Part shown: positions 1 to 53,123 of the stretch, one piece after another
Layout: each line of letters begins with the position of its first letter
Numbering within the stretch: the first letter of the stretch is position 1
The notes under the pieces: model-generated
The model's input: the letters and a program-made list of their open reading frames with translations, nothing else
What the model was told of the DNA's origin: nothing
Databases searched by the model: none
From: a virus
Taxonomy: Duplodnaviria > Heunggongvirae > Uroviricota > Caudoviricetes
Reading direction: 5' to 3' (one strand)
Virus record (IMG/VR): IMGVR_UViG_3300037067_027626
Length of the DNA stretch: 53,123 bases
Translations under genes and position numbers: made by a program

Positions 1-340
1 AAAAGAAATCACATTTACTGGTTTTGCCGCCAACATTCAGAGGATTATTACGGTACAGTATGATGCGTGGTCACAGTTCTTTGTGAAATACATGGCTTCT
101 AATGAGGCGAGAGAAGGTTATGCTCTTGCGCCGAAAGAAGCAGAAAGTTGGGTGATTATTGAAAACCCGACTCCAATATTAGCACCGAAGGAAACTAAGG
201 AAATCACGGTTGCTCTTGATATTCCCAAAGGTGCAGTTATACCAGATAAACAGTGGGAATTCTGGACTGTAGCGGGTGAACTTGGTACTGGTACGGTACA
301 ACTTGAGTATGCAACAAGATGGACTGTGATAATGAAATAG
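1..340 (+). CDS. 5'-truncated hypothetical protein, probable Ig-like/beta-rich surface domain
   Basis: The frame of ORF 83..340 is open back to position 2 (KEITFTGFAANIQR...); alternating beta-strand pattern; stop TAG at 338-340. Confidence 0.5.
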   Translation, partial: KEITFTGFAANIQRIITVQYDAWSQFFVKYMASNEAREGYALAPKEAESWVIIENPTPILAPKETKEITVALDIPKGAVIPDKQWEFWTVAGELGTGTVQLEYATRWTVIMK

Positions 341-348
341 GGTAATGA

Positions 349-1209
349 ATGCGAAGGAAATTACTGCGGTTAATAGTAATATTCGTCATAGTAATGATGA
401 ATTGTGTACCTATTATTGCCGCAGAAGTGGACAATGTATTAATTACCGCAACGCCTATGGTAACTGGGGGGATAACAGATTTCACTGTCATTTACACAAG
501 CGATTACCAGTTGGACTTTACATGGGGATATATCCCACCTGCGGTAAATATTATGATAAGGGCAAAGTACGGGAGTTATCCTGATGATATACCGAACTCA
601 CTTACCGCACCGTCAGACGGGTATTTGATTTATTATGGAAGTGGAACAAGTGCAAATGATACGAGCGTTAATTTTGAGGAAAATACAGGAACATTATATA
701 TCAGGGCTTGGGCGCAGAGAGCAAGTGGAGTTTGGTACACAACTCCAGAAGAAGCATCACAGGAGGGCATACCTATGACATTTATATTTTTAGCTATTGT
801 GGCTGGGGTTTTGAGCTATCTTTCCATAAAGGGAAGTAATATCGTTCTGTCTATTGTGGCAGCAGGATTTTGGTTTGCTACAATGGCAGTAATGATTTCA
901 GAACCGCCTACAATACTGGATGTTGGCTCTACTGCTCAGGAAATTGTAATTATAGCTTTGGCGGGTGCGGGTATAGGTATATTTATTACAGGTATTATAA
1001 ATTATGTGGGCAAACGCAAAGAAGCGGTAGCAGAAATACAGTATTATAAAGATGATGGTAATTTAAGTAAAAATCCGCCAAAAAGTTATCGTGCTTATAT
1101 CAGGGCGAGAGAGGTCAATCCCGATGAAGAAGAATCAACGGAACAATATGTAGAGAGGATGCAGAGAGCACACAACAGGCTAAAGATGAAACCAGCAAGA
1201 AGGTATTAA
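349..1209 (+). CDS. Secreted/membrane protein: signal peptide, extracellular beta domain, 3 TM helices, charged cytoplasmic tail
   Basis: MRRK plus hydrophobic N-terminus; three hydrophobic stretches after residue ~143; N-D-T sequon in the ectodomain. Confidence 0.7.
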   Translation: MRRKLLRLIVIFVIVMMNCVPIIAAEVDNVLITATPMVTGGITDFTVIYTSDYQLDFTWGYIPPAVNIMIRAKYGSYPDDIPNSLTAPSDGYLIYYGSGTSANDTSVNFEENTGTLYIRAWAQRASGVWYTTPEEASQEGIPMTFIFLAIVAGVLSYLSIKGSNIVLSIVAAGFWFATMAVMISEPPTILDVGSTAQEIVIIALAGAGIGIFITGIINYVGKRKEAVAEIQYYKDDGNLSKNPPKSYRAYIRAREVNPDEEESTEQYVERMQRAHNRLKMKPARRY

Positions 1210-1210
1210 A

Positions 1211-1423
1211 GTGCAAATATTTGGTCTTACCGAGCGTGGTCTTATGGTGAGTAAAAGTTATCGCAATCCTGATACTCCTGAGTACCGTATTATAGCATCA
1301 ATAGCAAGAACTGACTCTAATAGAGTTACTATGGATAGAATATGTTCTGAAACGGGCTTAACACCGACAATGGCTAGTATGATTATAAGAACAAAACTCA
1401 GGGGTATAGTCGCCTCTGAGTAA
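1211..1423 (+). CDS. Small hypothetical protein, possible winged-HTH
   Basis: GTG start 1 nt after the upstream stop; C-terminal ICSETGLTPTMASMII resembles an HTH. Confidence 0.45.
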   Translation: MQIFGLTERGLMVSKSYRNPDTPEYRIIASIARTDSNRVTMDRICSETGLTPTMASMIIRTKLRGIVASE

Positions 1424-1435
1424 GGAGAAATTAAA

Positions 1436-1639
1436 ATGGGTGTTATTGATATATTTAAAAAGAAAAAGAGTTTTGAGGAACTAGAAGAAGAAAACGAATA
1501 TTTAGACCAAACTATAACCAATAAGCAGAAACGCTTGGAAATCAAAAGATTAAACGAGCAGTTAAAACCTCACGGATTAAATATGAAAGATTTCTTGGGT
1601 AATATAGGGCGGGCTAAAGATTGGCTTGCTAATCATTAA
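1436..1639 (+). CDS. Hypothetical protein with short coiled coil
   Basis: AAGGAG RBS upstream; EELEEENEYLDQ heptad-like stretch. Confidence 0.6.
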   Translation: MGVIDIFKKKKSFEELEEENEYLDQTITNKQKRLEIKRLNEQLKPHGLNMKDFLGNIGRAKDWLANH

Positions 1640-1651
1640 GGAGAATATTAA

Positions 1652-1852
1652 ATGGATAACAGAAGAAAAAAGATAATAAGATTTACGATTATAATGTGGG
1701 TAATAGCAATAGCGTATTTAATACTAGGATTGTATCATACAAAATATGAGATGATAATGTGCCCTATTACGATATTTGTGTGGGGCGTTGTTATGTTTGT
1801 AGTAACCAAACAAAAACCTAAATCTTTGGCTAAATGGCTAGAAACACATTAA
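1652..1852 (+). CDS. Small 2-TM membrane protein
   Basis: AAGGAG RBS; two hydrophobic segments. Confidence 0.6.
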   Translation: MDNRRKKIIRFTIIMWVIAIAYLILGLYHTKYEMIMCPITIFVWGVVMFVVTKQKPKSLAKWLETH

Positions 1853-1872
1853 ATATAGTAGGAGAGAATATT

Positions 1873-2166
1873 ATGGTCAATATATTTAAAATTATGAAAG
1901 ATACTAGTTCAATTGGTTATGATGCCACTCAATTTAAGTATATATCAAAAATAGTTGAAGATACCATAGATAGACTCATAAAAGAGAAAAGGCTTGTGTA
2001 TAAAAGCAATGATAAAGTGATATACACCAATCAGCAAAATATAACGAAGGAATATACTTTTGACGAGTTTGGTGAATTAACGCTTGATGTTATAAAACAC
2101 GCCCGAAAAGGTGGGATAACATCTGCGATGGTTGTCGAAATGCTAAGAGCAAGAAAGTTGGATTAA
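1873..2166 (+). CDS. Hypothetical protein
   Basis: GGAG at 1861 favours ATG 1873 over the track start 1834. Confidence 0.55.
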   Translation: MVNIFKIMKDTSSIGYDATQFKYISKIVEDTIDRLIKEKRLVYKSNDKVIYTNQQNITKEYTFDEFGELTLDVIKHARKGGITSAMVVEMLRARKLD

Positions 2167-2172
2167 ATTAGT

Positions 2173-3882
2173 TTGTGCGGAATAATTGGGATTATATCAA
2201 ATAAACCTGTAATTAACGAATTACTCAATAGTCTTTCTGTTATGTCTTACAGAGGACACGATTCTTTTGGTGTGGCGTTAGTAGATGATAATAAATTGAT
2301 TATTAATAAAGACGTATGCGAGATACGGGATTTAAAAGTAGATAAAACACTAAAAAGCAAGATAGGTCTTGGTCACAACCGTTGGGCTTCGGTTGGGAAA
2401 GTAACAAAAGAAAACGCCCATCCTTTTACCGATTGTTGTGGACAATTAGCCATCGCCCACAATGGTAATATTGAAAACTATAAGCAACTCAAAGATACAT
2501 TAATTAAACGTGGTCATATATTTACATCTGAAACCGATTCAGAAGTTATCTCGCATTTAATTGAGCATTATTTAAAACGGCATGGCTTTAATAATGCGTT
2601 TAGTATAGCGATTCGATGCTTGAAAGGTTCTTATGCGGTTGTAGCAATTCATAGAGACTATCCTTATTTAATGGTTAGTAGAAAAGATAGCCCATTGATG
2701 ATAGGCAGAAATAATGATTCTGTATATGTAGCCAGTGATGAGCAGGCATTTAACGGAATAGAGAATAAGACGGAGATAAAGGACTACCAAGTAATGAGTA
2801 TTTCGCTTGACGGTCATACCGAAGAAGTACACGAAGAAGAAACTCAAAAAAGCGGTTATGCCCATTATATGCTGAAAGAAATATACGAACAGCCTGATAC
2901 TTTGCTTGAAACACTGAAACAGGATAGAAATAAACTAACCAGCGTGTCAATGGACATTTTAAGAGCCAAGGATGTCATTTTAACCGCTTGTGGAACTTCA
3001 CGTTTTGCTACTATTGTAGGTAGATATTTGCTGTTAAAAATAGGTAAACGAATGGGTGAAACGGTAGTCGGTTCGGAACTTCAATACTTAGATGCTTCAT
3101 TTGGTGAAAATACATTAATCATAGCAGTATCGCAAAGTGGTGAAACTGCCGATGTTTTATCGGGTGTGAGATTAGCCAAGCAAAAAGGAAGTCCGATTGT
3201 TTCTATCATTAATAAACCGCTTTCATTATTAGAGAGATTGAGTAACGTAACCATTCCGATGAATTGTGGAGCAGAAATAGCGGTGGCTTCAACTAAGGCT
3301 TTTACGAGTGAATTGGTGATATTTTATCTCTTAGCCTACACATTAGCGAATAAATATGATGAGGGTATGGTGGAACTTTGCTCGTTGCCGAGTGCTATAA
3401 GAGAATGTCTATTGCAAATAGATAAAGTTAAGAAAGTTGCAGAAATGTTGTATACCACAGAACATATTTACTATATAGGGAAAGGTATAAATTTCGCCAT
3501 AGCTGGCGAATGTGCGTTAAAGTTCAAAGAAGTTTCTTATATTCATGCTGAGTCAATGGCGGCGGGCGAACTAAAACATGGCACACTCTCATTAATTGAA
3601 GAAGGAACACCAGTTATAGGAATTTGCCCCAATGATTATACGTATCAGGAAACTATAGCAAATTTGTACGAAATAAAAGCACGAAAAGGATTCGTTATAG
3701 GAATATCGGATAAGAATAATGATGTTTTCGATTCTTGGATACCGATACCGAAAGTTAAGGCTTTATATTATCCTCTAGTCTGTGTGGTAATCGGACAACT
3801 TTTGGCTTACTATGCCGCTATATTAAAAGGCATAAATCCCGACCTCCCCCGTTCACTTTGCAAGGCGGTGACAGTTGTTTAG
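2173..3882 (+). CDS. glmS: Glutamine--fructose-6-phosphate aminotransferase (isomerizing)
   Basis: N-terminal MCGIIG nucleophile, GHNRWA, AHNGNIEN, SQSGETAD, ELKHG, C-terminal NPDLPRSLCKAVTV. Confidence 0.97.
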   Translation: MCGIIGIISNKPVINELLNSLSVMSYRGHDSFGVALVDDNKLIINKDVCEIRDLKVDKTLKSKIGLGHNRWASVGKVTKENAHPFTDCCGQLAIAHNGNIENYKQLKDTLIKRGHIFTSETDSEVISHLIEHYLKRHGFNNAFSIAIRCLKGSYAVVAIHRDYPYLMVSRKDSPLMIGRNNDSVYVASDEQAFNGIENKTEIKDYQVMSISLDGHTEEVHEEETQKSGYAHYMLKEIYEQPDTLLETLKQDRNKLTSVSMDILRAKDVILTACGTSRFATIVGRYLLLKIGKRMGETVVGSELQYLDASFGENTLIIAVSQSGETADVLSGVRLAKQKGSPIVSIINKPLSLLERLSNVTIPMNCGAEIAVASTKAFTSELVIFYLLAYTLANKYDEGMVELCSLPSAIRECLLQIDKVKKVAEMLYTTEHIYYIGKGINFAIAGECALKFKEVSYIHAESMAAGELKHGTLSLIEEGTPVIGICPNDYTYQETIANLYEIKARKGFVIGISDKNNDVFDSWIPIPKVKALYYPLVCVVIGQLLAYYAAILKGINPDLPRSLCKAVTVV

Positions 3883-4609
3883 GATAATATTGTTTGATTT
3901 AGATGGTACTTTAACCGAAAGTAGATTACCTATATCAAAGGAAACTGCGGATTTGGTTAAGGAGTTGCTAAAAGATAAATATGTTGGTGTGGTATCAGGT
4001 TGTTCAATAGACCAGATGAAATATCAACTCGGCAGTGTCTTATCGTCTGATAATTTGAATAACCTATGTTTGTTTCCTTCAACTGCTACGTGTCTTTATG
4101 TTTATGACGGAGGTTGGGTTTGTAAATATAGAGAGGTACTAAATGGAATATTAGCAGAACGGATTAAACAAACTTTACTGAAAGTCTGTAGAAATATTAA
4201 AGTGGAAGAACCTTATGGGGAAGTGATAGACGATAGAGGCGGACAGATAGCGATTGCATTAATGGGGATTAATGCCCCGTTAGATTACAAAGCGTTATAT
4301 GACCCTTATTATAGAAAAAGATTATCGGTGAAACCGATACTAGAACAAGAATTGCCTGAATGCGAAATAACTATTGGTGGCACTACTACGATTACGGTAA
4401 CAAGAAAAGGAATAGATAAAACTAACTGCATATACTTGGTTAAGAAATATTTTAATATTAACAAGGATGAAATATTGTTTATTGGCGATACGATATTTGA
4501 GAATGGTAATGATTACCCAATGAAAAAAGCTGGCGTGGACTGTATTCAAGTGGCTAATCCAGATGAAACCAAAAGAATTATAGGGAGATTGTTGTGCGGT
4601 ATAAATTAA
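3875..4609 (+). CDS. HAD-superfamily IIB phosphomannomutase-like phosphohexomutase/phosphatase
   Basis: Motif I FDLDGTLT; GGTTTITV..KGIDK; IGD..FENGNDYP typical of eukaryotic-type PMM. Confidence 0.85.
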   Translation: MFRIILFDLDGTLTESRLPISKETADLVKELLKDKYVGVVSGCSIDQMKYQLGSVLSSDNLNNLCLFPSTATCLYVYDGGWVCKYREVLNGILAERIKQTLLKVCRNIKVEEPYGEVIDDRGGQIAIALMGINAPLDYKALYDPYYRKRLSVKPILEQELPECEITIGGTTTITVTRKGIDKTNCIYLVKKYFNINKDEILFIGDTIFENGNDYPMKKAGVDCIQVANPDETKRIIGRLLCGIN

Positions 4610-5025
4610 AAGAATTAGAGGAATCAGATATTAACGAAAGTTTATTTGAAACGCTTGGCAACTTGAGAAGTTGTGGGGAATTAACAGTCGATAAAGCAAG
4701 ATTGTTGCTAAAGGGGATTAAAGTAAATCCATTACATAAAATATATGTTGCGTTAGATGGTAAAGATATTGTGGGTATAGCTACGATTATTATTGAGCAA
4801 AAATTCATCAGAAACGGTGGTAAGGTAGGGCATATTGAAGATGTGGCTACTAACAAGGATTATGAAAGAAAAGGAATAGCGTCAGCAATCATACAGAAAC
4901 TCATTAGTATAGCAAAAGAACAAGGTTGCTACAAAGTAATATTAGACTGTAGTGAAGAAAATAAACCATTTTATAAGAAAAACGGATTCAAAGAGTGTGA
5001 ATACGAAATGAGGCTGGATTTGTGA
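4594..5025 (+). CDS. Glucosamine-6-phosphate N-acetyltransferase (GNA1-type GNAT)
   Basis: IEQKFIRNGGKVGHIEDV, KGIASAII, GCYKVILDCSEENKPFYKKNGF match the GNA1 pattern; adjacent to glmS. Confidence 0.88.
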   Translation: MRYKLKELEESDINESLFETLGNLRSCGELTVDKARLLLKGIKVNPLHKIYVALDGKDIVGIATIIIEQKFIRNGGKVGHIEDVATNKDYERKGIASAIIQKLISIAKEQGCYKVILDCSEENKPFYKKNGFKECEYEMRLDL

Positions 5026-5450
5026 AAATTATAGCCTGTACGGTTGCGTTTAATTTTGTCCACTTAGGGCATTGGAAGCACATTGAAGAAGCCAATAAAC
5101 TCGGTGATAAACTTATTGTTATCGTAGCAAATGATGACTCGTTAAGAAAGCAAAAAGGCGGGCATAATTACCCTTTAATGGATAGGTTGGGTATATCTTA
5201 TCCGATAAAATGGCTTAATCCCTTGAATGAAGTTGTGGTTTCCATAGATACAGACGGTACAGTGGCAGAGACTTTAAAAATGATTCGCCCTCAAGTTTTT
5301 GCGAAAGGCGGAGACAGGGATTCGCATAATAGAATGCCTCAGAAAGAACTAGATGTCTGTAAAGAAATAGGGTGCGAAATAGTATACGGAGTTGGTAATG
5401 TATTAAATAGCAGTTCTCGGTTAAAAGAAGTTATATTAAAGAATTATTAA
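5022..5450 (+). CDS. Cytidylyltransferase-like (HIGH) nucleotidyltransferase
   Basis: FNFVHLGH (HxGH), LIVIVAND, FAKGGDR, final SSS motif. Confidence 0.85.
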   Translation: MKIIACTVAFNFVHLGHWKHIEEANKLGDKLIVIVANDDSLRKQKGGHNYPLMDRLGISYPIKWLNPLNEVVVSIDTDGTVAETLKMIRPQVFAKGGDRDSHNRMPQKELDVCKEIGCEIVYGVGNVLNSSSRLKEVILKNY

Positions 5451-5452
5451 AA

Positions 5453-6895
5453 TTGAAGAAAAATCTAGTTATATTAACGTGTTTCATTATATTTGCGGTT
5501 ATTATATTTGTACCGCCGATTGCTAAAGGTTATATCTATCCCAATATCGGGCATGATACCGCCGCCCACATGGAAATATTCGATAGAATTAAAATCGGTG
5601 AGCCTATCCCCCCAGTCAGGTATAATGCTTATTATATTGTCGGTTATCCCCTTGATTTAATAGCTAATATATTTCATACAAATAAAGATGTTCTCTTTTT
5701 CTGGTTTAATTATATTGTGTTGTTCGGTATAGGTTTATCTTTATTCTATATCCTGAAAAACCTCATTAATCTGGCTACGGGTCTTTTGACTTTACTTATA
5801 CCTATTTTTGCCTCATACAGTATATTACTACTCTTTTATAGTGGCGTTATCTTTAATTTAATTAATATATGTATCATATTACCCTTTGCTATCTATTTTA
5901 TGATTAAGTATATTCAGACAATTAAGGCTAAATATGCTGTTGGTTCGGTATTAATGTTTGCCTTATTCTCGATATTCCATATTACAGGTATCTATTTGTC
6001 TTTTATGGTAATTGGGGGATTGTTTCTATATGTATTGTATGTTTGGCGAACAAAACAACGCATTACCAAGAAATATCTGATAATCGGAAGTTTATTAGTA
6101 ATATTCAGTGTCGGGATGTTCATATTGAAGAATAGGATTTCTTTAGGGGTGGAATCCATTATGGTAGGGGGCAATTCAAATGCTAGTGGCTCAATAATGG
6201 TAGGAATCAATCCAAGTGCAAATGAGTCGATAAAAGGATTCCCGCTTATAGAGCAAACATTCATGTATTATCTTTCGCCTATGGTATTAGCGGTCATAAT
6301 CCTTTGCTTTATCAGAATATTCAATCTTTACAAAAAGATTAATAATATAGAAAAATTATTAATAATTATATTCTTATTATTATCTCTCACTATGTTGCCA
6401 GCAATGTTTGGTATATTTTCCCCCATTCCTTTAGTACAGGGATTGGATTTTGCTGTTTTCTTTTCCATACTGGCGACTATATTAGTCGGGATAATTCTGA
6501 GAATGGATAAGAATATAGTAATACCCGTAATATTAATAGTCTTAATCGGCTTTGGTTCTTTCCAGAATATCTATAAGGTAACAGTAGGTTATAATTCCGC
6601 ATTAACCAATCCAGATATAGAAGCGATTGAATACGTGAATAGTCTAACGGCGGATAGTTTTAGCGTTACCAAGAATATAGATATGAGTATTTATAAAAGA
6701 TATGTGAATAAACCTTTTAAAAGTTCAGATGCGGCAATATTAATAGATAGGAATGAACTTATGAGTTCAGGAGGAACATCGTATTTAAAACTTACTCCAC
6801 AAGACTCAGAATATTTCAAAGTAATAAAAACCTTCAGTGAAGGCGATGTTGTAGTGACTGTTTATGGAGATGAAAATATCGGAGTAATAAAATGA
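5453..6895 (+). CDS. Multi-pass membrane protein, probable GT-C-fold glycosyltransferase
   Basis: About 10-11 TM segments; acidic first external loop (GHDTAAHME); soluble C-terminal domain. Confidence 0.55.
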   Translation: MKKNLVILTCFIIFAVIIFVPPIAKGYIYPNIGHDTAAHMEIFDRIKIGEPIPPVRYNAYYIVGYPLDLIANIFHTNKDVLFFWFNYIVLFGIGLSLFYILKNLINLATGLLTLLIPIFASYSILLLFYSGVIFNLINICIILPFAIYFMIKYIQTIKAKYAVGSVLMFALFSIFHITGIYLSFMVIGGLFLYVLYVWRTKQRITKKYLIIGSLLVIFSVGMFILKNRISLGVESIMVGGNSNASGSIMVGINPSANESIKGFPLIEQTFMYYLSPMVLAVIILCFIRIFNLYKKINNIEKLLIIIFLLLSLTMLPAMFGIFSPIPLVQGLDFAVFFSILATILVGIILRMDKNIVIPVILIVLIGFGSFQNIYKVTVGYNSALTNPDIEAIEYVNSLTADSFSVTKNIDMSIYKRYVNKPFKSSDAAILIDRNELMSSGGTSYLKLTPQDSEYFKVIKTFSEGDVVVTVYGDENIGVIK

Positions 6896-8025
6896 AAATA
6901 CTTCAAGCCTTTGAGTATATGTCTTTACAGCATGGCGGTGGAACGGTTGATATTGTTTATAAACTCTCTAAATCGCTTCAACGAAAGGGACATGAAGTTA
7001 CTATAGCCACAAGTGATTATGAGGTTGATTGGAATTATCTGGAAGGTTTGAATGGCGTACATGTCAGGATGTATCGTAATTGGTTTAATTTATTAGGTAT
7101 GTGTATGCCATTGAATATAGTTAACTTAGATATTAAAAGATATGATGTTATCCATTTGCATACTTACCGTAGTTTTATCAATATAGTATTATCCAGTAAA
7201 GCACTTAAATATAAAATTCCTTATATACTGGACTCGCATGGCTCAAATGCGAAAATTTCTAAAACCTTGTTTAAATCATTTTATGATATAACATTCCGCA
7301 GATTATTACATGGGGCGAGTAAAGTGATTGCCGAAACAGAAAATGGAGTCGATGAATATAAATCTTTAGGTATAGAGGAAAGTAAAATAGAAGTATTGCG
7401 TTCTTTTATAGATATAAGCGAGTTTAATCAAGTTCCTTTGTATGGGTTATTCCGAGAAAAATATAAGTTAAGGTCAATACCTATCATATTGTTTGTTGGC
7501 AGGATAAATAAGATAAAAGGCTTAGATTTTCTTATGGAATCCTTTGCTCAATTATTAAAAACAAAAGAAGCAGTTTTGGTTATAGTTGGTCAGGATGATG
7601 GATATAAAGAGGAATTAGAAATTTTAAGACATAATCTAGGTCTTTGGGATGATGTGATTTACACAGGTTTTTTAAATGGAAATGAGAAAAAATCCGCAAT
7701 GGTAGATGCAAATATGTTAATCCAACCCTCAATAAGTGAAGCAGGTGCAAGACCTTCTATTGAGGCATTATTATGTGGAACTCCCGTTGTAGTTACCGCT
7801 TTTACGGGCGCTGGTAAAGAAATAGAAACAATGGATGGCGGTTATTTGGTGGGATATGGTGATATTAAAGGTTTAAGTAACATAATGCAACATATCATTG
7901 ATAATAAAGAATTTGCCCAAATAAAAACACATCACGCACAGAGATATATTAGAAATAATTTCTCATTGGAGAAACAGGTAGAAAGATACGAAAAAATATA
8001 TCAAAAATCTATTGACAGTCATTAA
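6892..8025 (+). CDS. Glycosyltransferase family 4
   Basis: HGGG N-terminal loop, LFVGRINKIKG, PSISEAGARPSIEALLCGTPVV (EX7E). Confidence 0.92.
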   Translation: MKILQAFEYMSLQHGGGTVDIVYKLSKSLQRKGHEVTIATSDYEVDWNYLEGLNGVHVRMYRNWFNLLGMCMPLNIVNLDIKRYDVIHLHTYRSFINIVLSSKALKYKIPYILDSHGSNAKISKTLFKSFYDITFRRLLHGASKVIAETENGVDEYKSLGIEESKIEVLRSFIDISEFNQVPLYGLFREKYKLRSIPIILFVGRINKIKGLDFLMESFAQLLKTKEAVLVIVGQDDGYKEELEILRHNLGLWDDVIYTGFLNGNEKKSAMVDANMLIQPSISEAGARPSIEALLCGTPVVVTAFTGAGKEIETMDGGYLVGYGDIKGLSNIMQHIIDNKEFAQIKTHHAQRYIRNNFSLEKQVERYEKIYQKSIDSH

Positions 8026-8040
8026 ATATCATGTTATATT
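8012..8040 (+). promoter_or_regulatory. sigma70-type promoter with extended -10
   Basis: TTGACA 8012-8017, 17 bp, TATATT 8035-8040 preceded by TG at 8032-8033. Confidence 0.7.
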
Positions 8041-8057
8041 AATTGTAATAACATGAT
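8028..8057. promoter_or_regulatory. Inverted repeat overlapping the -10 box, candidate operator
   Basis: ATCATGTTAT (8028-8037) and ATAACATGAT (8048-8057), perfect 10-bp arms with a 10-bp spacer. Confidence 0.5.
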
Positions 8058-8076
8058 TAATCTAATGGTATATTAA

Positions 8077-8247
8077 ATGGTAGATTTAATAAATATAAAA
8101 GAATTGCGTAATAGTTTAGGATTAAGTCAGCAGCAATTTGCACAGAAACTAGGTGTTGGATTGATGACTGTTAGCCGTTGGGAAAGAGGAAAAAGTAAAC
8201 CATCGCACTTAGCACTTGAAAAGATTAAGAAGATAATACCTAAATAG
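8077..8247 (+). CDS. XRE/Cro-family HTH regulator (56 aa, absent from ORF track)
   Basis: Manual translation MVDLINIKELRNSLGLSQQQFAQKLGVGLMTVSRWERGKSKP... is a canonical HTH_3 pattern. Confidence 0.9.
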   Translation: MVDLINIKELRNSLGLSQQQFAQKLGVGLMTVSRWERGKSKPSHLALEKIKKIIPK

Positions 8248-8290
8248 CGACTATTGAACTAGAATCGAGTTCCGCTAACTGAGGGGTTAA

Positions 8291-10498
8291 ATGAAGAAAT
8301 TAAAGTATCTTAAAATCGCCTTGCCTATATTAATGCTTATGGGCATTTCCGTATTACTAAGGGTGGTTTTGCCCTATAATCAGATATTCTCCGAGTATGG
8401 TATTAAATACGCTTGTAATGATGCCTACTACCACATGAGAATCGTTGATAATCTTGTGGCGAATTTTCCTCATTTAACATACTACGACCCTTATTTTATA
8501 GTACCCAACGGAACATTTCTATTCGGTGAGCACTTCTTTGATTGGTTACTTGCGGGCATAGTATGGTTAGTCGGCTTAGGAAATCCTACTGCTCATACTA
8601 TTGATATAGTCGGCATTTACTTTCCTGTTATCTTAGCGGCATTGGTAATCATCCCGACTTATTTTGTAGGTAAAACACTATTCAATAAATATGCAGGATT
8701 AGTCGCCTCGGCTCTTGTGGCTATACTCCCTGGGGAATTTATGGGGCGTTCACTTTTAGGGGCTACTGACCATCATGTAGCAGAGACTTTATTCAGTACC
8801 GTAATGATTATGTTCTTTATCTTAGCGATTAAGGCGATAAGCAAAAAACGCCAGATTATATTTAGTGCATTATGCGGAATATTCTTAGGTATCTATCTCT
8901 TGACTTGGACTGGTGGTTTGCTCTTTATTCTGATTATGGCTCTTTATTATGTAGTACAAGCGATAGTAGACCATATTCAAAATAAAGCCTCATTCCAGTT
9001 AACTAGTTTAATAATATTCCCGATTGCCTTAATAATGAATTATTGGGGTTCTTTACCTAAGATATCTATAATTATCATGGTATTTGTAGAGATATTGCCT
9101 GTTTTATTATTCGGCTTGTCTAAATTAATGAGGAATTTTAAGGGCATATTTTATCCGCTAACCATAATCGGTTTTGGCTTACTTATATTCTTATTTGTAT
9201 ATTTTATAACCCCATCATTTATGGATAATTTTGCTGTGTTTATTTCATCAGGTGCTTCATCAGATACTACTTCGGAACTACAGCCATTCTTTTATCCTAG
9301 TGGTACTTTCACTGCTGATGTTGCATGGGGCAATTATACAATGAGCTTATTCTTAGCCCCGATTTCATTCCTTATTCTTATGTGGATGTATATCAAGAGA
9401 AAAGAGAAATCTATACTATTCTTTTTAACTTGGACTTTGGTTATAGCGGTTCTGACTCTTATACAACGCAGATATTCTTATTATTTAGTAGTAAATGTAT
9501 CGGTAATTATGGGGTATTTAATCTACGTTACCTATAAAGGTTTGGGGCGTTTATTTAAGTGGATATTCAAAATTCGCAAAGTTAATAATAAAAGATATAT
9601 TGGACTATCGGTTTATATCTTAGTGGTGTTTTTCGTTGTATTCTTCCCTAATTATAATCAGGATAAAGAAACATCAAGAGCACCTTTTACACCATCTAAT
9701 GCGTGGCAGAGTGCTCTTTTATGGATGAAAGATAATACTCCCAGCCCTTTTAATAATGAGGAAACCTATTACACTTATTATGGAGTGAATCCTTATGGTC
9801 TTAATCCATTACAAGAAGATATAGGCAAAGGTTATATCAAACCAAGCTATGCGGTTACATCTTGGTGGGATTACGGTTATTGGATTACAAGAATTGCACA
9901 CAGGATTCCAAATACTAATCCCGCACAACAAACAGAACCGATAAAGAAAGTAGCAGAGTTATTACTAGACGAAGAAAACAATATTGAGATAATAAATGAA
10001 TTTCAGACTAAGTATATAATAATAGATTATTCGCTTGTTACGGGGAAATTCTATGCTATGGCAGAATGGATAGATAAAAACTCCACAGATTATATGGATG
10101 TATTTTATGTGTATGATGAAGGTGTAATGAAACAGGTTGAACTATTCAGTATTGCATATTATAAAACTTTAGCGGTCAGGTTATTTAACTTTGACGGCAA
10201 AGCGGTGAGTAATGAACAACCTATGGTAGTTACTTATGTAGATAAAGTTACACCAGATGGGTATAAGTATAAACAGGTAACTAATTATAAAATGTTTAAA
10301 TCTTATGCAGAAGCTTTATCATACTCTCAAAGTATTAAAGGCTCATTAATAGTGGGGCTTAATCCCTTCGTAAGCCCGATACCGCTTGAAGCATTGGATG
10401 AATACAAGTTGGTTTATAGTTCAACTCAACAGAAACTTGCGTTAGAAGCTGGCGGAGTACCAGAAGTAAAGATATTTGAATATTTAGGAGCAAGTTAA
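8291..10498 (+). CDS. aglB: Oligosaccharyltransferase STT3/AglB family
   Basis: DAYYHMR, TDHHVAE, TTSELQP, QRRY and WWDYG motifs; about 13 TM segments plus soluble C-terminal domain. Confidence 0.95.
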   Translation: MKKLKYLKIALPILMLMGISVLLRVVLPYNQIFSEYGIKYACNDAYYHMRIVDNLVANFPHLTYYDPYFIVPNGTFLFGEHFFDWLLAGIVWLVGLGNPTAHTIDIVGIYFPVILAALVIIPTYFVGKTLFNKYAGLVASALVAILPGEFMGRSLLGATDHHVAETLFSTVMIMFFILAIKAISKKRQIIFSALCGIFLGIYLLTWTGGLLFILIMALYYVVQAIVDHIQNKASFQLTSLIIFPIALIMNYWGSLPKISIIIMVFVEILPVLLFGLSKLMRNFKGIFYPLTIIGFGLLIFLFVYFITPSFMDNFAVFISSGASSDTTSELQPFFYPSGTFTADVAWGNYTMSLFLAPISFLILMWMYIKRKEKSILFFLTWTLVIAVLTLIQRRYSYYLVVNVSVIMGYLIYVTYKGLGRLFKWIFKIRKVNNKRYIGLSVYILVVFFVVFFPNYNQDKETSRAPFTPSNAWQSALLWMKDNTPSPFNNEETYYTYYGVNPYGLNPLQEDIGKGYIKPSYAVTSWWDYGYWITRIAHRIPNTNPAQQTEPIKKVAELLLDEENNIEIINEFQTKYIIIDYSLVTGKFYAMAEWIDKNSTDYMDVFYVYDEGVMKQVELFSIAYYKTLAVRLFNFDGKAVSNEQPMVVTYVDKVTPDGYKYKQVTNYKMFKSYAEALSYSQSIKGSLIVGLNPFVSPIPLEALDEYKLVYSSTQQKLALEAGGVPEVKIFEYLGAS

Positions 10499-10504
10499 GG
10501 TGAT

Positions 10505-10735
10505 ATGTGGTTTCAAAATTTGGCAAGTTACAGCATATCCAATGTGCCACTTTATTTGGTCTGCATTTTGGGGTTCATTGGGTTATTCATTGACATTGAC
10601 CATGTTATTGCGTATAAACGCCCAAAACTTAATGGGCGATTCTTACATAAGTACGTGTGCTTTATTGGCGGGTGTCTCTTTTGCTATGTTGTCGCATGTT
10701 ATGGAATATGCTTGGTTGGAGTTATTTTAAGATGA
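10505..10735 (+). CDS. Small membrane protein with metal-hydrolase-like DxDH...RxxH motif
   Basis: FIDIDH and GRFLH; its TGA overlaps the next ATG (ATGA 10732-10735), favouring this frame over 10500..10730. Confidence 0.5.
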   Translation: MWFQNLASYSISNVPLYLVCILGFIGLFIDIDHVIAYKRPKLNGRFLHKYVCFIGGCLFCYVVACYGICLVGVILR

Positions 10736-11628
10736 TATTAGTCACTGGAGCATCGGGATTCGTAGGTTCGCATCTATGTAATAGATTAGTAAAAGAGGGT
10801 TATCAGGTTTTGGGTATAACTCATAATCGCATTAATCCTATGACAGAAACATTATTACAGAATAAGAATTTCAAGGTAGTCAATGGTGATATTATTGATG
10901 AGAAATTTGTGAGAAGTATATTCTTGAACAATGAAATAGATACGGTATTCCATCTTGCCGCCCATATACCAAATGCTTCGGGATTGGATTATATGGGAGT
11001 TAATGTTAAAGGAACATGTACCTTATTGACGGAATCTGATGAATACAATGTGAGTAATTTTATTTATGCCTCTAGTATGAGTGTTTATTCCGAACCAACA
11101 GTGTTCTTGCCTGTTACCGAAGAACATCCAGTAGGGAATACTAACTCTTATGGAGTTTCTAAACTGCAAGGGGAATCAGCCTGTAAAAGATTCTCAAATA
11201 ATATGATTATAACAATCTTGCGTTATGCAAGTGTTTATGGTAAAGGTTGCAGGCAACCGCTTGTCGTTGCTCGATTTGTGGATTTCGCACGTAATAATTT
11301 ACCTTTAACTATATATGGCGATGGTAGCCAGAGTAGTGATTTTGTATATATAGACGATGTAATCAATGGTAATTTACTCGCATGGAGAAAAGATAAGTCA
11401 GATTTATATAACATCGGTAGTGGACAAGAAATTACCATATTAGAATTAGCTCAGAATATTATTAAAATATTTAACTCAAAGTCGGAGATAGTATTTGCAG
11501 AAGTGGAATCAACTAGACCCTTTAGATTTTATTCTGACATAAGTAAAGCAAAAATAGAATTAGGGTATTCACCAATGGTTTTGGCAGAAGGATTGAAATT
11601 ATATGCAAAGGAATTGTTAGATGTATAG
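10732..11628 (+). CDS. NAD-dependent epimerase/dehydratase (extended SDR); last ~31 codons are the apparent replacement segment
   Basis: MILVTGASGFVG, YGVSK (YxxxK), IYGDGSQSSDFVYIDD; start at 10732 by ATGA coupling. Confidence 0.92.
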   Translation: MILVTGASGFVGSHLCNRLVKEGYQVLGITHNRINPMTETLLQNKNFKVVNGDIIDEKFVRSIFLNNEIDTVFHLAAHIPNASGLDYMGVNVKGTCTLLTESDEYNVSNFIYASSMSVYSEPTVFLPVTEEHPVGNTNSYGVSKLQGESACKRFSNNMIITILRYASVYGKGCRQPLVVARFVDFARNNLPLTIYGDGSQSSDFVYIDDVINGNLLAWRKDKSDLYNIGSGQEITILELAQNIIKIFNSKSEIVFAEVESTRPFRFYSDISKAKIELGYSPMVLAEGLKLYAKELLDV

Positions 11629-12787
11629 AACATTCAAATATAGAATTTATGCAAATAAAGAGATACTTGCAAAGACTGAAAATTGGCTAGAACTTTGTCG
11701 TAATCTTTATAACTGTGCGTTGGAACAAAGAATAGACGCATGGAAAAGACAAAGAATTACCTTATTTGAATATGCGCAATCCGCAGAATTACCACTTATT
11801 AAACAGACTAATCTTGAATATAAATACGTTAATGCACAAACATTGCAAGAAGTATTAGAGCGTTTAGAATTAGCCTACAAAAAGTTCTTCAAACGTAGAG
11901 TGAATCATGAAGGCAAAGGTGGATTCCCTAGATTTAAAGGTAAGAATAGATATGATTCTTTTACGCTTAAAAATACTGGTTGGAAGTTAGATGGTAAATA
12001 TATTTCTATACGTCATCTAGGTAAGTTCAAGTTAAAATTATCTCGTGAGATTCAAGGTGATATAAAGACTATAACAATTTGTAAATCTAAAACTAACCAT
12101 TGGTACGCTTGCTTTTCATGTGACAATATATCTGAAAAAAGACTTACGCAATCCGATAAAATAATTGGAATTGATGTAGGAATAAGGTCTTTTCTAACTG
12201 ATTCAGAAGGTGATAAAGTTGAAAATCCAAAATTTCTTAAACATACTTTGAGGGAATTAAGGGTAAGACAGCGTGCATTGGTAAGGAATAAGCGTAATTC
12301 TAATAGACGTAAAGAAACTAAATTACAACTTTCAAAATGCTATGAAAAAATAACCAATCAGCGTAAAGATTTTCATTATAAACTAGCAAATCAATATGTG
12401 GAGAATTATGGAGTTATATCAATAGAAAATCTTAATATTAGTGGATTAGTTAAGAACCATAAACTTGCAAGGGATATAAAAGATTGTGCGTGGGGGAATT
12501 TTATAGAGATACTTAAATTCAAAGCGGAAGAAGCTGGAAGGCAAGTTATTGAAGTAAACCCACATAATACAAGTAAGATGTGTTCTAATTGTGGGAAAAT
12601 CAACACATTTTTAAAACTATCTGATAGAGAGTGGGCTTGTTTAGAGTGTGGCACAATCCATGATAGAGATGAAAACGCAGCTATAAATATAAAGAGGCTT
12701 GGGCAGAGCCGTCAGACGCTAACGTGTCAGAATACTGAGAGCGTAGTCTGAGAATCTCTTTTGAATTTATTTGGAAGGGAGTGTCAA
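11533..12787 (+). mobile_element. Solo tnpB cassette 1 (IS200/IS605, IS1341-like) whose left part encodes the host gene C-terminus
   Basis: TTTAT at 11528-11532 before the junction; right end with subterminal hairpin 12755-12780 ending GTGTCAA (TCAA 12784-12787); no tnpA; flanked by two copies of S-D-I-S-K-A coding sequence. Confidence 0.75.
11621..12751 (+). CDS. tnpB: RNA-guided endonuclease TnpB (IS605 OrfB type)
   Basis: FKYRIY N-terminus; RuvC residues GIDVG, IENL, DRDENAAINI; Zn finger CSNCG/CLECG. Confidence 0.96.
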   Translation: MYRTFKYRIYANKEILAKTENWLELCRNLYNCALEQRIDAWKRQRITLFEYAQSAELPLIKQTNLEYKYVNAQTLQEVLERLELAYKKFFKRRVNHEGKGGFPRFKGKNRYDSFTLKNTGWKLDGKYISIRHLGKFKLKLSREIQGDIKTITICKSKTNHWYACFSCDNISEKRLTQSDKIIGIDVGIRSFLTDSEGDKVENPKFLKHTLRELRVRQRALVRNKRNSNRRKETKLQLSKCYEKITNQRKDFHYKLANQYVENYGVISIENLNISGLVKNHKLARDIKDCAWGNFIEILKFKAEEAGRQVIEVNPHNTSKMCSNCGKINTFLKLSDREWACLECGTIHDRDENAAINIKRLGQSRQTLTCQNTESVV

Positions 12788-12805
12788 TCGGATATTAGTA
12801 AGGCT
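12690..12805 (+). ncRNA. Putative omegaRNA of TnpB1 (scaffold to 12787, guide from 12788; 5' boundary uncertain)
   Basis: Nested stems TCAGAC/GTCTGA, ACGCT/AGCGT, TCAG-AATA-CTGA, hairpin TCTCTTTTG/TGGAAGGGA, then TCAA. Confidence 0.7.
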
Positions 12806-12823
12806 ATAGACGAGGGGATTTAA
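12788..12823 (+). pseudogene. Displaced 3' remnant of the upstream SDR gene (SDISKAIDEGI*)
   Basis: tcg gat att agt aag gct versus upstream tct gac ata agt aaa gca (11533-11550): same six amino acids. Confidence 0.65.
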
Positions 12824-12856
12824 ATGAGAGTTGAACTTTTAAAGGAGTCTGTTTAA

Positions 12857-14083
12857 ATGATTAAAAACCCTATTATTTGTGTTGTGGGTATGGGATATGT
12901 GGGATACCCTGAAGCAGTAGCTTTTGCTAAACATTTTTCGGTAAATGGTTACGATATAGATGCTGATAAAGTTTGTAAATTGAATATTAGTAATAAAGAG
13001 AAACGATTAGTAATTACTCAGTATCCCGATTTTTGCATACCAAAAGCCGATTTTATAATCATTGCCGTGCCTACTCCAATAAATGAAGATAAAACACCTG
13101 ATTTATCCCCTGTAGAATCCGTTTCTAAAACTGTAGGTAAATATATGAAGAAGGGTTGCACAGTAATCCTTGAATCGACAGTTTACCCTGGAGTTTCTGA
13201 AGAAATAATGTTGCCCATATTAGAAAAGGAATCGGGTTATAAGGTGGGTAAGGATTTTAAAATCGCCTTTTCACCTGAAAGAATAAATCCTGGGGATGAT
13301 TTACACTCTATAGATAAGGTAACAAAAGTAGTTGGCGGAATGGATAAAGAAACTACTGATTTAGTGGCGGAACTTTACGACCATATCACTCTAAATACTT
13401 TCAAAGCCACAAGCATAAAAGTAGCAGAAGCCTCAAAAGTCATTGAGAATGTGCAGAGAGATTTGAATATAGCCTTAATGAACGAGTTGTCTTTTATCTT
13501 TAAGAGAATGAATATAAGTATCAGGGATGTAATCGAAGCCTCAGCAACTAAATGGAACTTCTACAAAATATTTCCTGGTATGATAGGCGGTCATTGTATC
13601 CCTGTAGACCCTTATTATCTAACTTACAAGTCAGAACAACTAGGCTTTAATCCTAAATTAATATATACTGCTCGGATGATAAATAATGGGATGCCTTATT
13701 ATGTGGCGAAATTAGCCAAGGAAAACATAAAGAAGCAAGCGAATATTCTTATTGCGGGTTTAACATATAAAGAAAATGTACCTGATATTAGAGAATCACC
13801 GTCTAAACATTTAATTGAGGCATTAAAAGAATATAATTTATTTACCTTTGACCCACTATTAGAGAAAATTGAGAAAAGTTTCGATATAAAGTCGGTTAGA
13901 AGATTATCGGAACTCAAAGATATAGATTGCATAATATTCGCAGTAGTCCATGATGTATTTAAAGAGATAGGATTAGAAGAATTTAAGGCTATAACAAGAG
14001 ATAATCCTTTATTGATAGATGTTCGATGCGGATTTAATAGAGAAGAAGCAGAAAAACTCGGTTTCAAATATATAACACTATGA
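12857..14083 (+). CDS. UDP-N-acetylhexosamine/nucleotide-sugar dehydrogenase (WbpO/WecC/VipA family)
   Basis: GMGYVG, AVPTP, ESTVYPG, FSPERINPGD, GGHCIPVDPYYL, GLTYKENVPDIRES. Confidence 0.94.
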   Translation: MIKNPIICVVGMGYVGYPEAVAFAKHFSVNGYDIDADKVCKLNISNKEKRLVITQYPDFCIPKADFIIIAVPTPINEDKTPDLSPVESVSKTVGKYMKKGCTVILESTVYPGVSEEIMLPILEKESGYKVGKDFKIAFSPERINPGDDLHSIDKVTKVVGGMDKETTDLVAELYDHITLNTFKATSIKVAEASKVIENVQRDLNIALMNELSFIFKRMNISIRDVIEASATKWNFYKIFPGMIGGHCIPVDPYYLTYKSEQLGFNPKLIYTARMINNGMPYYVAKLAKENIKKQANILIAGLTYKENVPDIRESPSKHLIEALKEYNLFTFDPLLEKIEKSFDIKSVRRLSELKDIDCIIFAVVHDVFKEIGLEEFKAITRDNPLLIDVRCGFNREEAEKLGFKYITL

Positions 14084-15042
14084 TAAAGAATAAACGGATA
14101 CTTATAACAGGTGGTGGTGGTTTTATAGGGGTAGCATTAGCCAAACAACTAATTCCCTATAATAATGTTGCTCTACTTGATAAAGATTTTGTGGATAATG
14201 CGTTTGCTTATTCATGCTTTAAGGATGATAAAAGGATAGAAACCATACTTGTAGATATACTTGATAAAGATAAATTAAAAGAGGTCGTACAAAATTACGA
14301 TATTATTATTCATGCCGCAGGATTTCTTGGAGTACAGAAAGTAATAGAGAATGTAGCACAAACCCTTGAGGTGAATTATTCAGGAACTCGTAATATCTTA
14401 GAATCTATAGATAAATGCGAGAAGATATTAATATTCTCAACAAGCGAAGTCTATGGCTCTAATGCGATAAATGTGTTGGAAGATAATAGTTCCAGTATTC
14501 CTTCAATAGAAAATCCAAGGTGGTCTTACAATATAAGCAAATTAGCCGCAGAATATATTACCTTAGACTATTACAGAAAAGGATTACCCGTAGTTATAGT
14601 ACGACCTTTCAATATATTTGGTGGTGGCAGAGTTGGGGATTATGCAATTTTACGCTTTATATACAGAGCCTTAAAGAATGAGGATTTAGAGGTCTATGGT
14701 AATGGTAATCAAATTCGGGCGTGGTGTTATATTGATGATTTCTGCGATGCGATATTCAAGATATTAGAAAACGATTTAGAAAACGATAAGGTATTGGGCG
14801 AATCTTTTAATATCGGAAATCCCTTAAATACTATAACAATGTATAGATTAGCCAAACTCATAATAAAAATGTGCAACTCAAAGTCTAAAATAGTGTTTAA
14901 GGGTATAGATTTCGCAGATGTTAATATCCGTATGCCTGATATTACAAAAGCAAAAGAGATACTGGGGTATTCTCCCAAGATAGAACTAGAAGAAGGATTA
15001 GAAAAAACTATCAAGTGGGCAAAAGATGTCTACAAATTATAA
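14080..15042 (+). CDS. NAD-dependent epimerase/dehydratase or decarboxylase (extended SDR)
   Basis: ITGGGGFIG, STSEVYG, RWSYNISK, RPFNIFG, QIRAWCYIDD. Confidence 0.9.
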   Translation: MIKNKRILITGGGGFIGVALAKQLIPYNNVALLDKDFVDNAFAYSCFKDDKRIETILVDILDKDKLKEVVQNYDIIIHAAGFLGVQKVIENVAQTLEVNYSGTRNILESIDKCEKILIFSTSEVYGSNAINVLEDNSSSIPSIENPRWSYNISKLAAEYITLDYYRKGLPVVIVRPFNIFGGGRVGDYAILRFIYRALKNEDLEVYGNGNQIRAWCYIDDFCDAIFKILENDLENDKVLGESFNIGNPLNTITMYRLAKLIIKMCNSKSKIVFKGIDFADVNIRMPDITKAKEILGYSPKIELEEGLEKTIKWAKDVYKL

Positions 15043-15775
15043 CGAATTAGCCCTTAAAATAAGACAACACGTAGTTAGAATGACGCATGACGCAAAAAGC
15101 TCTCATGTGGGTTCATGTTTGTCGTGTGCGGATATTTTAGCAGTATTGTATGGTGGAGTATTACAAAAAGAAGATAAGTTTATTATGAGTAAAGGTCATG
15201 CAAGTGCCGCTTTATATGCTACTCTCGCAGAATGTGGCTATTTTCCTTTAAGTGATTTAGAAGGATTTTATAATGGTAAATTAAGTGGTCATGTTTCACA
15301 TTTTATAAAAGGTGTCGAGGCTTCAACAGGTTCTTTAGGTCATGGGTTATCAATAGGATGCGGAATGGCGTTAACCACAAAAAATAAAGTCTATGTTCTA
15401 TTGAGTGATGGTGATTTAAATGAAGGCTCAACATGGGAAGCAGTCATGTTTGCCTCACAACATAAATTAAGTAATCTTACTGTTATCGTTGATTATAATG
15501 GGTTTCAATGTACTGGCAGAACGCAAGATATTATTAACTTAAAACCATTATCAGAGAAATGGCGAGCCTTCGGATGGTTTGTATTGAATATAGATGGGCA
15601 TAGTTATCGGGATTTAGAAAATGCTTTTGAGAAATTTGAAATAGATTCACCGATTTGTATAATAACTAATACCATAAAAGGTAAAGGTGTAATAATACTA
15701 GAAAATACAGTTGAGTCTCATCATAGATATTTGAATAATGAGGAACTAAAACAAGCATTGGGAGAATTAAGATGA
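15026..15775 (+). CDS. Transketolase-like protein, N-terminal (ThDP-binding) subunit
   Basis: SHVGSCLS, SKGHA, STGSLGHG, SDGDLNEGSTWEA, TIKGKG. Confidence 0.93.
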   Translation: MSTNYNELALKIRQHVVRMTHDAKSSHVGSCLSCADILAVLYGGVLQKEDKFIMSKGHASAALYATLAECGYFPLSDLEGFYNGKLSGHVSHFIKGVEASTGSLGHGLSIGCGMALTTKNKVYVLLSDGDLNEGSTWEAVMFASQHKLSNLTVIVDYNGFQCTGRTQDIINLKPLSEKWRAFGWFVLNIDGHSYRDLENAFEKFEIDSPICIITNTIKGKGVIILENTVESHHRYLNNEELKQALGELR

Positions 15776-15945
15776 AACCCAAAGATAAATATTTCGAACG
15801 TATGGCAGCATTTTGTATTCACGGTATAGGATTTTGCGTATTTAATAACTGTGTAATATTTGAAAAGTGTTATCCTGAACTTTATAAAGAATGGCAAATA
15901 TCTAAAGAGAATGAGAAATGCGGAAAACCTTTATTAAAACCTTAA
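15772..15945 (+). CDS. Small Cys-rich hypothetical protein between the transketolase halves (57 aa, absent from track)
   Basis: ATGA overlap with the upstream stop; MKPKDKYFERMAAFCIHGIGFCVFNNCVIFEKCYPELYKEWQ... Confidence 0.4.
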   Translation: MKPKDKYFERMAAFCIHGIGFCVFNNCVIFEKCYPELYKEWQISKENEKCGKPLLKP

Positions 15946-16832
15946 CTGAATTAGCGGAAAAAGATTCTAATATCTATTTGCTCACAGCCGATATGGGATT
16001 TGGTATGGTAGAACCTTTCTCAGAGAAATATCCCGATAAGTTTATTAATGTCGGTGTAGCAGAACAGAATATGATAGGCATTGCTACTGGCTTAGCCTTA
16101 TCAGGTAAAATTGTATTCTGCTACTCTATTGCGAATTTCCCCACATTAAGATGTCTCGAACAGATTAGAAATGATATATGTTATCACAATGTAAGAGTTC
16201 ATATAGTAGCAGGCGGAGTAGGATTAAATTATGGGGCTTTAGGAAGTTCGCATCATACTACAGAGGATGTATCAATAATGAGAAGTTTGCCCAATATGAC
16301 CGTAATCTGTCCTAGTGATATACGCGAAGCGGAAGGTGCGGTAAGAGCCATGTATAAATCCGAATCTCCATGTTATATGAGATTGGGATATTATGACGGT
16401 AAAACTACATATGATAATCGTGAATTTAAAATAGGTAAGGCAAGCACAATAGTTAGTGGGCTTGACGCAACGATTATCACAACAGGTAGTATGCTGAATG
16501 TGGCTTTAGAAGCAGTAGATAAACTAAATAGATGTAATATTTATCCCACATTAATAAATATGCACACGATTAAACCCATAGATAGTGAAGCAATAATAAA
16601 TGAGTCTAAGATTTCTAATATCATATTAACCATTGAAGAACATAATCTTATAGGCGGTTTGGGTAGTGCGGTTGCCGAAGTTATAGCAGATAACTCTTTA
16701 AAAGTTAAATTTATAAGAATGGGAATTCCTGATGTCTTTTGTACACAAGTAATGAATAGAGACAATTTATTGAAATGTTACGGTTTAACATCAGATGAAG
16801 TAGTAAAGAGGATTAAAGATGCCATTCGCTAA
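15918..16832 (+). CDS. Transketolase-like protein, C-terminal subunit
   Basis: LTADMG, NVGVAEQNMIG, HHTTED, YMRLG, EEHNLIGGLGS. Confidence 0.93.
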   Translation: MRKTFIKTLTELAEKDSNIYLLTADMGFGMVEPFSEKYPDKFINVGVAEQNMIGIATGLALSGKIVFCYSIANFPTLRCLEQIRNDICYHNVRVHIVAGGVGLNYGALGSSHHTTEDVSIMRSLPNMTVICPSDIREAEGAVRAMYKSESPCYMRLGYYDGKTTYDNREFKIGKASTIVSGLDATIITTGSMLNVALEAVDKLNRCNIYPTLINMHTIKPIDSEAIINESKISNIILTIEEHNLIGGLGSAVAEVIADNSLKVKFIRMGIPDVFCTQVMNRDNLLKCYGLTSDEVVKRIKDAIR

Positions 16833-17637
16833 GACGCAGAAATTATTGCGAGAAATTTTGCCTCAAAAAACATTTGATAATTTATATAATAATGCTTGTA
16901 ATCTCTATGATGTTTACCAGAGAACTAAGGAACGAGTTTCCTCAGTTCCTTATTATCTTTACTTTATCTTATCAATCCAGAAAAATGAAGTAATAAGAAT
17001 AGAAATTGTGCAAAAAGTATTAAATCATACAATGGTTTCTAAGAAAGGTGTAGAACTTACTTATAATATTGCTTATAAAGCCTTAGAGTTAGATGGATGT
17101 TTTGTGGAATGTGGTGTGGCAAGAGGCGGAACTTCCGCAGTAATGGCGATGATAGCAAAAAATGAAGGCAAAAACCGTAAAATGTGGATGTTTGATTCTT
17201 ATGAGGGTTTGCCTCTTCAATCAGATAAAGACGGTATTCAAAAACCCATAAGACATCAGAATAGAACTGCAAGTGATTTAGCACAAGGATATTGCTTGGG
17301 GACATTTCAAGAAGTAGACCATTGGCTATTTCATCACTTGGAATTATCGAGAAGAAATGTATTTATGATTAAAGGATGGTTTAAAGATACTTTACCTCAA
17401 TGTAAGAATAAAGTAGGTGATATTGTAGTTTTAAGATTAGACGGTGATTGGTATGAAAGCACAAAAACTTGCTTAGAAAATCTTTATGATAACGTGGTAA
17501 AAGGCGGATTTATTATCATAGACGATTATCATTTACAGGGCTGTAAATTAGCAGTAGATGAATATATAGAAAAATTAAAAGAAAAACCTAAGATGATTAA
17601 TGATATAAGAGATGGCAGATGCTATTTAGTAAAATGA
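16819..17637 (+). CDS. TylF/MycF-family sugar O-methyltransferase
   Basis: FVECGVARGG, FDSYEGLP, KGWFKDTLP, LRLDGDWYEST, IIDDY. Confidence 0.92.
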   Translation: MPFAKTQKLLREILPQKTFDNLYNNACNLYDVYQRTKERVSSVPYYLYFILSIQKNEVIRIEIVQKVLNHTMVSKKGVELTYNIAYKALELDGCFVECGVARGGTSAVMAMIAKNEGKNRKMWMFDSYEGLPLQSDKDGIQKPIRHQNRTASDLAQGYCLGTFQEVDHWLFHHLELSRRNVFMIKGWFKDTLPQCKNKVGDIVVLRLDGDWYESTKTCLENLYDNVVKGGFIIIDDYHLQGCKLAVDEYIEKLKEKPKMINDIRDGRCYLVK

Positions 17638-18806
17638 AGAAATATGATTTAATAGTGTTCCTTTCAATTTATGCAATAGCTTTTGCTATTGTACTTTATT
17701 ATGGGATTTCGCATAATCCCGTAAATGATGGAGTATGGGAATATTACACTTACCTAGATAATATTACAGAGGGTTGGAAATTTAGATTGAGTAGTGTAAA
17801 TTCCTGTGTTATTACTACTTGGCTTCCTGCGATGGTACAAAGAATAACAGGGTTAGACCAGATGTTTGTTTTTAGGTTAATACCCGCTTTATTTTATCCG
17901 TTGATGCCATCATTCACTTATTTAATTGCAAGGCGTTATGTGAATATCAAGTGTGCGGTACTTTCCTCATTAGTAGTATTATGCTCTGCTTATTTTATTT
18001 ATTTTCCAGATATAGGGCGTGTCGGAGTAGGGATAGCTTTTATGGCTGGAATGATTTGGGCTTTACTTGAAAAGAAAATTGTATGGGCTTTAATCTTTGC
18101 GGTCTTAACTGTGTTTGCTCATTATGCTACAGGATTTATCGCTATAGGAATTGTTGGCTCGGCATGGATTATAAATTTAATTTGGAAACGACAATTATTA
18201 AAACAGTATTCAGTAATATTTTGCGTTTTATTATTGCTTACGGGAGTTTGGCATATTGGTATTGCTAGATATTCAGGCGATGCAATGTTAAGTACCTTAT
18301 TTCAAAAAACTGGAATGGCATATATCCCTAGCGATGATGGTAATTTGTTATCATCTTTAGTTGACTCATCTACCAGAGAGCCAGCAGTTCAAGATGCGTT
18401 ATTAATGAACTTTAAAGAAATGCCCGTTCCTAAGTTAATAGAAATTGCCTCAAATTATTTAATGATAATTATGGTATCTTTAGGATTAATCCTTACGATA
18501 AGAAGAAAAGATATAGATAGACAGTTTAAAATCATGGCTTTATCTTTCTATGGTCTAATAATATTTACCGTGGCTATCCCTTGGCTCTCAGTCTATTATG
18601 GCGGAATGAGGGTTTATTTCACTTCTACGATGTTATTGGCAACTTGCTTCCCAATCGGTTTAGAAAAAATCGCTAAGACAATTCGTATTCCTATGTTATT
18701 ACTAGGAGTGGTGATACTAATTATGTATGCGTTATCAACTTCGGGGATTATTTATTTACCTTTTGGTTTAGAAAAAAACTTTCCTGCGTTTACGATATTA
18801 AAATGA
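17634..18806 (+). CDS. Multi-pass membrane protein, GT-C-like or polymerase-like
   Basis: About 10 TM segments; acidic first loop NDGVWEYY; start moved to ATG 17634 (ATGA overlap). Confidence 0.5.
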   Translation: MKKYDLIVFLSIYAIAFAIVLYYGISHNPVNDGVWEYYTYLDNITEGWKFRLSSVNSCVITTWLPAMVQRITGLDQMFVFRLIPALFYPLMPSFTYLIARRYVNIKCAVLSSLVVLCSAYFIYFPDIGRVGVGIAFMAGMIWALLEKKIVWALIFAVLTVFAHYATGFIAIGIVGSAWIINLIWKRQLLKQYSVIFCVLLLLTGVWHIGIARYSGDAMLSTLFQKTGMAYIPSDDGNLLSSLVDSSTREPAVQDALLMNFKEMPVPKLIEIASNYLMIIMVSLGLILTIRRKDIDRQFKIMALSFYGLIIFTVAIPWLSVYYGGMRVYFTSTMLLATCFPIGLEKIAKTIRIPMLLLGVVILIMYALSTSGIIYLPFGLEKNFPAFTILK

Positions 18807-19161
18807 AAAATATAAAAATGCCGATAGTGGATATAGGTTTGGTTTGGGGGAAGATTGCTAATATATGGGGGCAAGTAGGTATTATAGCCAGCGTAGTTAG
18901 TTTCATAATGACAATAGGAATATTTTATACTACAACAGCCTATCCTAATTGGGGATTACCATTGTGGGCATATTTACTCATTATTATAATAGGGGCAATC
19001 TTTGTTATCGGGTTTATTGTAAAATGGGGAATTTCAGGATATTATAGGTTCTTTTCTAACCAGAGTGCCATAACATCTTTACATAGTAGGATTGATGAGT
19101 TAGAGGGAAAATTAGACCTTATAATGAAACACTTAAATATTCAAAAGGAAGAAAAGAAATA

Positions 19162-19162
<1 letters not shown>
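18803..19162 (+). CDS. 2-TM membrane protein with C-terminal coiled coil
   Basis: Two hydrophobic segments, then LHSRIDELEGKLDLI. Confidence 0.6.
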
Positions 19163-21623
<2,461 letters not shown>

Positions 21624-21627
<4 letters not shown>

Positions 21628-22385
21628 TAAAGGAAATTTATAGGTTCGTGAATCGATTCACTAATGAGTTTATAAATCCCTTACATATAATATATGGTGT
21701 TCTATCCTATGCGAGATATATGAATGACCTATATAAATATCGCAAAATGGAAGGTGCTGAACCAATTAGTATATCTAATATTCACCCCTGTTTATTTGAA
21801 AGAACTGCCACTACGAGTTTTGACGCACATTATTTTTATCAGGATGTTTGGGCGTTCAATAAAATATACGAAAGTAAAGTTAAATCCCATGTTGATGTCG
21901 GGTCAAGAACAATTTATGTTGGTATTCTTTCGACAATTACAAAGGTCACATTTATAGACATTAGACCATTAGAAGCAAAGTTAGAAAACTTGGAATGTAA
22001 AAAGGGCGATATTTTGAATATGCCTTATGAAGATAATTCCGTGCAATCGTTATCCTGTCTGAATATTGCTGAGCATATTGGGCTTGGTAGATACGGAGAG
22101 CCTTTAGACCCATTGGGAACAATAAAAGCAACTAAAGAATTATCGAGGATATTAGCGGTAAATGGGAATCTTTATTTTTCAGTGCCTATAGGGAAGCCAA
22201 AGGTATACTTTAATGCACATCGCAATCATTCTCCGCAACAAATCATAGATTATTTTAGAGGACTTGAATTAAAGGAATTGTCGGCGGTTACAGATGATAA
22301 GGTATTTAAGAAGAACATACCTATTAATATATTAGAAAAATCGAATTATGCTTGTGGATTATTTCATTTTAGGAAAACGAAATGA
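21624..22385 (+). CDS. DUF268-like methyltransferase-fold protein
   Basis: HVDVGSR, IDIRPL, SLSCLNIAEHIGLGRYGEPLDPLG. Confidence 0.8.
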
Positions 22386-23377
22386 ATATAAAAAGGAATA
22401 TTGGGGAAATAATCAGGATAAGCGATAATCTTTTGGGAACTAAGGAATATGAAAAGGGTCATAAACTTAATCTGCCAATTAAGGATTCATCTATATGTTA
22501 TCCCAATTCTGTTTTTAAATTGGAAATGCTGACAATCTCAAAGATTCAGGCTGAGTTTATTGAAGTATTATCTTTATTGCCACTCTCGCAAAAGAAATTG
22601 GATGTTCACTCTTGGGATGCCTATAGGATTCGTGAAGATTGTATAAAAAAACTAGGTAAGTATGGGTTTGAGAACTTTGTAGAACAAATTAAAAGAACGG
22701 TATCTACTAAATGCAAATCACATAATGGTGAGTGCGTATTAATGAATTGCCATTCGTATGTAAAAATAATGGAAGTGATTTATACTGCTTATATTACTAA
22801 TATTCAACCTTCGGATATAGTAATGAACTTAGCTGGCGGGAATACTTATTGGGCTAATGTTTGGCTCGCTAATCAATGCGAGAAACTATATGCGAATGAC
22901 AATGGATTTTATGTTCCAATCCACGATAAAGATAAGCAGGTATTCAATTATAACGAATATCAGAAAGATATATATAAAAAGGTAGAGTTTGCCGACTTTG
23001 ATGCCAGTAAAACATTCCCTTATTCAGATAATATGTTCGATAAAATCGTATCCCATAGTAGCGTAGAGCATATTGATAATTGGGATACCAATGTACTACC
23101 CGAAATTCTAAGGACTTTAAAACCGAAAGGTAAATGCGGGCTTGCTTCTGTTTATCATCCGTTGGGTAGAGAAAATTTAAGTAGAGGACAATCAAGTTGG
23201 TGGACTAATAAAAAATGGGAACGGTTTGTAGGATTACAGGATAAATTGGGCTTTGAAATCATCGGGAATACTGATTATGAATATGGTATGCCTTGGCGAG
23301 CAGAGGAAGATACGGATAATTATAGGTTCAAAGGCTCAGTTTATATCGTGAATTTTATATTCTTCAGGAAAATATAA
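22382..23377 (+). CDS. Divergent SAM-dependent methyltransferase
   Basis: VMNLAGG degenerate motif I, FPYSDNMFDKIVSHSSVEHI, ILRTLKPKG. Confidence 0.72.
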   Translation: MNIKRNIGEIIRISDNLLGTKEYEKGHKLNLPIKDSSICYPNSVFKLEMLTISKIQAEFIEVLSLLPLSQKKLDVHSWDAYRIREDCIKKLGKYGFENFVEQIKRTVSTKCKSHNGECVLMNCHSYVKIMEVIYTAYITNIQPSDIVMNLAGGNTYWANVWLANQCEKLYANDNGFYVPIHDKDKQVFNYNEYQKDIYKKVEFADFDASKTFPYSDNMFDKIVSHSSVEHIDNWDTNVLPEILRTLKPKGKCGLASVYHPLGRENLSRGQSSWWTNKKWERFVGLQDKLGFEIIGNTDYEYGMPWRAEEDTDNYRFKGSVYIVNFIFFRKI

Positions 23378-24453
23378 TGTTAAGTGAATTATCGGGTAAG
23401 GGATTCAGATTACTAGACCGAGTTTATGGTAGGTTTAAGAGTGATTCGATTGAAGTGTTAATGGACAAAGAGATTGAGAAACATATTAAGGTCGGCAAGA
23501 AGATAATTTTATATGTAACGGATAAATATGACTATGGTAATAAGAGTTGGGGTTTAAGTTATACCTATTATAATTGTTATCATACCTTACTGAATATGGA
23601 TTATTCCCTGATATGTTTTGATACCGATAGGATAAAACAAAAGTATGGTAAGGAAATAATGTCTCAAATGCTACGTGAGACTGTTTATTGTTATCAACCA
23701 GATATACTATTCTATTTTCATAGTAATGATTGGATAGACCATGAAATTTGGAAGGAAATATCGGGTTTACCGACAAAGACGATTTATTTTCAGTCAGACG
23801 ACCACCATCAATATGAGAAAACACGTTACATTTGGGAATTATTTAATTTTGTGGTTACTACGGATGAGAAAGGATACGGAAAAAGGACAAAAGAAGGTTT
23901 TAAAAATGTAATATCCAGCCAATATGCTTGTAATCATTTTATGTATAAGAATATGAATTTACCAAGGATTTACGATGTAAGTTTTATGGGTAGATGTTAC
24001 GGAGAAAGACAAAATTTTATCAATACTATAAGAGATAATGGGATTGATATAAAAACATTTGGTATGTGGTGGGGAAAATTAGGTAATAGTAATAGGATTA
24101 CACAGTCGGAATTGTTGAGAATATACAATCAATCTAAAATATCACTTGATTTATCACTTGCCTCAGTTGGAAAGGTATTGGCGGTTAAAGGCAGATGTTT
24201 TGAGGCAACTGGATGTGGAAGTTTGTTGCTTACGGAAGAAACCGATGAAATAAAAGAATATTTTATACCAAATGAAGAAATTGTAACTTATAAAAATGTT
24301 AGTGACGCTACTGAGAAGATTAAGTATTATTTAACGCATGAAGATGAAAGGTTAATAATAGCTAAAAGGGGATATGAGAGAACTTCAAAAGAGCATACAT
24401 GGGAAAAAAGGTTTACGGATATATTTTCCCGTGTTCTTAGTGAGATTAAATAA
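23377..24453 (+). CDS. CgeB-family glycosyltransferase
   Basis: YDVSFMG, YNQSKISL, RCFEATGCGSLLLTE, KIKYYL..EDER..IA..GY, HTWEKR. Confidence 0.88.
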   Translation: MLSELSGKGFRLLDRVYGRFKSDSIEVLMDKEIEKHIKVGKKIILYVTDKYDYGNKSWGLSYTYYNCYHTLLNMDYSLICFDTDRIKQKYGKEIMSQMLRETVYCYQPDILFYFHSNDWIDHEIWKEISGLPTKTIYFQSDDHHQYEKTRYIWELFNFVVTTDEKGYGKRTKEGFKNVISSQYACNHFMYKNMNLPRIYDVSFMGRCYGERQNFINTIRDNGIDIKTFGMWWGKLGNSNRITQSELLRIYNQSKISLDLSLASVGKVLAVKGRCFEATGCGSLLLTEETDEIKEYFIPNEEIVTYKNVSDATEKIKYYLTHEDERLIIAKRGYERTSKEHTWEKRFTDIFSRVLSEIK

Positions 24454-25382
24454 TGAGAGTTGTATTATTCGGGGCTGGCAATAAAGGCACAGCAATCCTT
24501 AATAAACTAATAGAACTGAAACAAGAAGTTGTCGGGGTATTTTATTTAGAAGAAGATGAACACGAAGTAATATGGTATGAAAAAATTAAAGATGTAGCAA
24601 GTAGATATAATATACCTTATAGTTTTGGTATTCCTATAATTATTAATCAAACATTAAGAGATTGGAATCCCGATGTCATATTTGTAGTAGGGTGGAGATA
24701 TAAAATTACCAAAGAACAATACTCTATACCACCTAAAGGAACTATAGTGTTCCATGATTCCTTATTACCTAAGTATCGAGGGTTCGCTCCGATGAATTGG
24801 GCAATAATCAATGGAGAAACTAAAACTGGTGCGACAATGTTTTATATTGCCGATGAAATAGACAATGGGGATATTATTGCACAGAAATCTATAAATATTA
24901 CTGAAGAAGATGATGTTAAAACATTAGATGGGAAAATTACGCAACTATATCTGATGTTACTAGAGGGAAATTTATTTAGAGTTGAAAGTATTAATATATT
25001 AACTGGTCGGATTGGTAAACCTCAAAATCACAGCGAAGCGACTTATTGTTGTAAGCGTATTCCCGAAGACGGATTAATTGATTGGAATAAATCAGCGGCA
25101 AAAATACATAACTTGATTCGTGGATTAACATACCCATATCCTTGTGCCTATTCTTACCTTAATGGGCAAAAAATAATGATATTAAAATCTACTTTAGTGG
25201 ATTGTAATAAAAACTATGTAGGTTATATATGTGGGAGAGTGACAGAAATTATGAAAGGGAAAGGCGTGAAGGTATTAACTGGAGATGGCGAAATTATAAT
25301 AGAAAAAATCATGTGGGATAATAAAATTGTCGTGACCGATGAAGTAGTAAAGAGTATAAAAGCGACATTTAGGAGTAATTAA
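24453..25382 (+). CDS. Sugar N-formyltransferase (Fmt/ArnA-like)
   Basis: FHDSLLPKYRGFAPMNWAIINGE, DNGDIIAQ, IDWNKSA..IHNLIRGL..PYP.A. Confidence 0.9.
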   Translation: MRVVLFGAGNKGTAILNKLIELKQEVVGVFYLEEDEHEVIWYEKIKDVASRYNIPYSFGIPIIINQTLRDWNPDVIFVVGWRYKITKEQYSIPPKGTIVFHDSLLPKYRGFAPMNWAIINGETKTGATMFYIADEIDNGDIIAQKSINITEEDDVKTLDGKITQLYLMLLEGNLFRVESINILTGRIGKPQNHSEATYCCKRIPEDGLIDWNKSAAKIHNLIRGLTYPYPCAYSYLNGQKIMILKSTLVDCNKNYVGYICGRVTEIMKGKGVKVLTGDGEIIIEKIMWDNKIVVTDEVVKSIKATFRSN

Positions 25383-26405
25383 TTGAAGACTATCTTTTTG
25401 ACGGGAGGATGCGGTTTCATTGGTAGTAATTTTGTGAAGTACCTATTTGATAATTACGATTATAAAATTATTGTTCTTGATGCGTTGACTTATGCCAGTT
25501 GTTTAGATAATATTCCGCAGAATATAAAAAACGATTCACGCTTTGAATTTTGGTTTGGTAATATTCGTAGTTCCGACTTAGTAAATAAGTTAATGGCAAA
25601 GTCAGATGTTGTTGTTCATATGGCTGCGGAGTCTCATATCACACGTTCAATATTCGATAATGTAATCTTCTACGAAACGGATGTGTTAGGTACGCAATCA
25701 GTAGCCAATGCGGTATTAAACAATCCTAACATAGAACGGTTCATACATATTTCTACTTCCGAGGTATATGGTACAGCATTGGAAATACCCATGACTGAAA
25801 CTCATCCTTTATATCCGAAAACACCTTACGCAAGTGCTAAGGCAGGTGCGGACAGGCTAGTCTACTCATATTGGGCAACGTATAATATACCAGCAATTAT
25901 AATTAGATTCTTTAACGCTTATGGGCAAAATCAACATCTTGAGAAAGTTATTCCGAGATTTATAACAAGTGCCTTACTTGATAAGCCATTAACCATTCAT
26001 GGGTCAGGTGAATATACAAGGGATTGGAATTATGTCGGGGATTTATGCCAAGCATTAGATAGAGTGTTGCATATAAGTTTGGATAAAGTAAATGGGCAAG
26101 TTTTCAATATTGGTACTGGCAAAGATACTTCTATAAAAACGATTGCAGAAATGATATTAGATAAATTGCACAAACCGAAATCCTTGATAACTTATATGGG
26201 CGAAAGACTTGGGCAAGTGGATAGGCACATATCTTCTACGGATAAAGCGTTAGAAGTGGTAGGATGGAAAGCCGAAACTGATTTTAATTCGGGGTTAGAT
26301 AAAACTTTAAGATGGTATATGAATAATTATGATTGGTGGCAGAAATTATTGTGGATGAAATCAGTTGCCACTATAAATAAAGATGGGAAAACGGAATTAT
26401 ATTAA
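25383..26405 (+). CDS. dTDP-glucose 4,6-dehydratase-like SDR
   Basis: TGGCGFIGSNFV, DALTYA, HMAAESH, STSEVYG, TPYASAK, QHLEKVIPRFI. Confidence 0.9.
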   Translation: MKTIFLTGGCGFIGSNFVKYLFDNYDYKIIVLDALTYASCLDNIPQNIKNDSRFEFWFGNIRSSDLVNKLMAKSDVVVHMAAESHITRSIFDNVIFYETDVLGTQSVANAVLNNPNIERFIHISTSEVYGTALEIPMTETHPLYPKTPYASAKAGADRLVYSYWATYNIPAIIIRFFNAYGQNQHLEKVIPRFITSALLDKPLTIHGSGEYTRDWNYVGDLCQALDRVLHISLDKVNGQVFNIGTGKDTSIKTIAEMILDKLHKPKSLITYMGERLGQVDRHISSTDKALEVVGWKAETDFNSGLDKTLRWYMNNYDWWQKLLWMKSVATINKDGKTELY

Positions 26406-27520
26406 TGAAAGTCGAATTTTATAAACACAACATTGAGCAAATGGACATTGATAATGTAGTTAGTGTCTTACATTCCACATTTTTAACTACGGGTGATAAG
26501 GTAGCAGAATTTGAGAAGAAGTTTGCGGAATATATTGGATGTAAATATGTTGTCGGGTTAACGAGTTGCACAGGTGCTTTGCATTTATCTTTATTAGCTT
26601 TAGGTATAAGTCATGGCGATGAGGTAATTACAACTCCAATGACCTTTGTAGCAACGGCTAATTCAATTATTGAAGCGGGGGCAAAACCTATATTTGTCGA
26701 TGTAGAATCGGATACAGGGAATATAAATGCTGATTTAATCGAAAGTGTTATAACGCCAAGAACAAAAGCTATAATGCCAGTACATTTGTATGGTCAGTTG
26801 TGTGAAATGGATAAAATACAATATGTTGCTAACAAATATGGGTTATTTGTTATTGAGGATGCCGCTCATGCTATAGAAGCATCTCGTAATGGTATTAGAG
26901 TTGGGGAAATAGGGGATGCAACTTGTTTTAGTCATTACGTTACGAAAACTTTGCAATGTGGCGAGGGTGGTTCGGTTGCTATGAACAATCAAGAGACAGC
27001 CAATAATATACGTAAAATGAGACATCATGGAATAAGTACCAATGCCTCTGAAAGATACACGAAAAAATATGAGCATTGGGACATGGATATATTCGGTTGG
27101 AAATACAATATGGACAATATTAAGGCAGCATTGCTCATAAACCAAATAAATAGATTAGACGAATATTTAAAAAGACGTGAAGAAATCTGCCAGAAATACG
27201 AAAAGGCATTTGCTGATACTTCAATTAAGTTTCTAACAGTATTACCGAAATCTAAATCGGCACGTTTAATGTTTACTATATTGGTTGATGACCGTGATAA
27301 TGTAATGCATAAACTTCAAGAAAAAGGTATCGGTGTAGCGGTGAACTATCGAGCAATACACTTATTAACTTATTATAGTGAAACTTACGGTTATAAGAGA
27401 GGCGATTATCCGATTGCAGAAGGTATAGGTGATAGAACTATTACACTTCCCTTATACCCAAAACTTACGAATGAAGAAGTGGAATATGTAATTCAATCGG
27501 TTAAAGAGGTAGTATGTTAG
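26405..27520 (+). CDS. DegT/DnrJ/EryC1/StrS PLP-dependent sugar aminotransferase
   Basis: SCTGALHL, GDEVITTPMTFVATA, PVHLYG, IEDAAHA, SHYVTKTLQCGEGG, TLPLYP. Confidence 0.95.
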   Translation: MKVEFYKHNIEQMDIDNVVSVLHSTFLTTGDKVAEFEKKFAEYIGCKYVVGLTSCTGALHLSLLALGISHGDEVITTPMTFVATANSIIEAGAKPIFVDVESDTGNINADLIESVITPRTKAIMPVHLYGQLCEMDKIQYVANKYGLFVIEDAAHAIEASRNGIRVGEIGDATCFSHYVTKTLQCGEGGSVAMNNQETANNIRKMRHHGISTNASERYTKKYEHWDMDIFGWKYNMDNIKAALLINQINRLDEYLKRREEICQKYEKAFADTSIKFLTVLPKSKSARLMFTILVDDRDNVMHKLQEKGIGVAVNYRAIHLLTYYSETYGYKRGDYPIAEGIGDRTITLPLYPKLTNEEVEYVIQSVKEVVC

Positions 27521-28320
27521 TCAGTGTGATTTTACCCACATATAATCGCTCTAAATTATTGAAGCGGTCTATAGAAAGTGTATTATGTCAATCTTTTACT
27601 GATTATGAACTCATTATTGTGGATGATTGTTCTAAGGATGATACCTCACAAATAGTATCTCAATTTAAAGATGAAAGAATAAAGTATATAAAAATAGATA
27701 AAAATTCTGGTGGTTCTTTAATTCCACGAAAAGTAGGGTTTAAATATTCAAGTGGTAAATATATTGCAACATTGGATGATGATGATTATTGGTTAGATAA
27801 AAGTAAATTAGGTTTACAGGTATTTTACTTTGAAAATCATCCAGAGTGTGTATTGATAGGTACGGATGCTATAGCTGTGAATGGAAATGGTAGCATACTC
27901 GCTCGCCATCATTATGCGAAGTCATTCGATGAAATAAAAGAAAAAATGTTTGTTTTGAACTGTTTTTTCCATTCAAGTGTTATGTATAAGAAAGAAACAT
28001 TCTTAAATATTGGGGGGTATCCAATAATAGAAGATGGATGTTATTCTAATTTTGCTAATGAATATGATTTATGGCTGAAGATGGGAACTATCGGGGAATT
28101 AATAAATCTTCCTATTTATGGTGTGGGATATACGTATTCATACAAACAAATGAGTTTTAAGGCAAGAATGGGATTGATGTTATTAACCATGAGAACGAGA
28201 AGTAAGTATAAGAAATATTATCCGCATTATTTACGTGATGGGATTATATTTAACTTTATTCTTACGATGTTTGAGTTGCCTCTATTGATTAAGATAAAAA
28301 GAATTATACGAGGATATTAA
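27514..28320 (+). CDS. Glycosyltransferase family 2
   Basis: VSVILPTYNR, IVDDCSKD, LDDDD (DxD), EYDLWLK. Confidence 0.92.
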   Translation: MLVSVILPTYNRSKLLKRSIESVLCQSFTDYELIIVDDCSKDDTSQIVSQFKDERIKYIKIDKNSGGSLIPRKVGFKYSSGKYIATLDDDDYWLDKSKLGLQVFYFENHPECVLIGTDAIAVNGNGSILARHHYAKSFDEIKEKMFVLNCFFHSSVMYKKETFLNIGGYPIIEDGCYSNFANEYDLWLKMGTIGELINLPIYGVGYTYSYKQMSFKARMGLMLLTMRTRSKYKKYYPHYLRDGIIFNFILTMFELPLLIKIKRIIRGY

Positions 28321-28382
28321 AATGAAAGCCTTTCAGGTAGTTAAACAAATACATAAAATTGGCGTTCCGTTGGGGGGTTAAC

Positions 28383-29363
28383 GTGGTTAATTTTGAAAAC
28401 AAAGTAATATTAGTGACAGGGGCAACTGGTAGTTTTGGAACTCAATTTATAACCCAATTAAAGGATAGTGGGGCAAAAAAAATAGTAGTTTATAGTCGGG
28501 ATGAACTTAAACAATTTGATATGTCTGTTAAATTCAAAGAATTCCCCATAGAAATAGAATATATCGTGGGTGATATTAGAGATAGAGATAAGATGTTTTC
28601 ATCCATGAAAGGTATAAATTATGTAGCACACGCCGCAGCGTTGAAACAAGTTCCTACAGGTGAGAATTTTCCTAGTGAGGTAATACAAACAAATATCATT
28701 GGTACGAAAAATGTAGTAGATGCAGCGAGTTATTGTGAGGTAGAACGCCTGGTTTCGTTATCCACCGATAAAGCGGCTTATCCAATCTCTTGTTATGGGG
28801 CTACGAAACTAATTTCTGAGCGTATAGTTATGTCACAAAAGAGTGATACGATTAATGTATGCCTTAGATATGGTAATGTACTTGGTTCTCGTGGTTCAGT
28901 AATACCCCTCTGGAACAACCAAATTGAGAATCATTTGCCTATAACTATAACCTCACCCCTTATGACTCGTTTTTTTCTTTCGCTTTCCCAAGCGATACGA
29001 TTGGTTTACAGATGCTTTGATGCTTGTAATGGGGATTTAATTGTAATGAAACCACCTGCTACCTCAATAAAGACATTAGTATCAACTTTTGAATTAAAAT
29101 ATGGCTCATTGGCTCAGACCGTAATTGGAATAAGACCAGGCGAGAAACTACATGAAACATTACTCACTTCGGATGAAGTAGCGAGAGGCGCAGAAGAACA
29201 AGATGGTGATATTACGTATGTTAGAGTTCCCAAGAATAGTAATCAAAATTATTTTGATAAAGGCGATAGAGATGTTGAACCCAAAGATTTTACATCTCTT
29301 GATGCCAAACAATTAAATGCAGAACAAGTATTAGAAAAATTGAGAGAGGCTAATTTATTATGA
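28383..29363 (+). CDS. UDP-GlcNAc 4,6-dehydratase/epimerase (FnlA/CapE/PseB family)
   Basis: TGATGSFG, SRDELKQ, HAAALKQVP, STDKAAYP, RYGNVLGSRGSVIP, GIRPGEKLHE; GTG 28383 preferred start. Confidence 0.92.
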   Translation: MVNFENKVILVTGATGSFGTQFITQLKDSGAKKIVVYSRDELKQFDMSVKFKEFPIEIEYIVGDIRDRDKMFSSMKGINYVAHAAALKQVPTGENFPSEVIQTNIIGTKNVVDAASYCEVERLVSLSTDKAAYPISCYGATKLISERIVMSQKSDTINVCLRYGNVLGSRGSVIPLWNNQIENHLPITITSPLMTRFFLSLSQAIRLVYRCFDACNGDLIVMKPPATSIKTLVSTFELKYGSLAQTVIGIRPGEKLHETLLTSDEVARGAEEQDGDITYVRVPKNSNQNYFDKGDRDVEPKDFTSLDAKQLNAEQVLEKLREANLL

Positions 29364-30031
29364 AGGTTGGCATTACAGGTTGGAGAGGCTTTATAGGCTC
29401 TAAATTAAAAGATAAAATAGAAAATCCCATATTATTTGATGGGGATTTAAGGGATTTAAGTAAAGTAAAACTGTTTGTAAAAGAGTGCGATAGGATTTAT
29501 CACGTAGCAGGATTGAATAGAGATAAAGAAGGAAAGATATTAGCCAATAATATAATTTCCACAGGTAATCTTATACTTGCCTCTAAAATGGTGCAAAAAG
29601 ATATTGACTTAATATTCCTGTCATCGAAACAAATTTATTGGAACGCAAATTCAGAGTATGGCACAACAAAACAAATTGAGGAATCTATTGCAAAGATGGC
29701 TTGCAGATGGTGTATCTACAGAATACCCAATGTTTACGGAACAGGCTGTAAGCCTTTTTATAATTCAGTTGTCGCTACATTCGCTTATCAGTTATCGCAT
29801 AATCAGAAAGTAACGGTGAAAGATTCTAATGTAACTAGGGAATTTGTTTATGTGGATGATTTAATAAATGAATTGCTCAAACCCTCATTCCAAAATGTCA
29901 TTGATGTAAGGGGAGAGGTATTAACGATAGGTGAGATATATGGGTATTTGACTAATCAGTTAGGACAACATGAGAAATTATATAAATGCATGGAATATTA
30001 TAAAAATAAAGAGATAGAGCATGTTAGTTAA
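29360..30031 (+). CDS. Short SDR, FnlB/CapF N-terminal reductase-like domain; last 32 codons are the apparent replacement segment
   Basis: TGWRGFIG, YGTTK, RIPNVYGTGCKPFYNSVVATFAYQL is the CapF/FnlB signature; no C-terminal cupin. Confidence 0.85.
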   Translation: MKVGITGWRGFIGSKLKDKIENPILFDGDLRDLSKVKLFVKECDRIYHVAGLNRDKEGKILANNIISTGNLILASKMVQKDIDLIFLSSKQIYWNANSEYGTTKQIEESIAKMACRWCIYRIPNVYGTGCKPFYNSVVATFAYQLSHNQKVTVKDSNVTREFVYVDDLINELLKPSFQNVIDVRGEVLTIGEIYGYLTNQLGQHEKLYKCMEYYKNKEIEHVS

Positions 30032-31297
30032 TCAATCATTTAAATATGAATTGAAGCCAAATAATAAACAGATAGGTTTATTATTTAAATGTTGTGGTGT
30101 AGCTAGATTTGCCTATAATTGGGGTCTTGCTCAACGCAAAGAAATATATAAAATAAAAAAAGGGAAAGAAAGGTTGACTAATGCAACAAAACAATTTAGG
30201 GAACTTAATGCATTAAAGAAAACTATGTTTCCTTGGATGTATGAAGTTTCAAAATATGTTCCACAGTCGGCACTGAAGGATTTAGACCAAGCATATTCTA
30301 ATTTGTATAGACGGGTTAGAAACCACGAAAGAAAAATAGGTAAGCCAAAGTTTAAGAAGAAAGGATTACATGATAGTTTTAGGATAGTTAATAATAGTAC
30401 TAATCAAAAACAAGTAATAAAAGATATCAGGATAGAAAATGATTCCATTCGTATTTCTAAAATAGGTTTTATTCGTACTAAAGAATCAGTATCTAAATTA
30501 AAGGGTAGAATATTAAATGTAACTATTAGTCGTGAGGCAGATAAATGGTTTTGCTCTTTATGTGTAGAATTAGATAGACCTAGTCCGCAACAGGTACGAG
30601 GTGAAATTATTGGGATAGATTTGGGGATAAACTGTTTTGCGACAATATCAAGTGGAAATAAAATCGTGACTATCTATTCGCCAAAGCCATTACGTAAGAG
30701 AATTAAGAAATTAAAACACTTACACCGAAGGTTAAATAATAAGCATGAGGGTTCTAGTAATCGTAAAAAAGCACAATTAAGATTAGCTATATTGTACAAG
30801 AGAATTAAGAATATCCGCAAAGATTTTATATCAAAAGAGACTTCTGAACTGGCGAAAACCAAGTCAGTTATTGTTATTGAGGATTTGAATGTCTCTGGTA
30901 TGCTTAAAAATCATCGTTTAGCAAGGTCGATAGGCGATGAAGGATGGGGTGAATTTAGGAGAATGCTTGAATACAAAACACAATGGTATGGTTCTAAGTT
31001 GATTAAAATACCACGATTTGAACCTAGTTCTAAACGCTGTAATCACTGTGGTGAAATAAACCATGATTTAAAGTTGAGTGATAGAATATGGGTATGTTTG
31101 AATTGTGGTATAGTAAACGAGCGTGACCCGAATGCCGCCCATAATATCAGAGACAAGGGAATAGAACTTTTAGATACCGATAGTTTGTCGGAACTTCAAG
31201 CCTGTGGAGTTGATGTAAGACCATCACAACGGATGGCAGTTGACAATGAAGCAGGAATTAAACGCATTTTATATAAATGATAAGATTTAAGGAACGG
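29933..31297 (+). mobile_element. Solo tnpB cassette 2 (IS607-like) whose left part encodes the host gene C-terminus
   Basis: GG at 29930-29931 before the junction; right end ...GAAGCAGGAA...GGAACGG ending 31297; no serine-recombinase tnpA; flanked by two homologous copies of the SDR tail. Confidence 0.78.
30021..31280 (+). CDS. tnpB: RNA-guided endonuclease TnpB (IS607-associated type)
   Basis: ARFAYNWGL, FPWMYEVSK; RuvC GIDLG, IEDL, RDPNAAHNI; Zn finger CNHCG/CLNCG. Confidence 0.96.
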   Translation: MLVNQSFKYELKPNNKQIGLLFKCCGVARFAYNWGLAQRKEIYKIKKGKERLTNATKQFRELNALKKTMFPWMYEVSKYVPQSALKDLDQAYSNLYRRVRNHERKIGKPKFKKKGLHDSFRIVNNSTNQKQVIKDIRIENDSIRISKIGFIRTKESVSKLKGRILNVTISREADKWFCSLCVELDRPSPQQVRGEIIGIDLGINCFATISSGNKIVTIYSPKPLRKRIKKLKHLHRRLNNKHEGSSNRKKAQLRLAILYKRIKNIRKDFISKETSELAKTKSVIVIEDLNVSGMLKNHRLARSIGDEGWGEFRRMLEYKTQWYGSKLIKIPRFEPSSKRCNHCGEINHDLKLSDRIWVCLNCGIVNERDPNAAHNIRDKGIELLDTDSLSELQACGVDVRPSQRMAVDNEAGIKRILYK

Positions 31298-31317
31298 GAA
31301 GTGTATGAATATCTTAC
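31180..31317 (+). ncRNA. Putative omegaRNA of TnpB2 (scaffold to ~31297, guide from 31298; boundaries approximate)
   Basis: By analogy to tnpB 3' ends: GCCTGTGGAG...GAAGCAGGAA...AACGG; structure not folded computationally. Confidence 0.55.
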
Positions 31318-31384
31318 TGTTAGATTAGGACAACATGAAAACCTCAAAGAATGTCTTGAATATTATACGGAGTTAGTTCGATGA
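31298..31384 (+). pseudogene. Displaced original 3' end of the upstream SDR gene (EVYEYLTVRLGQHENLKECLEYYTELVR*)
   Basis: 15/23 aa and 47/69 nt identical to 29933-30001 (EIYGYLTNQLGQHEKLYKCMEYY); its TGA overlaps the next ATG (ATGA 31381-31384). Confidence 0.85.
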
Positions 31385-31572
31385 AATTGCAAGGCGTTAG
31401 TTTTGTATTAACGGGTTTATCTTTAATAATAGTAACAATAACTATGTTTATTCCTGCGTTAGTAGAGCATAGACCTAATGATAGTTGGATTGGAATGTTA
31501 ACTATCATATTTGGTTTGGTATTTGCTTATACAGGTTATTTAATGATTAAAAAGAAGAAGGCTAAAGTATGA
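31381..31572 (+). CDS. Small 2-TM membrane protein
   Basis: Two hydrophobic segments, basic tail; coupled to both neighbours. Confidence 0.6.
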   Translation: MKLQGVSFVLTGLSLIIVTITMFIPALVEHRPNDSWIGMLTIIFGLVFAYTGYLMIKKKKAKV

Positions 31573-31931
31573 ATCCCTTATTTATAAACAAAGAAGGCTC
31601 ATTCCAAGAGATTGCTCATTATGATGATGTTGAGTTTGGACAAGTAAGTTTGCTCACAATCAATCCAAAGTGTAGTCGGGGTGGGCATTATCATAAAGTT
31701 AAGAAAGAGTGGTTTTGTGCGATACATGGTGAATGCGAAATGGAAATAATTAATATAAAAACTAAAGAAGAACGCACAGTAGATATGGGCGGAATTAAAG
31801 CGGATTTAGTACCAATAATGCCTTATGAATATCACACATTGATAAATAACGGTGATGAAATCTGTAAAGTAATAATCATAGCCAGTGTTAAATACACCAT
31901 CATGGAAGATGACACATTTAAGGAGTATTAG
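31569..31931 (+). CDS. Cupin-fold sugar epimerase (FnlB/CapF C-terminal or WxcM-like)
   Basis: GQVSLLTINP, RGGHYHKVKKEWF, PYEYHTLIN. Confidence 0.85.
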   Translation: MNPLFINKEGSFQEIAHYDDVEFGQVSLLTINPKCSRGGHYHKVKKEWFCAIHGECEMEIINIKTKEERTVDMGGIKADLVPIMPYEYHTLINNGDEICKVIIIASVKYTIMEDDTFKEY

Positions 31932-31932
31932 A

Positions 31933-32127
31933 ATGAAAACATTAACAAGAAAAGAAATATATCAAAGGTTATTAATATCATCTCCGTTATTATTATTTGT
32001 ATGGGGAATTTATTATTTGGCATTGACGTGGAATTTGTCAAGTGCTGTTATTGTGTTTAGTTCAATAATTAGTATCGTAGTGACAATAGGCATTGGAATA
32101 TTGGTATTAATCGCACCCAAGGAGTAA
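31933..32127 (+). CDS. Small 2-TM membrane protein
   Basis: AGGAG at 31921; ATG 31933 preferred; two hydrophobic segments. Confidence 0.55.
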   Translation: MKTLTRKEIYQRLLISSPLLLFVWGIYYLALTWNLSSAVIVFSSIISIVVTIGIGILVLIAPKE

Positions 32128-32141
32128 TTAGAGGAATAAAT

Positions 32142-32330
32142 ATGAGAGTCAGTATATTAAACGAAATAATTAATGCTCAAATTAAAGATATTATTCTACC
32201 CGAACATTTTACTTATAATTGGGATAGAATGATTGAAAGTTCAAGAGAGACAAATGAGCCAATAAAAATTATACTATCGAATGGTGAAATTTTGGAACTT
32301 TACGGAATGTTGAGGTTATCTGATGACTAA
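32142..32330 (+). CDS. Hypothetical protein
   Basis: GAGG RBS; overlaps the next start; KIILSNGEILEL phage-like motif. Confidence 0.5.
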   Translation: MRVSILNEIINAQIKDIILPEHFTYNWDRMIESSRETNEPIKIILSNGEILELYGMLRLSDD

Positions 32331-33426
32331 GGTAGTTTGTATATGTGGGACACGTCCAGAACTTATAAGATTATCCGAAGTGATAAAGAAATTGGACTTA
32401 TATACTAATCATATCTTTGTTCACACCAATCAGAGTTACGATTATGAGTTAAACCAGGTATTCTTTGATGAATTAAAAATAAGAAAACCTGATTATTTAT
32501 TAAATGTAAAAGCGGAAACCATAGGTGAGCAAATCGGTAATATAATGACGCAAACAGAAAAAGTTTTACTCAAAGAAAACCCCGATGCAGTATTAATATT
32601 GGGAGATACCAATTCCGCATTATCATGTATTGTGGCGAAAAGGCTTCATATACCTATCTTTCATATGGAAGCGGGAAATCGTTCTTTCTCAGATTTAGTG
32701 CCCGAAGAAGTGAATAGACGCATCATCGACCATACTGCCGATTGCAATCTACCTTACACAGAACATGCTCGCAGAAATCTTTTAAGAGAGGGAATCCATC
32801 CGCAATTTATATTTGTAACGGGTTCGCCTTTAACCGAAGTATATGCGAATCATATAGATGAGATATATGCCTCTGATATTCTTAAACAAATGGGACTGAC
32901 AAAAGATAATTACATAGTTGCTTCACTTCATCGTGAGGAGAATATCACGGATTGGAGTATCCTTACTAAAGTTATTGAGGCATTTTACACATTATCAGAA
33001 AAATATAAGATGCCCGTAATCTTTTCTACCCATCCACGAACGAGGGCAAAGTTAAATCCCACTTCAGATGATAGGATAATATTTCATAAGCCATTCGGTC
33101 TTTTTGAATTTATTAAATTACAGCAGAACGCATTTATCACAATATCAGATTCAGGCACAATAAATGAAGATTCTGCCATATTAGGTATCCCCACAGTGAA
33201 TATTAGAGAATCACAAGAACGGTATGAAGTATATGATAGTGGGAACTGTGTTATTAGTGGCTTATCTAAAGAGAACATTATAAACTGTGTAGATTTAGTT
33301 AGAAAACAGATAAATGTTAATTTTAAAATTCCACATGATTATATAGATAAGAATTGCTCAGATAAAGTAATCAGATTAATCATGGGATATACAGGGATAA
33401 TAAAAAAGAAGATATATGGTGAATAA
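32323..33426 (+). CDS. Non-hydrolysing UDP-N-acetylhexosamine 2-epimerase (FnlC/CapG/WecB family)
   Basis: GTRPELIRL, HTNQSYDYEL, LGDTNS, HMEAGNRS, VPEEVNRR, LHREEN, SDSGTINE. Confidence 0.94.
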   Translation: MTKVVCICGTRPELIRLSEVIKKLDLYTNHIFVHTNQSYDYELNQVFFDELKIRKPDYLLNVKAETIGEQIGNIMTQTEKVLLKENPDAVLILGDTNSALSCIVAKRLHIPIFHMEAGNRSFSDLVPEEVNRRIIDHTADCNLPYTEHARRNLLREGIHPQFIFVTGSPLTEVYANHIDEIYASDILKQMGLTKDNYIVASLHREENITDWSILTKVIEAFYTLSEKYKMPVIFSTHPRTRAKLNPTSDDRIIFHKPFGLFEFIKLQQNAFITISDSGTINEDSAILGIPTVNIRESQERYEVYDSGNCVISGLSKENIINCVDLVRKQINVNFKIPHDYIDKNCSDKVIRLIMGYTGIIKKKIYGE

Positions 33427-34270
33427 AGTTATAATTTCGCTTCCAGCATACAATGAGGAAAGTTACATAGGTAGCCTAGTGTTGAAATGTAAACAGTATG
33501 GGGAAGTCTTAGTCTGTAATGATGGTAGTAAAGATAGAACAGCAGAGATAGCTCGTTTAGCAGGGGCTAATGTAATTTCGCATGAAAAGAATTTAGGATA
33601 TGGGGCAACCATAAAAACCATAATGAGTGAAGCACTAAAACAAAATGCCGATATTTTAGTTATCCTTGATAGTGACGACCAGCATGATACGAAAGACATC
33701 TCAAATATGATAAAAGCGATTACGGATGGTAATGATTTAGCAATAGGCAACCGCAACTTAAAACAAATGCCCAAGTTTAGAATAGTGGGGCAAAAAATTC
33801 TCTCTTATTTTACGGATAAAATATCAGGCAGTAAAGTATCTGATAGCCAGTCGGGTTTCAGGGCTTTCTCTAAAAAGGCTCTACAGACCTTAAAGTTAAA
33901 AGAAGATGGCATGGCGATAGTAAGCGAGCAAATTAGCGAGGCAACAAAGGCTGGTCTTAAAATCGTTGAAGTGCCTATATCGGTTAAATATACAAAGGAT
34001 GGGCATACTTTTAATCCTATAATACAGGCAAGCAATTCCCTCACAAGAATTTTCGTTTTAATTGCGAAGCAAAAACCATTAATGTTCTTTGGTATTGCTG
34101 GTCTTATTATGACAGTATTAGGATTACTCGCTGGTATAGGTGGCTACAACTCTTTTATGCGACACGAAGTGTTACCTGTCGGTACTTTATTAATAGCGGT
34201 GATGCTTCTTATTATAGGGATACTATGTATCTTTACGGGTATCATCTTGAATGCGGTGAAACGAGAATGA
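33416..34270 (+). CDS. DPM1-like GT2 polyprenol-phosphate glycosyltransferase with two C-terminal TM helices
   Basis: LPAYNEE, NDGSKDRT, NLGYG, LDSDDQH, DSQSGFRA, EVPISVKY; hydrophobic C-terminus. Confidence 0.9.
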   Translation: MVNKVIISLPAYNEESYIGSLVLKCKQYGEVLVCNDGSKDRTAEIARLAGANVISHEKNLGYGATIKTIMSEALKQNADILVILDSDDQHDTKDISNMIKAITDGNDLAIGNRNLKQMPKFRIVGQKILSYFTDKISGSKVSDSQSGFRAFSKKALQTLKLKEDGMAIVSEQISEATKAGLKIVEVPISVKYTKDGHTFNPIIQASNSLTRIFVLIAKQKPLMFFGIAGLIMTVLGLLAGIGGYNSFMRHEVLPVGTLLIAVMLLIIGILCIFTGIILNAVKRE

Positions 34271-35412
34271 ACTTACTTTTTATACATGAAATAAGTTGGT
34301 ACAAGGTTATTTTTGACTGGCAAACCCTTCCAAGTTTGTTGGCTCAGCGTGGTCATAATGTCTATATTGTAGATTACGAAAAAGAATGGAAGAAAGAATA
34401 CCCATTTGATTTAATCAGTCCTAAAATGGAAATAAAAACACAACGTATTTATTCCCCGATAACTTTAATTAGACCTCAGTTTATAAAAATCCCCATATTA
34501 AGTAGAGTCTCCGCCTTTATTTCACATTATTTTGCGATTGAGAAAACGATAAAAGAAAAAAAGATAGACGCTATCATACTTTACTCTGTGCCGACAAATG
34601 GATTACAGACTATTAACTTAGCCCATAAATATAAAATCCCTGTTATATTCCGTTCTATTGATGTATTAAATCAGTTAGTACCCAAACCTCTATCATGGAT
34701 TACTAAACAGATGGAAAAATATGTTTATAGACATACGGATATGGTTTTGCCTATAAACTTAGGATTGCTACAATATGTTGTGAATATGGGAGCAAAAAAA
34801 GTCGAAACATTACCGCTAGGAATAGATAAACAGTTCAAACCGATGAATACTAATGGACTTCGTAAGGAAATGGGATGGGATAATTATAAAATAGTGTTAT
34901 TTGTTGGTACTTTGCCGATGTTTAGTGGTTTGGATAGAGTAATAAAAGATTTTCCAAGATTATTAAAAGAATATCCTGAAACAAAGTTGTTTATTGCTGG
35001 CGATGGGAAACAAAGGGATAAATTAGAAAATATTATAGATGAATTAGGATTAAGGGATAGCATCTATATATCAGGTTATGTGAAATACGAGAAAATACCT
35101 GAAATTATAAATGTCGCAGATGTTTGTATCAATCCCTTTGATATATGTAAAGCAACACAAGATATTTTCCCCACTAAAGTCATTCAATATATGTCATGCG
35201 GAAAGCAAGTAGTTTCAACGCCATTATCAGGTTTGGATGATTGCAGAGCGGTTATATTTAATGAAAATATAGTCGATGGTTTAATTACATACTTTAAAGA
35301 AAAACCGCAATATGATGTATTAAGTTATGTGAAAAGACACGATTACGATGTCATATTAAATCAATTAGAGGGAATATTAAATGAGAGTCGCATTATTAAA
35401 TCCAAAACTTAA
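34267..35412 (+). CDS. Glycosyltransferase family 4
   Basis: LFVGTL, IAGDG, ADVCINP, PTKVIQYMSCGK; start at ATG 34267 (ATGA overlap). Confidence 0.88.
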   Translation: MNLLFIHEISWYKVIFDWQTLPSLLAQRGHNVYIVDYEKEWKKEYPFDLISPKMEIKTQRIYSPITLIRPQFIKIPILSRVSAFISHYFAIEKTIKEKKIDAIILYSVPTNGLQTINLAHKYKIPVIFRSIDVLNQLVPKPLSWITKQMEKYVYRHTDMVLPINLGLLQYVVNMGAKKVETLPLGIDKQFKPMNTNGLRKEMGWDNYKIVLFVGTLPMFSGLDRVIKDFPRLLKEYPETKLFIAGDGKQRDKLENIIDELGLRDSIYISGYVKYEKIPEIINVADVCINPFDICKATQDIFPTKVIQYMSCGKQVVSTPLSGLDDCRAVIFNENIVDGLITYFKEKPQYDVLSYVKRHDYDVILNQLEGILNESRIIKSKT

Positions 35413-36799
35413 AACTTGGTCGCCTAATGTTTATCCGCCATTAGGATTATGCTACATTGCTTCGGCATTGGAAAACGCAGGGCATAAGGTATCTATTATA
35501 GATTTAAACGCAAGTAAAATTAGTGATAAGAAATTAGCGAAGCAAATATCTGATGTGGATGTTATCGGTATTACGGGATTAATCACAGAATACAATGAAG
35601 TAATTAGACTATCAAATGTGGCAAAGTTATCCAATAAACATGCGAAGATAGTTATTGGTGGTGCTTTGGCTACAACTCATACCAAAGAAGTATTATCAAA
35701 GTCTAGTGCGGATTATGTGGTCATTGGTGAAGGTGAAATAATCATAGTTAAGTTATTATCCGCCATAGAGAATAATGAGGATTTGAGTAGTATTAAAGGA
35801 TTAGCCTATAAATCAAACGGATTAGTTCAAATGAATGATATACCAGATATAATAGAAAACCTTGATACCATATCATTTCCTGCGAGGCGTTTATTAAATA
35901 TGGAACAATATACCACTCATCATTTCAAGAGTTATGGTATGAAAACGCAGGATATTAAAAGCACAACGCTATTATCAAGTAGGTCTTGTCCCTACAAATG
36001 CGAGTTCTGTTATCATGGATTGCATGGTTACAAATGGCGTGGTCGAAGCCCACAAAATATGATAACAGAAATAATGCAACTACATTATGAATATGGATTT
36101 GATGGCTTTGTGTTTAATGATGATACCTTTGTCGTAGATAAGAAAAGAGTCTTGGAATTTTGTCGATTATTAAAAGAGAGTAATCTAAATATCAAATGGT
36201 ATTGTAACGGGCGTGTAAATTTAATGGATGAGGAAATTATACGAGCCATGAAAGAATCAGGGTGTGTCGGGATTGCCTACGGAATAGAATCGGGGAATCA
36301 AGACATACTAAACTCAATAAAAAAGGCAATAACCATAGAACAAATAGAGAAAATCACCGCATTAACTAAAAAATACGGGATTTATGTCACAGGATACTTT
36401 ATGATAGGTATTTTGGGCGAAACTAAGGAAAATATTGAGCAAACTTTGGAATTTGCCCGTAAATTAGACCTAGATTTCTATGGATTTACTATGACAAGCC
36501 CCGTAATCGGTACTCCGATGTATTTTAAAGCACAAGAACAGGGATTTAAAGTCACAAAGGAACTTGAGGATTTTAGTTTCTCCTTAAGTATCAACATGAC
36601 CAAAGATGTAACCGATAAAGAACTGGAACAATACAACAAAGATGCGTTTCGGGAATTCACTATAGAGAAAAGATATGGGAAACATTATTTATTTAATTTG
36701 TCTCTATGGTTTGATGGTTTTAAATCGGTATTATTTTTATTGGGCAAACGAAATGTCGGGATACTATTCCAAAAGGCATGGGGGGTAATCAAGGGTTAG
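35381..36799 (+). CDS. B12-binding radical SAM protein (class B methyltransferase-like)
   Basis: YPPLGLCYIAS, GGALAT, IGEGE, SSRSCPYKCEFC (CxxxCxxC), GIESG, GYFMIG. Confidence 0.93.
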   Translation: MRVALLNPKLKTWSPNVYPPLGLCYIASALENAGHKVSIIDLNASKISDKKLAKQISDVDVIGITGLITEYNEVIRLSNVAKLSNKHAKIVIGGALATTHTKEVLSKSSADYVVIGEGEIIIVKLLSAIENNEDLSSIKGLAYKSNGLVQMNDIPDIIENLDTISFPARRLLNMEQYTTHHFKSYGMKTQDIKSTTLLSSRSCPYKCEFCYHGLHGYKWRGRSPQNMITEIMQLHYEYGFDGFVFNDDTFVVDKKRVLEFCRLLKESNLNIKWYCNGRVNLMDEEIIRAMKESGCVGIAYGIESGNQDILNSIKKAITIEQIEKITALTKKYGIYVTGYFMIGILGETKENIEQTLEFARKLDLDFYGFTMTSPVIGTPMYFKAQEQGFKVTKELEDFSFSLSINMTKDVTDKELEQYNKDAFREFTIEKRYGKHYLFNLSLWFDGFKSVLFLLGKRNVGILFQKAWGVIKG

Positions 36800-36911
36800 A
36801 TGATTGTATTCAGATGGGTATTGATAATACTGACAATCATCATGGCTCTTATATTAATAAGGGACTTAGGTGTTATCTTAGTTAGAATTATTAAAAAAAA
36901 AGAGAGAATAA

Positions 36912-37262
36912 ATGATTGAGTTAACGGATGAAGAAACCATATATTATAACACTATAAAGGAACTGAATAGCGAGACAAGTAGATATGGGCATTGGGTAAC
37001 ATTTGGCGAGATAATTAAAAGATTAAAAAGCAAGGGTATAAAGATTAGTTTACTACAGAATAAAGAAGATAAAATATTAGATAAACTTTGTTCGATTGGT
37101 ATTATTGAATTTAATTTAGTTGACGTTTATGTGTTTGGTATGAAGTTCGGTTTTTCTGGCTTTGAAGATGCTTATCGTGATTATAAATATAGGTTAGTTG
37201 AATTAAACAAATTGGATGAAGAATTATTAGCAAAAGGGAGAGTAAGTGAGAAGATTTCTTAG
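36912..37262 (+). CDS. Hypothetical protein, possible winged helix
   Basis: ORF overlapping the next start; helical N-terminus with VTFGEIIKRL. Confidence 0.5.
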   Translation: MIELTDEETIYYNTIKELNSETSRYGHWVTFGEIIKRLKSKGIKISLLQNKEDKILDKLCSIGIIEFNLVDVYVFGMKFGFSGFEDAYRDYKYRLVELNKLDEELLAKGRVSEKIS

Positions 37263-38964
37263 AACGTATTATCCTGAAGTATTAATCATCGGTGCTATCT
37301 TTACTATTTTAATGATAGACCTAGCACCCGATTTTACTTTTATTAATAAAGCCGCAGATTCAGTCGGGTATATTTACTCAGCAAAATACCTTTACCCGTC
37401 TTACCACACCTCAGCACCTTTATATCTTTTATTGAGTCATGTGTTTCTATGGATTCCGTTTGGTACTGATGCTTGGAGAATGGGGCTTTTATCTGTCTTT
37501 AGTACAACAGGTGCTTGTGTCTTCATTTATTTAATCATACGAAATCTCACACAGAAAAGATGGTTAGCCATACTTGGGACAATTGCTTATGGTACAAGTG
37601 CCTTAGTATTGAGTCAAAGTGTAATTGTAAACACCTATGCCTTCACTACATTCTTAGCAATCGGGGCTTACTATTTTGCCACATTAAAAAAATGGAAACT
37701 CGCCTCTTTGATGTTATGTTTTGCTATAGGGGTGCATTTGCTTGGTGTTATCGTATGGATGCTGTTCTTTATCTTTAAGGATTTCCGCAAGAACTGGAAA
37801 GCCATAGCGATTTCTATTTCGGGTTTCTTATTCTATCTTTATATCCCCATAACAAGCAGACCGCCTTATATGTGGCTACCAAATCCCGCAGATACCAATA
37901 TTGTAAGTGCAGTAGTTGGGGATACCATTAGTGTCATATCAATGTTGGTGGGTAATATCAGTATATGGGCTTTGCCCAAAAAGATATTCGATACCATAGG
38001 ATTAATCGGAGTAAGTTTAGGGGTAGTTCTTGCCATACCGCTTATTTATTACATTAAGACGATAGGGAAAAAGATTTTAATTCAACCTATATTCTGGTTA
38101 GCCTTTGTGCCTATCATACTGTTTGTGGGCGAACTCGATATGAACACCTTTGATTATTGTATGATAGGCGTTCCGTTTCTTATTATTATGGCTTGCTTGG
38201 GTATTAAACAAATCACAGAACGCTATCATGTAAGGGCTAAGGTATTAGTTTATGCTTCATATGTATGTATCATAGGAGTTGGAGTATTCAACGGTTATTA
38301 TTTCGATATAGGAAAAGTAACTGACCCGAATATGAGTGCTTCCAAATTATATTATGAGGAATTCCCTAAGATACCTAGTGATGGAATCTTTATGCCCAAC
38401 GGTGGATGGAACTGGGAAGCAATCTTCCTGTATAACAGGGAGAATGGTAAACATATCTATCCCATATGTATTGATATTTTGCCCAATGAGATTTATCGGG
38501 AGCAGTTAAAGAAAGACGGGATTAAACTGGAGTTTGATGAAGAAGCGGGGTTAAGTTTGGCGGCAATGAAAACCGCACAGAGTATAATAGAGTTGAATGA
38601 TAATGTTTATACTACGGTTTATACTGATGTCAAGACCTTCGGTTGCGTGGTAGTAAACGCAAATCACGATAAAAGTTTGGTAATGCCTGTTGATGAAGCA
38701 CTCATAAAAAAGAATGAGACAAATCCTGATTGGCAATGGATACCCGATAATCCTTATGAGATTATGCGAACAAGTTTGTTTATGACTAAATGGGGCTATG
38801 CGGTAGTGAGTCCGTATTATAATTTCCGCACATTTATGATATTGTTCTTATTAATCTACGGTTCTATGATAGTAGTACCCAAGTTGTTCAATAGGAGAAA
38901 AAAGAAAAATGAGAATACCATTCCTAAAAAAGAAAAAGAAGGTAGTCCAACAAGTAGCCTTTGA
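37246..38964 (+). CDS. DUF2723-like GT-C membrane glycosyltransferase
   Basis: LAPDFTFINKAADSVGY...HTSAPLYLLL first-loop motif, SQSVIVNTYA, YLYIP; about 11 TM segments plus soluble domain. Confidence 0.7.
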   Translation: MRRFLRTYYPEVLIIGAIFTILMIDLAPDFTFINKAADSVGYIYSAKYLYPSYHTSAPLYLLLSHVFLWIPFGTDAWRMGLLSVFSTTGACVFIYLIIRNLTQKRWLAILGTIAYGTSALVLSQSVIVNTYAFTTFLAIGAYYFATLKKWKLASLMLCFAIGVHLLGVIVWMLFFIFKDFRKNWKAIAISISGFLFYLYIPITSRPPYMWLPNPADTNIVSAVVGDTISVISMLVGNISIWALPKKIFDTIGLIGVSLGVVLAIPLIYYIKTIGKKILIQPIFWLAFVPIILFVGELDMNTFDYCMIGVPFLIIMACLGIKQITERYHVRAKVLVYASYVCIIGVGVFNGYYFDIGKVTDPNMSASKLYYEEFPKIPSDGIFMPNGGWNWEAIFLYNRENGKHIYPICIDILPNEIYREQLKKDGIKLEFDEEAGLSLAAMKTAQSIIELNDNVYTTVYTDVKTFGCVVVNANHDKSLVMPVDEALIKKNETNPDWQWIPDNPYEIMRTSLFMTKWGYAVVSPYYNFRTFMILFLLIYGSMIVVPKLFNRRKKKNENTIPKKEKEGSPTSSL

Positions 38965-39127
38965 CACAAGTAACTTGGCTTCTAAAGATGACATTAAACA
39001 GTTAAGTAAAGAAGCAAAGGAGGCGAGAACTAATATTATTATGGCGAATCTATCCTCAAGGCAAAGAGAGAAGTTAGAGAAGATTATTGAAGCAAAGAGA
39101 GAACAGTTAAAGCATGATAAAAAATAA
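38909..39127 (+). CDS. Small basic hypothetical protein
   Basis: ORF overlapping the upstream 3' end; Lys-rich. Confidence 0.5.
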   Translation: MRIPFLKKKKKVVQQVAFDTSNLASKDDIKQLSKEAKEARTNIIMANLSSRQREKLEKIIEAKREQLKHDKK

Positions 39128-39204
39128 GAAATTTAAACACGGTGGATACCATAAGTGGTTAAGGAATAGACGCAAAATACAGAAAAGACTTGTGAGGTAA
39201 TTGA

Positions 39205-39555
39205 ATGACTCGTTCCGCAACTATAGAGCAATCATTTGAAGTGGAAGTACGTATCAATAGTAAGATTTGCATGAAACACTTTGATGCAAGGGATTGCCAC
39301 GATGCCATAAGAAAGGCTAAATATGCGGGTTTTAGGGTAATATCAGCACATAAACTGGATTCAATAGCAGGGCACAGGAAATTATTTGGACAATGGGCGG
39401 AGAATGTTACGGAAATTAAGTTTGAGCCTTTACCGCAATATTCCGCTTTGCAGTTGGATGAAATCGCATTTAGAAAACAAAAGAGGGTGGATAATAGGGA
39501 AAACGAAAAGATAGAGAAGGAAAAATATTTTAAGGAGGGGATTGACAAGGCATAA
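39205..39555 (+). CDS. Hypothetical protein
   Basis: GAGG RBS at ~39194; no recognised motif. Confidence 0.55.
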   Translation: MTRSATIEQSFEVEVRINSKICMKHFDARDCHDAIRKAKYAGFRVISAHKLDSIAGHRKLFGQWAENVTEIKFEPLPQYSALQLDEIAFRKQKRVDNRENEKIEKEKYFKEGIDKA

Positions 39556-39570
39556 ATACTATACTAATAT
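39542..39570 (+). promoter_or_regulatory. sigma70-type promoter
   Basis: TTGACA 39542-39547, 17 bp, TAATAT 39565-39570. Confidence 0.5.
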
Positions 39571-39576
39571 ATAAGT

Positions 39577-39744
39577 ATGGTAGTTAGTAAGAAAGAAAGT
39601 GTATTAGTTTGTCCTGAGTGCGGAAGTGATAAATTAATAAAATTCGGAAAGAAATTTGCAAAGCGTGGGATTAAGAGGGAACTTATCCAACAATATCAAT
39701 GCAAGAATTGTGGTAGAGTAACAGTAAATCCCAAAGAAGAATAA
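39577..39744 (+). CDS. InsA(IS1)-like zinc-ribbon protein (55 aa, absent from track)
   Basis: MVVSKKESVLVCPECGSDKLIKFG...QQYQCKNCGR. Confidence 0.75.
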   Translation: MVVSKKESVLVCPECGSDKLIKFGKKFAKRGIKRELIQQYQCKNCGRVTVNPKEE

Positions 39745-39749
39745 ATCGC

Positions 39750-39896
39750 ATGATGTTTAATTGGTGGCAATCCATATTAATTATAATTGGGGCAAGTACA
39801 ATTATAAGTTTTGTGGCTTACATGGTTTGTTGCAGTATCACCCAAGAAGTTGTTGATAGATTTCATAGATTATTAGATAGAATATTTGGAGGTTAA
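39750..39896 (+). CDS. Small 1-TM protein (48 aa, absent from track)
   Basis: Manual translation MMFNWWQSILIIIGASTIISFVAYMV... Confidence 0.4.
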   Translation: MMFNWWQSILIIIGASTIISFVAYMVCCSITQEVVDRFHRLLDRIFGG

Positions 39897-39900
39897 ATAA

Positions 39901-40101
39901 ATGACTAGGCAAAAAATATTATTTATGTTGAGCGTTGCTATTCCTCTTGTCACTATAGGTATTGTTGTAACTATGGTAGATTATCGAGAGAATGCTATTC
40001 CTATGATTATAAATTATATACCATTGTTCGTGTGTACAATAGCTGCTGTTTTATGGATGTTAACTGTAAAATCGTTGGAAATATTCGATAAATATGGATA
40101 A
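39901..40101 (+). CDS. Small 2-TM membrane protein
   Basis: GGAGG RBS; two hydrophobic segments. Confidence 0.6.
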   Translation: MTRQKILFMLSVAIPLVTIGIVVTMVDYRENAIPMIINYIPLFVCTIAAVLWMLTVKSLEIFDKYG

Positions 40102-40117
40102 AGAGGAGATTAAATAA

Positions 40118-40297
40118 ATGGAATCGTATTATGGACTTATGGTAGTTGGTATAGTATTAACAATAGGTGGAATAATTGGGATTTGTTTGGATATATCGAA
40201 TATATATACAGGTCTTATGACTATAATATTTGGTGTAGTAATAAGTGGAATAGGGATATTACTAAAATTACGCAATAAAACATCGGAGGTAAAATAA
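40118..40297 (+). CDS. Small 2-TM membrane protein (59 aa, absent from track)
   Basis: GAGGAG RBS; MESYYGLMVVGIVLTIGGIIGICL...LMTIIFGVVISGIGILL. Confidence 0.6.
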   Translation: MESYYGLMVVGIVLTIGGIIGICLDISNIYTGLMTIIFGVVISGIGILLKLRNKTSEVK

Positions 40298-40298
40298 G

Positions 40299-40520
40299 TT
40301 GGCTAAATATAAAATCACCATGGCTGATGGGAAGATGGTTAAAGGCGAAAGGAATATGCTCGATATATTCGCTGATGGATTGAGTAATACGATATTGCAT
40401 AATGCAGAAAAGTACGATAATATGGGAATATTTATCAATAAGACTAGGTATGTGAAATTAACGAATCGTTGGATAGTAATGGTCGAGGAAGATAATAATG
40501 ACGGAAACTCAAAAGGTTAA
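40299..40520 (+). CDS. Hypothetical protein
   Basis: CGGAGG RBS, TTG start; YKITMADG phage-like motif. Confidence 0.55.
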   Translation: MAKYKITMADGKMVKGERNMLDIFADGLSNTILHNAEKYDNMGIFINKTRYVKLTNRWIVMVEEDNNDGNSKG

Positions 40521-41262
40521 ATTTTCGCCCGAAGTAGAAGCTCAGATGGAAGAACTCGCCCGTGAATTTGTCGGGGCAGAGGAACTTCCCGAAATAGAGC
40601 CAATAGAACCCAAAGAGAAGGTCATTACAGAAATAACTAATGATGTAATGAAATCTGAGGAATTTAAGGCAAGGCTCAAAGAGAAGATTGATGTCTTAAA
40701 AGGTAATAAACCAAAATCACAAATTAAAGTGGAGCAAAAACCACAACAAAAACAAGAAGATGCTCCGCCCAAAAAAGAACCTGATGTAGAAGCACCGATA
40801 GATATACCTATGCTGAAAGAAGCCCGTAAACTATGTAGGACTTGTATGGTACGTAAGGATTGCACCTATATAAGAGAAGATGAATATTGTGATGAGGCTT
40901 TGGCTTGGGGGCAAAAACAGTTTGATGCTCTAAAGAGAAGCCGAATGATACAGAAACAGGGTGAAACCTTTGATACATCTTTAGTAAGACCGCCACAAAC
41001 TAATGTAGGGCAAAATCCTCAAGCAGTAAAGCAAAGTGGTATGGCAAAATTAACTAGCGGGTGGACAGGTATATTCTTAGCGGTGATATTATCTATCGGG
41101 ATAAGTTATGTATTCTTCAGCACCTTGTTTGTTACTAAAGTAAATAACCAGAAGAATATCGGGGCACTTCAAACACAACAAACTAATTTACAGACTAATG
41201 TAAAAGCGTTACAGCAACAGATTATTGACTTGCAAACACAAATTTCAGCAATTAAAAAATAA
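40498..41262 (+). CDS. Membrane protein: charged N-terminus, Cys cluster, C-terminal TM plus coiled coil
   Basis: CRTCMVRKDC...C; GIFLAVILSIGISYVFF; LQTQQTNLQTNVKALQQQI heptads. Confidence 0.65.
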   Translation: MTETQKVKFSPEVEAQMEELAREFVGAEELPEIEPIEPKEKVITEITNDVMKSEEFKARLKEKIDVLKGNKPKSQIKVEQKPQQKQEDAPPKKEPDVEAPIDIPMLKEARKLCRTCMVRKDCTYIREDEYCDEALAWGQKQFDALKRSRMIQKQGETFDTSLVRPPQTNVGQNPQAVKQSGMAKLTSGWTGIFLAVILSIGISYVFFSTLFVTKVNNQKNIGALQTQQTNLQTNVKALQQQIIDLQTQISAIKK

Positions 41263-41279
41263 AACATGGAGATATTAAA

Positions 41280-41675
41280 ATGAGTATTAAAGCATCCCTA
41301 ATAATATTATTGGTAGGATTAGCGTTAGTCGGTATAGGTATACCGTTTTTAATAAATAATGAAGTTACTTCATATCGGCAAGACGGTCAATTGATGTTTA
41401 ATACAGAACAGGAATACTCGCAATTTAAGCAAGTTATAGGAAATAATGAAGTAGAGATTATTGATGTAGATGCGTTATCATCTGCCCCGCCCATTGTAGT
41501 TCAGTACGATGTTATATATCCATCAGACTATGAATTTAATTATGAAGGGAATAAGACTACACAAAACGGGAAATATACAGAAATATATTTATCCTTATTT
41601 GTAATTGGCGGTATTTTGCTTTTGTTTGCTTTTGACAGAGGTGATAAGAGTGATAGTGGAATTAATACCGAATGA
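41280..41675 (+). CDS. 2-TM membrane protein with central soluble loop
   Basis: GGAG RBS; hydrophobic segments at both ends. Confidence 0.6.
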   Translation: MSIKASLIILLVGLALVGIGIPFLINNEVTSYRQDGQLMFNTEQEYSQFKQVIGNNEVEIIDVDALSSAPPIVVQYDVIYPSDYEFNYEGNKTTQNGKYTEIYLSLFVIGGILLLFAFDRGDKSDSGINTE

Positions 41676-41690
41676 ATAATTATAATACGC

Positions 41691-41965
41691 AAATAATTAA
41701 CGGAGGTAAATTGAATTGGCTAAATGGATTAAAAATAATAAATTGCTCGCATTATTTATATTCATTGGTATATTAGGGCTATCTAACTTTATTAACAATA
41801 TAATAGTTGCGTGGAATTTCCCAAGTGAAGAATGGGAAAGTTATATGTTAGGTGGTGGATTATGGTTTATGATATTATTGATGCCCTTATTAATATTTGG
41901 TGCGGCACATGCCTTGACAGAGGCTTTGAGAAAATAATTAACGGAGGTAAATTAAATTGGCTAAA
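41691..41965 (+). repeat. 34-bp direct repeat spanning RBS and start codon (41691-41724 and 41932-41965)
   Basis: AAATAATTAACGGAGGTAAATT(G/A)AATTGGCTAAA, 33/34 identical; partial third copy at 40284-40307. Confidence 0.8.
41716..41937 (+). CDS. Small 2-TM membrane protein
   Basis: TTG start inside the repeat; two hydrophobic segments. Confidence 0.6.
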   Translation: MAKWIKNNKLLALFIFIGILGLSNFINNIIVAWNFPSEEWESYMLGGGLWFMILLMPLLIFGAAHALTEALRK

Positions 41966-42277
41966 CCTAAGATTAAATTAATGGTACTCAAAGAAATGAG
42001 TGAATCAGCGATAAAGAGTTATGGAACTAATATAATAAATAAAAAGCGTGGTAAATTGTGGTTGGCAATATTAGTTATTTCTTTAGTTTGGTTTTTTGTT
42101 GCACTTCAGATGTTTAATGGTAATACTATCGGTGGGGCAATTATTATTATGACACCAATTATTGTTTGTATGTGTGCTTATTTTTATAGTGCTAATAAAA
42201 CTGGTACTATGCTGTGGAATAAAGTCAAGAACATGGAACAACCTATAAAGTTGGATGAAATACTTAAAGGTAAGTAA
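41957..42277 (+). CDS. 2-TM membrane protein
   Basis: TTG start inside the repeat; two hydrophobic segments. Confidence 0.6.
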   Translation: MAKPKIKLMVLKEMSESAIKSYGTNIINKKRGKLWLAILVISLVWFFVALQMFNGNTIGGAIIIMTPIIVCMCAYFYSANKTGTMLWNKVKNMEQPIKLDEILKGK

Positions 42278-42730
42278 ATGAGAAAGCGGATAATTAAAAG
42301 TATTATCTTTTTAGTAATAGGTCTAGTTACACTATTTATATTAAAGCCTATTGTTAATGAGGATATTAAAACTATAACAGATAATCCCGAATATAGTGGT
42401 ACATTTGTACAAGGTGTGATACAAATATTTCCTATTATGTTATTCGTTTGTCTTGCAATAGGTTCATTTGCTATAGGTCTAGGGAAAGATGTTGGACAAG
42501 AGATAGGCTATGATTGGAAATCATATGGAGAACGCCTAAAGTTAGCCTATGCCGCAAAGTTTGGCGGAAGAAATATGGGATTTGAGAATGAAGTCGATTA
42601 TAGAATAAAAATCATGATTGATACGGATAAAGGATTCGCAAGAGAAGTCGCTAAAGACTGGCTAAAGAGAATGTCAAAGTTTACTAGTATTGATTGGTTA
42701 TCTTTAGAGAATAGTAATGAGAAAGCATAG
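42278..42730 (+). CDS. Protein with N-terminal 2-TM hairpin and soluble C-terminus
   Basis: IIFLVIGLVTLFILKPIV...VIQIFPIMLFVCLAIG. Confidence 0.6.
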   Translation: MRKRIIKSIIFLVIGLVTLFILKPIVNEDIKTITDNPEYSGTFVQGVIQIFPIMLFVCLAIGSFAIGLGKDVGQEIGYDWKSYGERLKLAYAAKFGGRNMGFENEVDYRIKIMIDTDKGFAREVAKDWLKRMSKFTSIDWLSLENSNEKA

Positions 42731-42890
42731 ATATTTATGGGTTTTATTACTGATTATCCCACTAATATTCTTAACTTCATGCGATTTCATGTGGGATTTC
42801 GGAATAGTTAAAGTTCCTTCATTTCTAGTATATGCTGTAGTATTTTTTCTGTGTTTCTATGCTTGGTTTAGTAAAAAGAAAAAAGAATAA
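42717..42890 (+). CDS. Small membrane protein or lipoprotein (57 aa, absent from track)
   Basis: MRKHRYLWVLLLIIPLIFLTSCDF: lipobox-like LTS-C followed by a second hydrophobic segment. Confidence 0.45.
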   Translation: MRKHRYLWVLLLIIPLIFLTSCDFMWDFGIVKVPSFLVYAVVFFLCFYAWFSKKKKE

Positions 42891-42901
42891 GGAGGAAAAT
42901 T

Positions 42902-43090
42902 ATGGACTGGGTTAAAACCGTAAGTGGTGTATTTATATTCTTATTTTCGGTAACTATCTGTGTATTATTAGGGCATTTAGGAGTAGTTAGTTTGCTAATA
43001 AGTTCGATGGGTATGATTATTGGTATATTATTAATATTTAAGGGGGTTTTATGGTCTAAAAAGAAGGTTAATAGATATGGTAAACACTAA
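42902..43090 (+). CDS. Small 2-TM membrane protein
   Basis: AAGGAGG RBS; two hydrophobic segments. Confidence 0.6.
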   Translation: MDWVKTVSGVFIFLFSVTICVLLGHLGVVSLLISSMGMIIGILLIFKGVLWSKKKVNRYGKH

Positions 43091-43150
43091 TATTCAGTGC
43101 CTTAATCCGAATGTAATAGTAGTAAAATAAATAAAGGAGAATAATTAAAA

Positions 43151-43531
43151 ATGAAATTCAAAAAAGGTCAAAATGGTTTCACATTAATCGAGTTGCTTAT
43201 TGTTATTGCAGTCTTAGGTATTTTAGCGGCGATAACAATACCAAGTATTATCGGTATTACGACCTCTGCTAAAGTTGGTGCGGCAAATGCTGAATTAGCA
43301 AGTGTGCAAACAGCCGCTCAGGCATATGTAGCAGATAATAACGGATATCCATCCGACTCTACTTCATTAACAAACTATCTCAGTGGTGTTCCCCTTAAAG
43401 TCATATATAATATTAGTCTGACTGGTTTAGTTACGCCACAATCCTATATTGATGATAATACACCGATATCTTATGACGGTACTAATATTTATTGGGATGG
43501 AACTAATCATAAATGGATTAAGCATAATTAA
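43151..43531 (+). CDS. Type IV pilin (class III signal peptide)
   Basis: KKGQNG/FTLIELLIVIAVLGILAAITIP with G(-1), F1, E5; AAGGAG RBS. Confidence 0.93.
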   Translation: MKFKKGQNGFTLIELLIVIAVLGILAAITIPSIIGITTSAKVGAANAELASVQTAAQAYVADNNGYPSDSTSLTNYLSGVPLKVIYNISLTGLVTPQSYIDDNTPISYDGTNIYWDGTNHKWIKHN

Positions 43532-43816
43532 ATGATACGATGGTTGGTAAATCATAAGTTAGCCACAGGATTAATTATCTTAAATATTCTTGATGTGGTA
43601 TTAACCTTTACAATAGGTACTGGATTTGGCTCACATAAAGTATATGAGGGGAATCCACTTGGTTTGCCAACCATTATTATCTTAAAGACTATATTTGTGC
43701 CTCTAGTGATTTATCTGTGTGTTAAATACCACAAGAAGTTAGCCTTAATAATTACAAACACGATATATAGCGGTGTTATCACCATGTGGTTAATAATGTG
43801 GGTAATTATTCAATAA
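43532..43816 (+). CDS. DUF5658-like small membrane protein
   Basis: LNILDVVLT...YEGNP motif, three hydrophobic segments. Confidence 0.65.
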   Translation: MIRWLVNHKLATGLIILNILDVVLTFTIGTGFGSHKVYEGNPLGLPTIIILKTIFVPLVIYLCVKYHKKLALIITNTIYSGVITMWLIMWVIIQ

Positions 43817-43870
43817 AAGATAAATAGAAGTATTTAAAGATAAGACTTTAGTAAAATAGGAGAGTGATTA

Positions 43871-45157
43871 ATGACAACTGATGGTAATGAACAATATGAC
43901 CAACCGCCGAAGCCCAAGAGTAATTTACTTCAATATGTTTTAATGGCTGTTATTTCTATTATTGTGGTTATCGCCTTGAGTTATTTAGGGGTCACAGGAG
44001 TTACCAAGAATAACTTCAATCAATTAAATGTGGCACTATCGGATTCCATAGCAACAGTACAAACTGATGTGCAGACAGTAAAGGATGGCTTGACAAGCAC
44101 AACTGCACAGATAAATACCTTGAATACTCAATTAACAAAAGCAAGCAGTGATGTAACCACATTAAAGACGGATTTGAGTAAGTATGCTTTACTTACTGCA
44201 TTAGATGGCTATGTGAAAAACTCTGCATTAAGCGGATACGCCACAAATACGGCGGTAAATACTGCATTGGTTAATTATGCAAAATTGTCCGATGTAGATA
44301 CCGCAAATAATAATGTGAAGACAATGCAAACACAGTTAGCCAATGATGAGAAGACGATAAAGACACTACAGGATAGTTTGGCATCGCTGACCGCCTCTTA
44401 TACTACGATAAATTCCTCATTAGGCAAGTATGCTCTTAAAGACACTTATGATGCGAGCATAGCAAAACTTCAGAAGGATGTTGCGGATATACAGGCTAGT
44501 TTAAAAACCGTGAACGACAATATAACTTCCATGCAAACCTCAATAAAGTCATTGAGTACCTTACTGACTCAGAGCAATACGGATGTAGCACAGTTAAAGA
44601 CTGATGTGGCTAAATTAAAGACTGATTTAAGTACTTTACAGACTGTAGTGGCTAATCAAATTACTACTACTCCACCCGCTACTACGACAACCACAACCAC
44701 AGGAACAGTGTTCGCAAGTATATTGCCCAATGCCTTCACAGGTAGTACAAGAATGGATTTCCCCACAATGGGTGTAAGCACTACACAGAATAGGTCTTTC
44801 GTTATTAATATAAACGACAGTCTTACAAAGCCCATTACAAAGGTGCAGTTAGCTATAGGTTTTCAGATGACTGATACTAATAACAATGTCTCAGATGGGT
44901 TGCCTACAGGTGCATCAGTATCATTAGTAACAAGCGGTATGGCGGTTTCATGGGTACAGCAGAGTACAGGGATGCCATCGGTTATCGGTTTCATAAATAC
45001 TGTACCAACGGGACTATTTGCGGATATGGGTATAATATCACAGGGAGTAGGTTTATCATCATATAATTTCACCATATATATAACAACAGGTACGACAAAA
45101 CCCATTAATAACCCATTTTATTTATACCCTACAGTTAAAGTCATAGGATATTCATAA
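43871..45157 (+). CDS. Membrane-anchored fibre/adhesin: TM anchor, long coiled coil, Thr-rich linker, beta-rich head
   Basis: TM at residues ~18-41; LKTDV/LKTDL heptad repeats; TTTPPATTTTTTT linker; five N-x-S/T sequons. Confidence 0.72.
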   Translation: MTTDGNEQYDQPPKPKSNLLQYVLMAVISIIVVIALSYLGVTGVTKNNFNQLNVALSDSIATVQTDVQTVKDGLTSTTAQINTLNTQLTKASSDVTTLKTDLSKYALLTALDGYVKNSALSGYATNTAVNTALVNYAKLSDVDTANNNVKTMQTQLANDEKTIKTLQDSLASLTASYTTINSSLGKYALKDTYDASIAKLQKDVADIQASLKTVNDNITSMQTSIKSLSTLLTQSNTDVAQLKTDVAKLKTDLSTLQTVVANQITTTPPATTTTTTTGTVFASILPNAFTGSTRMDFPTMGVSTTQNRSFVININDSLTKPITKVQLAIGFQMTDTNNNVSDGLPTGASVSLVTSGMAVSWVQQSTGMPSVIGFINTVPTGLFADMGIISQGVGLSSYNFTIYITTGTTKPINNPFYLYPTVKVIGYS

Positions 45158-45180
45158 TAGTTTAAGATAGGGGGTATGTC

Positions 45181-45576
45181 ATGGTATTAACGAAACGGGA
45201 AATACAGATATTAAGATGTATTGCTAACGGGGATAAAGATATTGCTATTGCCCAAAAATGTAATACATCAATGGGTACGGTTAAAAATCAAGTTCACACA
45301 ATAATGGAAAAGATTGGAATACATAGTAGGTCTGAATTAATGTTCCAAGTTCTTAAAGAATACCATAAAGGCAGACCGTGTATATACAAAGATATAACTT
45401 GCCAAGAGGGATGGTGTACGGAATGTATGATTCCGTTGGATACGGGCGAGGATGATAAAGCACAAATTAAGAATACGATTAATATGCTGGAAGTGTCATT
45501 GAATCGTTCAATGAGTATTATTAATGAATTGAAATCATCCATTATGTGGAAATGGGAAACTCTAAAGCATGGATGA
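45181..45576 (+). CDS. LuxR-type HTH regulator with Cys-rich extension
   Basis: LTKREIQIL..IANG..D..IA.....S.GTVKNQVHTIMEKIG..SR; CIYKDITCQEGWCTEC. Confidence 0.85.
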   Translation: MVLTKREIQILRCIANGDKDIAIAQKCNTSMGTVKNQVHTIMEKIGIHSRSELMFQVLKEYHKGRPCIYKDITCQEGWCTECMIPLDTGEDDKAQIKNTINMLEVSLNRSMSIINELKSSIMWKWETLKHG

Positions 45577-46199
45577 TTGGTTTATTATGTTTGGTATTTG
45601 CGGCGACTATGTTCCCTGCTATATTTATGTCGATGGCAAATACCATCAATTCAAGTGCGACCACAACCACAGTTACTACAACTGTTATTATCGAAGGATT
45701 GAGTGAGAGTAGCAGTGAAGGAGAATTTGAGGTATTATCAGGTTTTGCTCCATCAAGACTAATAGATACGGGTATATTATCCGATGATGACGGATTAGTT
45801 GATATAATATTATCCTCAGATAAAGAGAGTTATAAAACAAATAATGATTTTACAATAGATATTATATTATCACCCGAATACGGGATGGAGATAGCGGGAA
45901 TACAATTTGATGTAATAATTGATGTAACTGCATTATATATCGAATTAGTAAACGAAGGAAATTATTTTAGGCAGGGAGTTAATATAGTTGACTTTGCTTA
46001 TGGGTATAAAGATATAAATACATTAAAGATAATGGCTTATATGGGTAGCCCTGACTTTATTTATAATAATAATGCGGGGATAGTAGTACAATTAAAATGC
46101 ACCGCATTAAATAATTTCACATTATCAAAGGCGGTGTCATTATCTAATATAATAATCGGCAATAAAGACGGGGTAGCATTGCCCTATGAGGTAAATTAA
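45546..46199 (+). CDS. Membrane-anchored cohesin-like domain protein
   Basis: N-terminal hydrophobic helix, Thr-rich linker, IAGIQFDV...VNEGNYF...IGNKDGVALP pattern of cohesin-like beta sandwiches. Confidence 0.6.
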   Translation: MEMGNSKAWMIGLLCLVFAATMFPAIFMSMANTINSSATTTTVTTTVIIEGLSESSSEGEFEVLSGFAPSRLIDTGILSDDDGLVDIILSSDKESYKTNNDFTIDIILSPEYGMEIAGIQFDVIIDVTALYIELVNEGNYFRQGVNIVDFAYGYKDINTLKIMAYMGSPDFIYNNNAGIVVQLKCTALNNFTLSKAVSLSNIIIGNKDGVALPYEVN

Positions 46200-46220
46200 A
46201 AATAAAGTCATAAAAAGGTA

Positions 46221-46249
46221 TTGACAAGTTAGATATTGTGTATTATATT
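46221..46249 (+). promoter_or_regulatory. sigma70-type promoter
   Basis: TTGACA 46221-46226, 17 bp, TATATT 46244-46249. Confidence 0.7.
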
Positions 46250-46255
46250 AGAAAT

Positions 46256-46418
46256 ATAGGGAAGTAACTTAACAACTTAATTTAATAGTAGCTCAATCCG
46301 TTACAAATGCGGATAATATTGGGCAAACCCCCCATTCTTATATAGTCTGAAAGCGACTTATGGGATACAATGAGGATTTAATTAAAAGATTCTTTATATG
46401 GGGGGTTTATTTATTTTC
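46256..46418 (+). ncRNA. Candidate structured small RNA or riboswitch-like leader
   Basis: ORF-free; hairpin 46291-46324; 11-bp stem AAACCCCCCAT/ATGGGGGGTTT (46325-46335/46398-46408) enclosing two hairpins; T-rich tail. Confidence 0.5.
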
Positions 46419-46429
46419 AAGAAAGGATA

Positions 46430-46457
46430 TTGACAAATAGGTTATTCGGATTATTAT
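46430..46457 (+). promoter_or_regulatory. sigma70-type promoter
   Basis: TTGACA 46430-46435, 16 bp, TATTAT 46452-46457; AGGAGG RBS at 46464. Confidence 0.55.
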
Positions 46458-46470
46458 AAAAGTAGGAGGT

Positions 46471-46659
46471 ATGATTATGGAAACTAAACAGAAATTATTG
46501 GCTATAGGTGGAACTTTAATTGTGGCTGGTATAATGTTAGGCGGTACGCTGTGTTCGTGTAACACACCAGAGAACGCCAAAGTTGCTCCAACCGAAGAAG
46601 TAACTACTATAGACCAATGGCAAGAAGCATTAGATAGTGGCTTAATTATTGGCGGGTAG
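46471..46659 (+). CDS. Small putative lipoprotein/exported peptide
   Basis: Hydrophobic N-terminus ending GGTLCSC; strong RBS. Confidence 0.55.
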   Translation: MIMETKQKLLAIGGTLIVAGIMLGGTLCSCNTPENAKVAPTEEVTTIDQWQEALDSGLIIGG

Positions 46660-46831
46660 GGCTTAATTCAGTAATATCCACTTCCTCTCTTTTCCACCAG
46701 CCAAGTTGCTCACTAAGGTTCTTAGAGAAAGTTGTCTCAGAACAATATATCTGTAATGCCTCATTCTCATCATGTGCTTTGCATTTTACTTCTTGCTGTG
46801 TTTTCTTGTGCTTTAATAAATACTCTTTCAT
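46646..46831 (-). CDS. Phage-type hypothetical protein
   Basis: AGGAGAGG RBS on the minus strand. Confidence 0.55.
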   Translation of the reverse strand: MKEYLLKHKKTQQEVKCKAHDENEALQIYCSETTFSKNLSEQLGWWKREEVDITELSPTRQ

Positions 46832-46841
46832 TACCTCTCCT

Positions 46842-47210
46842 TTATTTATAAGTTACTACCCAGTACCATCCATCCAACTTCTCTATGGCTTGTACTTTTG
46901 TAATTATGCGTTTGCCTCTTTTATTACCAGCCTTATACTTTGGTCTAACACGATAGATAGTGCCATGTTCCGCCCATTCATAAGGAACGTGTAAGTAATC
47001 ATAATATAATTGAGAACTATGGTCTATCCAAGGTTTAGGGGCTTTACTGTCAATGTTTACTTTTAATCCCCGAAATAGTTTTTGCAAATCTTGGGAATGA
47101 TAAGTTTCGCCCTTCCAATCAAATTTGCCCCAATCAAAATATTTACTCGGATAACCACATACCGTAGAATTATCGGGTGCTACTTTATATTCTTTTATTA
47201 GTTCACTCAT
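46842..47210 (-). CDS. Phage-type hypothetical protein
   Basis: Trp/Tyr-rich ORF in a tightly packed minus block; HGTIYRVRPKY. Confidence 0.6.
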   Translation of the reverse strand: MSELIKEYKVAPDNSTVCGYPSKYFDWGKFDWKGETYHSQDLQKLFRGLKVNIDSKAPKPWIDHSSQLYYDYLHVPYEWAEHGTIYRVRPKYKAGNKRGKRIITKVQAIEKLDGWYWVVTYK

Positions 47211-47219
47211 TATTAAAAC

Positions 47220-47522
47220 CTACCATTTAAACTTTAATTCATTACTAACCATTTCATCGTCAAAGTAATAATGTCCACCCCTATGTTCCTCTTTCCAATA
47301 TAAAGACCAAAATAAAAAGTTCTGTTGCAGGGCAATCATTATATCTTCGTTGCCCGACCAACCTCCAGTATGAAGTTCTAGTTTATGTGGCGATTTTTTA
47401 AAACCCCAATCATCATATTCCCAAATGGAATAAATGAAATCCAATAGTTCATTCACTGGCTTTTTGAGCAAATCGAACTCTTTTATAAATTGTAATTCTG
47501 TTTCAGTTGGATAGCGATTCAT
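47220..47522 (-). CDS. Conserved phage-type hypothetical protein
   Basis: MNRYPTETEL...ELHTGGWSGNEDI...GGHYYF; ATG 47522 preferred. Confidence 0.65.
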   Translation of the reverse strand: MNRYPTETELQFIKEFDLLKKPVNELLDFIYSIWEYDDWGFKKSPHKLELHTGGWSGNEDIMIALQQNFLFWSLYWKEEHRGGHYYFDDEMVSNELKFKW

Positions 47523-47654
47523 TATATTGCTCCATTCATTACCAAATATATAAAATAAGAAGTAATAGCCCAAATAACAACACCACCGAGCATAGAGAAG
47601 AATATTACTTTATCTTCCTTTGATAACTTTAAATAATACTTTCTTTTACTCATT

Positions 47655-47834
47655 TTATTTTTGCTCCTTATGGACAAACATCTTTATGATTAATAATATA
47701 TATGCAACAAACAGTAGGACTATACCAAAAAACAAACTACCAGCAGTTCGTTCATCTGTATAAACACTACTAATAAATAAAGTAAATATGATAACTAATA
47801 ACCCAGTAAGAGCATAAAATATTTTCCTTTTCAT
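47655..47834 (-). CDS. Small 2-TM membrane protein (59 aa, absent from track)
   Basis: Manual translation MKRKIFYALTGLLVIIFTLFISS...SLFFGIVLLFVAYILLII. Confidence 0.55.
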   Translation of the reverse strand: MKRKIFYALTGLLVIIFTLFISSVYTDERTAGSLFFGIVLLFVAYILLIIKMFVHKEQK

Positions 47835-47835
47835 A

Positions 47836-48060
47836 TTACTTATTCCCCAGTTTATTTATTGCCTCTTTAACTCTATCTTTATATTCTTTTGCTACTATAT
47901 CTTTATTGTCTGCGGGCAAACGCACCATTATCTTTTTAGTTATTCCAAGTTTCGCTATTATTGTGGCAAATTCCTGATGAAAAGCAAAACACCTATCATA
48001 TATAGCCGCTTTATTTGTTTTTGGGTCTATGAATATCAACCAATAACGTCTTTTACTCAT
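47836..48060 (-). CDS. Hypothetical protein
   Basis: GGAAGG RBS; contiguous packing. Confidence 0.55.
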   Translation of the reverse strand: MSKRRYWLIFIDPKTNKAAIYDRCFAFHQEFATIIAKLGITKKIMVRLPADNKDIVAKEYKDRVKEAINKLGNK

Positions 48061-48061
48061 T

Positions 48062-48421
48062 TTATTTTAACCTTCCTAAACATTCATTCCATTCAGTTTT
48101 ATATTTACGTTTTAGCATTGCGAGAATTTGTACAAGTATATCTTTGCGAGTTTCTTTGACTATTAATTCATCATTATGAGTTACGGACAATAGTGTATAG
48201 TCTAATATACTACCACCCTCTTTACCATTTGGATTACGTAATTTTGCTTTACCTAAATCACGTAATAAATTCCAACCTTTCCAACAATTCCAAGGTTGCT
48301 CATGAATTGATTCACTTAGTTGTCGTATTATATCAGATGTATTTGGAAATGAGGATATATTATTTTCCTTAAAATAAGTGAGCATTTTATTGGCGATTAA
48401 TAATTTATCATAAGGTCGCAT
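48062..48421 (-). CDS. Hypothetical protein, possible winged helix
   Basis: Contiguous packing; FPNTSDIIRQLSE..WNLLRDLG. Confidence 0.55.
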   Translation of the reverse strand: MRPYDKLLIANKMLTYFKENNISSFPNTSDIIRQLSESIHEQPWNCWKGWNLLRDLGKAKLRNPNGKEGGSILDYTLLSVTHNDELIVKETRKDILVQILAMLKRKYKTEWNECLGRLK

Positions 48422-48431
48422 CTTTATCTCT

Positions 48432-48902
48432 CTATTCGCTTAATATTTGTTCTACCCATTTTATAATGCGTTTTTCACTAGCATGTTGTCCATCCCATTC
48501 GCCTGTGTAATCATTACCTTTGCCTTTTTGTGCGGTATGGAATGAGCATTGTCCTTGTGGTGTTTCGATATATAAAATCCACTTATGGTATTCTTGTTTC
48601 GGGTCTTGTTTCCACCCCCATTTAATATTTAATTTATCAGCGTGTTCAATAAGAATATCACATAGATTATTCATCGACCACTGTTTTCGTTCATAAGCTA
48701 AGTCTTTAAAACTACCCAATCCTCTTACTCCGCCACGATATACTTTTGCTCTTACACTACACTTACATGTGCGGAATAAATTTAATGCGAGAAGACCTTG
48801 AATTCCATGTTTTTCTAATTCGGTATATAGTTTCTTGGTGTCTTCACCGTTAGAACCATAGTATACTTGAGAAACATCTAATGATATTTTATATTCTTGC
48901 AT
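48432..48902 (-). CDS. Conserved phage-type hypothetical protein
   Basis: RAKVYRGG...AYERKQWSM...LYIETPQGQCSFH...WDG. Confidence 0.65.
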   Translation of the reverse strand: MQEYKISLDVSQVYYGSNGEDTKKLYTELEKHGIQGLLALNLFRTCKCSVRAKVYRGGVRGLGSFKDLAYERKQWSMNNLCDILIEHADKLNIKWGWKQDPKQEYHKWILYIETPQGQCSFHTAQKGKGNDYTGEWDGQHASEKRIIKWVEQILSE

Positions 48903-48925
48903 ATTAAGTCTATCCTTCTGTAATA

Positions 48926-49102
48926 TTAATTTTCGTTAACTATTTTCCATTCGTTACCAATGCGTTTATTAACTTCTTTTAATACATCTGTTTCGGTTAA
49001 ACCTGTAAATATTTTCCCATTATACTTTGCTTGGTTTTCTTTTTCTTCAAATATACGGTCTATAATGTCACTTAGTTCCTTTTGTGTTATGAGTTTTGTC
49101 AT
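48926..49102 (-). CDS. Hypothetical protein (58 aa, absent from track)
   Basis: Manual translation MTKLITQKELSDIIDRIFEE...; GTAGGTG RBS-like sequence upstream. Confidence 0.45.
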   Translation of the reverse strand: MTKLITQKELSDIIDRIFEEKENQAKYNGKIFTGLTETDVLKEVNKRIGNEWKIVNEN

Positions 49103-49494
49103 AATTCACCTACTTCCTTTTATGTCTTATACTATTTAAAGTTTTCTTTTCCAATAAATGTGCAATATAAGATATAGTCTCCATTAATAAAGCAAATGCC
49201 ACTACATAGATAGCCACTTGATACCACTCAAAATATAATGAAGCAAAGCCCCCAATCAAAACCCAGTAACCGATAGCCCTTGTATTATGTTCGATAGTTG
49301 CTAGTTTAAATCCTACTTTATAACGTATCTTGGTGTTTATTTTTTCTCCAATTCATTTAATCGTTTAAGAGCCTTTATGGTTTCTTCTACTATAACACTG
49401 ATACTCTCATTCATTAAGAAGCCGTGTTGCTGTTGTGCGGATTCATAGAACCTTATTAGATTAATAACAGAAAATTTCTCATTACTCATATTAT

Positions 49495-49677
49495 CTACTT
49501 CTTCTCGGTGGTTTTATATTTAGGATGAAGGCAGATAGATATTATAAATGGTATCCATCCACTTAAAAAGGCAAACCATAACCAATGTAAACTTCTATTC
49601 TTTCTTTTTAATTTGTTCCCTGCTATAGAAGCAAGTATTATCGTCATAACTATTACCCAAATATAAGTTCCAGTCAT
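49495..49677 (-). CDS. Small 2-TM membrane protein (superinfection-immunity-like pattern)
   Basis: IAGNK.KRKNRS..WLW.AFL.GWIPFII pattern; GAGG RBS. Confidence 0.55.
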   Translation of the reverse strand: MTGTYIWVIVMTIILASIAGNKLKRKNRSLHWLWFAFLSGWIPFIISICLHPKYKTTEKK

Positions 49678-49682
49678 TTTAT

Positions 49683-49913
49683 CTATTCCTCTGTTAATTC
49701 AATATCCTTTTTTATTTCACTAATCGGTTTACCTTGATATTGTCTTTGGTGTCCACACATCCAACAAGAACAGCGTACTCTTGTTTTTCGTGCGATACCT
49801 ATATGGCGATTATCCAAGTTGACATACTTATCATATTGTTTGGTACGTTTTAAGAAGTTTAAAGCTCTACTGTTCGCCTGTTGAAGCCTTATGCCTATCA
49901 TTATCCACTCCAT
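49683..49913 (-). CDS. Small phage-type Cys protein
   Basis: RKTRVRCSCWMCGHQR motif. Confidence 0.6.
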   Translation of the reverse strand: MEWIMIGIRLQQANSRALNFLKRTKQYDKYVNLDNRHIGIARKTRVRCSCWMCGHQRQYQGKPISEIKKDIELTEE

Positions 49914-50015
49914 ATCATTTAGGGGCTGGTGTGCATAGTGCAGAGCCTTATTAACATTATCACACCATTAAGTTTATTCAACTCACCCCATATTTTATTC
50001 GATCCTCATTAAAAA

Positions 50016-50246
50016 TTAACTAGAGCAATAAGTATATTTCTCAAAATTAGGATAAGTAAGAGGGAATTTCTGATATTTAAGGCGTTTCATAATTTCAAAC
50101 CTTGCCTCAATTAATATATCTCTCTTTTTGGGATGCCAATTATCATGTTCGGTATTTTCATCAGATAGACAGAGCAATAAATAAAGGATTTGGTTATGCC
50201 CTTCGTTAATGACTAATTCCCTTTCCTGTGTTTCTGTGAGTCTCAT
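50016..50246 (-). CDS. Hypothetical protein
   Basis: AAGGAG RBS. Confidence 0.55.
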   Translation of the reverse strand: MRLTETQERELVINEGHNQILYLLLCLSDENTEHDNWHPKKRDILIEARFEIMKRLKYQKFPLTYPNFEKYTYCSS

Positions 50247-50283
50247 TTTATTTACTCCTTATTATCTTATATAACTTATAATA

Positions 50284-50634
50284 TTACACTTCTACTGTTT
50301 CGTTGTTATCGTTATTATCATCATCTTGATGTTTTATTTGGTACATTAAATTATCAAAGGTATGATGCTTAATAGATTTACTAACTAGACGTAGGCGTTC
50401 ATTCTTCATCTCATCATCAGTTAATTTATTAGAGTTATGTAATAATGATGGGCAAAGTTTATGTTTTTTAACTAAACCATGATTAAATTCAAAAGAGTCA
50501 GGTATTAATAAACAAAAAGTAGCGGGTGTATTTTCGCTGTCCATAAGTAATGGGCATGAATAAGTATAAGCTCTACAATATTCACCAGCAGGAACATAGA
50601 CTTTAATAGCTACTTTTTTAGAGGGTCGTGGCAT
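50284..50634 (-). CDS. Cys-containing hypothetical protein
   Basis: GEYC....SCPLL....FCLL....CPS; GAGGAG RBS. Confidence 0.55.
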   Translation of the reverse strand: MPRPSKKVAIKVYVPAGEYCRAYTYSCPLLMDSENTPATFCLLIPDSFEFNHGLVKKHKLCPSLLHNSNKLTDDEMKNERLRLVSKSIKHHTFDNLMYQIKHQDDDNNDNNETVEV

Positions 50635-50640
50635 TTCTGT

Positions 50641-50799
50641 TTACTCCTCTTGGTCATCATCCCATTCTACTCCACCGCATTTTGGACAAACTAGAGGTTT
50701 TGGTTCATGGGGTATATAAGCCCAAATTGTAGGCTTCCATACTAATACATAACCACATTTAGAACATGTGAGTTTAGACTCTTTTATGTCATCAATCAT
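50641..50799 (-). CDS. Zinc-ribbon protein (52 aa, absent from track)
   Basis: MIDDIKESKLTCSKCG...VCPKCGGVEWD. Confidence 0.65.
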   Translation of the reverse strand: MIDDIKESKLTCSKCGYVLVWKPTIWAYIPHEPKPLVCPKCGGVEWDDDQEE

Positions 50800-50804
50800 T
50801 TTAT

Positions 50805-51374
50805 TTAATCCTTAATTATTCTTCTTGCTAGTGATAATGGACAATCCTCTTCGTGTTTAATACCATTGGTGTCTGCTATATTGGAATGACAGCATAAACA
50901 AAGTTCCTTTTCGTTGCCATATTTATTATTTAATTCATCAATACAATCATGTAGGAGTTTTATAGTTTCATCGTACTTTTCTGCTAAAAATTCATCTACT
51001 TTATAGTTCCTAGCGTAGGTATCAAGGTTTATAGCAAATAGTACCATCTTGCTAAATAACTCGTTGCATATTTGTGATACCCTTTTCCCTTTATCTCCAG
51101 ACTTTAAATAATAATCCGCCGCTTTAAGTTCTTGCTCATTTAAAGTAATATCATGCGGTAGTCTAATGTGATATTGTTGTGACGCAACATATTGGGCTAC
51201 TTTGCTCATAGAGTCAGCGTTATTACGTAATGCCTTTAATTCATCAGGTATGGCATACTCGGCATCTATTTGCTCTAATAGTTGTCGGACATCTTGGACA
51301 AAATGTTGAGCTTCGTTAACTAATTTTGGCTCATTATAAAAAGGATAGTGAGGTATAACGAAATTCTTATCCAT
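50805..51374 (-). CDS. Helical hypothetical protein with C-terminal Cys/His cluster
   Basis: CLCC...KHEEDCPL. Confidence 0.55.
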   Translation of the reverse strand: MDKNFVIPHYPFYNEPKLVNEAQHFVQDVRQLLEQIDAEYAIPDELKALRNNADSMSKVAQYVASQQYHIRLPHDITLNEQELKAADYYLKSGDKGKRVSQICNELFSKMVLFAINLDTYARNYKVDEFLAEKYDETIKLLHDCIDELNNKYGNEKELCLCCHSNIADTNGIKHEEDCPLSLARRIIKD

Positions 51375-51582
51375 TTATTAAACCCTTATCCGAAAATGCT
51401 TCGATTTTATATTTCTTATCTCGTTCCATTTCTTTACGAACAGCGTTTATCCACCCTATTCCTCTATAATGAGTAAGATGTCTTATTAATTCGCTATCCT
51501 TTGACATACTTTCATAAAGCCATCGTGGTATTGTAATGTCCGTTGAGTTCTTATCTTTAATCTTCTTTGGTAGTACTATCAT
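51367..51582 (-). CDS. Hypothetical protein
   Basis: AAGGAG RBS; overlaps the next start. Confidence 0.55.
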   Translation of the reverse strand: MIVLPKKIKDKNSTDITIPRWLYESMSKDSELIRHLTHYRGIGWINAVRKEMERDKKYKIEAFSDKGLING

Positions 51583-51740
51583 TTAGTTTGCTCCTTATCA
51601 CTATTTCGTTTTTCATTATCCTTACTATTCTTGCAAGCCATATAAACTACTACACCCAAGCCAATGCCACTTATTAGTACAGACAATAAAACTATAGATA
51701 TTGCTTCCCAAATACTACTTACCATTTTATTTACTCCTCC

Positions 51741-52370
51741 TTATGATAAAGAATTAACTAATATTCCTTGGGATTGTCGTGTCCTGTATGGTTCGGATAT
51801 ATATAGTAGGTTTACATTATCATACCTAGAGATAAGTTGTTGGTTTATCCTATCTATATTAACTTGAGAAATTTCCCCATATATCACTATGTAAACATCT
51901 TTATTAAAACTCAGGTATTCTATTACTTGTCCGATTAATCTGTCTATATCGCTTTGTGATGGGTCTAGTTTGCCCTCTATGACCGTATTCTCTAGGTAGA
52001 CATCTATACTGCGATTATATAGATTAGCGTGGTATGTGGCATTGTAGCCCAGTACATTAAGACAAACGCATAATTCTCGGTTTGCCTCATCTTCATCAGT
52101 ATAGTATTTGAATATCTTATCCATTTGTGAAAGAGATTGATAGATATGCTGTTGTAATAGTCGTGACTTAGTATCTTTGAGTTGCCCCAATAATAAATCA
52201 TTACTAATCTGCCACTGGTCTTTATTAAGGGAATGTTGGACTATATTCTTGGTAAGGGTATTTTGTAGACGTTGTATATTTCCCTTAGCAGTATTAAATT
52301 TCCTCATTATATATATAAAAGCAAGGATGAGAAGTGCTGTAATTAGGATTAATATAGTAGTAGCGTTCAT
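51741..52370 (-). CDS. TM-anchored protein with PD-(D/E)xK nuclease-like C-terminal domain
   Basis: N-terminal TM, coiled coil, then EDEANREL...SIDVYL...VIEGKL...RLIGQ..EY. Confidence 0.55.
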   Translation of the reverse strand: MNATTILILITALLILAFIYIMRKFNTAKGNIQRLQNTLTKNIVQHSLNKDQWQISNDLLLGQLKDTKSRLLQQHIYQSLSQMDKIFKYYTDEDEANRELCVCLNVLGYNATYHANLYNRSIDVYLENTVIEGKLDPSQSDIDRLIGQVIEYLSFNKDVYIVIYGEISQVNIDRINQQLISRYDNVNLLYISEPYRTRQSQGILVNSLS

Positions 52371-52400
52371 GCTATTTAACCTCTTTATATTGATTAATTC

Positions 52401-53123
52401 TTACTTAACCCATTCCTTTGTGATATTGAGAAACTGTGAAACTTTTAGCATATCAAGTCTTACACCATCTATGGAACGTACCTTAGACTCTATATCAATC
52501 CATATAGGCGGTAATGCTATCTTAGATATACTACAGAGTTGTTCATTGATATTATCAGGGGAAAGACCACCAGCATAGCCACAATAGCCCTTATATAGGC
52601 TTACCCATTTATCAGGTAATAATCCAGCACCACCAGATGTATCATATAAAGGTACTGCATTAATTTCATGGTTACTAATTTGTTCCAGTAGTTTGTCGTT
52701 TACTCCGTCTAGTTGGAATATGAATTGCTTTATCCCTAATTCGTGAAATCTCTTTAGAATATCTATAAAAGGTTTTATATTTATAGTATGCGTTATTGCA
52801 TGGAAGTTTAGTTGCATACGGTCAAAGTGTTTTAGCATGAGGTTGCGGTCATTATATAAGTCAGTACCACCAATACAGATGTCTCTAACCCAATATCCAC
52901 AAATATGAGCAGATAAAGGAACACGGTAATTAGAACGCCGTTTAATATTAATTAAGTCCTTAATCCATAATTGATTAGGGAAACGAGTTCCGCCTTCATT
53001 ATTGCGAGACATTAAAATTCCCCATTCAGTAAAAGGATATATTTTTGATATATTAACCAAGGAATTAGGGTAACTATTATTATCAGCACCAGTAATAGTA
53101 ACCTTATCTAATAAAGGTATCAT
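52401..53123 (-). CDS. TrpF(PRAI)-like TIM-barrel protein of phage type (start at window edge)
   Basis: VTITGAD, EWGIL, LYDTSGGAG, GYAGGLSPDN, WIDIESKVR parallel the phosphate-binding motifs of TrpF barrels. Confidence 0.65.
   Translation of the reverse strand: MIPLLDKVTITGADNNSYPNSLVNISKIYPFTEWGILMSRNNEGGTRFPNQLWIKDLINIKRRSNYRVPLSAHICGYWVRDICIGGTDLYNDRNLMLKHFDRMQLNFHAITHTINIKPFIDILKRFHELGIKQFIFQLDGVNDKLLEQISNHEINAVPLYDTSGGAGLLPDKWVSLYKGYCGYAGGLSPDNINEQLCSISKIALPPIWIDIESKVRSIDGVRLDMLKVSQFLNITKEWVK

What the first reader, a model, noticed from the sequence alone, without database searches (positions are those of the whole stretch)
2173..38964. A virus-like element carrying a near-complete protein glycosylation island
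Seen: about 37 kb with roughly 30 sugar-synthesis, modification and transfer genes, interleaved with tiny ORFans and flanked by phage-style hypotheticals; no housekeeping genes anywhere in 53 kb. Established: large eukaryotic viruses encode glycan pathways, while prokaryotic viruses mostly carry a few GTs or serotype-conversion genes. Inference: this element builds its own lipid-linked glycan from fructose-6-P up to transfer onto protein, to coat its virion or to re-coat the host surface.
Basis: partly seen in the sequence, partly recalled or inferred. Interest (0 to 1): 0.8.

Follow-up and report, generated by a model that had tools for sequence, protein, structure and literature searches.

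The report
Virus-like element encoding protein glycosylation
A 125-kb mobile, probably viral, element of Dehalococcoidia bacteria spends about 37 kb on its own machinery for making sugars and attaching them to proteins, including an archaeal-type oligosaccharyltransferase that I found in no described phage.

Summary
Window 2173-38964 carries about 40 co-directional genes. Thirty-two are sugar-synthesis, tailoring or transfer genes, two are TnpB insertions, and the rest are small unknowns. The 53 kb contain no tRNA, Rfam family or housekeeping gene.

The island encodes:
- a eukaryote-style GlcNAc supply (GlmS, a GNA1-type acetyltransferase, a HAD mutase, a small nucleotidyltransferase);
- at least four further nucleotide-sugar branches;
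- an AglJ/PpgS-like polyprenyl-phosphate glycosyltransferase;
- four membrane GT-C enzymes: an intact AglB, a TMEM260-type enzyme and two PMT_2/DUF2206-like ones.

No flippase or WecA/PglC-type primer was recognised, so "near-complete" is fair.

The AglB belongs to a well-supported clade of unbinned metagenome sequences nested inside Dehalococcoidia AglBs, so the host is probably bacterial. Relatives, including a 68-kb contig, keep the same island core. The window's GC is 34%, against about 50% at host AglB loci.

Virus identity is likely but unproven: I saw no capsid or terminase gene. The glycan's target is not shown.

No AglB homologue was found in 50,697 GenBank phage records. The scan noted a similar AglB-bearing element before, on other DNA (e1-1034173).

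The parts
2173..3882 (+). GlmS, glutamine--fructose-6-phosphate transaminase (569 aa)
   Evidence: NF001484 567 bits (cut-off 381) and TIGR01135 541 bits (cut-off 418). 62-65% identical in relatives L003-L006.
3875..4609 (+). HAD-IIB hexose-phosphate mutase (PMM / alpha-phosphoglucomutase type)
   Evidence: Pfam PMM 9.5e-12. Best solved relatives are alpha-phosphoglucomutase 4BND (3e-28) and eukaryotic PMMs.
4594..5025 (+). GNA1-type glucosamine-6-phosphate N-acetyltransferase (GNAT)
   Evidence: The nine best solved relatives are all GNA1-type enzymes (3FB3, 3T90, 2VEZ, 1I1D, 4AG7, 2HUZ; E 1e-26 to 4e-15).
5022..5450 (+). Small cytidylyltransferase-fold nucleotidyltransferase (RfaE domain II-like); inferred to be a sugar-1-P nucleotidyltransferase
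   Evidence: Pfam CTP_transf_like, TIGR02199 1.3e-14 below cut-off, PDB 3GLV and 3ELB. 71% identical in L004-L006.
5453..6895 (+). GT-C fold membrane glycosyltransferase, PMT_2/GT39-like (480 aa, about 11 TM)
   Evidence: No Pfam or NCBIfam hit. 11 TM segments. Atlas structure matches to PMT_2 clusters at TM 0.67-0.71. Conserved next to GlmS and GT4 in all relatives.
6892..8025 (+). GT4 glycosyltransferase
   Evidence: Pfam Glycos_transf_1 and Glyco_transf_4. 46-48% identical in relatives.
8077..8247 (+). 56-aa XRE-type HTH protein just upstream of AglB, preceded by a near-consensus sigma-70-like site at 8012-8040
   Evidence: HTH_3/HTH_31 in the gene table. Promoter-like site matching 11 of 12 positions, with TG, (such sites are not enriched overall).
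8291..10498 (+). AglB/STT3-type oligosaccharyltransferase (735 aa)
   Evidence: TIGR04154 519.9 bits against a cut-off of 450. Pfam STT3 and AglB_core-like. Aligns to A. fulgidus AglB-L 3WAJ at 1.4e-56 with all motifs. D44, D160, H162, E329, WWDYG 525-529, D579 and K586 are invariant in 23 homologues.
10657..11628 (+). GalE-like NDP-sugar 4-epimerase/SDR; sits immediately upstream of AglB in the relatives (downstream of it here)
   Evidence: 41-49% identical in relatives.
11621..12751 (+). TnpB (IS605 OrfB) insertion 1
   Evidence: Pfam OrfB_IS605 and Cas12f1-like_TNB.
12857..15042 (+). NDP-sugar 6-dehydrogenase (TviB/WecC-like) plus an SDR of the UDP-xylose-synthase/ArnA-C type: the uronic-acid branch
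   Evidence: TIGR03026 365 bits (cut-off 190). PRK15182 320 bits, below its cut-off. PRK11908 118 bits, below its cut-off.
15026..16832 (+). Split transketolase (N half 15026-15775, C half 15918-16832)
   Evidence: Pfam. Conserved at 56-65% in all relatives. Also found next to AglB in Chloroflexota/Dehalococcoidia MAG loci L012, L049 and L044.
16819..17637 (+). TylF-type sugar O-methyltransferase
   Evidence: Pfam TylF 1.8e-40.
17619..19162 (+). GT-C fold membrane protein (395 aa, DUF2206-like) plus a conserved 119-aa 2-TM partner
   Evidence: Atlas TM 0.86 to a DUF2206 cluster; nearest feature cluster labelled Viruses/Uroviricota. Family of 78 clusters. Not found in 401 sampled Dehalococcoidia genomes at E<=1e-20.
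19162..21064 (+). Gmd (GDP-mannose 4,6-dehydratase) and an Fcl-like GDP-fucose synthase
   Evidence: TIGR01472 386 bits (cut-off 415). NF047922 303 bits (cut-off 500). 50% and 74% identical to adjacent genes in Dehalococcoidaceae MAG locus L039.
21046..24453 (+). Three SAM methyltransferase-like genes and a Glyco_trans_1_2 glycosyltransferase
   Evidence: No counterpart in the relatives I fetched, so this is variable cassette.
24453..28320 (+). Formyltransferase, RmlB-like 4,6-dehydratase, PseC/ArnB-like aminotransferase and a GT2: the formamido-dideoxyhexose branch
   Evidence: 54-64% identical in the 68-kb relative.
28359..33426 (+). CapE/FnlA-like dehydratase (28359-29363), split CapF (SDR half 29360-30031, cupin half 31569-31931) interrupted by TnpB 2 (30021-31280), and a CapG/WecB-type 2-epimerase (32323-33426): a UDP-L-FucNAc-type branch
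   Evidence: The SDR half matches Cap5F 2ZKL residues 1-203 at 4.6e-20 and the cupin half matches residues 256-355 at 1.6e-4. In the relative the two halves are also separate ORFs, without a TnpB between them.
33416..36799 (+). AglJ/PpgS-like polyprenyl-phosphate glycosyltransferase (GT2, 2 C-terminal TM), GT4, and a B12-binding radical SAM enzyme
   Evidence: TIGR04182 135 bits and NF058614 111 bits, both below cut-off. TM segments. 43-50% identical to genes beside AglB in Dehalococcoidia MAG loci.
37246..38964 (+). TMEM260-type GT-C glycosyltransferase (572 aa, about 10 TM plus a C-terminal domain)
   Evidence: A profile of 50 homologues hits the solved TMEM260 structure 9RQL at 2.5e-20. AF2 model pLDDT 93.9. 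All top PDB fold matches are GT-C enzymes. 33% identical in the 68-kb relative.
39577..43090 (+). Block of about 12 small (48-150 aa) 1-3 TM membrane proteins and one 254-aa TM/coiled-coil protein
   Evidence: No Pfam or PHROG family.
43151..43531 (+). Bacterial-type type IV prepilin (126 aa)
   Evidence: Pfam N_methyl 6.8e-10. PHROG pilin. The N-terminal DNA matches Dehalococcoidia genomes at 74-84%.
43871..45157 (+). Membrane-anchored coiled-coil protein with a Thr-rich linker and a beta-rich C-terminal domain (428 aa): candidate exported glycosylation target
   Evidence: 1 TM; 6 sequons against 7.9 expected. Head domain is an ORFan. AF2 of the head has pLDDT 54 and is not usable.
45181..45576 (+). 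LuxR/GerE-type HTH regulator
   Evidence: Pfam GerE 4.8e-15.
46646..53123 (-). Divergent block of about 25 small ORFans ending in a 240-aa PRAI-like TIM-barrel protein (52401-53123) of a family seen mostly in phages
   Evidence: Atlas clusters are 56-95% Viruses/Uroviricota. 43.5% identical to the 735-kb uncultured phage LR756501.

Best explanation
The window is part of a roughly 125-kb extrachromosomal, most likely viral, element. Its host is a Dehalococcoidia (Chloroflexota) bacterium. As a conserved core module the element carries a largely self-sufficient, lipid-linked protein-glycosylation system descended from the host lineage's own AglB locus.

Proposed mechanism:
(1) Sugar supply (homology shown, activities inferred). 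GlmS, a GNA1-type acetyltransferase, a HAD-type mutase and a small nucleotidyltransferase make an NDP-GlcNAc pool from fructose-6-P, independently of the host.
(2) Diversification (inferred from families). Further branches use this pool and others: Gmd/Fcl plus methyltransferases; 4,6-dehydratase, aminotransferase and formyltransferase; CapE/F/G-like; a 6-dehydrogenase plus decarboxylase-like SDR; a GalE-like epimerase; and a split transketolase, TylF methyltransferase and B12-radical SAM enzyme.
(3) Lipid-linked assembly (inferred). An AglJ/PpgS-like GT2 loads a sugar onto polyprenyl phosphate, and soluble GT4/GT2 enzymes extend it.
(4) Flipping. No element gene is identified; the step is presumably done by the host or by one of the small membrane proteins.
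(5) Transfer. AglB moves the glycan onto Asn of exported proteins. Three further GT-C enzymes add sugars outside the membrane. One is a TMEM260-type homologue that probably O-glycosylates beta-sandwich (IPT/TIG-like) domains.
(6) Target (inferred, least certain). I think the likeliest targets are the element's own exported proteins: the membrane-anchored fibre, the small membrane proteins, and the giant TIG/mucin-like proteins encoded just upstream. That would mean virion or infected-cell surface glycoproteins.
For: Gene content and curated cut-offs.

AglB: motifs intact and aligned to 3WAJ.

Other enzyme assignments: GNA1 type; HAD mutase; split CapF; TMEM260 homology at E 2.5e-20, with a confident GT-C model; GT-C folds of the 480-aa and 395-aa proteins.

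Host lineage: the nearest cellular AglBs are Dehalococcoidia at 35-45% identity, archaea only 21-24%. In the tree, the window plus nine unbinned metagenome sequences form one clade (SH-aLRT 97) nested in Dehalococcoidaceae/Dehalococcoidales. Fcl is 74%, Gmd 50%, Ugd 49% and the GT4/GT2 genes 43-50% identical to genes beside AglB in Dehalococcoidia MAGs. The window also has a bacterial-type prepilin and a LuxR regulator. SD cores precede 51% of genes against 7% background.

Mobile or viral rather than chromosomal: the contig is 124,964 bp. GC is 34% in island and flanks, against a median of 50.5% (minimum 41%) at 41 Chloroflexota AglB loci. The 53 kb hold no tRNA, Rfam or housekeeping gene. The flanks are ORFans with a median of 76 aa. 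None of the 80 MAG-derived loci falls in the element clade. The 395-aa GT-C family was not found in 401 sampled Dehalococcoidia genomes. The PRAI-like flank gene belongs to a family seen mostly in Uroviricota and is 43.5% identical to a 735-kb phage. In the 68-kb relative there are an HNH/NUMOD3 endonuclease-like gene and a tail-fibre PHROG domain.

Core module: the same order of about 25 island genes is kept in the 68-kb relative at 45-64% identity, while the flanks share almost nothing.

Position: the island lies co-directionally between giant TIG/mucin-like ORFs (gene table) and a membrane-protein/fibre block.
Against: No capsid, portal, terminase or packaging ATPase was seen in the window or in the parts of the relative I could read (and the gene tables).

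Pattern scans found no relative of the 395-aa GT-C family, and only one distant AglB/STT3 relative (L001, 25% identity), in IMG/VR, so no curated virus collection vouches for the lineage.

No flippase and no WecA/PglC-type enzyme was recognised. The AglJ-like, Gmd, Fcl and several other assignments fall below curated equivalog cut-offs.

Sequons are not enriched in the fibre or in any other window protein.

No CRISPR-spacer or near-identical IS link to a host genome was found.

If the particle is a cytoplasmically assembled tailed phage, its virion proteins would never meet AglB, which acts outside the membrane.
Confidence: 0.55

Rival explanations
1. Same element and same chemistry, but the purpose is conversion of the host cell surface. 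During infection or carriage the island re-glycosylates host S-layer proteins, pili and other envelope proteins. This would block superinfection by competing viruses or change recognition, as serotype-converting phages do with GtrABC.
For: AglB and the other GT-C enzymes act on the outer face of the membrane, where host envelope proteins are. The element encodes a bacterial-type pilin that host machinery would have to process. It has the GtrB-like GT2 plus GT-C logic, and relatives carry a GT2-GtrA fusion. Sugar-tailoring cassettes differ between relatives, as in O-antigen-type arms races. Element proteins show no sequon enrichment.
Against: Conversion modules in known phages are small accessory morons. 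Here about 30% of the genome is kept as a syntenic core across relatives whose AglBs are only 45-53% identical. The island lies in line with the structural-like block rather than near any lysogeny genes. No integrase or repressor module was seen in the window.
Confidence: 0.3
2. The element is a non-viral mobile element (a large plasmid or other extrachromosomal element) of Dehalococcoidia that spreads an alternative surface-glycosylation system. There is no virion.
For: No capsid, portal or terminase was detected in anything I could read. No close relative was found in IMG/VR or GenBank phages. The element has many membrane proteins and a pilin.
Against: No relaxase, T4SS, partition or plasmid replication domains were found in the window. 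The PRAI-like gene family is predominantly phage-borne. A tail-fibre domain hit and an HNH/NUMOD3 gene occur in the relative. The blocks of tiny ORFans are typical of phages. Earlier, unchecked scan notes report group I introns and a DnaD/DnaC-type phage-like replication module upstream.
Confidence: 0.2
3. It is an ordinary chromosomal glycan locus of an unbinned, low-GC bacterium (for example a small-genome episymbiont), not a mobile element.
For: AglB-centred glycan loci with many of the same families exist in Dehalococcoidia chromosomes. Small-genome bacteria also have low GC, many hypothetical proteins and type IV pilins.
Against: The 53 kb hold no tRNA, Rfam or housekeeping gene. About 45 flank ORFs have a median of 76 aa and no family. 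No genome-derived locus falls in the element's AglB clade. The 395-aa family was not found in 401 Dehalococcoidia genomes. The same layout recurs on contigs of only 50-125 kb.
Confidence: 0.07
4. The sugar pathways serve glycosylation of the element's DNA, to evade restriction, rather than of proteins.
For: Phage glycosyltransferases commonly modify DNA (review text quoted in PMC12619734).
Against: Four membrane-embedded GT-C enzymes, including AglB, and a polyprenyl-phosphate GT2 act on lipid-linked donors at the membrane. No hydroxymethyl-pyrimidine or DNA-glucosyltransferase families were found in the window.
Confidence: 0.02

Closest known systems
Chromosomal AglB loci of Dehalococcoidia (NCBIfam TIGR04154, 'oligosaccharyl transferase, archaeosortase A system-associated')
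   Same: Same AglB family (passes the curated cut-off). The element clade is nested within these sequences. Neighbouring GT4, AglJ-like GT2, WecB-like, B12-rSAM, Gmd/Fcl, Ugd and split transketolase genes are shared at 33-74% identity.
   Different: The element version is 34% GC against about 50%. It adds its own GlcNAc supply, three extra GT-C enzymes and more sugar branches. It sits among ORFans on a 125-kb contig without cellular markers in the part I read. Its 395-aa GT-C family was not found in 401 sampled genomes of the class.
Archaeal Agl N-glycosylation pathways (e.g. Haloferax volcanii AglJ/G/I/E/D/B; A. fulgidus AglB-L, PDB 3WAJ)
   Same: AglB with identical catalytic motifs. An AglJ-like GT2 would charge a polyprenyl phosphate. 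Soluble GTs and tailoring enzymes are clustered around the OST.
   Different: Only 21-24% identical to archaeal AglBs. The setting is bacterial (prepilin, LuxR). The lipid carrier and glycan are unknown.
Autonomous glycosylation of giant eukaryotic viruses (Mimivirus L619 GFAT + L316 GNAT + UAP; chlorovirus PBCV-1), PMC4691112 and PMC9614988
   Same: A virus-borne, eukaryote-style route to UDP-GlcNAc in which acetylation acts on GlcN-6-P (PMC4691112; GNA1-type enzyme here). Several rare-sugar branches and many GTs are encoded, with the glycan meant for the particle surface.
   Different: PMC4691112 does not mention an oligosaccharyltransferase (zero occurrences of 'oligosaccharyl'), and the PBCV-1 glycans it describes are not on N-x-S/T sequons. 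This element uses a lipid-linked, membrane GT-C route with AglB, and its host is a bacterium.
Serotype-converting phage GtrABC modules
   Same: The logic of a GT2 that makes a polyprenyl-phosphate sugar plus a GT-C that transfers it outside the membrane. Relatives even carry a GT2-GtrA_DPMS_TM fusion.
   Different: Gtr modules are three accessory genes that modify O-antigen. Here about 32 genes form a conserved core and include a protein N-oligosaccharyltransferase. No GtrA was found in the window.
Mycobacteriophage virion glycosylation (Freeman et al. 2023, cited in PMC12619734) and glycan islands of large phages
   Same: Phage-encoded glycosyltransferases that decorate virion proteins.
   Different: Those use a few soluble GTs acting in the cytoplasm on capsid and tail proteins. 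They have no OST, no GT-C enzymes and no nucleotide-sugar supply of this breadth. No AglB homologue was found in 50,697 GenBank phage records.
TMEM260, the animal protein O-mannosyltransferase for IPT domains (PMC10214176; PDB 9RQL)
   Same: The family profile of the 572-aa protein matches 9RQL at E 2.5e-20 over about 415 positions. It has the GT-C fold and an invariant Asp in the first loop. A 1061-aa TIG/IPT-domain protein is encoded a few kb upstream.
   Different: About 20-25% identity at most. The single-sequence Pfam score is just under the cut-off (23.5 against 24.2). Donor sugar and acceptor are unknown.

Membership tests
AglB/STT3 oligosaccharyltransferase (TIGR04154, PF02516 + PF22627) | Score above the curated family cut-off | tested here: met
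   TIGR04154 519.9 bits against a cut-off of 450. PF02516 83 bits (cut-off 24.5) and PF22627 55 bits (cut-off 27).
AglB/STT3 oligosaccharyltransferase (TIGR04154, PF02516 + PF22627) | Catalytic motifs: first acidic motif (D44), D-x-H (D160, H162), TIXE-type loop motif (TTSE, E329), WWDYG (525-529), DK motif (D579...K586) | tested here: met
   All align to the corresponding motifs of A. fulgidus AglB-L 3WAJ and are invariant among 23 homologues.
AglB/STT3 oligosaccharyltransferase (TIGR04154, PF02516 + PF22627) | Multi-span N-terminal membrane domain plus a C-terminal globular domain | tested here: met
   10 hydropathy peaks in residues 9-454, followed by about 280 soluble residues carrying WWDYG. 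The simple hydropathy method may undercount the 13 helices.
AglB/STT3 oligosaccharyltransferase (TIGR04154, PF02516 + PF22627) | Transfer of a lipid-linked glycan to Asn in N-x-S/T | not testable with these tools
   Needs an enzyme assay or glycoproteomics.
Complete lipid-linked N-glycosylation pathway (pgl/agl type) | Priming enzyme that loads the first sugar on the polyprenyl phosphate | tested here: inconclusive
   No PF00953 or PF02397 enzyme. One AglJ/PpgS-like GT2 with two C-terminal TM segments, at 135 and 111 bits, below cut-offs of 325 and 370.
Complete lipid-linked N-glycosylation pathway (pgl/agl type) | Flippase (Wzx/PglK/GtrA/AglR type) | tested here: not met
   No such Pfam or NCBIfam family among the ORFs of 80 aa or more. 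The 119-aa conserved membrane protein has only 2 TM segments.
Eukaryote-type UDP-GlcNAc route (GFAT, GNA1, mutase, pyrophosphorylase) | GFAT and a GlcN-6-P-specific GNAT present | tested here: met
   GlmS passes its cut-offs. The nine best solved relatives of the GNAT are GNA1-type enzymes.
Eukaryote-type UDP-GlcNAc route (GFAT, GNA1, mutase, pyrophosphorylase) | AGM1-type mutase and UAP1/GlmU-type uridylyltransferase | tested here: not met
   The orthologous families are absent. A HAD-type mutase and a cytidylyltransferase-fold NTase are present instead. Whether they substitute is inference.
TMEM260-type protein O-glycosyltransferase | Sequence homology to TMEM260 and a GT-C fold | tested here: met
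   Profile against 9RQL at E 2.5e-20. AF2 pLDDT 93.9; top fold matches are STT3, ArnT, ALG9 and Pmt4. The single-sequence Pfam score is 23.5 against 24.2.
TMEM260-type protein O-glycosyltransferase | O-mannosylation of IPT/TIG domains | not testable with these tools
   Only a lead: a TIG-domain 1061-aa ORF lies upstream.
Virus of bacteria (any realm) | Hallmark genes: major capsid protein, and terminase/portal or packaging ATPase | tested here: not met
   None found by Pfam or PHROGs in the window or in about 60 kb of the 68-kb relative. The other ~72 kb of the window's contig could not be read, so absence is not shown.
Virus of bacteria (any realm) | Genes typical of phage genomes, and absence of cellular markers | tested here: met
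   PRAI-like family mostly Uroviricota and 43.5% identical to a 735-kb phage. Tail-fibre domain and HNH/NUMOD3 in the relative. No tRNA, Rfam or housekeeping gene.
Serotype-converting Gtr module | GtrA flippase + GtrB GT2 + GT-C transferase as a three-gene accessory unit | tested here: not met
   GT2 and GT-C are present but no GtrA is in the window. The system is about 32 genes and is core to the lineage.

The most novel reading that the evidence does not exclude
A lineage of large viruses infecting Dehalococcoidia, bacteria with an archaeal-style protein cell envelope, has for a long time maintained its own complete N- and O-protein glycosylation machinery. This includes an oligosaccharyltransferase and a TMEM260-type enzyme, and it builds glycoprotein virions at the host membrane. 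It would be the first prokaryotic counterpart of the autonomous glycosylation of giant eukaryotic viruses, and the first virus-encoded OST with a defined role.
Probability: 0.35. Interest if true: 0.85.

Novelty: new variant of a known kind. Interest (0 to 1): 0.7.

Why it matters
Viruses are generally held to borrow the host's oligosaccharyltransferase. Even giant viruses with their own sugar pathways have none described. The phage glycosylation known so far uses a few soluble transferases or three-gene serotype-conversion modules.

An element lineage that keeps about 30% of its genome for a membrane-based N- and O-glycosylation system would show that complete protein-glycosylation systems can be mobile. 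It points to glycan-based arms races in Dehalococcoidia, an environmentally important and hard-to-culture class. I found no paper in the held library discussing the AglB system of that class.

The compact OST, the GT-C set and the rare-sugar cassettes would also be raw material for glyco-engineering. The TMEM260 homologue gives a bacterial-side handle on an enzyme family so far studied only in animals.

Tried and rejected
- Whole genome: none is held.
- Rest of the contig: the Logan contigs of the same element carry no DNA, so I could not read it.
- IMG/VR scans: the fibre protein, the 395-aa protein and its alignment found nothing. AglB and its alignment found only one distant STT3, L001.
- GenBank phages: no match for AglB or the 395-aa GT-C.
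- PHROGs on 20 flank proteins: only pilin, LuxR and coiled-coil noise.
- Sequon statistics: no enrichment in any protein.
- Host linking by TnpB identity: best match 42%.
- Host linking by DNA or spacer search of 401 Dehalococcoidia genomes with 33124-53123: only pilin N-terminus similarity and weak short hits. The best short hit lies in no repeat array.
- Cluster names for NCBI-derived relatives: none recorded.
- Fibre head domain: no homologues and a low-confidence fold (pLDDT 54). I did not search with it.
- Sigma-70-like promoter and terminator scans: not above shuffled expectation.
- Archaeal host, suggested by earlier scan notes: rejected on the AglB tree, the prepilin and the LuxR regulator.
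- 'CapF truncated by TnpB2': rejected, because the two halves are separate ORFs in a relative that has no TnpB there.

Full report
**1. Observation**

The window is 34% GC throughout, has no tRNA and no Rfam family. Genes run on the + strand to 46.2 kb and on the - strand from 46.6 kb.

I scanned every ORF of 80 aa or more with Pfam, and the key ones with NCBIfam. Between 2173 and 38964 there are about 40 genes. Thirty-two belong to sugar synthesis, tailoring or transfer. Two are TnpB insertions, one is a 56-aa XRE-type HTH gene just before AglB, and the rest are small unknowns.

The flanks hold about 45 ORFs with a median of 76 aa. Apart from a bacterial-type prepilin, a LuxR HTH regulator and coiled-coil noise, they match nothing in Pfam or PHROGs.

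**2. What the island encodes**

*Sugar supply.*
- GlmS passes its curated cut-offs.
- The adjacent GNAT has eukaryote-type GlcN-6-P N-acetyltransferases (GNA1) as its nine best solved relatives.
- The HAD-IIB protein is nearest to alpha-phosphoglucomutase 4BND and to phosphomannomutases.
- A 142-aa cytidylyltransferase-fold enzyme follows.
- The HAD, GNAT and NTase genes stay adjacent in relatives, with GlmS one small gene away (identities).

I read the four genes as a four-step route from Fru-6-P to an NDP-GlcNAc. The logic is that of the eukaryote-like route encoded by Mimivirus (PMC4691112). The last two steps use non-orthologous enzymes, so they are inference.

*Further branches.*
- Gmd and an Fcl-like enzyme, followed by three methyltransferases and a GT.
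- A formyltransferase, an RmlB-like dehydratase and a PseC/ArnB-like aminotransferase with a GT2.
- A CapE/FnlA-like enzyme, a CapF split into an SDR half and a cupin half, and a WecB/CapG-type 2-epimerase that passes its cut-off.
- A TviB-like 6-dehydrogenase with a decarboxylase-like SDR.
- A GalE-like epimerase.
- A split transketolase with a TylF methyltransferase.
- A B12-radical SAM enzyme.

*Assembly and transfer.*
- An AglJ/PpgS-like GT2 with two C-terminal TM helices is the best candidate for charging polyprenyl phosphate. It scores below its cut-offs.
- There are two GT4, one further GT2 and one Glyco_trans_1_2 enzyme.
- Four membrane proteins have the GT-C fold:
  - AglB scores 519.9 bits against a cut-off of 450 for TIGR04154. 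All catalytic motifs align to A. fulgidus AglB-L and are invariant among homologues.
  - The 480-aa protein matches PMT_2/GT39 clusters and the 395-aa protein matches DUF2206 clusters (Atlas models, TM 0.70-0.86).
  - The family profile of the 572-aa protein hits the solved human TMEM260 O-mannosyltransferase at E 2.5e-20. Its AF2 model (pLDDT 93.9) matches only GT-C enzymes.

*What is missing.* I recognised no Wzx/PglK/GtrA-type flippase and no WecA/PglC-type enzyme. "Near-complete" is therefore fair and "complete" is not.

**3. Whose genes are these?**

A scan of one genome per prokaryotic species, using an AglB alignment, returned Dehalococcoidia/Chloroflexota MAGs as the nearest cellular homologues. 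They are 35-45% identical over the full length. Archaeal AglBs reach only 21-24%.

In a maximum-likelihood tree of 90 sequences rooted on the archaea:
- The window's AglB groups with nine other sequences in one clade (SH-aLRT 97). All nine come from unbinned metagenome contigs.
- That clade is nested inside Dehalococcoidaceae/Dehalococcoidales.
- It is sister to two Chloroflexota MAG sequences.
- None of the 80 genome-derived loci lies inside it.

Other links to the same bacteria:
- Genes beside AglB in Dehalococcoidia MAGs are the best cellular matches for the island's GT4 (43-48%), AglJ-like GT2, WecB-like gene, B12-rSAM, split transketolase, Ugd (49%), Gmd (50%) and Fcl (74% in L039).
- The window has a prepilin with a bacterial class III signal and a LuxR regulator.
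- SD cores precede half of the genes.

This points to a bacterial, Dehalococcoidia host. It argues against the archaeal host guessed in earlier scan notes.

**4. A family of elements with the island as core**

The same element occurs in a second sample (L002, about 100% identical) and in Logan contigs. The collection records the window's AglB on a contig of 124,964 bp.

More distant relatives (AglB 45-53% identical) keep the order HAD, GNAT, NTase, GlmS, GT-C, GT4, epimerase, AglB, split transketolase, TylF methyltransferase, GT-C, 119-aa protein (L003-L006).

I walked about 60 kb of one 68-kb contig. Its layout is:
- giant ORFs of 2394, 667 and 1430 aa without Pfam families;
- a TMEM260-like gene, an HNH/NUMOD3-like gene, a GT2-GtrA fusion and an FtsH-like protease;
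- a roughly 40-kb island;
- small ORFs and a 496-aa coiled-coil protein.

About 25 island proteins are 45-64% identical to the window's, while the flanks share almost nothing. Some cassettes are specific to the window (Gmd/Fcl with the methyltransferases; Ugd with the SDR). Surface-glycan loci often show this kind of cassette turnover.

The 395-aa GT-C family has 78 clusters at 90% identity, on contigs up to 102 kb. I did not find it at E<=1e-20 in 401 sampled Dehalococcoidia genomes.

The window is 34% GC in both island and flanks, and its relatives are 36-42%. Forty-one Chloroflexota AglB loci have a median of 50.5% and a minimum of 41%. The island is therefore not a fresh piece of host chromosome. 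It is an old, ameliorated, conserved part of a separate replicon.

**5. Is the replicon a virus?**

*For:*
- The window has no cellular markers, and its blocks of tiny ORFans resemble those of phages.
- The 240-aa PRAI-like protein belongs to a family whose Atlas clusters are 56-95% viral (Uroviricota). It is 43.5% identical to a gene of a 735-kb uncultured phage.
- The nearest Atlas cluster of the 395-aa protein is labelled viral.
- The relative has a tail-fibre PHROG domain (1e-8) and an HNH/NUMOD3-like gene.
- Earlier scan notes, which I could not check, report group I introns, a DnaD/DnaC-type replication module and giant structural-like proteins upstream.

*Against:*
- I saw no capsid, portal, terminase or packaging ATPase.
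- No close relative turned up in IMG/VR or among GenBank phages.

My estimate is about 70% virus, 20% other extrachromosomal element and under 10% chromosome.

**6. Function**

AglB and the other GT-C enzymes work on the outer face of the membrane. Their substrates must therefore be exported proteins.

Candidates encoded by the element:
- the 428-aa TM-anchored coiled-coil protein with a Thr-rich linker and a beta-rich head;
- the dozen small membrane proteins and the pilin;
- just upstream of the window, giant proteins with TIG and mucin-like regions (gene table).

The TIG domain is worth noting because animal TMEM260 specifically O-mannosylates IPT/TIG domains (PMC10214176). This is a lead only.

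Sequons are not enriched in any window protein. The fibre head has no homologues and gave no usable model. The target is therefore not shown.

I favour the element's own surface proteins as the target. The island is a large, conserved core that lies in line with the structural-like genes. Conversion of the host surface, as in Gtr-type serotype conversion, is a serious rival at about 0.3.

**7. Comparison and novelty**

The closest cellular system is the Dehalococcoidia AglB locus. Functionally the island resembles archaeal Agl pathways, and among viruses it resembles the autonomous glycosylation of giant viruses. A review of giant-virus glycosylation (PMC4691112) does not mention an oligosaccharyltransferase at all.

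Known phage glycosylation uses soluble GTs on DNA or virions, or three-gene Gtr modules (text quoted).

No AglB homologue was found in 50,697 GenBank phage records. A pattern scan of IMG/VR found only one distant STT3, beside a 2035-aa fn3 protein (L001). Full-text searches returned no paper on a phage- or virus-encoded OST, and none on AglB in Dehalococcoidia. The held library is incomplete, so this is not proof of absence.

The scan itself noted a comparable AglB-bearing, virus-like element earlier on other DNA (e1-1034173). That one appears to carry a short AglB of another lineage.

I rate this a new variant of a known kind: virus or MGE-encoded glycosylation, here with a lipid-linked OST and GT-C system. 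Interest is 0.7.

Noticed in passing
window 29360-31931; L101 9346-10384: The CapF homologue is naturally split into an SDR half (223 aa) and a cupin half (120 aa). In the 68-kb relative the halves are adjacent overlapping ORFs. In the window TnpB 2 (30021-31280) sits exactly between them. The Logan assembly of the same element appears, from contig lengths, to break beside this TnpB, which would suggest presence/absence polymorphism or repeats.
   Followed up: partly
L001 8822-10615 and 12171-18278 (IMGVR_UViG_3300025655_000107): An unrelated IMG/VR viral contig (38 kb) encodes a short 597-aa STT3-family protein (Pfam STT3 7e-28) next to a 2035-aa fn3-repeat protein. OST genes on predicted viral contigs are therefore not unique to this lineage.
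   Followed up: partly
P0013, P0027, P0047, P0055, P0058 and others; L039: Many Dehalococcoidaceae-type AglBs are fused to an N-terminal DnaJ (PF00226) domain. I found no paper in the held library that mentions AglB or oligosaccharyltransferase together with Dehalococcoidia.
   Followed up: no
window 52401-53123 (-): A 240-aa PRAI-like TIM-barrel protein belongs to a family found mainly in phages (Atlas). It is 43.5% identical to a gene of the 735-kb uncultured phage LR756501/LR756503. Its function in phages is unknown to me.
   Followed up: partly
window 47220-47573 (-); L089 19101-19436: A 117-aa flank ORFan has a 43% identical homologue inside the relative's island, between the epimerase and AglB. 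A DUF6948 gene of 117 aa also sits between the relative's transketolase halves. Small genes evidently move in and out of the island.
   Followed up: no
window 8012-8247: A near-consensus sigma-70-type promoter (TTGACA, 17 nt, TG, TATATT) precedes a 56-aa XRE-type HTH gene directly upstream of AglB. This may be a dedicated regulator of the OST. The HTH gene is absent from the relatives L003-L005.
   Followed up: no
window 43151-43231; G246:C35:8604-8689, G185:C24:25866-25908: The DNA encoding the pilin's N-terminal signal and helix is 74-84% identical to pilin genes in two Dehalococcoidia genomes. This fits processing by the host's prepilin peptidase.
   Followed up: partly
model of window 37246-38964 against BFVD: GT-C fold proteins are rare among known viral proteins. 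The best viral matches are uncharacterised proteins of Nitrosopumilus spindle-shaped viruses (E 4e-5) and one Oenococcus phage protein.
   Followed up: no
L007/L089 303-2126 (68-kb relative): The relative encodes a full FtsH-like AAA+/M41 membrane protease (607 aa) and a GT2-GtrA fusion just upstream of its island. Neither is in the window.
   Followed up: no

Follow-up and report, generated by a model that had tools for sequence, protein, structure and literature searches.

The 53,123-nt stretch of DNA analysed here (the window; IMG/VR record IMGVR_UViG_3300037067_027626) carries an intact gene for a single-subunit oligosaccharyltransferase of the archaeal AglB type, set in an island of sugar genes on a virus-like element. 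In the explanation which we regard as the best, and as moderately probable, a working AglB is owned by a large tailless dsDNA virus of some 125 kb, of which 79.5 kb could be read, and its particles are put together at the membrane of their host, a bacterium of the Dehalococcoidia. To our knowledge, viruses are held to borrow the oligosaccharyltransferase of their host, and we know of no STT3-family enzyme in giant viruses. In a literature search of incomplete coverage, neither an oligosaccharyltransferase encoded by a virus nor a published study of Dehalococcoidia AglB came up; the enzyme is a known one, in a place not reported in the searchable literature.

The aglB gene is a single open frame (8291-10498, + strand; ATG at 8291, stop at 10498) coding for 735 aa without internal stop. 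The four motifs on which the preliminary description of this DNA had based its call of an intact AglB/STT3 are all in place: DAYYH at aa 44 (nt 8420), DHH at aa 160 (nt 8768), TTSE at aa 326 (nt 9266) and WWDYG at aa 525 (nt 9863). The product has STT3 and AglB_core-like matches in Pfam, and scores 519.9 bits against the AglB subfamily TIGR04154 (NCBIfam), which is above the curated cut-off of 450. Residues 9-597 were aligned by phmmer to AglB-L from Archaeoglobus fulgidus (3waj, E=1e-56). Counted along this alignment, D44, R153 and D160/H161/H162 correspond to D47, R154 and D161/H162/H163 of AfAglB-L, while E329, R394, W525-W526-D527 and K586 correspond to E360, R426, the WWD motif and K618. 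The metal-binding acidic residues (EL1 Asp, DxH and TIxE Glu) and the Arg, namely D44, D160/H162, E329 and R394, are conserved in 140 homologues; as for the Ser/Thr pocket motifs, WWDYG (W525-G529) is invariant in the same set and the DK-type K586 is aligned to K618. The AlphaFold model (pLDDT 81.7) consists of a GT-C membrane domain and a soluble C-terminal domain, and its top Foldseek match is 7e9s (E=7e-29, TM 0.74), with AglB structures ranked first, followed by STT3 and then PglB. The element enzyme thus shares with A. fulgidus AglB-L (PDB 3WAJ, 3WAK, 5GMY, 7E9S) the fold, the TIGR04154 cut-off, the catalytic Asp/His/Glu/Arg, WWDYG and the DK-type Lys. It differs in being shorter (735 versus 875 aa), in having TTSE instead of TIAE and in lacking a His at the position of H81 (F78 is aligned there, with a His three residues further), the identity being about 22% by structure alignment and the setting virus-like. 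By every sequence and fold test the predicted product belongs to the AglB family, and the archaeal type named earlier is borne out by the subfamily cut-off and the catalytic residues; the gene looks intact, and catalytic activity is predicted. The aglB-bearing DNA recurs in two assembled contigs, one from Logan (100%) and one from ENA (99.9%), and a landfill run from another study contains 94% of its words. A T>A variant was observed at window position 49376 in the contig of run X1.

The gene had also been described as lying in an element with bacterial expression signals, and the placement of the best promoter-like sites agrees with this. A putative promoter of the sigma-70 type, identified by its match to the consensus (TTGACA-17-TATATT with an extended -10 TG; 8012-8040, +), stands 65 nt before a gene for a 56-aa Cro/HTH_3 regulator (8077-8247, +; Pfam), which in turn precedes aglB. 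Three of the seven exact-TTGACA sites fall 35-65 nt 5' of a gene start, against a background of 6.9% (binomial p ~0.01, calculated by hand), and one of these three heads the aglB operon. Since promoter-like sites in total are not more frequent than in shuffled sequence (77 versus 96.9), the evidence lies in the position of the best sites and not in their number. The Shine-Dalgarno rate is 65% versus 10%, a figure which is inflated by start picking and does not tell bacteria and archaea apart.

Around aglB, a glycan gene island of about 34% GC extends over 37 kb (2.2 to 39 kb), in which about 30 genes for sugar synthesis, modification and transfer are found on one strand (+ for all features given here). 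The island is joined to an upstream ATPase-capsid block by the 3' end of a conserved virus module (349-1639; a 286-aa membrane protein and ORFs of 70 and 67 aa). It starts with genes for amino-sugar supply (2173-5450; GlmS, a HAD/PMM-like protein, a GNAT acetyltransferase and a cytidylyltransferase-like protein), followed by a 480-aa polytopic membrane protein (5453-6895; about 10 TM segments, no family match), which is common to related elements and a candidate GT-C glycosyltransferase, and by a GT4 glycosyltransferase (6892-8025), which belongs to the aglB cassette as its conserved upstream gene. A 76-aa hydrophobic ORF (10500-10730), kept in the related loci L004-L007, lies directly 3' of aglB, and further downstream are an NAD-dependent epimerase/dehydratase (10732-11628; a cassette member), a UDP-sugar dehydrogenase with an epimerase (12857-15042), a split transketolase-like pair of N and C genes (15026-16832), which suggests branched-chain sugar synthesis, a TylF-type O-methyltransferase (16819-17637; a cassette member), and a 395-aa 8-TM protein (weak DUF2206) with a 119-aa 2-TM protein (17619-19162), both kept in the cassette. 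A block of variable sugar genes (19162-33426) contains GDP-mannose dehydratase and reductase, methyltransferases, a GT, a formyltransferase, a dehydratase, a DegT aminotransferase, a GT2, a PseB/FnlA-like dehydratase, a reductase and a UDP-GlcNAc 2-epimerase. The last part of the island codes for a GT2 with two TM segments (33416-34270), whose best NCBIfam match is AglJ (TIGR04182, 135.5 bits, below the cut-off of 325) and which is a candidate primer of the lipid-phosphate carrier, for a GT4 and a B12-binding radical SAM protein (34225-36799), and for a TMEM260-like membrane protein (37246-38964; weak Pfam match, E=5.5e-5), possibly a second protein glycosyltransferase. No flippase was identified within the window.

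Two TnpB/IS605 OrfB genes without a transposase lie inside the island (window 11621-12751 and 30021-31280), and TnpB genes also occur in or beside the islands of the relatives L005 and L145. A reductase (29360-30031) and a cupin-like ORF (31569-31931) are found between the FnlA-like and 2-epimerase genes, with TnpB between them, and their order makes them look like the CapF/FnlB function split in two genes. Human TMEM260 O-mannosylates IPT domains, and since the TMEM260-like gene occurs on the same element as a TIG/IPT-domain protein (L088 6088-9273), the element may have a second system, of the O-linked type. Relatives with no visible aglB (L093, L102, L127, L129) have TMEM260-like genes as well.

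The best genome matches of the element AglB are Dehalococcoidia MAGs (about 40% identity), its nearest cellular relatives, in line with the statement in the preliminary description that this type of enzyme also occurs in the class; closer matches (44-53%) are unbinned. A first tree of 140 sequences placed the element AglB in a clade without genome-binned members, none being found among the 80 best genome matches. In an IQ-TREE analysis of 48 sequences (LG+G4), which includes several element sequences of atypical composition and takes clade membership from the first tree, the 13 sampled clade members form a single clade (99/99), nested in a group of Dehalococcoidales (100/100). An archaeal placement, in which the clade is joined to haloarchaea, was rejected (p-AU 0.0026), the outgroup being limited to two haloarchaea of the subfamily, with no Methanomicrobia or Archaeoglobi. 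The phylogeny of cellular and element AglBs, which had been proposed as a check, thus sets the element clade apart from binned genomes and within Dehalococcoidales, and indicates that the direct source of the element aglB was Dehalococcoidia rather than archaea.

The surroundings of five other clade members (L004, L005, L144, L145 and L146) were compared, and all five share a cassette composed of GT4, epimerase, aglB, split transketolase, TylF methyltransferase and a membrane protein of about 390 aa; the sugar genes downstream vary between relatives. Because this gene set surrounds all five, the cassette has been kept across diverged elements and is not a chance pickup. Pieces of the virus module are also found at L005 and L144, and at L146 there is a series of small phage-like genes that includes YopX; the sequence of L004 does not reach far enough for its setting to be judged, and that of L145 is less clear. 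The chromosomal AglBs of Dehalococcoidia MAGs represent the direct source clade, and several of the neighbouring sugar genes, including cassette genes, have homologues adjoining the chromosomal aglB. The element copies, in contrast, form their own clade, are mostly on lower-GC contigs and are found in the fixed GT4-epimerase-aglB-transketolase-TylF-membrane-protein order. Two further features were seen among the homologues: an FtsH-like AAA protease (Peptidase_M41; L145 303-2126) lies immediately 5' of one aglB cassette, and a DnaJ domain (PF00226) is inserted in several Dehalococcoidia-type AglBs (P0013, P0027, P0047, P0055, P0058 and P0059).

The window was extended 26.4 kb leftward through overlapping Logan contig loci, giving a stitched sequence of 79,546 bp with no terminal overlap. 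The longest contig is 124,964 bp for aglB, ATPase and pilin alike, and the size of the element is probably about 125 kb. The part upstream of the island codes for small basic proteins and for an exported, membrane-anchored protein of 1261 aa, as well as for a helical hairpin of 71 aa and a protein of 2813 aa. Two small conserved proteins, secreted proteins and an ATPase of the P-loop type are also encoded there. Its GC content is about 31-40% (2-kb bins), compared with 41-69% at Dehalococcoidia aglB loci. No housekeeping genes were found among the products scanned in the 79.5 kb of the ~125-kb contig, and no tRNA in the scanned sequence. These absences, together with the lack of genome-binned clade members among the 80 best genome matches and the position of the island between the virus module and ORFan blocks, argue against the contig being a normal glycosylation locus on the chromosome of some unknown low-GC cell. 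That alternative is barely credible, although Dehalococcoidia chromosomes too have aglB beside sugar genes and the sequence read covers 79.5 kb of the contig. The gene can thus be taken as encoded by the element and not nested among the chromosomal genes of a cell, as first proposed.

The ATPase of the virus module (L088:5265-6086) is of the Zot/pI-like extrusion type, with a Walker A motif, an Atlas score of 0.96 and Atlas neighbours carrying PF05707. The 1261-aa protein is an adhesin candidate (weak fn3 match, 3 TM segments, C-terminal membrane anchors), and occupies the same position, adjoining the putative capsid genes, in the relatives L003 and L092. The order of the module recurs in many metagenome contigs from sediment, landfill and groundwater, as well as in L003, a complete IMG/VR virus with terminal repeats. 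In L092, a 68-aa hairpin which resembles VP1 of spindle-shaped viruses is a capsid candidate. At the left end of L090 (1-1025), some 25.4-26.4 kb to the left of the window, four group I introns are found by Rfam. Joined together, the exons that they separate give a peptide similar to the L092 protein in its C-terminal half, with a score of 67 against a maximum of 44 in shuffled controls. This end of L090 reads as a capsid-like gene which four or more group I introns cut into exons just 10-35 bases long; an HNH gene is next to it on the other strand. A profile of the hairpin family gave only two matches among 177,635 PDB sequences, VP1 of SSV19 being the second (E=4.4, non-significant), and one family member matches phrog_11172 VP1 (E=0.094, also non-significant). 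The protein is modelled as a hairpin, and of the weak matches to 7xdi VP1, phrog_11172 and 7ro2 none is significant alone; a fold search ranked the SMV1 capsid 14th (Z 5.2) amid unrelated helical pairs, and Foldseek gave no match for the 71-aa hairpin. The link to known capsids is weak but consistent. No tailed-phage or PHROG hallmark genes were found among the genes scanned in the 79.5 kb (small ORFs being scanned in part), no conjugation or partition gene was seen in the scanned part, and there was no AglB match in 50,697 GenBank phage records. The battery of small basic proteins, the group I introns, the HNH genes and the dense ORFans are virus-like traits, and the gene content makes a tailless, membrane-assembling virus likely.

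Other features of the element include about 14 very small Lys/Arg-rich proteins in a row before the structural genes (L090 2405-5644), a 34-bp direct repeat (97%; window 41691-41724 and 41932-41965) ahead of two small membrane-protein genes, and an exported 217-aa protein (window 45546-46199) whose C-terminal part is cohesin-like by eye, without family match. Around window 46200-46400 genes converge and the GC skew changes sign (strand switch near 46.3 kb), as at a replication terminus, and a 240-aa protein with a weak match to phosphoribosylanthranilate isomerase (PRAI) is encoded at window 52401-53123 (- strand).

The IME1 viruses of Dehalococcoides and Dehalogenimonas are dsDNA viruses of 21-28 kb with a pI-like ATPase and small hydrophobic proteins similar to VP1 of SSV1; they integrate by a tyrosine recombinase, and those of Dehalococcoides dominate DNase-treated viral fractions (bioRxiv 10.64898/2026.09.15.751708). 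The element, as judged from its genes, resembles them in the pI-like ATPase, the putatively VP1-like hairpins, the absence of tailed-phage hallmarks among the genes scanned, the probable link to Chloroflexota and a GC content below that of the probable host. It is however at least 79.5 kb and 4-6 times larger, and thus outside a strict IME1 size criterion; a tyrosine recombinase, a primase-helicase and tRNA integration were not seen in its readable 79.5 kb, and the glycan island has no counterpart among the genes mentioned in the IME1 paper (bioRxiv 10.64898/2026.09.15.751708), which does not mention a glycosylation gene. The spindle-shaped viruses of archaea (Fuselloviridae SSV1/SSV19, Wyrdviridae, Thaspiviridae) are also similar in having two hairpin capsid-like paralogues, an adhesin and a pI-like ATPase without TM segment, and wyrdviruses have been described with the same combination of ATPase, hairpin and adhesin. 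Glycosylated capsids are typical of these viruses (PMC10866085, PMC10541130), but their hosts are archaea, their genomes are much smaller and they use host machinery or single glycosyltransferases, and no oligosaccharyltransferase is reported in the spindle-shaped virus literature examined. The best reading of the element's sequence is that of a budding virus which resembles the Dehalococcoides IME1 viruses but is larger. The weak statistics of the capsid assignment, the absence of PHROG hallmarks among the genes tested and the lack of a close relative in IMG/VR would also fit a large Dehalococcoidia plasmid or episome forming no particle, in which the ATPase-membrane module would be a surface filament or secretion device glycosylated by AglB. 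We give this a low probability: the gene order is that of a complete virus with terminal repeats and of the wyrdvirus and IME1 modules, the small basic proteins, introns, HNH genes and ORFans look viral, and conjugation and partition genes were not seen in the scanned part.

As for the host, the AglJ-like GT2 has 47% identity to a Dehalococcoidia protein and 39-41% at best to those of Thermoproteota, and 47-50% identity to proteins beside Dehalococcoidia aglB loci. The element also codes for a LuxR-type HTH protein and for an N-methyl-type type IV pilin (43151-43531, +), whose best full-length genome match found is in a Dehalococcoidia genome (48%), other phyla not being compared. This pilin is alone, with no assembly genes nearby, carries one sequon and could enter the pili of the host. 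Since the aglB tree, the AglJ-like GT2 and the pilin agree, the host is likely a Dehalococcoidia bacterium. Neither the ATPase profile (401 Dehalococcoidia genomes) nor the hairpin profile (251) gave a match, in searches run with no positive control, so that absence is not implied. A DNA search of 401 genomes gave no CRISPR link, the matches being two to the pilin gene and one of 36 bp without repeat array, and no integrated copy or provirus linking the element to a host was found. Given that spindle-shaped viruses are described as archaea-specific, the host could instead be an archaeon, with the Dehalococcoidia-like genes acquired sideways. The probability of this is very low, as aglB nests in Dehalococcoidales, the sigma-70 promoter-like sites before small regulators, the LuxR-type HTH and the N-methyl-type pilin point to a bacterium, and IME1 has this module in Dehalococcoides. 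Only 18 of 201 sampled Dehalococcoidia genomes (incomplete MAGs) reach the TIGR04154 cut-off, so a virus of such a bacterium might gain from its own AglB.

In general, any N-x-S/T sequon that is accessible can be a target of AglB enzymes. Owning the enzyme would therefore set the glycan and free the element from that of its host, but would not by itself pick targets; of the earlier proposal that the element chooses both glycan and substrates, the second half is not supported as worded. The 428-aa membrane-anchored coiled-coil protein put forward there as the sequon source (ORF 43871; 43871-45157, +) does not stand out, with 6 sequons against 8.0 expected by shuffling, and 12 exported candidates together have 59 against 59.0 expected. 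The adhesin (19) and the TIG-domain protein (17) are not above chance either, and the excess in a 193-aa secreted protein (5 versus 2.2 expected, p ~0.04) is lost after multiple testing. In the capsid candidates of relatives, sequons are found in the hairpin turn (NTT at 25 in L092; NAT and NNT in L003), as is likewise reported for capsids of spindle-shaped viruses (PMC10866085, PMC10541130). This, and the start of the island directly 3' of the structural module on the same strand, favour the virion over the host surface as the main target. With the same virus and host, the kit could instead serve mainly to put new glycans on the surface of the host (on pili and S-layer-type proteins) against superinfection or rival viruses, the virion being secondary. 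Chronic, non-lytic viruses such as IME1 coexist with their host (bioRxiv 10.64898/2026.09.15.751708), the element has a lone pilin with a sequon, its proteins lack sequon enrichment, and about 30 sugar genes, the downstream ones differing among relatives, are much for a small capsid; we nevertheless consider this alternative unlikely.

According to our preferred explanation, an ancestor of the virus group would have acquired aglB from Dehalococcoidales, probably along with sugar genes next to it, and kept it in a conserved cassette. The island enzymes would produce unusual nucleotide sugars, probably including a branched sugar, an O-methylated one and an N-formylated one. By analogy with euryarchaeal pathways, the AglJ-like GT2 would prime the polyprenyl phosphate of the host, and the glycan would be extended by GT4/GT2 enzymes, decorated by methyl- and formyltransferases and then flipped. 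On the outer face of the membrane, AglB would attach it en bloc to N-x-S/T sequons of exported proteins. A virus that sends its coat and adhesins across the host membrane is of the kind able to use AglB, and its capsid and adhesin proteins would be the main targets, with some host surface proteins unavoidably modified too. The virion would thereby be glycosylated without need of the host enzyme, whose occurrence in the class is patchy.

An AglB-like gene is also present in L003 (IMGVR_UViG_3300025655_000107), the complete 38,167-bp virus with a spindle-type module. Its 597-aa gene (8822-10615) is directly before the capsid block, has 38-40% identity to Thermoproteota (its nearest searched relatives) and is far from the element clade; its sequence marks it as an independent capture, unrelated to the element copy. 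Giant viruses (chloroviruses, mimiviruses) similarly have their own nucleotide-sugar pathways and glycosyltransferases (PMC5408694), but infect eukaryotic hosts. Taken more broadly, the data may describe a virus family of about 100 kb with archaeal spindle-type capsids that infects Dehalococcoidia and owns a near-complete N-glycosylation pathway including the oligosaccharyltransferase, an enzyme captured independently at least twice by tailless membrane-assembling viruses (here from Dehalococcoidia, in L003 from archaea); this we put forward tentatively, at slightly less than even chances.

If this is true, a virus equipped with AglB and with the pathway for its sugars would decide which N-glycan it carries, and could also change the surface of its host. 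Being compact, mesophilic and single-subunit, and coming from a bacterial setting, the element AglB is a further candidate for use in glycoengineering. The finding bears on whether Dehalococcoidia, which are important in bioremediation, have archaeal-style N-glycosylation, and on whether spindle-type capsids exist outside archaea.

Follow-up and report, generated by a model that had tools for sequence, protein, structure and literature searches.

TnpB proteins restore their own transposon after its excision. A different arrangement is seen in elements that occupy the ends of genes. The e14 and phage 21 prophages, which sit in the icd gene of E. coli, and integrative elements in the 3′ ends of tRNA genes supply their target with a substitute 3′ end and leave the original stranded at the far junction; they rely on a site-specific integrase, and the att core is identical at the two junctions.

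Among RNA-guided systems, the closest one known is IS607-family TnpB with its omega-RNA, such as CboTnpB of a Clostridium botulinum IStron, an RNA-guided RuvC nuclease that takes its guide from the DNA flanking the element on the right (bioRxiv 10.1101/2023.11.20.567912; PMC10690162). CboTnpB uses the TAM TGGG and a scaffold ending in CGG, with position -3 of the motif being critical and self-cutting being avoided through this same position (bioRxiv 10.1101/2023.11.20.567912). In a 2026 OMEGA review, 'transposon non-restorative homing' was proposed (PMC13565253), and the TnpB-driven spread of IS605 through plasmid populations has also been described (PMC11870625). In both accounts, TnpB cuts the orthologous empty site on another molecule, and the element is copied without a transposase. 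The same review covers the intronless homing of SegF, SegG, and MobE in T-even phages, where recognition is by protein.

Here, we describe a locus in a 53,123-nt stretch of viral DNA (IMG/VR record IMGVR_UViG_3300037067_027626, the window hereafter), in which tnpB2 is lodged within the final ~30 codons of a glycan-pathway reductase gene (gene X), whose integrity is preserved by a diverged in-frame tail placed before tnpB (Table 1). We call this tail the resident or spare tail, and the homologous gene end found beyond tnpB the stranded tail. The locus is probably an IS607-type TnpB homing cassette that lacks a transposase and escapes its own guide.

Table 1. Features of the tnpB2 locus (window coordinates).
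Feature	Coordinates	Strand	Details
Reductase gene X	29360..30031	+	223 aa, full length; C-terminal ~32 codons form the replacement tail
Motif-equivalent site in resident copy	29927..29932	+	ATA GGT; AGGT vs. inferred AGGG
Resident (replacement) C-terminal tail	29933..30031	+	In-frame end of gene X; 29933-30001 homologous to stranded tail
tnpB2	30021..31280	+	419 aa; Pfam HTH_OrfB_IS605, OrfB_IS605, Cas12f1-like_TNB
Guide-RNA (omega-RNA) scaffold	31176..31297	+	Overlaps 3′ end of tnpB; ends ...GATAAGATTTAAGGAACGG
Stranded original tail ORF	31277..31384	+	35 codons; homologous part 31298-31366; stop 31382-31384
Predicted guide (16-20 nt)	31298..31317	+	GAAGTGTATGAATATCTTAC; doubles as first codons of stranded tail
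Hydrophobic ORF, 63 aa	31381..31572	+	ATGA couplings to stranded tail (upstream) and cupin gene at 31569 (downstream)

The resemblance to CboTnpB extends to the predicted RNA-guided RuvC nuclease with its guide just outside the right end, the scaffold ending in CGG, the NGGG flank motif, and the serine-recombinase tnpA found in relatives. Both the CboTnpB IStron and this cassette are solutions for living within genes; however, tnpA, the left end, and the group I intron are all lacking here, and the cost to the gene is removed at the DNA level, by a diverged spare gene end, instead of by RNA splicing. As in the icd and tRNA elements, the target gene stays intact through a substitute 3′ end and the original is left as a fragment. 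Unlike in those elements, no integrase gene adjoins the cassette in the window annotation, its junctions have no more than GG in common, and the stranded end itself supplies the predicted nuclease guide. The likeness to the Seg and Mob systems (PMC13565253) is that the nuclease gene sits between or within conserved genes of a virus, that substitutions in the conserved gene tell self from target, and that the predicted outcome is the co-conversion or exclusion of a co-infecting relative. In contrast, recognition here would be by an RNA guide and a short motif. Given that such a guide must be templated beside the element, a copy of the target is kept, which accounts for the stranded tail, a feature with no counterpart in the Seg and Mob systems as covered there.

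Gene X encodes a CapF N-domain-like SDR of the UDP-2-acetamido-2,6-dideoxy-hexulose 4-reductase type (Pfam Epimerase/Polysacc_synt_2). It has 208 homologues of 214-230 aa (best identity 65%), several of which carry this same name in the JGI annotation, and the gene order around the reductase is CapE-like, X, cupin, and 2-epimerase. The gene X stop and the tnpB start overlap by 11 nt, the ATG of the stranded tail ORF overlaps the tnpB stop, and the ORF ends in an ATGA overlap into the 63-aa hydrophobic ORF, which had no match in a Pfam search. These stop/start overlaps chain tnpB to the stranded tail ORF and on to the downstream genes, so that the operon remains readable.

The homologous parts of the two tails, 29933-30001 (EIYGYLTNQLGQHEKLYKCMEYY) and 31298-31366 (EVYEYLTVRLGQHENLKECLEYY), are identical at 47 of 69 nt and 15 of 23 aa, with 8, 3, and 11 mismatches at the first, second, and third codon positions, respectively. 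Within the first 20 nt of the stranded tail, the resident tail differs at seven positions (3, 4, 6, 11, 12, 16, and 18). A recount reproduced exactly the tail coordinates, the two identity counts, and the seven mismatches in the first 20 nt given in the original prediction, which had also correctly placed the stranded copy in frame directly after ...AACGG (the end of ...GGAACGG, 31291-31297), its ATGA overlap, and the GGT codon preceding the upstream copy. When the upstream 69-mer was slid ungapped across both strands of the window, the background averaged 20.1 matches (SD 3.8; best unrelated position 37), with the tail pair ~7 SD higher. The resident tail reads EIYGYLTNQ... and carries a private extension, KNKEIEHVS, after position 30001. 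The stranded tail contains no stop or frameshift despite 32% nucleotide divergence from the resident copy. The same arrangement is present in a second assembled contig, L001 (ENA ERZ27247358), which is 100% identical across 7904 bp and in which the stranded tail is annotated as a 35-aa gene; an assembly chimera is thus unlikely.

It had been proposed that the original C-terminus lies behind the element and the replacement in front, and comparison with 90 orthologues bore this out. The stranded tail was the closer of the two to 74 of them and the resident tail to 7. Residues unseen in any orthologue numbered 4 of 23 in the resident tail and 4 of 191 in the gene body (Fisher p = 0.005), with none of 23 in the stranded tail, while deviations at conserved columns amounted to 3 of 19 in the stranded tail and 24 of 128 in the gene body. 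By these measures the stranded tail fits the family just as well as the gene body does, and the resident tail is aberrant. Two rare residues, Q12 (8% of orthologues) and E21 (4%), are common to both tails, and for this reason the spare tail is most likely a copy of a sister allele. These counts bear on the opposite polarity, where the upstream gene and its tail would be native and tnpB would have arrived after the stop codon, dragging a homologous gene fragment from a previous host at its right end. Elements are able to transduce flanking DNA, and the closest TnpB2 relatives are intergenic and sit directly beside genes. Yet the outlier is the resident tail, the ATGA overlap between the stranded tail and the next gene is the normal state of this junction in orthologues, and in a second case (L120, described below) the resident copy is missing the Trp found in both orthologues together with the predicted target, making this polarity improbable.

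TnpB2 scored above all curated Pfam cut-offs for its HTH (E 1e-15), OrfB_IS605 (RuvC; E 5e-26), and zinc-ribbon TNB (E 7e-22) domains, and matched ISDra2 TnpB (8bf8/8exa) over its full length (E 1e-70), with a weaker match to chain 8iaz (E 3e-48). By sequence comparison, the D-E-D RuvC triad and the CxxC...CxxC zinc finger are intact: D200, E287, and D369 align with the catalytic motifs DVG, TEH, and DRD of ISDra2 TnpB and, with C340, C343, and C362, are invariant in 33 relatives, C359 being nearly invariant. The guide-RNA scaffold folds into a consensus structure of 24 pairs (RNAalifold, 32 relatives), 23 of which show compensatory changes, while an Rfam search of the scaffold returned nothing at the gathering threshold and only chance snoRNA matches at E below 10. 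The right end, GGAACGG^ (the caret marks the element boundary, here at 31297), is conserved in ~55 related TnpB loci, after which the sequence is unrelated between loci. Together with the covariation reaching 31297, this fixes the right end where it had originally been placed, and the stranded tail consequently begins at the first guide base. The displaced native end of the gene starts where the element stops, and its first 16-20 nt thus make up the hard-wired guide.

A guide of this kind might also serve a domesticated, TldR-like RNA-guided DNA-binding regulator of the glycan operon. The position of tnpB2 within the operon, its translational coupling, and the absence of a transposase would all suit such a role. 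TldRs, however, are nuclease-dead, whereas TnpB2 is full length with its triad and zinc finger intact; furthermore, in the 53-kb window, with up to three mismatches allowed, the guide matches nothing besides its own template. We consider such a regulator very improbable.

The original prediction held that the empty allele would read ATAGGG^GAAGTG and couple directly to the next gene. No empty allele or close relative of this virus was found in IMG/VR using the reductase protein or the exact stranded-tail DNA; the tnpB-free orthologues L166 and L167, however, read ATC GGG^GAA GTG TAT GAG TAT CTG AC, matching the predicted junction save for a silent difference in the Ile codon and two at wobble positions. 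The sequence after GGG in both (GAAGTGTATGAGTATCTGAC) matches the guide at 18 of 20 positions, perfectly so at positions 1-11. Coupling was upheld in that the reductase gene directly overlaps the next gene in every tnpB-free locus fetched, each with a single tail, but that next gene is a cupin gene or an unrelated 97-aa ORF and in no case a homologue of the 63-aa ORF. The resident copy was also said to have lost both motif and seed match, and its sequence does depart from both the expected GGG and the guide. The predicted target is AGGG or CGGG followed by GAAGTGTATGAATATC, while the resident copy carries AGGT followed by GAGATATATGGGTATT; the motif change is confined to position -1 (GGG to GGT, codon 29930-29932), where CboTnpB has its critical position at -3, and the guide mismatches include positions 3, 4, and 6. 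Relatives carrying both tails without tnpB, which would point to a simple tandem duplication, were absent from every tnpB-free locus fetched. This weighs against a prior duplication of the gene end into which tnpB inserted by chance, as does the fact that the downstream copy starts at the first base past the conserved right end. The coincidence would, moreover, need to have happened again both in L120 and at TnpB1, and we give this account hardly any credence.

The same layout is repeated in L120, an unrelated viral contig, where AGGACCAGGTAGATTATATG comes directly after the right end, AGAACGG^. Its orthologues L163 and L164 read TGG G^AG GAC CAG GTA GAT TA(T/C) ATG, and the L120 guide matches L163 at 20 of 20 positions after TGGG. 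The resident copy of L120 reads TTT GAA GAC..., changing Trp to Phe and TGGG to TTTG, and the motif is thereby gone.

An affinity to IS607 is indicated by the relatives sharing this right end, ~19 of 37 of which have a serine-recombinase tnpA directly upstream of tnpB. Relatives have a conserved left end (TTAAAAGCTGTTCC...), and GGG lies immediately 5′ of the left end in five independent, complete copies of related IS607 elements. This, along with the TGGG motif of CboTnpB (bioRxiv 10.1101/2023.11.20.567912), fits the G-rich TAM anticipated in the original prediction. The right end ...AACGG supplies the GG core, with the inferred target being AGGG^GAAGTG and the orthologue reading CGGG^GAAGTG. 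Upstream of tnpB2, tnpA is absent and the overlapping reductase gene is found in its place; a left end comparable to that of the relatives was sought in the 88 nt from 29933 to the tnpB start and none was found, this stretch encoding the spare tail. In the absence of a transposase, the sole role possible for the cassette is homing into other genomes rather than restoration after excision.

These missing parts could also be the mark of a passive recombination scar. Two element copies in sister or related genomes, the first within the gene end and the second just past the stop codon, may have undergone unequal recombination, leaving the gene, the element, and a duplicated tail; tnpA and the left end would have been deleted later, and TnpB would be a leftover that drives nothing now. 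Beyond the absence of tnpA and of any space for a left end, the rarity of the layout (2 of ~57 loci with this right end) agrees with this, and L163 has another TnpB ~180 nt past the stop of the orthologous gene, indicating that nearby insertions do occur. The rare Q12 and E21 in both tails are likewise as expected for copies within one lineage. Against a defunct remnant stand the fully intact TnpB and guide scaffold, the freedom of the stranded tail from stops and frameshifts at its level of divergence, and two independent cases in which the resident motif is altered (GGG to GGT here; TGGG to TTTG in L120) while both guides still match orthologous wild-type alleles. Overall, we view a scar that is now inactive as rather unlikely. 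Its origin is compatible with the homing reading and disputes only present activity.

Under the homing reading, TnpB2 and a guide cut from the operon transcript would cleave genomes carrying the uninterrupted native allele, such as those of co-infecting relatives, and repair of the break from a cassette-bearing genome would transfer tnpB along with the spare tail and the guide scaffold, a form of non-restorative or 'intronless' homing. Alternatively, the break may merely damage the competitor. Neither the resident copy nor the junction at the right end (ACGG, with C at position -3) would be cut, and the spare tail should protect gene X from the nuclease. Such a nuclease could occupy a conserved gene harmlessly because the spare end is unmatched by the guide, while the wild-type allele would still be targeted. 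The tail differences are spread across all 69 nt, and escape from self-cutting therefore cannot explain most of the divergence; rather, once copied from a sister allele, the spare tail may have evolved aberrantly while hitch-hiking with the cassette. Cutting and homing by TnpB2 are what we infer from the sequence.

In a full-text literature search, no published account was found of a TnpB cassette that brings its own replacement gene end. The available portions of PMC13565253 and PMC11870625 contain the copying of elements to an empty site cut on another molecule, as suggested here, but concern whole insertion sequences in neutral sites and do not describe any cassette whose target gene is mended by a guide-mismatched, diverged end. 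The layout is what an RNA-guided gene-drive cassette moving between related viruses would be expected to look like, and the sequence itself gives the target, the motif, and the allele presumed to be resistant: the tnpB-free orthologue is a near-perfect target for the window guide, as L163 is a full 20/20 target for that of L120. If active, the cassette would amount to an RNA-guided gene drive operating naturally between viruses, and to a natural instance of cut-and-replace in which the repair template mismatches the guide. Gene-internal TnpB cassettes with a guide-mismatched spare gene end might, we tentatively suggest, represent a distinct way of life that RNA-guided nucleases have taken up repeatedly in large viral genomes, as transposase-free gene drives in conserved coding sequence in which the displaced end is the guide against the wild-type allele of competitors, allowing spread or rival exclusion during co-infection. 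If so, hitch-hiking with the drive would have left its signature in the aberrant way the spare end evolved. The case also bears on how the many transposase-less TnpB genes persist.

Across a flank-similarity survey of 127 TnpB loci, L120 was the sole convincing case beyond this window. No tail duplication was present at the closest TnpB2 relatives (L002, L003, and L168). The flank similarity at TnpB1 was rejected, with a nucleotide score of 10 against a null 99th percentile of 13, and rests on a common SDISKA hexapeptide. The flank matches at L056, L060, L061, L066, L021, L135, and L145 are GC-rich low-complexity sequence, and those at L100 and L138 look like flanking paralogues. The TnpB near the L163 gene is an ordinary intergenic insertion of the IS605 type, with no stranded tail. 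At L147, the flank match is a non-coding repeat of 47 nt.

The gene into which tnpB2 is set belongs to a block ordered CapE-like, reductase, cupin, and UDP-GlcNAc 2-epimerase, with tnpB2 placed between the reductase gene, whose stop it overlaps by 11 nt, and the remainder of the glycan block. A homologue search with the reductase returned 208 proteins of 214–230 aa, several of which carry the JGI name UDP-2-acetamido-2,6-beta-L-arabino-hexul-4-ose reductase. The CapF-like function is divided in the window (31381-31931), with its own SDR gene and its own cupin gene (31569-31931) separated by a 63-aa hydrophobic ORF without relatives; in orthologous clusters, the cupin gene overlaps the SDR gene directly or an unrelated 97-aa ORF lies between the two.

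Coordinates of the TnpB2 cassette, its flanking tails, and the comparison loci
Feature	Position	Strand	Description
Reductase gene ORF	29360-30031	+	223 aa; CapF N-domain-type short-chain dehydrogenase; Pfam Epimerase/Polysacc_synt_2
Resident (spare) tail	29933-30001		69 nt; residues 192-214
tnpB2	30021-31280	+	419-aa TnpB
Stranded tail ORF	31277-31384	+	intact, 35 codons
Predicted guide	31298 to about 31317	+	GAAGTGTATGAATATCTTAC; directly after right end
Stranded tail	31298-31366		69 nt
TnpB1	11621-12751		376 aa; lineage different from TnpB2
L120 tails	2849-2980 and 4226-4354		second spare-tail/stranded-tail layout

The two tails are in-frame homologues, and a recount returned the similarity originally claimed (15/23 aa, 47/69 nt, 7 mismatches in the first 20 nt), set against a window background of 20.1 ± 3.8 matches for the tail 69-mer and a best unrelated match of 37. 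Their differences are distributed evenly, without concentration in the guide, and the stranded-tail ORF forms an ATGA overlap on both sides, with the tnpB stop and with the start of the next gene. A second assembled contig is identical to the window across 7,904 bp, and the window sequence is part of a ~125-kb contig. On a 57-kb Logan contig (SRR18595300), the last listed gene coincides in position with tnpB2 but is called at 283 aa, compared to 419 aa for the full gene; this contig may break inside tnpB2 and, if so, the element could be repeated or polymorphic in that sample.

Among 160 fetched loci with a TnpB related to TnpB2, ~55 have bases past the tnpB stop ending in ...TAAGTTTnnnn(A/G)GAACGG, with the DNA beyond unrelated between loci. 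The window copy of this motif ends at 31297; therefore, the first base beyond the element is also the start of the stranded tail, as had been proposed. The consensus structure folded from the 150 nt ahead of the right end in 32 loci contains 24 base pairs, 23 with compensatory double changes, and this covarying structure is the guide-RNA scaffold, which matched no family in Rfam. The window copy holds all conserved blocks and overlaps the tnpB 3′ end. Given that scaffold and right end stop at 31297, the guide is predicted to begin at the following base; no match to it with up to 3 mismatches was found elsewhere in the 53 kb.

Thirty-seven relatives share the right end and have an upstream ORF that abuts directly; about 19 of them carry a serine-recombinase TnpA (YxRVSS motif, MerR-like N-terminus), placing the TnpB2 clade in the IS607 type. 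In an alignment of the left ends of five independent, closely related complete copies, conservation begins at (T)TTAA... and the flanks end in GGG (CGGGG, GGGGG, TAGGG, GGGGG, and ACGGG), in further support of the IS607 type with a G-rich motif given in the original prediction. At the sequence level, these flanks agree with the IS607-family CboTnpB, for which a strict GG core, a 5′-TGGG-3′ transposon-adjacent motif (TAM), a UCGG scaffold end, and a right end that escapes self-cutting due to C at position −3 have been described (bioRxiv 10.1101/2023.11.20.567912). The window right end is ACGG. At locus L059 (2506-2931), an IS200-type Y1 transposase-like ORF (KYHIAFCPKYRRK) precedes the TnpB, with no serine recombinase there; its GAACGG-like motif, 89 nt beyond the stop compared to the usual 8–30 nt, may not be a true right end.

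Which tail is native was assessed against 90 reductase orthologues, which are not independent of one another, such that the Wilcoxon p is indicative only. The stranded tail was closer to 74 of these and the resident tail to 7 (mean identity 15.4/23 and 13.2/23, respectively). Residues never seen in the orthologues number 4/23 in the resident tail (G195, Q200, Y208, M211), 4/191 in the gene body (residues 1-191), and 0/23 in the stranded tail, the resident tail being in excess of the gene body (Fisher p=0.005), with deviations in 6/19, 24/128, and 3/19 conserved columns, respectively. In evolutionary character, the stranded tail is therefore a continuation of the gene body and the resident tail stands apart, upholding their assignment as original end and replacement. 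Q in LGQHE occurs in 8% of orthologues and E in EYY in 4%; as both of these rare residues are present in both tails, the spare tail was probably derived from a sister allele and not a distant gene.

All fetched tnpB-free loci (L165, L166/L167, and the P0002 contig) have a single reductase tail, and none carries both copies. Their reductase gene overlaps the next gene by 8–26 nt, so the direct coupling expected there holds, but the partner is a cupin or, in L166/L167, the 97-aa ORF. At the site, L166/L167 read ATG AGT ATC GGG / GAA GTG TAT GAG TAT CTG ACT, containing the predicted empty junction GGG/GAAGTG, and match the guide at 18/20 positions (mismatches 12 and 18; positions 1–11 perfect) after CGGG. 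The resident copy reads ATA GGT / GAG ATA TAT GGG TAT TTG AC, with mismatches at guide positions 3, 4, 6, 11, 12, 16, and 18 and T at motif position −1; the proposed loss of both motif (GGG to GGT) and seed match (3, 4, and 6) is consistent with this sequence. Queries of IMG/VR with the reductase protein and the exact stranded-tail DNA found no empty allele of this virus.

Scanning all fetched loci for similarity between both tnpB flanks revealed one further clear case, L120 (IMGVR_UViG_3300035696_001556), a 173-kb IMG/VR contig with a TnpB 42% identical to TnpB2. Its upstream gene ends ...YIFEDQVDYVAGIDEEDGRLHFCIEMVLDIE..., and its right end AGAACGG is followed by EDQVDYMPGIDDEDNRLRFSIELVLDIE..., with about 79% nucleotide identity to the upstream end over 92 nt. 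Two orthologues of this target gene, L163 and L164 (44–48% protein identity), read ATC TGG G/AG GAC CAG GTA GAT TA(T/C) ATG CC, and L163 matches the L120 guide at 20/20 positions directly after TGGG. The L120 resident copy (ATT TTT GAA GAC...) replaces Trp with Phe, destroying the motif at −3 and −2, and mismatches the guide at 2, 18, and 20. The window pattern recurs: the L120 stranded tail retains the conserved residues (W-adjacent block, YMP, RF, ELVL), from which its resident tail departs. The layout is rare, occurring in 2 of about 57 loci among relatives, the closest TnpB2 relatives being intergenic.

L168 (3739-3790) holds a TnpB that ranks among the closest to TnpB2 (68% identity), an intergenic form of this lineage on a virus-like contig populated by small ORFans; it has the end GAAACAG, and its guide takes in the start codon of the following phage gene together with the ribosome-binding site. 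L163 carries a different IS605-type TnpB (3656-4795, 379 aa, hairpin ends) ~180 nt past the stop of the L120-target orthologue, and TnpB elements may land repeatedly at the end of this gene in its virus group. In L135, the first 10 nt of the guide (GGATCGTGAC), which lies immediately past the right end (4213), are found again 141 nt ahead of the tnpB ATG (2911), after ACTGGG; this could represent a left junction bearing a short target repeat, or it could be chance, as 14/20 is within the null range. In L147, an apparently non-coding, diverged 47-nt direct repeat (2939-2984 / 4180-4226) brackets tnpB, 13 nt before its ATG and 24 nt after its stop.

The established window layout is a spare tail, then tnpB and scaffold, then a guide doubling as the displaced tail. 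Because the guide must be templated beside the right end, TnpB design cannot do without a stranded tail, and it is the spare tail that lets a useful gene tolerate the cassette. Classically, e14 and phage 21 offer a parallel, as they bring a substitute end for icd. Lacking a transposase gene and a left end, the cassette cannot undergo restorative homing after excision. TnpB2 aligns full length with ISDra2 TnpB (E 1e-70), keeping catalytic D200, E287, and D369 and the zinc finger, and we infer that the cassette may act as a cutter of other genomes. TnpB2 would cleave uninterrupted reductase alleles there, after which the cassette would be copied in or the rival genome excluded. Were TnpB now inactive, the main rival would be a plausible passive origin, in which unequal recombination of two nearby insertions made the duplication. 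Spread of the cassette by cutting would be analogous to the intronless homing of phage Seg/Mob nucleases and would be a case of the 'non-restorative homing' regarded as theoretical for transposons in a 2026 review (PMC13565253). No description of a spare-tail TnpB architecture was found in the full-text literature searched, in that review, or in bioRxiv 10.1101/2023.11.20.567912, and the architecture is, as far as we found, unpublished.

TnpB1 appears, by its sequence, to be a weaker version of the TnpB2 layout, its flank similarity at the nucleotide level being not significant (score 10 versus a null 99th percentile of 13). In this region (11533-12856), tnpB1 begins where an SDR epimerase gene has its stop codon, and the right end ...GTCAA precedes TCGGATATTAGTAAGGCT, whose SDISKA duplicates a block of the upstream gene. 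This remnant is decayed, with a stop after 11 codons.
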